Of a stretch of 33,318 nt of DNA, positions 1-33,318 are shown one piece after another. The notes beneath the pieces were generated by a model. That model saw only the letters and a program-made list of their open reading frames with translations, was not told the origin of the DNA and made no database searches. The DNA comes from Candidatus Bathyarchaeota archaeon. GTDB lineage: Archaea; Thermoproteota; Bathyarchaeia; Bathyarchaeales; Bathycorpusculaceae. Location: positions 1 through 33,318 of the forward strand of contig CAVTZU010000007.1 of the NCBI GenBank assembly GCA_963739305.1, written 5' to 3'. The position numbers and the translations under genes were made by a program. Position 1 is the first letter of the stretch, and each line of letters opens with the position of its first letter.

Positions 1-99
1 CCGTTCATCGTCGAGCATCCCAACTCTCTGGCTTCAAAGTCCTTCATGGAAATTGTCAAGAAGATCGAAGATTTCCTGAAACAGAAGGCGAGGAAGTAG
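1..99 (+). CDS. 3' end of probable Mrp/NBP35 family ATP-binding (Fe-S carrier) protein, partial
   Basis: Frame 1 reads PFIVEHPNSLASKSFMEIVKKIEDFLKQKARK*, resembling Mrp/NBP35 C-termini. It lies directly upstream of a NifB/NifX gene, a common context. Confidence 0.6.
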   Translation, partial: PFIVEHPNSLASKSFMEIVKKIEDFLKQKARK

Positions 100-118
100 T
101 GGAAAGGGAGGTGACGCA

Positions 119-493
119 ATGAAAACTACAGTTATTGTTCCTGTGTTAGATAACAACGGTTTGAACGCTAGGATAGCAGAGCATTTCGGAAGAGCGCCTT
201 TCTATGCTGTTGTGGCTTTGGACAAGGATGGAAAAGTCGAAAATGTCGAGACCATGGAAAACAAGGGCGAACATTTTGGGGGCGAAGGGCACATGCACGA
301 CCATATTCTGGGGCAGAAACCGAACGCGATAATAACCTACGGAATGGGTCCAAGAGGCTTGAATGGCTTCCAAGAGGCAGGAGTAGCGGTGCTGAAAGCG
401 AACGCAGATACGGTCAAAGACGTAATTGCTGCATATAATGATGACAAGCTTCAAGAGCTTACGGAAGGCTGCCATCACGCACATCATCACTAG
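119..493 (+). CDS. NifB/NifX family (dinitrogenase FeMo-cofactor-type) metal-cluster binding protein
   Basis: HFGRAP motif, GMGPRG motif and His-rich C-terminus; GGAGGTGA ribosome-binding site upstream. Confidence 0.9.
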   Translation: MKTTVIVPVLDNNGLNARIAEHFGRAPFYAVVALDKDGKVENVETMENKGEHFGGEGHMHDHILGQKPNAIITYGMGPRGLNGFQEAGVAVLKANADTVKDVIAAYNDDKLQELTEGCHHAHHH

Positions 494-522
494 GATTAGA
501 ACTCTAAGAGCTTGGTTCTAGA

Positions 523-1785
523 ATGAATGAGAAGAACCAGCTTTTTAGAAAAGGGGAAAGAGCTGCGATTATTTCTGCAGCTGTTCTCCTAGCGTTCAGC
601 ATTCTGAAAGGCACAGTATCAGTAATTTCGGGCAGCGTGGCGTTACTCGCAGACTCGATTCATTCCTTTGCCGACATTTTTTCCTCGATTGCTGTCTGGG
701 CTGGGCTCAAGCTAGTTCAGAAAAAGCCCACTGAAAGATTTCCATATGGATACTACAAAGCAGAAACCTTGGCCTTGTTGATAGTTGCCGTGACGATCGT
801 TGCATCGGGTGTTTTGATCCTGAAAGAAGCAGTGGATAAACTGTTCCAACCCAGCATCGTCCTGTTTCCTTCTGTCGTTCTCGCCGTGGCCGCTTTTTCA
901 GGACTAGTCTCTTACTTTCTTGGCAGGTACAAGAAGAACGTGGGAGGCCTCATCGGTTCTCAGTCGCTTATTGGTGAAGGACAACATTCTTTGGTAGACG
1001 TATATACTTCGTTATTGGTTTTCGCAGGTGTCATGTTTGCCAGCCTAGGTTATCCGGTGGCTGAGGTTTTGGCAGGGTTTGCTATTGGGGTGTACATTAT
1101 GAAAGTAGGGCTCTGGTTTGGAAAAGACGCGGTGCTGGTTCTAATGGACGCTTGTTTGAGTCCGCAAAAGGCTAGAGAAATGAAGGAAATAGCCGAGAAG
1201 GTACGAGGAGTAATAGGAGTGCATGATCTCAGACTACATAAGTCAGGACCAGTGTCTTTTGGTGAGATGCACATAGAGGTGGAAGAAGCTCTTCCTCTGG
1301 AAAGAGCACATGAGATTTCAGATGAGATCGAAGAGAAAATCAGAGAGCGTTTTAAGGATATTGAGTCAATTACGATTCATGTAGAACCAGCAGAAAAACA
1401 GAAAATCAAGGTCGGCATTCCAGTGGTGGAAGACAATGGATTAGAATCAAAGACTTCTGGCCATCTTGGCAATGTACCTCTTTTCGCATTCATAGAACTG
1501 GAGAATAACCAAACAAAGTATGTCTATTTCAAGGCCAATAGAGCAGCGACAATAGCGAGGAAGAAAGGAATAGGAGCTGCGCAATTCTTAGTAGACGAAA
1601 AAGTTGACACGGTGCTTGCAGGGGGCATGGGTGAAGGTCCGTTTCACCTTTTGAGAGACAACCTTGTTCAGATATTTGTTCTTCCAGAACAGGTCGAACT
1701 TAAGGAAGCGATCCGTCTCCTCAACGAGAACCAGCTAGAAAGAATGGCAGCGCCATCTGAGAAAAAGGAAACAGATGACAGGTAA
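523..1785 (+). CDS. Cation diffusion facilitator (FieF-like) transporter with C-terminal NifB/NifX domain
   Basis: SGSVALLADSIHSFAD and FPYGYYKAE CDF motifs, dimerisation domain ending IHVEP, then a GHLG...GGMGEGP NifX-like domain. Confidence 0.9.
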   Translation: MNEKNQLFRKGERAAIISAAVLLAFSILKGTVSVISGSVALLADSIHSFADIFSSIAVWAGLKLVQKKPTERFPYGYYKAETLALLIVAVTIVASGVLILKEAVDKLFQPSIVLFPSVVLAVAAFSGLVSYFLGRYKKNVGGLIGSQSLIGEGQHSLVDVYTSLLVFAGVMFASLGYPVAEVLAGFAIGVYIMKVGLWFGKDAVLVLMDACLSPQKAREMKEIAEKVRGVIGVHDLRLHKSGPVSFGEMHIEVEEALPLERAHEISDEIEEKIRERFKDIESITIHVEPAEKQKIKVGIPVVEDNGLESKTSGHLGNVPLFAFIELENNQTKYVYFKANRAATIARKKGIGAAQFLVDEKVDTVLAGGMGEGPFHLLRDNLVQIFVLPEQVELKEAIRLLNENQLERMAAPSEKKETDDR

Positions 1786-2176
1786 CATTTATTATATGTC
1801 GATGTTTTCTCTCATGCCGTGGACGGTTTAAGGACGCGCGCAGACTAGAAACTGATTCAGGGATTGATTTTGCAGATAACGTACTAAAGAACCGGTGAAA
1901 ACTCGAAAGAATCTGTAGACGGAATGTAAACCGAGAGTTAGAAACAGTTCATGCTCATTCCGCTGAAAACCGTTGATTTTCCGACAAAAATGTCTACAGC
2001 CGTTTCCTGAATCTTCCAGGAACAGAATGGAACAAGCATTTCCTGAAATAGTCCATCCTTTTTCCAGAAAAGAAGCTCAATTCTTTGAGAACTGTTCCTG
2101 GTCAGTGAAGTGTCACAACTCTTCAAAAAGGACCATTGTGTATGTTGGAATTCTGGGAATTCCAGAAAAAAGTGAA

Positions 2177-2570
2177 TTGTTACTGATTGTTACAGCAAAA
2201 TTGTTACAAAGGCATGGACTTTCAGACTAGGTCTCGTAGCGCGCGCGTGTCGGTATGACAATCAACTCATGCGTTAACAATTATCGGTCATACCGCTAAC
2301 TCATGCGTTAACGCTGCGTTAACGAAAAGACCATACTGCGTTGCCTTTGCGTTTCCAAAGTCTTTTTCGTTCTCCTGCCTTTATCAAGGGTCTAATGGAG
2401 AACGGAGCCTGATTCTTCGAGCTTGCTTCATTGTAAATATTATGTCTGCGTTAACGCATTTTCCCATCTGCGTTGATTGTCTTTTGAGGTAACAGCAGAA
2501 AACAGGCACTTATACAAGTTTGTTACAGCTTTTGTTACAATCTCATGGTCTTTTCATGGTCATACCATGC
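2177..2570. repeat. Non-coding array of short direct and inverted repeats
   Basis: AACTCATGCGTTAAC at 2264 and 2298; TGCGTTAAC again at 2315 and 2447; inverted CGGTATGAC/GTCATACCG at 2252/2287; TTGTTAC three times near 2177-2207 and twice near 2521-2540; GAAAAGACCAT at 2324 and inverted at 2544. Confidence 0.7.
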
Positions 2571-2606
2571 CTTCGTATAATGCGCGCGTTAGTAACAAAG
2601 TATGTG

Positions 2607-3062
2607 TTAGCCGGGTTTTCCTCTGTGTATTTCTAGGTTAAACCCAAGTTCCTTCATGAAGTCAAGGTAAGCAAAACCTCTAGTTTTGTTTCCGTCTGAA
2701 ACTTCAATCAGCGGTCTCTTGCCATTTTTCGTGTAGATTCTCATAAATGCATCGTAGCCCTCAGTGGGAGCGAAAGCGACATGATGAATACCGGGACCGT
2801 TTTTGCGGAGCCAATCCATAAAAATGCTCTCCGAAATAGGCTGAATCAACTCAAGCTCAACTTCGAAAGAGCGACAGAAAGCAATTCTCAATTTAAGGGT
2901 GCTGGGTTTGCCGTCAACCAACATACTGGGAAACGTATCAGGGTTAAAATCGATCACCTCCCAGGGCCCCACGCCAAAGTCCTTTTCGTAACGCTGTACA
3001 AAGGCATCCACATCGTCGACAATAAGACCTACCTGCATGAATTTCTTGAATTTGTTATCCAT
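2607..3062 (-). CDS. VOC family (glyoxalase/methylmalonyl-CoA epimerase-like) protein
   Basis: QVGLIVDD, ELELIQP and GPGIHHVAF motifs; GGAGGTG RBS supports the ATG at 3062. Confidence 0.85.
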   Translation of the reverse strand: MDNKFKKFMQVGLIVDDVDAFVQRYEKDFGVGPWEVIDFNPDTFPSMLVDGKPSTLKLRIAFCRSFEVELELIQPISESIFMDWLRKNGPGIHHVAFAPTEGYDAFMRIYTKNGKRPLIEVSDGNKTRGFAYLDFMKELGFNLEIHRGKPG

Positions 3063-3337
3063 ATTATGCACCTCCTAGACATTGCACAAGTTCTGCATAA
3101 GAGCAATGCATTGTCTACGCGCAGTGAAATCCACAATTTGAACCTCCCTTCCTAGATTTTGTCCCGTTCCGGGGTATTTAACTCGTTGGACGACCAAGGG
3201 CTTCATCCCTTATGAACCCTAACTTCAGGTAATCCTGTGCCGAGAGCGGCGCGCGCCGAAGCCTTATTTGCACATAAAAAGGCCTTCTGGATGCGCGCGC
3301 TAATCAAAGAATAGTGTGTTGATTGAAAAAGCTCGTT

Positions 3338-3358
3338 CTTGAAAAGAAAAAGGGGGGT
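3338..3358 (-). terminator. U-rich archaeal terminator after the SBP/dockerin gene
   Basis: C-run then T-rich TTTTCTTTTCAAG on the minus strand just after the stop; near-identical to the tract after the paralog at about 27903-27921. Confidence 0.55.
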
Positions 3359-3359
3359 A

Positions 3360-6300
3360 CTAGTAGTGTTGGTTATAGTTTCCAGCAAGTATTATGGCGT
3401 CATAGATGTCTACAATGCCGTCGTTGTTGATGTCTGCGTTAGGGTTCCAGTTTGGACTTCCAGGAACCGAATTGTAAGCCCCTGCTAGTATTATCGCGTC
3501 ATAGATGTCTACCGATCCGTCACCGTTTACGTCGCCCAAAAGACCCGCTAGAGTGGACGTCACTCTCACTTTGTGAGAAAGCTCGGCGGATTCAAAGTAC
3601 AAAGAGTAGTGTGTGGCATTTTCTGTTACCGTCACGGACTGCGGTACGTCGTCCAGATAGACAGTCAAGTTGCCTGACATCAGCACCTTTGGGATTGTTA
3701 TGTTGCAGAAAGCATCGACGTCTGTCGTGAGATTGAACTTCAACTCCTTCTGAGCTATGTCAAAGCTGTAGTTCGAGTACACGATGTAGTTGCTGTAGAC
3801 TTCCACGGTAAATTTCGTTTGGCCATAATAGACACTGAGAGACCAAGGTTCTGCTGTTGGGTTAGTTGGGTTGTTGAATGTCCAACATAAATCTGCGTCC
3901 ACCATCCGAGTACGTCAAACTAGTCGATAACCCCGTCAGGCATCAGGTCTTCTTGGATCCAGCCAGGCGGTCCAGTGCGTCCAAAATGCATTATTCCCGC
4001 GAAACGTATCGCATCAATATGATCGACAATTCCGTCTTGATTTAGGTCTTCCGGGATATATGCCAAGTCTCCCTTACCGTATCCAACGAGTTGAACCATG
4101 CCGTCGGAGATTGTCTGATCGCTCAGGTCAGTGTCGACTGCATTGCTATTAATGGGATATGCCTCAGCACTGATGCTCCAGTTGCCGTGAGTAATCGGGT
4201 ATGACTTGTCCCATGTCAGTTCCACGGATATGCTCTGTCCCGGGGCCAGCACGAGGTACGTGCCGTTGGGATAGCAGTAATAATGGTTTGACTGATTGGT
4301 CAACCTCACAGCCACAGCTACATACAGCAACGGGATAGCGTTGTTGTTATCCTCTCTCATCAGTGTAACGTTGAAAACCAGGTTCGGACGAAAACGCAAA
4401 GAGATTATCGGATCCAGCGGCTTCGTGGGTACGATGCTGACTACTTTTATGTCAACGTTCTGGAGTGTAGACACGGACTTGTATATGTCGTAGGCGTACT
4501 CTCCTGGCAACAGCGCGTTGTAGTACCATCCTTGTACCCAGTCTCTTGCGAACCTTCTGCCCACGGGTTGAACCAGCGGTAGGGTTATCACGTCGTCGTA
4601 GAACCTTTGCTGCAGGTCTCTGTAGTCTATTCCACGTTGAGCGAAGTTTGGCTCGATGACTGCCGCGTTGATTTCTGCGTCAATTATCGCTTGGTCAGCT
4701 GGGAACGGAGGTCCTTGTGATATTGGGAAATTCCCTGTGGACTGCATGTACGGCTGAACGAAGTCATGTGGGTCAGCGAAGTCTGCCAACCAGCCCGAAC
4801 AGAAGACGGGCATCCGGAAGGTGTTCATAGCGTTCAGGAACACTGACCAGTCTAAGCCTACAACGTTGACTTTGTACTTCGAGTTCAGGGTCTGGAAGGC
4901 GGTTGCGATCAACTGTTCGGCAATCATTCTCTGGTCGTTGCCAATATTGTACACCAAGGTCGTTTCAAACCCATTGAGTCCAACGTTGATGCCGTCAACA
5001 ACCGCCAGGTTCAACTCGTTCTGCATTTGAGTGTAGTCAAGGTTGCGTAGAACCAGTGCTGTGTTCTTGAAGGATGGCGGGCTTAATCCGTCTACCCACC
5101 ATGAGGCTTGCTGTATTCCTTCACCGAAGTACGCTTGCTGAGATGTACTGTGTGTAGTTGATTGCCCACGCGAAAGCCTTCTCATGTGCTCGTTGGCGAA
5201 GAACAAGTGGTTCAGCTGCCGTCTGGTGGGGGTAGCCTACGTAGGATTGGTAGGGACTTGCTGCCGAGACGTTCATGCAGAAGAACATCATGTCGTTGCT
5301 TAATTGAGCAATGTTGTAGACCAGGTTGATTCCTGGAGCAGGTGTATACGCGTCGGTCGTTAGGAGGTCAAACATGTTGGCTCTTGGAACGTAGCAATCG
5401 TCGAATTCACCTTCAAGGAACAACACCTTCCTCGTCGGCCACGAATCAACACCTTTCGAGATAACGGTCGTCACGTGGCTTCCACTCCATCCGCCCCAGT
5501 ATCCGGTCCACTGGTCGATTCTCCAGACCTTGTTCGCCTGGTCCCATGACGTGAACAGGTACGGGCCTGTCCCCATGATTTCGTTCACGTGCTTGTTGCT
5601 GCTCGGATACTTTGATCCGGCAACTGCGCCGTAGATTGCAGGGTCTTTCCACGCGTCAATTTCACTGCGTGTGACCGTTGGTTTCCAGTGCCACAAGTTC
5701 GTCCAGTCCGCACCCATGTTGCTGTCCGATACGCCAATTGGGAATTGCCCGTTCCATCCACCGTGCTCCTGAACCCATTCCGGCTCAATTATGCTACCCC
5801 AGGTTTGCGCGAAAATCTGGTTGAGCACGCCTGGAGCCCATGGTTGCTGGAAGTGGAAACTCACGTCGTTAGCACCAGGCCCTGCATAGCACCATGCCTG
5901 AATCATTTGGGCGGCAGTTAATGAGTCTGCTGTGTGTTTGAATGTGCCGTTGCTGTAAGCGGCGAAGGCATTCCATAAGCCCGCCGACGCGTCTCCTGTG
6001 AAAGCAGGGCCGAACCACATCCATGTGGGTGCGTAGTATGAGTCGTAGACCATTTGTCTCTGGAACGAGTAGATAACGTCGGACGCTTTGAGGTTGCGTG
6101 ACGGAATGACGCTGCCGTTTGCTGCAGTCCACGGTTGGAACGTGGCTGTCGTGCGGATGGTGAATGTGTAGTATTCACCTGTGTCAAGATGGCCTGCCGT
6201 GTAGTTCATGGTAATCGTCGGCAGCGCCGTGGCCAATACTGGCGTGTAGCTGTCGAGGTTAGCGTACTCCGAAAGCGTCAGGTTGTGTCCAACGCCAGGG

Positions 6301-6577
6301 GAGAAACTGATTACGTGCTTGTCATTCCACCATATGAGCGTTTGCGCGACGTTCTGTATCAACTCGCCGCTCGCTGTGTCGTAGGCACGAGCCGGGTCCA
6401 TCCTTGCGGGTTGACCTATCGTACCAACGTAGTAAGTGCTTGTGACGATTGGCGGTTGCGTTGACAATACTGGAATTACCGCAAATATGCTTGGTCAGTA
6501 ACACGCTGTTGCGATTATGCTATCAGTTTTAGATTGAGCGATTTCTGCCTATTTCTATCGAGTGTTCTTTTCGACAA
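3360..6577 (-). pseudogene. Oligopeptide/nickel-type (family 5) ABC solute-binding protein with C-terminal beta-rich and dockerin type I domains; frameshifted (pseudogene or sequencing errors)
   Basis: ORFs 5121-6467, 3920-5206 and 3360-3905 are collinear with the intact paralog at 27924-30614 (DPARAYDTAS, GTGPY, GWLADFADP, DVNGDGSVDIYDAI). Indels near 6490-6520, 5140-5210 and about 3885, plus an in-frame TAG at 3920. TTG start after GGGGATGA. Confidence 0.85.
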
Positions 6578-6610
6578 TTAATCATCCCCGATCCAATTAT
6601 GTTTTTCAAG

Positions 6611-6679
6611 TAGATAAAACCTGTGAAACATTGTTCTATGACAGACAACACGAGCATCATGGCTGAATCAAATGAATCA
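6611..6679 (-). promoter_or_regulatory. Promoter/operator region of the SBP gene, conserved with 30649-30715
   Basis: Sense-strand ATAGAAC-N4-TTTCACA-GG-TTTTAT; TGAATCAAATGAATCA (+ strand 6664-6679) is identical upstream of both SBP paralogs. Confidence 0.6.
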
Positions 6680-6862
6680 ATCAACCTATTTCACGATTCG
6701 GGAACTGAATTGCCAGCGCGCACAATAGAGTTGGAAGGGAGCGTTCAATACGCGCGCGCTTACGAAGACGAATCTTCACACGAAGGTCACAACATGTCCG
6801 CTTCAGAACATTGAAAACAGTTTTCTCGCGAATGTTGAGGGAAAATGAAAAATTATCTGGTT

Positions 6863-6891
6863 ATAGAACTGTTTTTCACAAAGCTTTTATT
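6863..6891 (+). promoter_or_regulatory. Promoter with ATAGAAC-N4-TTTCACA motif plus TATA-like TTTTAT
   Basis: Same architecture as the two SBP promoters, about 55 nt upstream of ATG 6946. Confidence 0.5.
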
Positions 6892-6945
6892 CGTATCTTG
6901 TTGCATTAGAACTGCGCAAGCTGCGGGGATGGAGGTGAGGAAGGA

Positions 6946-7435
6946 ATGAGAAGACTGGGTAATGTAGGCATCCGAGTTCTTTCAGTTCTGTTGGCGGCCA
7001 CTATCGTCCTGTTTTCAACATTTCCTATGACCATTGCAAAAAGGGAAATGAACAGCGTGCCTTTCAAGGCCAGTGGCAAGTGTAACGCAGTCGTCGTGAG
7101 TCCTCCGCCGATTCTGGAAATATACATCTATGGAAGCGGGCATGCGACGCACATGGGTCTCGTGAGTATCTGGCAGCACCATTTCGTCGATGTTAAATCG
7201 ATGACCTTCTATGACGGAATATTCGTCTGGACTGCTGCAAACGGTGACAAGCTGATAGGCAGCTACTACGGCTCGATGGTTCCCACATCTGTCGGGTTTG
7301 AAATACACGGGTTCTTCACGATTGACGGTGGGACGGGAAGATTTCGATAGTGCAGACGGCGGAGGCATCGCTTCGGGCATGCAGTACTTTGACAACACTG
7401 CGGATCTTTACCTCGATGGGACGATAACGTACTAG
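6946..7435 (+). CDS. Exported beta-rich hypothetical protein with a +1 frameshift near 7345
   Basis: N-terminal signal-like hydrophobic stretch and GGAGGTGA RBS. After GGTGRF the alternate frame continues DSADGGGIASGMQYFDNTADLYLDGTITY*, followed by a T-rich terminator. Confidence 0.65.
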
Positions 7436-7519
7436 TGAATAAGAAATCGGACATCCTCAAATTTCCCATTTTTCTTTGCTTTTGATGACAAGCGCGGGCG
7501 CTGACGGAACTCCTACTCG

Positions 7520-7918
7520 CTAGACGTAGTACGACAATATAGTATTGTTGACTACAACTACTGTGTACACAAGAATGAGCGCACAAAGACATGTCGTCAA
7601 ATAGATGCGTAGTGCCCTCCAGTGAAGGCGATATGAAAATACCGACAAACATCCAAAGGCGACCACTACACTTAATTTGAGAACCACACCACCCGCAAAA
7701 CCTAACATTGCAAACAACGCAATAGCCATTACATTTGCTTCCTCCGCTCCATGAGCAATCGCTGTCTGCGTGGTAAGGATGTCCAAGACGTTTAATGCAA
7801 CAAGCACCAGAGCCAAAACCGCGACCAATGTTTGTCTTTTCAAGGTGCGCACTTCTCTATGATGACTGAAAACTCCCATCCTTTTTAGGCTTATTTCTGG
7901 ATAAGCATATAGAGGCAA
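7520..7918 (-). CDS. DUF5658-like small membrane protein (true start probably downstream of the ORF start)
   Basis: LNVLDILTT...GAEEAN motif followed by hydrophobic helices and a terminal VVVNN. Confidence 0.65.
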   Translation of the reverse strand: MPLYAYPEISLKRMGVFSHHREVRTLKRQTLVAVLALVLVALNVLDILTTQTAIAHGAEEANVMAIALFAMLGFAGGVVLKLSVVVAFGCLSVFSYRLHWRALRIYLTTCLCALILVYTVVVVNNTILSYYV

Positions 7919-8447
7919 GCTGGTGGTATCTTAGCGCGCGTTTTAGGTCTTTAGGGCGCGCGCTACGCTGATGGTTCTTTATAAACTATTTCATGCATTG
8001 CCGTCCGTGTAACTCTGAGATTTCATCCTCTCGTCAAGCTAATGCCTTCTCATCATCCGGCAAAATAAGGATGATCAGGCGGAAAATAAAAACGTTCTCG
8101 CAGCCAGTAACTATTTCTGTAGAATCCTTAAGAGACACAGTCAACTTCGACTGATCCGAATTGGGTGAATTTTCGACATGGGTTTCAGCTATTGATTGTG
8201 GTTTCAAAAGCTTCTTTTCGGCCGCAAATATTGCTTTCCTAGCATGAGTAGAGTCGAAAAATGGCCCTTCAAAGTTCCTATTGAAGGTGCAGAAAAGCGT
8301 TTGATACATGTCCCGAAAAAGCGTTCTGGATGAAAAATGGATCGTGGCTGCGATTATGCGAAAGTGTATTTCGAATGTATATTCTCCATTCATAAGACAG
8401 TTAAGTAGTACTCGCCAATTCTGTGCCAAGTAGCAGGAGAAAAGTCC

Positions 8448-8630
8448 ATGAACAAAACATTAACACTTAAAGAGAGAAGAGAACTGCAAACCAAAATGGC
8501 CAAGGTTTTCAACCCAGACATCAAAGGACTTTCAACAGAATTGCAAAGAATACTGCTAGATGACCTGGTCACCGCCTTCCAAAATAGAATAAACGTGTTA
8601 ATTCGAGCACAGACAAAAAGAAGCTACTAA
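8448..8630 (+). CDS. Small helical hypothetical protein
   Basis: AGGAG RBS; coding-like composition; co-oriented with the downstream wHTH gene. Confidence 0.65.
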   Translation: MNKTLTLKERRELQTKMAKVFNPDIKGLSTELQRILLDDLVTAFQNRINVLIRAQTKRSY

Positions 8631-8718
8631 TGGAGACTAAATAGAAAAAAGACTTAGCACTGATCCATAAAAGCTTTATATGGAAAGGGTCAAATATGGC
8701 GGAAAAGAGGTTTGAACG

Positions 8719-9021
8719 ATGAGACGTTCTAAACTTGAGATGTACATCGACATCCTCAAGGTGTTGGCTCACCGTGGTCCATTGAAGCTAACTCACATCA
8801 TGTACAAGGCTAACGTTAATTGCAGCGTCCTCAAGGAATACTTGGATTTCCTAATCAAGCAGAATCTCGTTGAAGAACGCATTGTTGGCAAGAGACGCAC
8901 AGTCTACGCTGTAACTCAGAGAGGTATAACCGTGCTGAAATACTTCAGAGAACTGAAGCAGGTTCTACCGATCATCGAAGAAGCACGTGCCATCAGCAAC
9001 GGAATGCCTATGCCTTACTAG
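8719..9021 (+). CDS. Winged helix-turn-helix DNA-binding protein (archaeal HTH_45-like)
   Basis: MRRSKLEMYIDIL...THIMYKANVN...YLDFL...Y.VT.RG signature. Confidence 0.85.
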   Translation: MRRSKLEMYIDILKVLAHRGPLKLTHIMYKANVNCSVLKEYLDFLIKQNLVEERIVGKRRTVYAVTQRGITVLKYFRELKQVLPIIEEARAISNGMPMPY

Positions 9022-9247
9022 AACCACATCCCAACTTTTTTGAAACTGTCATCCATATCGAAGTCTCGAATAGTTCTAGTGGTTTTCTTATACGACTATT
9101 AAGGCATAATGCAGCCAACTTTCCCTATGTTTAGTGTTGATCTCTCTAAGTCTATCTTGTCAAGATAGATGACTGTGTCGTAAGACTTAATAAATGCTCT
9201 TCAAACTATGCTATTGTACACTCGTGAGACACCAAGAGGAAACACAC

Positions 9248-9625
9248 TTGGCGAAAGAAGAAGTTCTTGGCAGAAAACCGATAATTGTCCTTGAGAAAAT
9301 AAGAGAAAATCTCGAGAGGCTAAATGAAAAAATAGAAATCATGATTGAGCTTCAAAAACACGACAGAAAAGACATCCAACCTACGCTCACGGATGCACCA
9401 TTAGATGTCATGACTTTGCTATCCATGCCCGACCATCTCAGAAAGACAGCAATGACCATCTGCAGACTAGGACGCGCAACCGCAGACGAAACAGCTGAGC
9501 AAACAAAGAGAGCAAGAGCCGTTGAAAGCGCATATCTAAATCAACTTGTAATCATGGGACATTTGAAAAAGGAAAGAAACGGCAGAAAAGCATACTTTTT
9601 CGTGGACAGGGAAAGCCAGGAGTAA
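9248..9625 (+). CDS. Coiled-coil plus winged-helix transcriptional regulator
   Basis: LLSMPDHLRKTA...RARAVESAYLNQLV.MG wHTH; GAGG RBS supports TTG at 9248; 6 nt upstream of the MinD/ParA gene. Confidence 0.75.
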   Translation: MAKEEVLGRKPIIVLEKIRENLERLNEKIEIMIELQKHDRKDIQPTLTDAPLDVMTLLSMPDHLRKTAMTICRLGRATADETAEQTKRARAVESAYLNQLVIMGHLKKERNGRKAYFFVDRESQE

Positions 9626-9631
9626 CAAGTC

Positions 9632-10405
9632 ATGGGAAAAATCGTCGCAGTGCACTCTTATAAAGGCGGCACAGGCAAGACGCTGTTGTCAGTTAACATA
9701 GCCGCAATTTTCGCTAAGCATGGAAAGAAAGTCTGCCTTTTCGATCTTGACTTTCGCGCTCCAAGCCTCGCAACCCTGTTGAAGATAGACAAAGCTGAGT
9801 ACTGGATGAATGACTACCTAAACGGAGTCTGCGAAATCAACAAAGTGCTGGTCGATATGAGTAATAGAATCAATAATGCCGGAGAGCTGTGCGTCGGGCT
9901 GGCCAATCCATCAACTGAGGCTATAAGAGATATGACAGCAAAGGACAGAAAATGGGAGATGCGCGCTCTAGGAAGACTGCTGTCGCTCCGAACGTCCATG
10001 CTAAATGACGAGGAATTTGATTATCTCGTGTTCGACACGAGCCCTGGGCTCCAATATTCATCGATCAACGCCATCGTCGCTGCTGACCTGGTTCTTGTTG
10101 CTACAACGTTCGACCGATCAGATGTTGATGGAACTAGACGCATGCTCAAAGAGCTGTATGATCTTTTCGAGAAGAAAACCGAGATTGTCCTTAACAAAGT
10201 GCTGGATGGTTCAGTAAAGACGGGAAAAGACGAAGTCAGAAATCGGCTTAAAGAAATCTATCAGGCTCCGCTTCTAGGAGTGGTGCCTTGTTTCTGTGAC
10301 GTCCTGAAAGCTGAAGGTGGATTGGTGTTCGCTCAAGACAAACCAGATCACCCATTCACGAAGATTCTTGAAGAAATGGCGAACAAAATCGAGAGCATGC
10401 CCTGA
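9632..10405 (+). CDS. MinD/ParA family ATPase
   Basis: Deviant Walker A KGGTGKT, DLD motif, FDTSPG, LNK motif. Confidence 0.9.
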   Translation: MGKIVAVHSYKGGTGKTLLSVNIAAIFAKHGKKVCLFDLDFRAPSLATLLKIDKAEYWMNDYLNGVCEINKVLVDMSNRINNAGELCVGLANPSTEAIRDMTAKDRKWEMRALGRLLSLRTSMLNDEEFDYLVFDTSPGLQYSSINAIVAADLVLVATTFDRSDVDGTRRMLKELYDLFEKKTEIVLNKVLDGSVKTGKDEVRNRLKEIYQAPLLGVVPCFCDVLKAEGGLVFAQDKPDHPFTKILEEMANKIESMP

Positions 10406-10543
10406 TTCCGAAGTAATTCTAAGAGAGCATCAAATTGATCTTGGTCTTTCAATACTCCGCCGTCCAATAGATTGGTCACGCAAAAACCTTATACGGCTGT
10501 GAATTTACTCTAGCATTTTCTGGAGTTTGGAGACAAAACCTTA

Positions 10544-11161
10544 TTGGAAAAATCCGCAATTATACTTGCAGGCGGCTCCTCAAGCCGATTGGGACAAGAC
10601 AAGGGACTTGTCGAGCTTGGTGGTCGGCCTCTTATCCGGCACGTTCTAGATAAAGCGCGCAGCCTCGTAGACGAGACCTTGATTGTGGTCAGTTCTCAGA
10701 ACCAGACGGACACTTATAGAAAGGCCTTGGGGGCAGATGCAGTTATCGTCTCCGACAACTCGAAAATTCATGGGCCTTTGGTAGGAGCATCTGCTGGCTT
10801 CCGGCTTGCATCTGGGAAATATTCACTTCTACTTTCGTGCGATACACCATTTGTCTCAGAGGATATTCTTCAACTTCTGCTGGAGCTGTGCGTGAACAGG
10901 AACGCAACGATTCCACGTTGGCCCAGCTCTTACATCGAGCCGTTGCAAGCGGTTTATCGTACGGAATTCGCACTGCGAGCTGTCAATGACGCTGTTGCAT
11001 CGGGGGAGCTGAAGATGCAGGCGATGGTGGACAGACTGCGAAACGTACGATACGTTTCGACGCTCGTTCTTGAACAACTCGACTCTACCCTACACACCTT
11101 CTTCAACGTAAATACGATTTTGGACTTGAAGAAGGCAGAGAATATTCTCAGATCGAAGTGA
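10544..11161 (+). CDS. mobA: Molybdenum cofactor guanylyltransferase
   Basis: ILAGGSSSRLGQDKG, CDTPF, EPLQAVY and FFNVNT motifs. Confidence 0.88.
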   Translation: MEKSAIILAGGSSSRLGQDKGLVELGGRPLIRHVLDKARSLVDETLIVVSSQNQTDTYRKALGADAVIVSDNSKIHGPLVGASAGFRLASGKYSLLLSCDTPFVSEDILQLLLELCVNRNATIPRWPSSYIEPLQAVYRTEFALRAVNDAVASGELKMQAMVDRLRNVRYVSTLVLEQLDSTLHTFFNVNTILDLKKAENILRSK

Positions 11162-11174
11162 ACAAGGATCAACG

Positions 11175-11864
11175 TTATTCATTTGTGAAACGCGCCAAAA
11201 CGAAATCTATGGCCTCATTAAGGTTCGACACAACGGTATCGAATGGAAGCTCCTTGTTTTCCCCTTTGCGATCCAGCAACAGCGCGTTGATCCCCAAACG
11301 CTTGGGCAGCAAGAAATCAAGGGACATTTCGTCCCCTATCATTATGGCTTCTGAAGCTTTGCAGTGAAGGATTTCCAGGACCCTAAGGTACATCCTCGGG
11401 TGGGATTTGTCGACTCCCGCCTCATAACCCGTCATTATGAGGTCAAAGTAATTCCTGATCGGGCGAATCGCTGCGTCGAACTTGAAGTGTGCGATTGTTG
11501 TAACGACAGCCGTTCTGAAACCGTGTCTTTTTGCTCTTGATACTGCCTCGACGGCGTCCGGGTACAAGATATATGGATTTCGCGCTTCAAGTTGGATGAT
11601 GTGATTGAGCGTTTCATCGTCAACTTTGAGCTTGAGTCGGCGGAAAACCCGCCCGAGGTAAGTGCGCCAGGTTCTGTACCCATACTTTGGATAGTCTATG
11701 AAACTGACGAATGACCATGCTGCTCCGAACTGTTGAGGCGAAACTTCAAAGCCTCTGCAAAAAAGGTAGTCCGAAATCTCCTCGAATTCCTTCGTATTCT
11801 TCCTGTGGACTAGCGTTCCATGCAGATCAAATAGAATTGCTCTCACTTTTTTCAAATGGCTCAC
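11175..11864 (-). CDS. HAD superfamily hydrolase
   Basis: FDLHGTL motif I, conserved Lys in motif III, IGDEMSLD motif IV. Confidence 0.85.
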   Translation of the reverse strand: MSHLKKVRAILFDLHGTLVHRKNTKEFEEISDYLFCRGFEVSPQQFGAAWSFVSFIDYPKYGYRTWRTYLGRVFRRLKLKVDDETLNHIIQLEARNPYILYPDAVEAVSRAKRHGFRTAVVTTIAHFKFDAAIRPIRNYFDLIMTGYEAGVDKSHPRMYLRVLEILHCKASEAIMIGDEMSLDFLLPKRLGINALLLDRKGENKELPFDTVVSNLNEAIDFVLARFTNE

Positions 11865-12235
11865 TCATCTCCCTAAATATGTGCCGTCTCAAAATAAAAA
11901 CCATAACAAGACCTAGGACAGCACAGGAGTGGAATAAGTCGATGAACAGAAATGAGACGAGGGCTTGAATTTCCATCCCCCAGTTTCTAAGCTCTGTAAT
12001 GGTCTATAACGAACGTTTAATCCAGACGGTGCGTGCCAGGCCTACGAGCTTCCACGATCGAAATCAACTTTGGATGTGCTTCATCAGAGCTTCTTAGCGT
12101 CTTCCACAACGCCTGAGATTCCCGGCTTCTTTACGCAACGAAAGTCTATCTACTCTGCCACACTCAACATGCAGATTCAAGTGGAAACCACGGCAAGAAT
12201 CAACCAACGCCCCAACGAAAGGCCCAACCCCAATA

Positions 12236-12306
12236 CCGTGCAAGAAAAAAAGGCCGGGGGGTAGGGTGTTTTAGAGCTGAAAACACTCAAAAACCATGTT
12301 GACCAG
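12236..12306 (+). repeat. 71-bp repeat, copy 1 (inverted copy at 21587-21657)
   Basis: CCGTGCAAGAAAAAAAGGCCGGGGGGTAGGGTGTTTTAGAGCTGAAAACACTCAAAAACCATGTTGACCAG is the reverse complement of 21587-21657. Confidence 0.95.
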
Positions 12307-12509
12307 GCCCTAAGCGAGGACTCAGAATAGGAAGCTGAATTTGCTGTTCAGCAAATCATAAACTAGCTCCGTCATGTTAACGCGCGATCTTGAAGTTTCC
12401 ATCAAATGCAACAACCTTGATAGCACGCGCTTCAACCACAAGACTTTTAAACTGTTTCAAAATCTTCGTCTTTTTTGAGCTTTCCCTGTGAAATTGTGGG
12501 GCTCCAAAG

Positions 12510-13230
12510 TTGAATATTGATACTGAAATTATATTGTCAATCCTCAAACTGACTAAGAGCAGATCTGTTACACAAGAAGCACTCAAAAACGACCTTCGCT
12601 TCCCCCTTGATGTTGTATTGCACTTGCTTAAGACACTGCAAAATGAAGGTCTGATTTATGTCTGCGACGATGTGATACACGCAACAGAGATGCAACGATT
12701 CGAACTGGCGATTCGTGCGTTGAAAGATGTTGATATCGAAAAAGTCACGGACTGTGCTTCAATGGAGAGAATTTGAGGCGATGACCGCTCTTGCATTTGA
12801 GCACAATAGCTATTCAGTCGTGAAGAATCTTCGTTTTAAACACAACGGACGAAGATACGAAATAGACGTTGTCGGTTGGAAAAACTCTTCGGTTGTCTGC
12901 GTAGACTGCAAACATTGGCACCATGCAATTGGCAGATCCACGTTGGAGCGCATAGTGGAAGAGCAAGTGGAAAGAGTTCGCGCGCTGTCCTGCTCCCTTC
13001 CCAATCCGAGGATCAAGATTGAATGCTCATCACCGGACTCATTAAGGTTCATGCCCGTTGTTTTGTCTCTAATCAAGGACAAGTCCAAATTCTGCGGCGG
13101 AGTGCCAATCGTGTCTATACTCCAACTGCAAGATTTCTTGAATCAGCTGCCCGCTTATGAGGAGTCCATCATGCAGATTTCTACCGCCAGACCTGATAAG
13201 CCATATTCCAGCCAGAGCAAACTCGATTGA
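12510..13230 (+). CDS. wHTH plus PD-(D/E)XK restriction-endonuclease-like (Mrr/NERD-type) protein, with a frameshift near 12750
   Basis: ORF 12510-12776 (wHTH-like) overlaps ORF 12727-13230 (WREFE...EIDVVG...VDCKHW). Most simply one gene with an indel. Confidence 0.7.
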
Positions 13231-13263
13231 TACGTCCTTCATTTCACGGGTAGATTTGTCTGC

Positions 13264-15126
13264 TCAGCTTTCTCTCATCGTCTCCAACAACGGCTTATGA
13301 GCAAATCTTAAAGCTGGATAAAGGCTCGAAAGAAAAGTCGTTAACAAGGCGACGACTAGCAATCCAGCGATTTTCAACAAGGTATAGGAAGTGACAAGTG
13401 GATTTTGGACTAGAATCAACTGAGTAATTATCGTTCCAACTGCTACGCCCATGCCGTAGCTCGGGAGCACTATGAACATGTTTTGTGCAGAAACAATCCT
13501 GATCACCGTTCCTGGCCTCGCGCCAACTGCTCTTAAAACGCCGAACTCTTGACGATGTTCGTCAATGGTTAGAACAACGAAACCGACCAGAACCAACGAA
13601 GCAGTGACCAACGAAAGCAAAGGAAGAAACAGAATCGGAGACCAAACGTATCCCAAGAAGTCAACGCTTCGGCTCAACTCATCTCGCAGATCCAAAACCG
13701 TGAAATTTGGATCCTGAGCATGAACGACCGCGTAAAGTCGGTCCAAGAAATCTGTCTTGTTTATCGATGGACTGATCCCCACTAAGGCCAAGTTTGGTCC
13801 GAGTGCACCCGTCAAGTTCTCCAGCATCCCAATCGGAACATAAACGACTCTACCATTGTTAATAGGGTCGATACAAACGCCGACAACGTCGAGTGATGTA
13901 TTGAACACTCTCACTTTCTGAACTAGAGGATCAGCGAACATTTCCGTTGACAGCGTGTCCCCCACAACCGCTTCGTCTGCATTGATAGACGATGGAAAAG
14001 CACCATTGATAAGCCAGTGACTCAGGACCTGATCAGGCTGCACGCCAACTAAGAGAGTCGTATCTCTTCTATTGTCTCCCACAGTCTGAGTTTGACCTGT
14101 TGTTTCTCCAAGCACGACGCCTTGAACTTCTTCCGCTACAGTTCTCGTTACTAACCGTGGGTCAACTCCAGTGTTTCCTTGTAAATCTCTTAGTTGATTG
14201 AGAAAACTGTCGCTTAACTCGTACGTTGGGCCGGAATAGTTGAACTGAAGGTCAGTGTTGCCGGAAAAGAAACATTCGAGCAACTTTTGATAAGTCCTGC
14301 AAACATCCTCATGTGCCACCAGAACGACGTTTGAACCCACAGCCCTTTGTACCCAACTTTGGGTTGTCTCTTCAGCAATCAACCCCCCTGCAATTGCGAC
14401 GGTCACAAGGGTGAAAACGCTGCTAAGGCACAGAACAATTTTGATCGTTGACGATCTATGCCGCACAATTCCGCGCAAAGCGACCTTCAGCGTGAACCTA
14501 GATTTCGAGAGAACCCTCGAACGCGATTCCTTCGACAGTCCAACATAGTAGGTCGGCGAAATTGCCTCTGCAGGCTTCATCTTCGAAGTGTCAAAAATCG
14601 GTTTGGCACCTACAACTAGCGAGAAAACGAAAAAAACAAGGAACGTGATTACTAATAGCTGAAAATCGATGCTGAAACCTGAAACTTGTCCTGGCGCAAA
14701 GACGTTTGCATACCCCAAGTATGCGAGCGACCCGAGCAAGACACCTATCAGGCAACCCAAGAAACTGATGATGAGAAGCTCATTGAAAAAGTACCCAAAA
14801 ATCATGTCGTTAGGGCATCCTATTGCTCTCATTAGTCCAAGATCACGTCTTCTCTGCGACATCATCAATGAGATCATGAACGAAGACATGACCACCCCAG
14901 CGATCACGATTAAGGCCGCTAGAAATACGATGAAAGGCGAAAAAAGGCTTGAAATACCCGCCGTCAACGTCCCCTGAGATTTCAGCGTGAAGCCAAAACC
15001 GACTCTTTCTGCAGAGAGAAGCAAGAAAAGCGTAGATCCCACTGACAAAGCCAAACTGGAAATGGCTATAGAAGACTGAAGCCTTCTACGCATCAGATCA
15101 TTCAGTGAAAATGAAGTTTCACTCAT
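13264..15126 (-). CDS. ABC transporter permease, FtsX/MacB family
   Basis: Two FtsX-like motifs (RRRDLGLMRAIG and RQEFGVLRAVGA), multiple TM helices and a large extracytoplasmic loop. Confidence 0.88.
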   Translation of the reverse strand: MSETSFSLNDLMRRRLQSSIAISSLALSVGSTLFLLLSAERVGFGFTLKSQGTLTAGISSLFSPFIVFLAALIVIAGVVMSSFMISLMMSQRRRDLGLMRAIGCPNDMIFGYFFNELLIISFLGCLIGVLLGSLAYLGYANVFAPGQVSGFSIDFQLLVITFLVFFVFSLVVGAKPIFDTSKMKPAEAISPTYYVGLSKESRSRVLSKSRFTLKVALRGIVRHRSSTIKIVLCLSSVFTLVTVAIAGGLIAEETTQSWVQRAVGSNVVLVAHEDVCRTYQKLLECFFSGNTDLQFNYSGPTYELSDSFLNQLRDLQGNTGVDPRLVTRTVAEEVQGVVLGETTGQTQTVGDNRRDTTLLVGVQPDQVLSHWLINGAFPSSINADEAVVGDTLSTEMFADPLVQKVRVFNTSLDVVGVCIDPINNGRVVYVPIGMLENLTGALGPNLALVGISPSINKTDFLDRLYAVVHAQDPNFTVLDLRDELSRSVDFLGYVWSPILFLPLLSLVTASLVLVGFVVLTIDEHRQEFGVLRAVGARPGTVIRIVSAQNMFIVLPSYGMGVAVGTIITQLILVQNPLVTSYTLLKIAGLLVVALLTTFLSSLYPALRFAHKPLLETMRES

Positions 15127-15817
15127 TCTGGCTCATCAGCGCCCCGTTTTCAAGCCAAAGCTTTTGGTCACCGAGTTCACTGATTCTTGAGTCGTGAGTG
15201 GCAGCTATTACTGTTTTTTTCTGAGCTTTCATGGTTCTGAGTATCTCGACGATCTGAGCACTCGTTTTCCTGTCCAAGTTGCCTGTTGGTTCGTCTACAA
15301 GCAGCATGGGTGGGTTGTTGGCTAAGGCTCTGGCAAAGGCGACGCGTTGCTGTTCGCCGCCGCTAAGTTGAAAGGGAAAGTGTTCGGATCTTTGCTGCAG
15401 ACCCACAATTTCGAGCAGCTCCTCAACTCGCTTTCTTATGTCCAAATCAGGTTTTCGGAGCCATTCCATGGGAAAGGCAACGTTCTCGAATACGGTCAAG
15501 GTAGAGACAAGGTTGTACGACTGAAAAACGAAACCGACGCGAGTGCATCTGAATCCAGCTAGAAAATCCTCGTTCTTGGTTTCCAGATCTTCATCAAATA
15601 CGTAGATCTTGCCGCTTGTCTGTTTGTCAATGGCGCCTATGATGTTGAGAAGCGTTGTTTTTCCTGAACCAGAAGGACCACTGATTGTTATGAATTCGCC
15701 CTCCTTGACTTCAAGGTTTACGTTTTTCAACACTTCAACCTTCGATTCGAAAGCCAGATAGGTCTTGCTCAATAGAGACGTCAGTATTACTGTTCGCGGC
15801 TCAGTCGTCTTGTTCAT
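15119..15817 (-). CDS. ABC transporter ATP-binding protein (LolD/MacB-like)
   Basis: GPSGSGKT, LSGGEQQRVA, DEPTGNLD and THD motifs. Confidence 0.95.
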   Translation of the reverse strand: MNKTTEPRTVILTSLLSKTYLAFESKVEVLKNVNLEVKEGEFITISGPSGSGKTTLLNIIGAIDKQTSGKIYVFDEDLETKNEDFLAGFRCTRVGFVFQSYNLVSTLTVFENVAFPMEWLRKPDLDIRKRVEELLEIVGLQQRSEHFPFQLSGGEQQRVAFARALANNPPMLLVDEPTGNLDRKTSAQIVEILRTMKAQKKTVIAATHDSRISELGDQKLWLENGALMSQNE

Positions 15818-16266
15818 CAGTTTTTCGTCACATCCATGTTTCCCCTGTCACGTTTCAGTATTCTTGTTTTGTCTGGAAGCTTTGCTTTTTCATAGTCTCG
15901 CCAGCTGACTTCTTTGAAAATCCATCGCTTTCCCAGATGGGCCGCTAACACCGCATGCTTATGAGAACTTTCCAACGGGATAAGCTCGTTCAAGAATCTG
16001 AAGAGTTTTTCAACCTGCTGCTTCGGGAAATAGGCGTAGTATCCAGCGTTTTTCACTTCAAAGGCATACATGTCAGCGTTCTTTCTCGCCATAACGTCTG
16101 GCAAAGGATTAAGGCTTGGATTGCTCACTGGCACACGTACAGAATTGTAGCCATTCTTCTGCAACAACTTCACGAGCGCGTTCTCGCTGTAGAAGCCTCG
16201 CTTTCGCCATCTCCGAATCGCGTCTTTGTCAACTTCTCTCACCAATGAACATCCTCTTAATCGCAT
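15817..16266 (-). CDS. Hjc-like PD-(D/E)XK nuclease (Holliday junction resolvase family)
   Basis: G.YSE..LVKLL...GY...RVP.S...PDV.A.....AFEVK matches the archaeal Hjc pattern. Confidence 0.7.
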   Translation of the reverse strand: MRLRGCSLVREVDKDAIRRWRKRGFYSENALVKLLQKNGYNSVRVPVSNPSLNPLPDVMARKNADMYAFEVKNAGYYAYFPKQQVEKLFRFLNELIPLESSHKHAVLAAHLGKRWIFKEVSWRDYEKAKLPDKTRILKRDRGNMDVTKN

Positions 16267-16320
16267 GCCGAGAGTACTTTAGGCGAAAATGCAGATAAAT
16301 AACTATTGACCTCGGCCCAG

Positions 16321-18564
16321 TCAGATTGTTCTCCGTTTCCAAGCCTGAACCGGGATGCTAAGAACCGGTTTCTCGACCACGCATTCTCTAAGATAGTCTT
16401 CGAGGGTCGCAGCAGGCAACACTTCCACCCCGTAGTCTTTCACGTCGATCGAGTTCTCGAAATTCTTTTGTGGTATGACAACCTTCTTGAACCCCCATGC
16501 TTCCGCAGCCTTAATCTTTTCATAGAGACCTCCCACGGCAGTGATTTGGATTGAGTCTCCGACACCGAGGTTGATCTCTCCGGTGACGGCCACGTCCTGT
16601 CTGACAGGTCTGCCTTCAATTAGCGAACACAGCAGAATGGTCATGGTAACGCCCGCTGATGGACCGTCCACTCCGTATGACTGTGAGAAATCTATGTGCG
16701 TGAGGTAATCCTGTGCTATGTCCAGCCCGTATTTCTGCAGGATCACACTTCGAACTTTGGCGATGCTGTCTGAAATGAAGCTCTGACCCTTGGCAACTCC
16801 TGTGACTTTGTAGTAGCCCTTGAAAGGATAATTTCTTGGAAGAGATGATCTTTTGACCATTTGGGCTTTGACGTTCAGTACGCTTCCGGTCATCTCGCCG
16901 CTGTACGGGTCGTTGACGACTGCCAGACCGTGTATTTGCCCAACTTTGACCCCTTTAGGCGCGATCTCTAGGAGTTTCCCTCTCTCTTGCATGTCGTGTT
17001 CGAGTATTTGTCTTTGAATGGTCTTGCAATGCTGTCCTGCGGCTTCAACAACATGTCTCCTTTCCACGAGCTGCTTTCCTTCATTCATGGCCAAGGTCGA
17101 GGCGGTTTTGATTATTGAAATCAAGGGCCTGAATCTAGTCGTCAAAGCATCTTTCTTGTTGCTTCTTCGTCTGCCTTCCTCAACTATTTCCTCACAGGCT
17201 TCTCTGCAAAAAGGAATCAAATTGAACCGCTTTATTTCTTGAGCTATAAACTGCACGTACTTGCGTCTGTTCTCCACTGTGTTTTGCATCTCATTGTTCA
17301 TTCTGACGACTTTTCCGTAGCCATATATTCTGTCCATTAGCGCCGGGTGCATCTGGCCGATGCTGTCAAAGTTTCCGGCACCGACAAGGAAGGTGATCGC
17401 CGGAACTGGCTCCGTTGAAACAGCCATTGCTGCAGTGTCTCCACCGTGCAATCTTCCTCGAAGTGTAATCGGCAGCTGTCCGTCCTCAAGCACTGTCAGA
17501 AGTGTAATTGCTTCTTCCGGATCTAGATTTTTTATTTCATCTATGTACAGAATGCCTTGAGATGCGACGTGCGCGTCTCCTGCGCTCACTCTTTGGTGTT
17601 CGGGCGTGCCTAAACCACCTGTCTGGTATGGGTCCCATGCGATCGAGCCGAAGAGCTGTGCGCTTCTGTGGCCTGTTGCATCAACAAAAGGAGCGTGACC
17701 TGAGCTGTTGTCGACAATCAGTTTGGGGACATCGGATTGTTGTGCACCTCCTATGCCCTTGAGGTTTCCTGATCCTCCGAGTTTTGAGATCCACCAAGTG
17801 AAGATTCCGAAAAAGATCAGGCTTCCTCCTGGAATGAAGGTGAGGGGCACGAGTCCAACGAATTTGCTTATCAAGTAGTCGGTGAAGCTGTTGCCGTAGA
17901 ACTCTTGAAGTGGCTCACCTAGATACTGGGGGTTAGCCTGCCACGTTAGCCAAGCCTGGGAAATGAAGTAAAAGCCCAGAGCGATCAAGAATAGGCCTAT
18001 CGCAACCATGAGGATCTGAAGGGTCTTGAGGCCGACTCTGGTCATGAATTTTCTCTTGAGTTCTTTTCTTTGTTCCTTCTGGAGTATTTTCTTCGCCTCG
18101 CCTGCTTTGTGAAGCGAAATACTGGGTTGGCTAGGAAGAACCGGGTTCTTCCAGCATAATGTGTCGGTTAGTTGAATGCCGTTCTCTTTGTAGACCTGGG
18201 TGAGTTTTTCAGTGAGCGCTCTGCCTATTAGCGACTTGCCCGTTCCTGGGTCTCCGAGTAGAAGCAGATAAGGACCCGGGCTTATGAGTGTCTTGGCTGC
18301 AGCTTTTGATTTCTTGGGATCTGTCCATTTCTCATACCACTTGCTTTTTTCTAGCCACTTGAGTTTGTGGACCCATTCGTCAAGGCACAGGAAGCATTCT
18401 TTGAGAGCTTGCTCTTGGCCGATGGCCCAGTTTATCAAGTTATCGTCAATGGGGAAACCGTCAGTGCTTCTGAATTTGCCCCAATCCCATTCGACCTTGA
18501 CTTCTCTTCCGTCAACGTTCTTCTCGAGAGTTTCGACTTTGTTACCGAAAGGGCTTAGGTGCAA
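16321..18564 (-). CDS. lonB: Membrane-anchored archaeal ATP-dependent Lon protease (LonB type)
   Basis: Walker A GDPGTGKS, two TM segments within the AAA+ domain, LYIDEI Walker B, DGPSAG catalytic Ser and EKIKAA Lys. Confidence 0.88.
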   Translation of the reverse strand: MHLSPFGNKVETLEKNVDGREVKVEWDWGKFRSTDGFPIDDNLINWAIGQEQALKECFLCLDEWVHKLKWLEKSKWYEKWTDPKKSKAAAKTLISPGPYLLLLGDPGTGKSLIGRALTEKLTQVYKENGIQLTDTLCWKNPVLPSQPSISLHKAGEAKKILQKEQRKELKRKFMTRVGLKTLQILMVAIGLFLIALGFYFISQAWLTWQANPQYLGEPLQEFYGNSFTDYLISKFVGLVPLTFIPGGSLIFFGIFTWWISKLGGSGNLKGIGGAQQSDVPKLIVDNSSGHAPFVDATGHRSAQLFGSIAWDPYQTGGLGTPEHQRVSAGDAHVASQGILYIDEIKNLDPEEAITLLTVLEDGQLPITLRGRLHGGDTAAMAVSTEPVPAITFLVGAGNFDSIGQMHPALMDRIYGYGKVVRMNNEMQNTVENRRKYVQFIAQEIKRFNLIPFCREACEEIVEEGRRRSNKKDALTTRFRPLISIIKTASTLAMNEGKQLVERRHVVEAAGQHCKTIQRQILEHDMQERGKLLEIAPKGVKVGQIHGLAVVNDPYSGEMTGSVLNVKAQMVKRSSLPRNYPFKGYYKVTGVAKGQSFISDSIAKVRSVILQKYGLDIAQDYLTHIDFSQSYGVDGPSAGVTMTILLCSLIEGRPVRQDVAVTGEINLGVGDSIQITAVGGLYEKIKAAEAWGFKKVVIPQKNFENSIDVKDYGVEVLPAATLEDYLRECVVEKPVLSIPVQAWKRRTI

Positions 18565-19106
18565 CGCAATACCTTCTATCGCCTTTCTCTGTCAAACTGA
18601 CTACCCGGCGAGCAATTAAAGGGGTATTTCGAAATCTGCAATATGAAGAAACTGATCACATCTAGATTGAGCCTCGCGGTTAATTGGGAAGCTGAGTGGG
18701 CAATTTGTAACGAGGAGTCGAAGGGGTCTTTTTCTGCCTTTCAAGCTGATTTCTGCCTTTTCTCAGAATTCTAGAACTTGCCAGGGGTTATTTTGATTCG
18801 AAATTCCATGAGCTGGAAAAGAACGCAGTTTTGTCGCGAGAACTCGAATTGGAAAGCCTAGAATTTGGCCAGAAATTTAAAAAGAGCCTCTTTTTGTCTC
18901 TTTTGGACTTGCGATCTGGCCTTGGAATGGACTTGCCCGTGGCGCGCGCTCCAAGCTATTCTGAGTTATTCATGTTATTCTGGGGACTTCAAATCTACTA
19001 TTACCTTGCGCGTAGCGTGATATATTGCTGTTTGGGAACTTTCCTTTTATTCGTCATTCAAGACTGAATATCTCAGCGAACTGACAAGACAAGGGCGAAG
19101 GCAGTC

Positions 19107-19235
19107 ATGGTCAAGAAAATCTATTGCGATAAATGTGGTTGCGAGTTAGGACTCGCGGAACTAGTAGAACTGCTAGGGTTCGATCTGTGCATGGATTGTT
19201 GCAGACAGATTGTTGTTGGGCGAACTGAACGTTGA
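19107..19235 (+). CDS. 42-aa CxxC...CxxC zinc-finger microprotein
   Basis: Manual translation MVKKIYCDKCGCELGLAELVELLGFDLCMDCCRQIVVGRTER*. Confidence 0.55.
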   Translation: MVKKIYCDKCGCELGLAELVELLGFDLCMDCCRQIVVGRTER

Positions 19236-19383
19236 CCCCAAATTATTGAGGGATTATTCTAAGTTATTTCAGGTTAAGAATAGCCTAACGCTGCGAGGAG
19301 CCTATCGACAAGACCGCCCGCGTGCGCTTCGCCAAACTCCAAACGACCCGCGCCAAACCGCTTGCCAAAATCGACCGATTAGC

Positions 19384-19683
19384 AGAAACAGAGCTCCCGT
19401 CACTATCAGGGATTCACAACATTTTTACATCGTCTTCTCTAGTTATCCAAGAGGGAATTTGAACATGGTTAATCGTCCGCTCGCGGTTAATTGTCCAGAA
19501 TGTGGGAAACCATTGAAGAAGAGCAAGGCTAAGTACTGCTGCGAAAACAACGCTTGTTCCGTTATATTCGTTCGTCACGCTGACATGGAATCTGTAATGG
19601 AGATAGTATACAAGTCCAGCGCGCCCGCTAAAACCCGCAAGAGGTAAAACCCTCACCCTGACTTGTTAGCATGTTTCGAAGTA
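19384..19683 (+). repeat. About 300-bp zinc-ribbon microgene module, copy A
   Basis: Aligns by eye with the reverse complement of 31540-31827 and with 33136-33318, including non-coding flanks. Confidence 0.85.
19465..19647 (+). CDS. Small C4 zinc-ribbon protein, copy A (60 aa)
   Basis: MVNRPLAVNCPECGKPLKKSKAKYCCENNAC...; GAGGG RBS; reading frame conserved in three copies. Confidence 0.7.
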   Translation: MVNRPLAVNCPECGKPLKKSKAKYCCENNACSVIFVRHADMESVMEIVYKSSAPAKTRKR

Positions 19684-19803
19684 AATTTCATGGGAAAAGA
19701 CCATGCTTCTACGAGAAAACTTCGAGATTTTAACGGTTTCATGGTCTTTCCCATGCCCCTTTTCGAAGTGCCCTATGGTCAAGTTTCGAAGTGAATGGTC
19801 AAA
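19674..19803. repeat. Non-coding repeat array (TTTCGAAGT direct repeats; CATGGGAAAAGACCATG inverted pair)
   Basis: TTTCGAAGT at 19674, 19761 and 19784; tandem TTTCGAAGTG..ATGGTCAA units; near-perfect inverted pair at about 19689-19705 and 19740-19755. Confidence 0.65.
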
Positions 19804-20589
19804 AATCAGTGGTTTCAGAGTGAAAAATGAAGCCTCTAGCCCCCCTCAAACTGTGACGGAATACTCAAAAGAACCATGATTTAAGCCCCTTTCCCAATCC
19901 AAAAACTCATACCATAGTACCCCGTGGCCTCATATAAAAACCGACGAAAATCTCCATGCGAAGCGAAGACCGCTACACTTCGAGTTTGCTTCGAGGTTTT
20001 AAAGGTTTTTCGGAAATGCCAAGGAAAATCTGACCGTTTTGGATAGATGAAGCCTTTTTTTCAAGTTGTGGGTCAGTGCTTTCGTTTTGGCTAAAGGGCT
20101 TTTGTCCAGTCGTGTTATGACAGACTGCCTGCGGAACGATAGGTTGCTTTGTGTACGGCTTGGCTTCTGCGTGTGTTTTCTGGTTGGGGGTCAGGTTTCT
20201 AAGTTGTCGCGTGGGACTGGACTTTTGGGGATGCTATTGTACAAAGGCCTTCCGGGTTGAGTTGTCATTCTCGTTTTTTATGGTTTTAATGGACAGTGTG
20301 TGGAGGTTGAAAGGGCTGAATTCGGGGTTCTCGTCTTTGATGTTGGTGGTTTGTCCTGGTTCGTGTAGGCTGAAAGTGTGAAACTTGATGCTTGTGCAGA
20401 TCTCGGCTTTTCATGCTGGTGATGCTGGTGGTTTTGGTATTACTTTGGTTTTCGTCGTATCACTGACGTCCTCCAGTGCAACCAGTGGGGTGGTTGTATA
20501 CGGAAGCATCGCCGAAGTGAACTGTTGTGGAGGATTCTTAGTTCTGTTTTCAAAAACTTTTAATGTGCTCGTTCGGTTAGGTTTGGTGT

Positions 20590-21138
20590 ATGAGACCTGG
20601 TTTAGTGTTGGCTGATTTTGCGGCGAGGGACGGTCGGAGGGTTGTTGTTAGGACGCCGAAGTGGGAGGATCTGGATGATTTGCTTGAGTTGATTAATTCA
20701 CTTGTTGAGGAAAAGGCAGAGATTGTTGTCAATGAGAGGGTGACGAGGGATGGGGAGGTTGAGTGGTTGGCGGGGGTGCTTGCTCGTCTTGAGAAGGATC
20801 AGTTTGTGCACTTGGTTGCTGAGGTTGAGGGGAGGGTTGTTGCTTCGGCTGATTTGCATCCTGGGAGGGGAAGTGACGCTCACGTGGGTGTTGTTGGGAT
20901 AGTCGTCAAGGAAGGTTTCAGGGGCGTTGGGGTTGGCACCAGAATGCTGGAGGTTATTGTTGATGTTGCTAGGAAGCGTGGGTTGCGTTTGCTCGTGCTT
21001 TCTGTTTTTGCCAGTAATGTGCGTGCGGTTCGGTTGTACGAGAGGGTTGGGTTTGTGAGGTGTGGTTTGGTTCCTATGAGGCATTTTAGTAAGGGGAAGT
21101 ATGTGGATGAGGTCTTGATGGCGAAGAGTTTGGTGTGA
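20590..21138 (+). CDS. GNAT family N-acetyltransferase
   Basis: FRGVGVGTRML acetyl-CoA motif, VFASNVRAVRLYERVGF. Confidence 0.92.
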   Translation: MRPGLVLADFAARDGRRVVVRTPKWEDLDDLLELINSLVEEKAEIVVNERVTRDGEVEWLAGVLARLEKDQFVHLVAEVEGRVVASADLHPGRGSDAHVGVVGIVVKEGFRGVGVGTRMLEVIVDVARKRGLRLLVLSVFASNVRAVRLYERVGFVRCGLVPMRHFSKGKYVDEVLMAKSLV

Positions 21139-21145
21139 GTTTGGT

Positions 21146-21562
21146 ATGGTTGGGTTTAGGGTTTTTAATGTGACGAGGAGTTTTTCGACGAGGGGGGAGG
21201 TTGAGTTTGTTGATTTGTCTGATTGGGTTCGGGAGGTTGTGGGTGAGTCTGGCGTGAGGAACGGTTTGGTGCACGTTTTTGCGCCACACGCGACGGGCGT
21301 TTTGATTTTGACTGAGAATGAGGATGGTTTGTTGGATGATGTGAGGAGGTTTCTTGAGAGGCTTGTTCCTAAGGGTGCTCGTTATGATCATCCTTCGAAT
21401 GCTTATGCGCATTTGAGGTCGATTCTTTTTCCTCCGGATAGGACGTTGCCGGTTGTTGATGGGCGGGTTGGTTTTGGGGCGTGGCAGTCGCTTCTGTTTG
21501 TTGAGACGGATGTGCATCCGAGGCGGAGGACGGTTGTTTTTCAGGTCATTGGAGAAACTTAG
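21146..21562 (+). CDS. yjbQ: YjbQ/UPF0047 family protein
   Basis: PHATG...ENE, YDH..NAYAHLRS and G.WQS motifs. Confidence 0.88.
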   Translation: MVGFRVFNVTRSFSTRGEVEFVDLSDWVREVVGESGVRNGLVHVFAPHATGVLILTENEDGLLDDVRRFLERLVPKGARYDHPSNAYAHLRSILFPPDRTLPVVDGRVGFGAWQSLLFVETDVHPRRRTVVFQVIGET

Positions 21563-21586
21563 GTTCGGTGATGGGCGGGTGAGGGA

Positions 21587-21657
21587 CTGGTCAACATGGT
21601 TTTTGAGTGTTTTCAGCTCTAAAACACCCTACCCCCCGGCCTTTTTTTCTTGCACGG
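21587..21657 (-). repeat. 71-bp repeat, copy 2 (inverted)
   Basis: Reverse complement of 12236-12306. Confidence 0.95.
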
Positions 21658-22214
21658 GGATTTGCGCGCGGTTTGGTGTGGGGTTTGGTGTGGGCTCGAG
21701 GATGGTCGGAACGATTTTTTGGATGTTGAACTTGTCAACTTTTTTAGGTGATTGTTTGATTCCGGTTGAGTTTGCCCGCGCTTCGAGGGTTGTTGGCGGC
21801 GAATGTGTTTGACGGCACGGTTGTGTCTGGGTTTTTATGTCATTTTTCGTGTCTTGGCCTATTGGGTTTTGCGTTGTACTTTGAAATGATTTGCGGCTTC
21901 ATGATCTTTCGCCTGACCTAAAAACCCCGTTTAGAGGATTACCTTCGTGGTTTGTGTTGCTTTCCAGAAGAGAAGGCGTGTTCTGCGTTTGAGAATGATG
22001 TTGAAATGGGTTATAGGTATTCCGCGTCGAGCGAACTCCTGCGTGATCGAGGGGGTTGTAAGCACGTATTAATAAGGTTCGGGATGTTTCGAAACATGAA
22101 TCGACAGCTTTTGGATTTGGATTAGGGAACAAGTTGATCTAGTAATGGGCTGATGAATTGCGCAAGAGTTATAATTTGATTTCGCACTTTGAAGCTCAGA
22201 TGTGATCGGCTGAT

Positions 22215-23054
22215 TTGTCTTTTGAAATCCAGGAATTGCACGATATCATTCGAGTCATCATACTTGTAGACCTGAGCAAGGGACAGAACGTGCAGAAAGC
22301 CTGGCTGAAGGAGCAGATTGACAAAGTTTGCACGGGCTACGCTTGCGTTGAGACGAGTGATCTTGACAAGACGCTTGGGCAAATGGTTGCTGAGGGGCTA
22401 ATCCATGACGATCGTGGAACCCTGCACTTGACCGAGCAGGGTATGAGGTTGGGCAAGGAATGGGCTAGCCTATTGTTGAAGAAGGAACCGATCTTGGAAG
22501 TCGTCGCTGGTCTAGTGGACGGCTCAATAACCGGACTCGTCGTTATAATCTCGGCTTTCGTTGCAAGCTTGGCTCTTAAGACGGCGATCTTCGCAGCGTT
22601 CCTCACTCTGTCGGCTGTGGCCATCACGAACTTCTCCAGTTTCTTCCTTGGTGGCATCACCGCGGATTTGGCTGATATGATTACGCTCCAGACCTTGATG
22701 AATTACAGTCTCAGCGACATTCCGGATAAGGGCCAGCGTGAGAAGTCGTTGAAACTGGTGAAAGACTTGTTTGCTGTTCTGCACAAGGAAATTAACAGGT
22801 CCAACCTTGTGGCCGGCATAATCAGTGGAACTACTACGTTTCTGGCCGGTATGCTGCCGATTCTTGCCTATTTTGTCTTGCCGAAGCCCCTGGATCTGAT
22901 TGCTTCTCTAGGAGTGGTCGGAGTAATTGCGGGAGTTTTCCTGGTTCGGTACCGGTCCCGGAGATCAAGAGTTCATTGGAAAGTAACGCTGGTTGAGACT
23001 GCAGTAATAATCGCTATTGCAGTCATCGTCTCTCTCATAATCGGCAGTGTTTGA
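22215..23054 (+). CDS. Membrane protein with N-terminal wHTH-like domain and VIT1/CCC1-like TM region
   Basis: LTEQG wing motif, then V.GLVDG.IT.L and TFLAGMLPILAY resembling VIT1/CCC1 helices. Confidence 0.55.
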   Translation: MSFEIQELHDIIRVIILVDLSKGQNVQKAWLKEQIDKVCTGYACVETSDLDKTLGQMVAEGLIHDDRGTLHLTEQGMRLGKEWASLLLKKEPILEVVAGLVDGSITGLVVIISAFVASLALKTAIFAAFLTLSAVAITNFSSFFLGGITADLADMITLQTLMNYSLSDIPDKGQREKSLKLVKDLFAVLHKEINRSNLVAGIISGTTTFLAGMLPILAYFVLPKPLDLIASLGVVGVIAGVFLVRYRSRRSRVHWKVTLVETAVIIAIAVIVSLIIGSV

Positions 23055-23465
23055 CAATCCTTGTTTTCATCAATCGGGCCAACAGATTGTTCGAGTCTTG
23101 AACCTCACAATTAGCTCCCAAATGACACAAAATTGCATCCATTCGTTAATCTTTCGTCTAGCGCTCTCACGTCAAATTGCAATTTCCATGTCAATCGTGC
23201 ACGTTCCTAACTACTTCGATCCGTCAGTGCATGGTTTTCCGAAGAAACGTCGCTGGGTTGCGTACGCAGACCATGTTACCGTTCTTTCAGCACCGTGGGC
23301 AAACAGAAAAAGAACTTTGCCTTGGCTGGACGATACGTCGTAGAAATGAGAAAGCGAAAGGGTTCTTCAGAGTTAATAAGGTTCGAAGTTGTACGAGACC
23401 GCCACATCTTTTGCACATGCTCGAGGAGTTTAAGCGTGGTGTTCTTGGCACACGAGAGGGATCTT

Positions 23466-24443
23466 TCACAGTTCTGTCAGGTTAAGCTTGAGTTTTCGTG
23501 ACAGGTTATTGAGGTCGTGCAACACGTAGATGAAGACATACCCTCTCCAGATTCCCCATCTTTGTTCAGCGAGCTTCTTGAGCTCTGGGATGGCTTTTCG
23601 TGGAGATTGAGACGCTTTTCCCAGAAGCAAAAGACTGAAGATTTTGGCGCTCCAGACGTCGAGTGGAAGGCCGGCTTGTGGGAGCACTATGTCTGCTGAG
23701 TATTCGCCTATTCCTTCCAACTCCATAAGTTTGGCCTTTGCTTCTTGCGGGGACATTTTCTCCAGTTGCCGAGGTTCTGGGAAGCCCTCGCGAACTGTTT
23801 CAGCTATACTCTTGAGCGAGCGTGCCCTGTATCCGACCTTGCATTTTCGGCGCAATTCTTCCACAGAGGCTTTAGCAATACGTGTTGGCGAAGGCCAGTA
23901 TTTGATTTCTTTACCGTCAAACTTTGTGTTTTCTCCGTACTCTTCTATTAATAGGCTCATCATCTGATCGCTTCTTGATATCGGAGCCATCTGCAAAGTC
24001 ACAGCTAAGATGAGTCGAGGAAAGAGATCAGGCTGTTTTGTGTTTCTCATACCATACAGGTCGTCTACGAGCATTTTTACAAGTGAGTCCTTCTGGGCGA
24101 GAACGTAGAATCGGTTAATGTCTTCCTTCAGGTTCAACATCCAAGAGAGTGTTTCGATTATTTCTTCTTTTTCGGGTGTTCTGAGTTTACAATGAGAATA
24201 GACTTTGCAGGAGATCTTCGGGTTGTTGACGACACCTTCTGATCTGAGCTTAAGTCCAAGCATTTCTCCTGAATTGGTTCGCATGGCTGTCCAAAGAATC
24301 CCTTTTTCAAAAATTTCAAGAGGCGTAAGCAACGGCCATCCACCAGGTTTGCGAATTGTTAGGTCGAAGTCATAGGGAGGGATGGCGTGAAGTCTCAGCG
24401 TCGTGGACTCGGCGAGATTGCCTGACGAGTCATTGCGAACCAT
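23466..24443 (-). CDS. HhH-GPD DNA glycosylase (AlkA/Ogg-like)
   Basis: KVGYRA, LMELEGIGEYSA HhH motif, PLDVW, WGIWRGY. Confidence 0.85.
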   Translation of the reverse strand: MVRNDSSGNLAESTTLRLHAIPPYDFDLTIRKPGGWPLLTPLEIFEKGILWTAMRTNSGEMLGLKLRSEGVVNNPKISCKVYSHCKLRTPEKEEIIETLSWMLNLKEDINRFYVLAQKDSLVKMLVDDLYGMRNTKQPDLFPRLILAVTLQMAPISRSDQMMSLLIEEYGENTKFDGKEIKYWPSPTRIAKASVEELRRKCKVGYRARSLKSIAETVREGFPEPRQLEKMSPQEAKAKLMELEGIGEYSADIVLPQAGLPLDVWSAKIFSLLLLGKASQSPRKAIPELKKLAEQRWGIWRGYVFIYVLHDLNNLSRKLKLNLTEL

Positions 24444-24792
24444 GCTGTTACCCTTGTCGAGCTGCTAGACTTACGGTGACACGTGCACAATAACCTTTGG
24501 TAAGCTCTACACTATTTTTTGGAGCTTGACAAAAGCCTTGGCTAACACGGGTGTCACCCGGGATTGACCGCACTAATCATCTATCTTTGTTACTCCTATG
24601 ATTTGTGATGATCGATGGAGAGCATCGTCAAGGAACTCAACAAAATCGGAACAACTGGCGCTCTAGAAATTTCGATGTTTGACAATAAAGCGTAAGCATT
24701 GCCTGTTGTCCTCCATTGACGTCGGAAACGGCCAAGACCATTATTTTTATTAGGTGAGGAATGACGAGATTAATTCGTGGAAAGTGACTGTT

Positions 24793-25662
24793 ATGGATAG
24801 AGCTGTGGCGAAGGTTTTCAAGAGCAGACCGACTTTGGAGGGCGCTGGAGTCCGGCTCAAAAGGGTTTTCAATGGCGGTGAGGTTCGGCTGTTTGACCCA
24901 TTTCTGCTTCTGGATCATTTCGGTTCTGACAATCCTGAGGACTACGTCAAGGGGTTTCCCTGGCACCCCCACCGCGGGATTGAAACGGTTACATACATGC
25001 TTGCTGGAGAGGTTGAGCACGGCGACAGCATTGGCAACAAGGGCCTCATTGCTTCTGGTGACGTCCAGTGGATGACTGCAGGATCAGGGATAATTCATCA
25101 GGAGATGCCTAGAAGGTATGATGGTTTGATGCAAGGTTTTCAGCTGTGGGTGAATCTACCGAGCAGTAATAAAATGATGGCACCGAGGTATCGTGGAATC
25201 ACTAAAGACGATATCCCGTCGTTCGAAAAAGGCGGAGTCAAACTCAACGTCATAGCGGGAAGTGTTAATGGAATTGAAGGACCAGTTCAGGATCTAGTGG
25301 TAGATGTTGAATACTTCGATGTCCACTTGAAGGCTGGAAACAGGTTTGAGCATCCGACCGATGCCGACTTGACTGCTTTCTCTTATGTCATTGATGGCAC
25401 AGTAATCTGCGGTGACACCCTGATAAGACCAGAAAATTGTGCGCTTTTTGGAAAAGGCGATCGCGTGACAATAATAACAAAGGAGGGTGCGCATTTCCTC
25501 TTCGTGACGGGCAAACCGTTGAATGAGCCCATCGCTTGGGGAGGACCGATCGTGATGAACACCGAGGGCGAATTGGCCAGCGCCTTTGAGGAGTTGGAGC
25601 AGGGTACATTCATCAAAGACGGTAGAGTAGTGAAGTCAGCAAGACACTTTTATCGACGCTGA
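24793..25662 (+). CDS. Pirin family protein
   Basis: DPFLLLDHF, GFPWHPHRGIETVTY, WMTAGSGIIHQEMP, QLWVNLP. Confidence 0.95.
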   Translation: MDRAVAKVFKSRPTLEGAGVRLKRVFNGGEVRLFDPFLLLDHFGSDNPEDYVKGFPWHPHRGIETVTYMLAGEVEHGDSIGNKGLIASGDVQWMTAGSGIIHQEMPRRYDGLMQGFQLWVNLPSSNKMMAPRYRGITKDDIPSFEKGGVKLNVIAGSVNGIEGPVQDLVVDVEYFDVHLKAGNRFEHPTDADLTAFSYVIDGTVICGDTLIRPENCALFGKGDRVTIITKEGAHFLFVTGKPLNEPIAWGGPIVMNTEGELASAFEELEQGTFIKDGRVVKSARHFYRR

Positions 25663-25950
25663 ATGCGCTCAAACATGAACGATTCACCAGATCTTTGCCC
25701 TAGAACAATTCTTAATCAATCTTTCACCCTTCGTGACTAGGCGAAGAACATCTCTTTGACTCATATAATACTCTGATTCAGAAGGATCAGCAGCAAACCT
25801 CAGAGGCGCTGCAAATCGGAATAAGATGAACCAAAAAACCATGTCCAGAGGCGCGCGCACCAAGTGTTTGTATTAGTTGAGAAAGGTAAGCAGCGACAGG
25901 GCAAGGCACAAAAACAGACACAAACACAACGACTGGGAGAGCAGATAGAC

Positions 25951-26676
25951 ATGAACATAAACAAAAACCTCATCATGATTATACTTCTTTTGATTCTTTG
26001 CATTGTCCCCTTAGCAGGCAGAGTAAAAGCCGACGTGATCGCTGGAGTCCAACCTGGAGACTGGATCAAATATGACGCAAAAGGTCCCTCTGATACGCCC
26101 GGACAGTTCGAAAGTTATTGGATGAACGCCACCGTGATCTACGTAAGCGACACACTAGTCACGATCACCTTAGATTCAAACTCAACGAACATTGGCAACT
26201 CATATTACCAAGTCGACGTTGCGACAGACTGCTGGATCGGCGGAGCATTTCCACTCATCGTTCCCGCAAACCTGTCCTCTGGCGACGATGTCCCTGGAGG
26301 CAACCCAACCGCGACGATAAACGACACGACGCAACATTTCGGTAGAGACGCGGCACACATCGGCATCACTTCAAGCAGTGAAGTCTCCGACGTCTATTGG
26401 GACCGACAGAAGGGCGTACTCCTTGAACTCAGCGGCAGAGACCCAAACGACGCGTCATCTCAGACGACCATCAAAATGGTCGACACCAACATGTGGACAA
26501 GCTTACCCGCACTGTTCGGGTCAGACCCATTGCTCTGGGCAGCCGCTGGGATCGTCGTAGTGGCAGTCCTCGTCGTCTCTGCAATAGCATTGACACGATA
26601 TAGAAAGAGGCTTTCAATTACCACGGCCGGTCTCCCGCCTCAGTATCCTCCACCGCCGCCACCTCCTCCTCCATAA
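25951..26676 (+). CDS. Exported, C-terminally membrane-anchored hypothetical protein with poly-proline tail
   Basis: Signal peptide, GVQPGDWIKY and YWDRQKGVLLE motifs, TM helix, then PPQYPPPPPPPP. Confidence 0.75.
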   Translation: MNINKNLIMIILLLILCIVPLAGRVKADVIAGVQPGDWIKYDAKGPSDTPGQFESYWMNATVIYVSDTLVTITLDSNSTNIGNSYYQVDVATDCWIGGAFPLIVPANLSSGDDVPGGNPTATINDTTQHFGRDAAHIGITSSSEVSDVYWDRQKGVLLELSGRDPNDASSQTTIKMVDTNMWTSLPALFGSDPLLWAAAGIVVVAVLVVSAIALTRYRKRLSITTAGLPPQYPPPPPPPPP

Positions 26677-26985
26677 CGTTCTGCTTGCGCTTCAACTTCA
26701 ATTCCATATTGGCGTGCGCCTCTTGGTTCGCATGCTCATGTTTTCCCTGCCGTGCCTAAGCCGCGCGCGCTGCGGATATATCTCCACTTCCAGCGCAACC
26801 TCTTTTTTGTGTTCTCTTTTTGATGCTTTTGTATACAAGGTTGATGGATAGTCGCACGCTCGAATTTTTGCCGTATTGTTCTTTGCAAATATGGTTGAGA
26901 AATGTAAACGCATAGAAAAGAAGAAGAAGGTGTGAAGCCATAAGGGAATCAAAGTCTGGGCAAGAAGATTCGAGTTGAAAAAGAG

Positions 26986-27531
26986 ATGAAATTGATGAAA
27001 AAGCCCCTTAAAGATGTCGAATTGAGGCTGATTTCTGAACTTATGAAGAATAGTCGGCGAAGTGATAGAGAACTCGCCAGGGTTTTAGGAATATCGCAGC
27101 CGACAGTGACGAGAACAAGGACGAGGCTCGAGAAGGAAGGCTACATCAGAGAGTACACGATGATTCCTGATTTCCGTGCTCTCGGCTACACGATCATGGG
27201 AGCCACGTTGTTAGAAGTGCGTGAGGCATTCACCGAAGACAAGCTCAAAGAAATCAGGAAGATTACAACCAAAATCGAGGAGAGTAATCCTCGTGCCGCT
27301 TTGTTAGCTGTGAACGCTTTGGGCGGCGATAAGAACAGACTTTTCATAACCTTCTATGAGAACTACTCAGATCACGTCGACGCAATGAGACTTACAAGGC
27401 AGATTCCTCAGGTTGATGTCGAAAGCATCCAGAGTCTTCTCGTGGACTTGAACGATGAAACAAACTACAGAGTGCTAAGCATGTCTGCCATTGCGAATCA
27501 TCTGCAAAAACGGTTGGAAAAAAAGAAGTAG
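26986..27531 (+). CDS. Lrp/AsnC-type winged-helix transcriptional regulator
   Basis: ELMKNSRRSDRELARVLGISQPTVTR...LEKEGYIREYT.IPDF..LGY. Confidence 0.88.
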   Translation: MKLMKKPLKDVELRLISELMKNSRRSDRELARVLGISQPTVTRTRTRLEKEGYIREYTMIPDFRALGYTIMGATLLEVREAFTEDKLKEIRKITTKIEESNPRAALLAVNALGGDKNRLFITFYENYSDHVDAMRLTRQIPQVDVESIQSLLVDLNDETNYRVLSMSAIANHLQKRLEKKK

Positions 27532-27544
27532 ATCGGCGCGCGGT

Positions 27545-27717
27545 AACAACACGCAACGATACATCAACATTGAACGAACAATTTTTTGAGGCCAAAAGCG
27601 ACGATTTCACAGTAAGAGTAGCGGAGAAAACGGAGGAAGTCAAAGCATTACTCGAAGGAGGCCTTCGAATGGATAGCGCAGAAGGAAGGCTTAATATTCC
27701 TGAGGAAACGCAAATGA
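27545..27717 (+). pseudogene. C-terminal remnant of a tyrosine recombinase/integrase (two indels)
   Basis: Reads NNTQRYINIERTIF / EAKSDDFTVRVAEKTEEVKALLEGG / FEWIAQKEGLIFLRKRK*. The NT..Y resembles the catalytic Tyr motif. Homologous to 31845-31934. Confidence 0.7.
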
Positions 27718-27761
27718 CTGAGAAAGCTACCATCGACAGATACCCAAGTCACCAAAATAGC

Positions 27762-27776
27762 GGCCGGGGTGAGGTA
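27762..27776 (+). mobile_element. att-like duplication of the tRNA-His 5' end
   Basis: GGCCGGGGTGAGGTA is identical to 31967-31981, with a similar preceding context (GTCACCAAAAT vs GTCAACAAAAAT) after an integrase tail. Confidence 0.75.
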
Positions 27777-27923
27777 TTCTCGGCCTTTTGGGGACATCTC
27801 CCGGACAAATCCCCGTTTTTTTCAATATAGACACCAGACTCAGCTCGCCTTGTTCGGTATTCATATCTGTTTTTCATAGGGCGATCGCTAGCTGGCTTTT
27901 TGCTTGAAAAGAAAAAAGAGGGA

Positions 27924-30614
27924 TTATGGTACGTGTTGGTTGAAATGGGCTGCCAGTATGATGGCGTCGTAGATGTCTATGTTTCCGTCTCCGTTGCAGT
28001 CAGCGTCGGCATTATATCTCTTGTCGCCTTGCTTTGACCCGAAGGCGTTTGCCAGCTGGATGGCGTCGTAGATGTCTACTAGGCCGTTTCCAGTAACATC
28101 GCCTGGGAGCGTCTTGGCAATAAGGATGCCTGCCGGTTGCACGTTGTTGGCTGGGTTGGTGTCATTTACATTGCTGTTGATTGGCCATGTTTCGCCTACT
28201 ATTGCGTACGGGATACCTGTGCTGTTGCCAGCCATCACAATGTCTGTGCCATCAGCCCAGAAAATCATTGAAGCACTTGCACTTCCACCGGGCATAAGGG
28301 TTACGATGGTGCTATTGGCGGCCTGCTTGCCGTCCGTCGCTGACGTGTATGTCAAAGAGACTGTCGCATACAGACTGCCGATGGCGCCGTTGAAGTCGTT
28401 TCTTGTTACGTTAAGTATGTAGTTCCGTAAATCGGGGTTTGCGTTGCCGTTGCCTATTCTCATTTGGTTGTGGAATATGTATGTGACATTTGGAGTAGGC
28501 GTTGCTGGGGTAACAGTCATCAAGGCCACGTCCACGTTCTGGAGTGCAGTTACGGATTTATACAAGTCGTAGAAGTAGTCGCCTGGAAGTAGTGCGTTGT
28601 AGTACCAGCCTTGAACCCAGTCCCTTGTCCATCTTCGGTCTATTGGTTGAACCAGCACGAAGCTTATGACGTCTTCGTAGTACTTTGCCTGCAGGTCTTT
28701 GTAAAGTAGTCCAAGCTGAGTGAAGTTCTGCTCGATCATTGCTGCCTCGATTTCATTGTCTATTACTGTTTGATCTGCTGGGAAGGGAGGCCCCTGTGAT
28801 ATTGGAAAACTCACGTGTGAATACATGTATGTCATTGCGAAGTCTAGCGCGTCGGCAAAGTCTGCCAGTTTGCCTTGGGTGTAACCGGGCATCGACATTG
28901 AGTTCATGGCGTCCAAGAACACTGGCCAGTCTAAGCCTTTCACGTTAACCTTGTATTTCGGGTTAAGCAATTGGAAATTTCTGGCGATCAGGTCTAATGC
29001 GCTTTTTCTTTCTTCGTTGCCGTTGTTGTACAGAAGGGTTGTTTCGAACCCTGCGGAGCTGACGTTGATGCCGTCTATGACGGCTTGGCTGAGTTCGTAC
29101 GTCATATTCTTGTAGTTATCGTAGTTATTATCGCGCACAGTGAGTGTTGTGTTCTGGAATGATGATGGTGGCAGACCGTAGATCCACCATGAAGTTAGAT
29201 TGATTGCTTCCCAGGAATAAGTCGTAGGAACGTACCCGTTCGTGCCCGTGTAGTTGACTGCCCACGCGAAAGCCCGTCTTATGTGCTCGTTTGCGAAGAA
29301 CAACAGCACCGCTCCGGTCTGATGATTCGGATAACCAACATAAGACTGGTAGGAACTTGCACTTGACACGTTCATCGTGAATAACACTGCCTCGTTCCTC
29401 AATGCGGCGATGTTGTAGACGAGGTTGATTCCTGCGTCAGGATTTTCTGAGCTGGAACCGGTGGCTAACTCGGCTATTCGGGCAGGTGGAACTTGTATCT
29501 CGTCGAATTCACCTTCCAGGAACAGCATCTTCGTGGTTTGCCAGTCGTCAACGGTCTTTTCGATAACGGTGTTCACGTGGTTGCCACTCCATCCGCCCCA
29601 ATAAGCGGCGAACTTGTCGATTCTCCAGACCTTGTTCGCCTGGTCCAATGAAGTGAACAGGTATGGCCCGGTGCCAATGAGTTCGTTGACGTGTTTGTTA
29701 CTGCCCGGATACTTTGAACCTGCCGGACCGTAAATTGCGGGGTCTTTCCACTGGTCGATTTCGCTCCGCGTGGCTGTTGGCTTCATGTGCCACAGGTTAG
29801 TCCAGCCTGCCGCGAACTGCCCGTTCCATCCACCGTGCTCCATAACCCATTCAGGTTCGACTATGCTTCCGTACGTTGACGCGAAAATCTGGTTCAGAAT
29901 GTCTGGATTCCATGGAACCTGGAAGTGGAAGCTGACTTGGTTTGGGCCAGATATGTAGCACCACGACTGTATTATGCTGCCCGCGCTGAGTTCGTCGGCC
30001 GCGTTTACAAATGTGCCATTGGCGTATGTGCTGAAGGGTCCTCCGACTAATTCGGTGCTGAAGCCTACAAATCCGAACGCGGGTTCAAACCACATCCATG
30101 TGGGCCCGTAAGGCGAATCGTAGACCATTTGTCTCCGGAACGAGTAGACAACGTCGGCTGCTGTAAGGTTGCGTGGAGGAATTATCGTGCCGTTGCCCGC
30201 TGTCCATGGTTGGAACAGTGCATTGGTGTTGATCGTGAACGTGTAGTATTCACCTGACGCGTTTTGGACTATTGTCGGCAGCGCCGTGGCCAATATTGGA
30301 CCGTAGCTATAGAGGTCAGCGTACATTGCAATTGTCAGGTTGGTTCCAACCCCTGGCGTGAAGGGGACGACTGGCTTGTTATTCCACCATATCAGCGTCT
30401 GTACGATGTTTTGTATCAATTCACGGCTTGCTGTGTCGTAGGCACGAGCCGGGTCAAGCCTAGATGGTTGATCCGTCCTCTGAAGGTAGTAGGTTGAAGT
30501 GTCTACTGGCGGCTGTCTGGACATTGCCGAGACCATGAAGCAGCTTACCATCAAAGAACTGATGAGAAATGCAGCGATCAGTTTTTCCTTATTACCATTC
30601 AATGTCTTTGGCAA
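27924..30614 (-). CDS. Family 5 ABC solute-binding protein with C-terminal beta-rich domain and dockerin type I domain
   Basis: LDPARAYDTAS, IGTGPY, LADFAD; GDVTGNGLVDIYDAI...DCNGDGNIDIYDAI dockerin repeats; GGGGATGA RBS before TTG at 30614. Confidence 0.88.
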   Translation of the reverse strand: MPKTLNGNKEKLIAAFLISSLMVSCFMVSAMSRQPPVDTSTYYLQRTDQPSRLDPARAYDTASRELIQNIVQTLIWWNNKPVVPFTPGVGTNLTIAMYADLYSYGPILATALPTIVQNASGEYYTFTINTNALFQPWTAGNGTIIPPRNLTAADVVYSFRRQMVYDSPYGPTWMWFEPAFGFVGFSTELVGGPFSTYANGTFVNAADELSAGSIIQSWCYISGPNQVSFHFQVPWNPDILNQIFASTYGSIVEPEWVMEHGGWNGQFAAGWTNLWHMKPTATRSEIDQWKDPAIYGPAGSKYPGSNKHVNELIGTGPYLFTSLDQANKVWRIDKFAAYWGGWSGNHVNTVIEKTVDDWQTTKMLFLEGEFDEIQVPPARIAELATGSSSENPDAGINLVYNIAALRNEAVLFTMNVSSASSYQSYVGYPNHQTGAVLLFFANEHIRRAFAWAVNYTGTNGYVPTTYSWEAINLTSWWIYGLPPSSFQNTTLTVRDNNYDNYKNMTYELSQAVIDGINVSSAGFETTLLYNNGNEERKSALDLIARNFQLLNPKYKVNVKGLDWPVFLDAMNSMSMPGYTQGKLADFADALDFAMTYMYSHVSFPISQGPPFPADQTVIDNEIEAAMIEQNFTQLGLLYKDLQAKYYEDVISFVLVQPIDRRWTRDWVQGWYYNALLPGDYFYDLYKSVTALQNVDVALMTVTPATPTPNVTYIFHNQMRIGNGNANPDLRNYILNVTRNDFNGAIGSLYATVSLTYTSATDGKQAANSTIVTLMPGGSASASMIFWADGTDIVMAGNSTGIPYAIVGETWPINSNVNDTNPANNVQPAGILIAKTLPGDVTGNGLVDIYDAIQLANAFGSKQGDKRYNADADCNGDGNIDIYDAIILAAHFNQHVP

Positions 30615-30648
30615 TTTTTCATCCCCATGGGAGATTAGTCTTAGTAGT

Positions 30649-30715
30649 AAATAAGATCTGTGAAACAAAGTTCTATCATAGAATATGAGGTATCATGATT
30701 GAATCAAATGAATCA
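30649..30715 (-). promoter_or_regulatory. Promoter/operator region of the SBP gene
   Basis: Sense ATAGAAC-N4-TTTCACA-GA-TCTTAT; TGAATCAAATGAATCA at 30700-30715; matches 6611-6679. Confidence 0.6.
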
Positions 30716-30980
30716 GAAGAACACGTTGTACATCAAGTTTGGCAAGCGAATCCGATATTACAAGTTCAACGATACCTCTTCTAAAGCAATCGCAGTAAGC
30801 GACTTGATTGAGCCTTTTGAGACATAGAAAAAGAAGGGAAGAACATTATTGTGTTTGAATCTTTTCCAAGTTTGTGATGCACGGTTTATGTTTAGAACAC
30901 GAGACAAATGCTATATCGAACGAGGAGCAAAGTTTTTAATTTGATACATCACTGTACTGCTAAAGTCCTTTCTAGAAGAC

Positions 30981-31523
30981 GTGAAAAACTTGAAAGACAC
31001 CGAGCGTAAACTCGTTTCTGAATTGATGAAGAACTGTCGTAGAAGTGACAGGGCACTAGCCAAGGCTCTAGGTGTTTCTCAGCCTACTGTTACAAGAACC
31101 TTGCGCAAGTTGGAGAAGGAAGGGTACATCAAAGAGTATACAATGATACCTGATTTCGCTAAATTAGGGTATGAATTGATGAGCGTCTCTTTCATAACTG
31201 TGAAGAACAACGCTAGACCTGACGAGAAAGGGGCCGTTATCACTACCGCAGCCGAGGAAGTGAACAAGAAGGTTTTTCCAGACTTGCTTATTGAGCGAGG
31301 CATAGGCCTTGGTTTCAATGGGATTATAATCACGCTTCACAGAAACTATTCAAATTACACGGAACAAGTGAACTACACGAAATCACGACCATTTGTCCAG
31401 ACAAACCGTGTTGAGAGTTTCTTGATAGATCTTAAAGACAGTGTTCATTTCAGAAGCCTGACACTTTCGGTTGTGGCCGACGACCTGATCAAAAAGAACA
31501 AGGAAGAGACGAAGCGAAGCTAA
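30981..31523 (+). CDS. Lrp/AsnC-type winged-helix transcriptional regulator (paralog of 26986-27531)
   Basis: ELMKNCRRSDRALAKALGVSQPTVTR...LEKEGYIKEYTMIPDF; divergent from the SBP gene. Confidence 0.88.
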   Translation: MKNLKDTERKLVSELMKNCRRSDRALAKALGVSQPTVTRTLRKLEKEGYIKEYTMIPDFAKLGYELMSVSFITVKNNARPDEKGAVITTAAEEVNKKVFPDLLIERGIGLGFNGIIITLHRNYSNYTEQVNYTKSRPFVQTNRVESFLIDLKDSVHFRSLTLSVVADDLIKKNKEETKRS

Positions 31524-31582
31524 TTAGCGCGCGCTAGTCTACTTCGAAACATGCCAACAAGTTAGAATGAGGGTTTTTACCT

Positions 31583-31747
31583 CTAGTGGGTTTTAGCGGG
31601 CGCGCTGGCGTCGTATGTTATCTCCATTACAGATTCTTTGTCAGGGTTACGAACGAATATAACGGAACAAGCGTTGTTTTCGCAGCAGTACTTAGCCTTG
31701 CCTGGGTCCTTCTTCAATGGTTTACCACATTCGGGACAATTAGCCAT
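31583..31747 (-). CDS. Small C4 zinc-ribbon protein, copy B (54 aa)
   Basis: Manual translation MANCPECGKPLKKDPGKAKYCCENNACSVIFVRNPDKESVMEITYDASAPAKTH*. Confidence 0.7.
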   Translation of the reverse strand: MANCPECGKPLKKDPGKAKYCCENNACSVIFVRNPDKESVMEITYDASAPAKTH

Positions 31748-31844
31748 GTTCAAATTCCCTCTTGGATAACTAGAGAGGATTATGTAAAAATGTTGTTAAT
31801 CCCTAATAGTGATGCGAGCTCCGTTTCTCTCTCGCGCGCGCGAC

Positions 31845-31934
31845 AAACCGGAAGAAGTCAAATCGCTCTTGGAAGTGGGCTTTGAATACGTCTGCCAGAA
31901 AGATAACCTAATATTCCTGAGAAAGCGCAAGTGA
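31845..31934 (+). pseudogene. Extreme C-terminal remnant of a tyrosine integrase
   Basis: KPEEVKSLLEVGFEYVCQKDNLIFLRKRK* aligns with the tail of 27545-27717 and ends 32 nt before tRNA-His. Confidence 0.7.
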
Positions 31935-31966
31935 TGGAGAACAGGCTACGAGGTCAACAAAAATGT

Positions 31967-32043
31967 GGCCGGGGTGAGGTAGCCTGGTAGCCTATAGGCC
32001 TGTGGAGCCTATCGCCCGGGTTCAATTCCCGGCCCCGGCCCCA
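31967..32043 (+). tRNA. tRNA-His(GTG), intron-less, with encoded G-1 and CCA
   Basis: Acceptor GCCGGGG/CCCCGGC, C discriminator plus CCA; anticodon arm TAGGC-CTGTGGA-GCCTA; T arm CCGGG-TTCAATT-CCCGG. Confidence 0.95.
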
Positions 32044-32424
32044 CTCATTTTCTTGGAAAGAACATGAATTAGGAACCTAGGAGCTTGTTTCTGTGTTTTG
32101 CGTTCCCAAGCGCGTGCGTGTAGTATGCAAATCGTAAAAATGCAATGTGAAAAGTGTCGTTATACTTCGATTCCAAGAGTAGAAAGCCCTTGGAATTATT
32201 GATGAAGAAAGCAGAGACTCAGAGCTGAGAAACAGAATAATCAAACAGAAACCCCTACAAACGAACGAACAGTCAATACACCTACGGAGGAGGATAATAG
32301 CACTTCTTCCTCACAAGAACTTGTTCACGTATGTTCTAGAACTATGTTCTATTTCCCAAAATATCATGATAGGAAATACATTTAAAGAAACTTAACCCTC
32401 AATTATCATCCAGGGTGTTTTGCT

Positions 32425-32676
32425 TTGAAGTTGTATCATGAAATTCTCCTCAGATTTTACTATGGATGTATAGCTGGCGCGCTTGGCGGACTTGGACTAG
32501 CTGTTCTGATGTTTGTCAACTATTTATCATCAAGGATGAACGCTGGTGACATTACGACATTTTATTACTTAGGTTTTGGAACAATAATACTTGCTATTAT
32601 TTTGGGAGCCTACGATCTGTCAAGAATCCGCAAGATCGTGGATAGTGTGAAGAGCGGACAAACATCCATAGAGTAG
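32425..32676 (+). CDS. Small two-TM membrane hypothetical protein
   Basis: Two hydrophobic helices; GGGTG RBS-like sequence and TTTAAA TATA-like box upstream. Confidence 0.55.
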   Translation: MKLYHEILLRFYYGCIAGALGGLGLAVLMFVNYLSSRMNAGDITTFYYLGFGTIILAIILGAYDLSRIRKIVDSVKSGQTSIE

Positions 32677-32802
32677 TTGTCAATTTGATTTGAGCCTTTT
32701 AGAATATCATTATAGGAAACAGATGCGAGAAAACTTTGCGGTTTCTATGAATAGATTAGCGATCTCTGAAACGTTTAGGTAGTTGCCTTCACTAATATGC
32801 GT

Positions 32803-32922
32803 CTATTGTGCAGCTATCTTGTTCACCAAAACGTATATTCTGCAACCTTGACACTTGTCGTATTCCTTTGTTTCACACTTGCTGCAAACGATTCGGCTAA
32901 GCTCCGTGAGTTCCGGACTCAA
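32803..32922 (-). CDS. 39-aa CxxC...CxxC microprotein
   Basis: Manual translation MSPELTELSRIVCSKCETKEYDKCQGCRIYVLVNKIAAQ*; GAGGGA RBS before TTG. Confidence 0.6.
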   Translation of the reverse strand: MSPELTELSRIVCSKCETKEYDKCQGCRIYVLVNKIAAQ

Positions 32923-33208
32923 ACTATATCCCTCTGTTCACTTCAATAACTTGCGTGGCATGTGGCTATATACTGTATTCTTGTCAGGGAATACTCCAGC
33001 AAAGAACTAGACGTCACAAAAAGGTTAGGCGTTAATGGTAAAGTCAGCTTTATCATAGATTCTTTTCAATGTCTCTAAGTCCTTTCCCTGTATAGTGTTT
33101 TGCCAAAACGCTTCCGACTGCTCTTCCCAGTAGATGGAGCTTACATCATTATCTGGGTTTCACAACAGTTTTACGTTATCTCCTCTTTTTTAATATGGGA
33201 ATTCAAAG

Positions 33209-33318
33209 ATGGTTAATTGTCCAGAATGCGGTAAACCATTGAAGAAGGAACCAGGCAAGGCTAAGTACTGCTGCGAAAACAACGCTTGTTCCGTCATATT
33301 CGTTCGTAATCCTGACAA
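33209..33318 (+). CDS. Small C4 zinc-ribbon protein, copy C (runs off the window)
   Basis: MVNCPECGKPLKKEPGKAKYCCENNACSVIFVRNPD...; upstream region from about 33136 is homologous to copies A and B. Confidence 0.7.
   Translation, partial: MVNCPECGKPLKKEPGKAKYCCENNACSVIFVRNPD

Follow-up and report, generated by a model that had tools for sequence, protein, structure and literature searches.

Short palindromic GC tracts between genes and at the ends of variable segments in a peat Bathyarchaeia genome point to a cut-and-join process

We examined a window of 33,318 nt from the genome of a peat archaeon of the class Bathyarchaeia (G000, 97% complete). Genes were called with a crude home-made hexamer finder, which classed approximately 81% of the DNA as coding. 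A first-pass annotation of this window had listed 15 alternating C/G tracts and placed all of them between genes. From our examination, a maximal alternating tract of 7-10 nt was present at every one of these coordinates, and none of the 15 (0/15) fell inside a called gene. The one tract that had been placed within a coding sequence, near 12979, was also recovered. The tracts and the segments between them are given below, with the strand for those segments that have one.

1835..1841: tract CGCGCGC; homology and synteny with two sister species stop exactly at 1835, where the sisters have no tract, and a run X2 contig matches the window only from 1835 on
1842..2238: non-coding segment between tracts, with a dispersed repeat at approximately 2036-2247 and high read depth
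2239..2247: tract GCGCGCGCG; a population branch point, with loose contig ends of runs X3 and X4 continuing past 2247 into different sequence
2582..2588: tract GCGCGCG, 19 nt past the VOC stop codon; contig alignments begin or end at 2582/2588
2589..3248, minus strand: single-gene segment with a glyoxalase/VOC gene (2607-3071) and a tract on each side
3249..3256: tract GCGCGCGC, spanned by X1, X2 and X3 contigs
3293..3300: tract GCGCGCGC, spanned by X1, X2 and X3 contigs
3301..6750, minus strand: tract-bounded segment in which a dockerin protein is encoded together with two SBP_bac_5 pieces; paralogous segments occur at other sites in the genome
6751..6759: tract CGCGCGCGC, in a divergent spacer
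7934..7940: tract GCGCGCG, spanned by contigs
7956..7963: tract GCGCGCGC, spanned by contigs
12979..12985: tract CGCGCGC, within an ORF that has only a partial NERD/Mrr match
18942..18949: tract GCGCGCGC, with LonB 378 nt downstream
21664..21670: tract GCGCGCG, 7-10 nt past the ends of four repeat copies
25851..25858: tract GCGCGCGC; the copy on contig C31 (98.4% identical) is shorter by 1 nt
25859..26761, plus strand: single-ORF segment (ORF 25864-26676, without a family match) with a tract on each side
26762..26770: tract CGCGCGCGC; the C31 copy has a C/T difference
26771..27535, plus strand: single-gene segment with an Lrp/AsnC-type regulator gene (26986-27531) and a tract on each side
27536..27542: tract GCGCGCG, 5 nt past the Lrp stop codon
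31527..31534: tract GCGCGCGC, 4 nt past the stop codon of a second Lrp-type gene and at the left edge of zinc-ribbon copy B
31535..31832, minus strand: multi-copy segment that codes for a zinc-ribbon protein of 56 aa (31583-31753), flanked by tracts here and in a second species, G001
31833..31842: tract CGCGCGCGCG, at the right edge of copy B, followed by a weak integrase remnant and tRNA-His

Several finer observations of the first-pass annotation were borne out by this map. It was noted that zinc-ribbon copy B (31540-31828) has an adjoining tract at each end, unlike copy A (19384-19683), as had been described, and that a repeat of 76 nt stops at 21657, 6 nt before the tract at 21664, in line with the claim of a repeat ending beside a tract. 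Two integrase remnants had been reported next to tracts. One of these, a weak remnant at 31824-31931, lies at the tract at 31833, and the second was not found.

We found that GCGCGCGC, an 8-letter palindrome, occurs in hundreds of intergenic copies in the genome of the peat archaeon and in some of its relatives. The tracts had initially been described as generic (CG)n runs, a description that had to be given up, as the motif is instead a defined palindrome of 10-12 bp with the consensus tA-GCGCGCGC-Ta, i.e. tA(GC)4Ta. A genome-wide count of coding versus intergenic tracts had also been proposed. Across the 2.3-Mb genome, 396 tracts of at least 7 nt were intergenic (in 436 kb) and 105 were coding (in 1881 kb), so that their intergenic density was approximately 16 times their coding density. 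Given the crude gene finder, some of these coding tracts are probably miscalls, as are some of the non-orthologous genes discussed below. The most over-represented intergenic 8-mer was GCGCGCGC, observed 287 times compared to 2.8 expected under a base-composition null. CpG and GpC in the genome were close to expectation (observed/expected ratios of 1.0-1.1), and under a dinucleotide null the expected number would therefore probably rise by less than 2-fold.

The tract lengths (6 nt, n = 398; 7 nt, n = 150; 8 nt, n = 202; 9 nt, n = 96; 10 nt, n = 48; 11 nt, n = 2) were not geometrically distributed, with a maximum at 8 nt and a cut-off past 10 nt. The phase was fixed, as 146 intergenic tracts of exactly 8 nt read GCGCGCGC and 19 read CGCGCGCG. 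Dinucleotide repeats of AT, AC and AG were not enriched in the genome, and this, together with the length peak at 8 nt, excluded microsatellite slippage or expansion. A larger repeat element surrounding the tracts was excluded because conservation stops 2 nt into the flanks. Words of the TTGTTACA type were common to only a small subset of tract flanks. Hypermutability of the tracts was also rejected; in alignments of at least 90% identity, mismatches reached 4.6% inside the tracts and 3.3% outside, and 7 of 34 tracts had changed.

Among 401 sampled Bathyarchaeia, the motif was abundant in 21 genomes, which were patchily distributed across five families. It was found in a single-contig genome and in all of the same-genus genomes searched (10/10), and tract density varied approximately 8-fold inside one genus. 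In addition, independent contigs that came from four peat runs, all belonging to one study, spanned five tracts of the window. The first-pass annotation had raised the objection that the tracts could be an assembly artefact; this source is very unlikely because of the single-contig genome, the consistent presence within the genus and the independent spanning contigs. No description of the motif was found in the literature that was searched.

We assessed how the tracts relate to gene order by comparing G000 with G001, which is assembled as a single contig. In 1.2 Mb of G001, tracts of at least 7 nt were present in 8 of 343 conserved spacers (flanking genes orthologous and adjacent in G000), 30 of 132 spacers with broken gene order, 93 of 375 spacers in which one neighbour was non-orthologous and 79 of 298 in which both were, these counts being back-calculated from listed fractions. 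The share was 23-27% in the spacers beside non-conserved or rearranged genes. The conserved class was still 3-4-fold depleted in tracts among spacers of at least 100 nt, and a tract was present in both species in only 3 of the 343 conserved spacers. The tracts occurred in clusters (variance/mean per 20 kb, 3.65) and were sparser where a larger share of the genes was conserved (Spearman -0.50). Small indels at the gene level, between conserved neighbours, were set aside as a candidate, since most of the 92 had no tract. A promoter or terminator element was excluded by the occurrence of tracts in all spacer classes, their broad spread of distances and their depletion in conserved spacers. The tracts are not gene-control sites, and annotators should be warned against treating them as regulatory motifs.

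The earlier reading of the tracts as module junctions and homology ends was true genome-wide and in the second species. An association with breakpoints had been suggested as a check, and it was found that 31 of 70 sharp internal alignment ends (at least 90% identity) had a tract of at least 6 nt no more than 10 nt away in at least one copy (intergenic null 7.7%; binomial, 1e-16; 30 of 69 distinct loci). Homology ended at the edge of the tract, usually exactly, and independent peat-run contigs branched at the window tracts at 1835, 2247 and 2582/2588. A comparison of alleles had been proposed for distinguishing crossover cores from scars. The tract was present in only one copy at 23 of the 31 junctions (scar-like) and in both copies at 8 (crossover-core-like); cases of both kinds thus occur, and the data decide for neither.

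Alleles differed by entire tract-bounded segments. Contig C3 reads ...GTAGCGCGCGCTGGG..., and C2 has the same flanks with a tract, 4.2 kb of DNA and another tract between them. Contigs C13 and C17 carry different genes, of 1985 versus 2881 nt, between the same two tracts. The tract-bounded inserts ranged from 15 to 4000 nt without a length ruler, and they possessed ordinary cargo genes in mixed orientation, without a recombinase. Tract-bounded repeats as a common class were rejected, as a single self-alignment out of 582 reached tracts with three of its ends. The short palindromic core tA-GCGCGCGC-Ta lies at the ends of inserted, replaced or deleted segments. An intergenic palindrome in this position points to a cut-and-join process without earlier description that shapes the variable genome.

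Three features were missed by the first-pass annotation: the motif as a defined palindrome, its patchy spread in Bathyarchaeia and an IS/MITE family with the same end letters. Genome G121 possesses two copies of a 1139-bp IS that are 99.9% identical and have the ends GCGCGC.../...CGCGCG. The copy in G001 is preceded by cacgTA, runs from GCGCGCATGCGTGTTCC to GGAACACACATGCGCGC with a terminal inverted repeat of 21 nt, and is followed by TAttt; its left end is shared by the copy in G000. Each of the six IS ends that were examined (four from G121 and one each from G000 and G001) was GCGCGC or CGCGCG. In 1.2 Mb of G001 we found 42 terminal-repeat ends with a GCGCGC tip. Among them are 12 plus/minus pairs, of which ten measure 164-231 bp (MITEs) and the other two 872 and 1080 nt. 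Just outside the IS/MITE ends, A was found at -1 in 67% and T at -2 in 55%, compared to 57-61% and 39-43% for the tracts. The transposase of the IS (C18:148687-149673 in G000) is IS1182/IS5-like, and homologues of it were found in 8 of the 21 motif-rich genomes compared to 74 of the 380 others. Because the IS and its miniature derivatives end in GCGCGC, mostly next to TA, this transposase is the best candidate for the agent.

The explanation that we favour, with somewhat less than even confidence, is that the tracts are breakage and rejoining joints of the flexible genome made by this IS5/IS1182-like DDE transposase family. A tract would be two 4-nt element tips fused between TA flanks, left either by excision of an element or by aberrant transposition in which the ends fuse unrelated DNA. 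Two joined IS/MITE tips give TA-GCGCGCGC-TA, and transposase breaks make joints exactly at element ends, which recalls the TA-flanked footprints of Tc1/mariner-type DDE transposons. An element that prefers tracts as insertion sites would fit the same data. Any two tracts share 8 bp of self-complementary identity, so that, judging from the allele pairs, the segment between them could be deleted, inverted or exchanged, and the tracts would be both scars and reusable crossover cores.

Some observations sit less easily with a transposase as the agent. G000 has approximately 350 tracts of at least 8 nt compared to a single IS copy and hardly any MITE ends, and TA on both sides, as a target-site duplication would leave, was found in only 2 of 12 paired IS/MITE ends. 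No homologue of the transposase was found in 13 of the 21 motif-rich genomes; MAGs often miss repeats, so this absence is not firm. Under the same limitation of MAGs, G115, G107, G318 and G235 yielded neither a transposase homologue nor an IS terminal repeat. A spatial link between tracts and MITEs was rejected, as tracts lay no closer to IS/MITE ends than random positions in variable spacers did (Mann-Whitney test; p = 0.77), and longer footprints of the form GCGCGC-WW-GCGCGC were rejected with only 0-1 per genome. Eukaryotic cut-and-paste elements leave excision scars of this type, but prokaryotic cut-and-paste elements of the IS5 type are not known to do so. Segment copies that are flanked by tracts and have a tract-free counterpart would require capture or aberrant transposition as an additional step. 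IS630-type DDE_3 and TnpB were rejected as agents because they were present only in G121.

It is possible, though rather doubtful, that the tracts belong to a dedicated site-specific cassette system, in which a putative recombinase would cross over within the 8-bp palindrome, with one-tract circles integrating, excising and exchanging in an integron-like manner and a minimal core replacing attC. Alleles with one tract versus tract, segment and tract are consistent with this, as are the different segments between the same two tracts, the 8 junctions with a tract in both copies, and the single-gene arrays that are tightly bracketed by tracts, for example on C17 and on C26 beside an integrase-like gene. 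Segments that are 92-98% identical are also common to species with approximately 73% identical orthologues. However, deletion between two direct 8-bp tracts would yield a single-tract allele as well, and the 23 one-copy junctions imply segments from tract-free contexts. Conservation is limited to tA...Ta, and known tyrosine and serine recombinases need sites of about 25-30 bp. The gene adjoining the C26 array encodes a divergent tyrosine recombinase, but most arrays have none; its family was found in 159 of the 401 genomes, only 7 of which belong to the 21 motif-rich ones, and integrases are not generally close to tracts (2.8 vs 2.25 tracts within 5 kb). Integron cassettes with attC sites, including the archaeal integrons in the cited part of 10.1101/2022.02.06.479319, resemble the tracts in having single accessory genes between repeated signals. 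Arrays, exchange between genomes and cassettes without their own recombinase are further similarities. In contrast, attC sites are long imperfect inverted repeats of about 57-141 bp bound by IntI as folded single strands, whereas the tracts are perfect palindromes of 8-10 bp in which, by inspection, no stable hairpin is possible; gene orientation is mixed, and no IntI-type enzyme was linked to them. An end-joining origin appears unlikely. Alternating G/C tails would extend breaks, pair at 8-10 bp and be ligated, and the scar may capture stray fragments. The one-copy junctions, where tracts adjoin arbitrary sequence with 0-4 extra letters, agree with such filler, as do the narrow lengths with a sharp stop above 10 nt and one clean 9-nt tract-only indel between species (C26:47462). 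G000 also holds a complete operon for LigD primase-polymerase, Ku and ligase-phosphoesterase, and of 11 genomes from the genus, 8 were found to have Ku. However, this indel was the only clean one among 109 alignment-internal tracts, filler is hard to square with the fixed phase and the A/T flanks, and Ku was found in only 4 of the 21 motif-rich genomes compared to 109 of the 380 others, with few tracts in Ku-rich genera such as g23. With Ku in so few of the motif-rich genomes, dependence on Ku end joining was rejected. Reverse transcriptase was found in 0 of 5 genomes, and Cas1 was rejected as the agent because motif-rich and motif-poor genomes both possess it and G000 has only fragments.

We consider it quite unlikely that the tracts are boundary elements, either Z-DNA-prone fragile sites or sites for a dimeric protein, which are selected between transcription units and rearrange as a by-product. 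The palindromic consensus is compatible with a dimeric site, and the cited part of PMC4060949 reports that prokaryotes otherwise suppress alternating GC runs. Tracts also lie between transcription units of all orientations (per kb, 1.4 in convergent spacers, 0.82 in tandem ones and 0.76 in divergent ones), avoid the final ~40 nt upstream of start codons and often lie 0-20 nt past stop codons. However, their positions are hardly conserved, with only 3 of the 343 tract-depleted conserved spacers sharing one between the species, and their density varies widely within one genus; the exact-edge homology ends and the gain of tracts by segment copies would be left unexplained. A mismatch-repair drive linked to methylation, as modelled for the cyanobacterial HIP1 motif (GCGATCGC), is highly improbable. 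In the cited parts of PMC4390886 and PMC5861425, HIP1 is described as 15-300-fold over-represented and lineage-specific, with a function that was long unknown. Like HIP1, the tract core is a GC-rich, hyper-abundant and lineage-specific 8-bp palindrome, and among its single-letter variants transitions were enriched 6-13-fold and transversions 2-5-fold. However, HIP1 is common in genes, conserved between species (cited part of PMC5861425) and tied to cognate methyltransferases, whereas the tracts are nearly restricted to intergenic variable DNA at breakpoints, with 16-fold lower coding density and positions that are not conserved. The C5 cytosine methyltransferase PF00145 was not found in G000 or G001, which gave no support to a drive by this enzyme, and was found in 3 of 31 relatives.

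Apart from the transposase-made joints that we favour, it could be that several Bathyarchaeia lineages run a minimal-site exchange, a proposal to which we give limited credence, in which the tA(GC)4Ta core would be duplicated on insertion of segments of 15 nt to several kb that are later swapped or removed. Such an exchange may be functionally like an integron or CRISPR-style repeat duplication, and its enzyme may be of a class that has yet to be connected with a site of this type. In these genomes, one alternating GC run reaches an approximately 100-fold excess in intergenic DNA and falls at the breakpoints of the flexible genome. Confirmation of this would provide a sequence tag for where and how often DNA is inserted, exchanged and lost in a class of archaea that is uncultured and of ecological importance. 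It would also give access to the responsible enzyme and perhaps a recombination or insertion site of very small size with practical use.

The tracts were also compared with two further types of repeat. REP/REPIN sequences, as described in the cited part of PMC3116915, are likewise short palindromic intergenic repeats that number in the hundreds, often lie just past genes and are linked to a transposase-like enzyme. REPs are imperfect hairpins of approximately 20-40 bp that spread as units of conserved sequence, whereas only 8-12 bp are conserved in the tracts, with unrelated DNA between copies. CRISPR arrays similarly consist of repeat, unrelated DNA and repeat, the short repeat being duplicated when foreign DNA is inserted; their repeats are 24-40 nt compared to 8 nt, and the tracts, with inserts of 15-4000 nt, are dispersed through the genome. 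Hairpin pairs were rejected as an explanation, since close tract pairs occur but are a minority. By eye, one such "pair" was simply a tRNA-Gly (C20:145676-145749) whose acceptor stem reads GCGCGCG.

The window corresponds to one entire contig (C7, 33,318 bp) of an archaeal genome, for which the first-pass annotation had listed 15 alternating C/G tracts, all intergenic, and one coding tract near 12979. Each of these was recovered, and none of the 15 fell inside genes predicted with our own hexamer-based gene finder. Across the genome (G000; 2.32 Mb, 36 contigs), tracts of at least 7 nt numbered 396 in 436 kb of intergenic sequence and 105 in 1,881 kb of coding sequence, a 16-fold difference in density. 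Tract lengths were not geometrically distributed (6 nt, n = 398; 7 nt, n = 150; 8 nt, n = 202; 9 nt, n = 96; 10 nt, n = 48; 11 nt, n = 2). The most over-represented intergenic 8-mer was GCGCGCGC, observed 287 times compared to 2.8 expected from base composition, and exact 8-nt intergenic tracts read GCGCGCGC (n = 146) rather than CGCGCGCG (n = 19); no other dinucleotide repeat was enriched in G000. In the flanks, position -1 was A in 63-72% and position -2 was T in 42-44%, mirrored on the opposite side, and nothing more, and the palindrome tA-GCGCGCGC-Ta was the consensus in both G000 and its single-contig sister species G001. Of the one-letter variants, transitions showed 6-13-fold and transversions 2-5-fold enrichment, and the tracts were not hypermutable. 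The original observation stands, and more can be said of the tracts: they form a defined palindrome marking where mobile or variable DNA segments are joined.

Convergent spacers carried 1.4 tracts per kb, tandem spacers 0.82 and divergent spacers 0.76; tracts avoided the final ~40 nt upstream of start codons and were frequent 0-20 nt downstream of stop codons. This spread over spacer types and gene-relative positions is a poor fit for a promoter or terminator element. Two non-junction tracts form the acceptor stem (GCGCGCG/CGCGCGC, read by eye) of a tRNA-Gly(GCC)-like gene at C20:145676-145749. It was also noted that TTGTTACA-like words occurred two or three times each in short tract-adjoining segments, with the word approximately 4-5-fold more frequent than expected up to 80 nt from a tract:
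window 2180-2235, segment with TTGTTACA-like words
G000 C10:98279, C11:15148, C23:118906 and C35:39123, further segments of this kind

Tracts had been claimed to sit where homology ends. Alignments of G000 to itself and to G001 (minimum identity 90%, minimum length 300 bp) provided 70 ends that were contig-internal on both sides, and 31 of them had a tract of at least 6 nt no more than 10 nt away in one or both copies (chance level for intergenic positions 7.7%; binomial, about 1e-16), representing 30 of 69 distinct loci. The tract was found in one copy only at 23 of the 31 ends and in both copies at eight. In the printed junctions, homology halted at the tract edge with 0-4 added letters while the partner copy continued tract-free:
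C11:77276-77594, junction example
C17:14859-15240, junction example, compared to C30
C26:14590-15247, junction example

Within the window, 1-1831 aligned to the sister species G008 and G001 (89%) and homology broke off exactly at tract 1835, past which G008 and G001 remained collinear with each other and tract-free. As annotated, zinc-ribbon copy B (31540-31828) was flanked by tracts and copy A (19384-19683) was not. Repeat copies ended shortly before tract 21664. Positions 23105-33318 recurred on the reverse strand of contig C31 at 98.4% identity, with three of five tracts altered by a point change or 1-nt indel. Many other contig ends overlap mutually at 95-99% identity, which together with the C31 copy points to heterogeneous strains or a recent duplication within the MAG (contamination 7.8%).

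Independent data came from the assembled contigs of four runs of peat DNA belonging to a single study; related genome records are titled Candidatus Bathyarchaeia, and several are of peat origin. Between 40 and 59% of sampled words of window 1500-8500 were present in these runs. The check for spanning sequence, performed at contig level, found tracts 2239, 3249, 3293, 7934 and 7956 crossed. Peat-run contigs branched at 1835, where a 1,309-nt contig matched the window solely from that point onward, and again at 2247 and 2582/2588. Because these contigs both span and branch at tracts, the joints are real and polymorphic in the population.

Gene order was compared over 1.2 Mb of G001 using predicted genes and reciprocal best hits to G000 (n = 706; median identity 73%). 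Conserved spacers, whose two genes were orthologous and adjacent in G000, contained a tract in only 8 of 343 cases (0.31 per kb), and those of at least 100 nt in both species still only 0.30-0.41 per kb. Tracts occurred in 22.7% of 132 spacers at broken gene order, 24.8% of 375 with one non-orthologous neighbour and 26.5% of 298 with two (1.0-1.8 per kb). They formed clusters (variance/mean 3.65 per 20 kb), and their density fell as the share of conserved genes rose (Spearman -0.50). However, most small gene-level indels between conserved neighbours (n = 92) lacked a tract, which counts against the simplest junction idea.

All ten other genomes of the genus contained 29-464 copies of GCGCGCGC, compared to 14 or fewer in eight other genera of the family. 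In a class-wide sample, 21 of 401 Bathyarchaeia genomes from five families were motif-rich (AGCGCGCGCT at least 24 times, reversed control at most 5). G121 belongs to another family; over 400 kb of its sequence, tracts of at least 7 nt numbered 37 intergenic and 7 coding (22-fold by density), with lengths likewise peaking at 8 nt and flanks of A (80%) and T (87%). Family f24 (e.g. G141, G088, G102) showed a raised reversed word, TCGCGCGCGA (up to 26 copies), without a rise in AGCGCGCGCT, possibly a phase variant of the phenomenon seen elsewhere. No account of GCGCGCGC in archaea or of CGCGCGCG intergenic over-representation was found in full text, and full text on Bathyarchaeia palindromic motifs and on IS footprints in archaea likewise described no such motif.

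For the origin of the tracts, we rank first, tentatively and at somewhat under even odds, a transposase-linked cut-and-join followed by reuse of the 8-bp identity. DDE_Tnp_1 transposases were present in G000, G382 and G121 and not in two motif-poor relatives; the transposase protein is IS1182/IS5-like:
G000 C18:148613-149681 (locus L124), IS5/IS1182-like insertion sequence
G001 389080-390160 (locus L041:9080-10160), IS5/IS1182-like insertion sequence
In the G001 copy, the terminal inverted repeat is 21 nt long and begins GCGCGC, with TA outside both ends, and its left end recurs in the G000 copy; G121 has two 1,139-bp copies (99.9% identical) with termini GCGCGC.../...CGCGCG. The 1.2 Mb of G001 held 42 GCGCGC-type terminal-repeat ends, including 12 +/- pairs, ten of 164-231 bp (a derived MITE family) and two of 872 and 1,080 nt, and G382 held six ends. 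Outer flanks of the G001 ends (A 67% at -1, T 55% at -2) resemble tract flanks. The data fit a tract made of two joined element tips or a tract as insertion target. Against the transposase link, however, G000 is almost without MITE ends, a homologue occurs in only 8 of 21 motif-rich genomes compared to 74 of 380 others, four motif-rich genomes lack the IS terminal repeat, tracts lie no closer than random positions to present elements (p = 0.77), TA borders both sides at just 2 of 12 paired ends, and longer scars are absent.

The first-pass annotation had proposed crossover cores or end-joining scars, and examples fitting each reading were found. Two informative alleles were drawn from collinear alignment pairs: C3 reads GTA-GCGCGCGC-TGGG and C2 has the same flanks enclosing tract, 4.2 kb and tract, and the same two tracts enclose different genes in C13 (1,985 nt) and C17 (2,881 nt). 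A single clean tract-only indel of 9 nt separates G000 and G001 at C26:47462. Segment cargo was ordinary, comprising STAND/TPR NTPase, NosD-like, cohesin/dockerin, SBP_bac_5, peptidase, GCS2 and ABC ATPase genes, with no recombinase among the segments examined. A dedicated minimal-site cassette system, ranked second, appears unlikely. Transposase-independent filler ranks third and is improbable. A complete bacterial-type end-joining operon does exist in G000, encoding LigD primase-polymerase (296 aa), Ku (268 aa) and an ATP ligase-3'-phosphoesterase fusion (464 aa):
G000 C32:50048-53119 (locus L103:6048-9119), LigD/Ku/ligase operon, flanked by housekeeping genes
Within the genus, 8 of 11 genomes carry Ku, as do 113 of the 401 sampled Bathyarchaeia, yet just 4 of 21 motif-rich genomes do, and therefore Ku-dependent filler is not the general cause. 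A structural or protein-bound fragile site, ranked fourth, is given a small share of our confidence. Other candidate agents did not hold up. No C5 methyltransferase was found in G000 or G001, and no reverse transcriptase in any of five genomes tested. Cas1 did not discriminate motif-rich from motif-poor genomes, and the family of the integrase adjoining the C26 array was present in 159 of 401 genomes but only 7 of the 21 motif-rich.

Several other features were also noted. Zinc-ribbon copy B encodes a 56-aa protein (CPxCG...CC) whose gene has multiple copies per genome across the genus:
window 31583-31753 (-) and 19210-19647 (+), small zinc-ribbon gene, no family match
A 72-nt element at window 7989-8060 (- strand), conserved at 89-91% genus-wide with high read depth, is probably a C/D-box guide RNA, given a weak match to sRNA family sR30 (E = 0.024, under the gathering score). 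Another 75 nt (window 19926-20000) were 83-85% conserved in three further genomes of the genus. SBP_bac_5 proteins with C-terminal dockerin domains formed a large paralogous family, and the cohesin-dockerin proteins found alongside hint at a cellulosome-like surface assembly:
window 3360-6467 and 27924-30668; G000 C2, C15, C16, C20 and C31, SBP_bac_5/dockerin family
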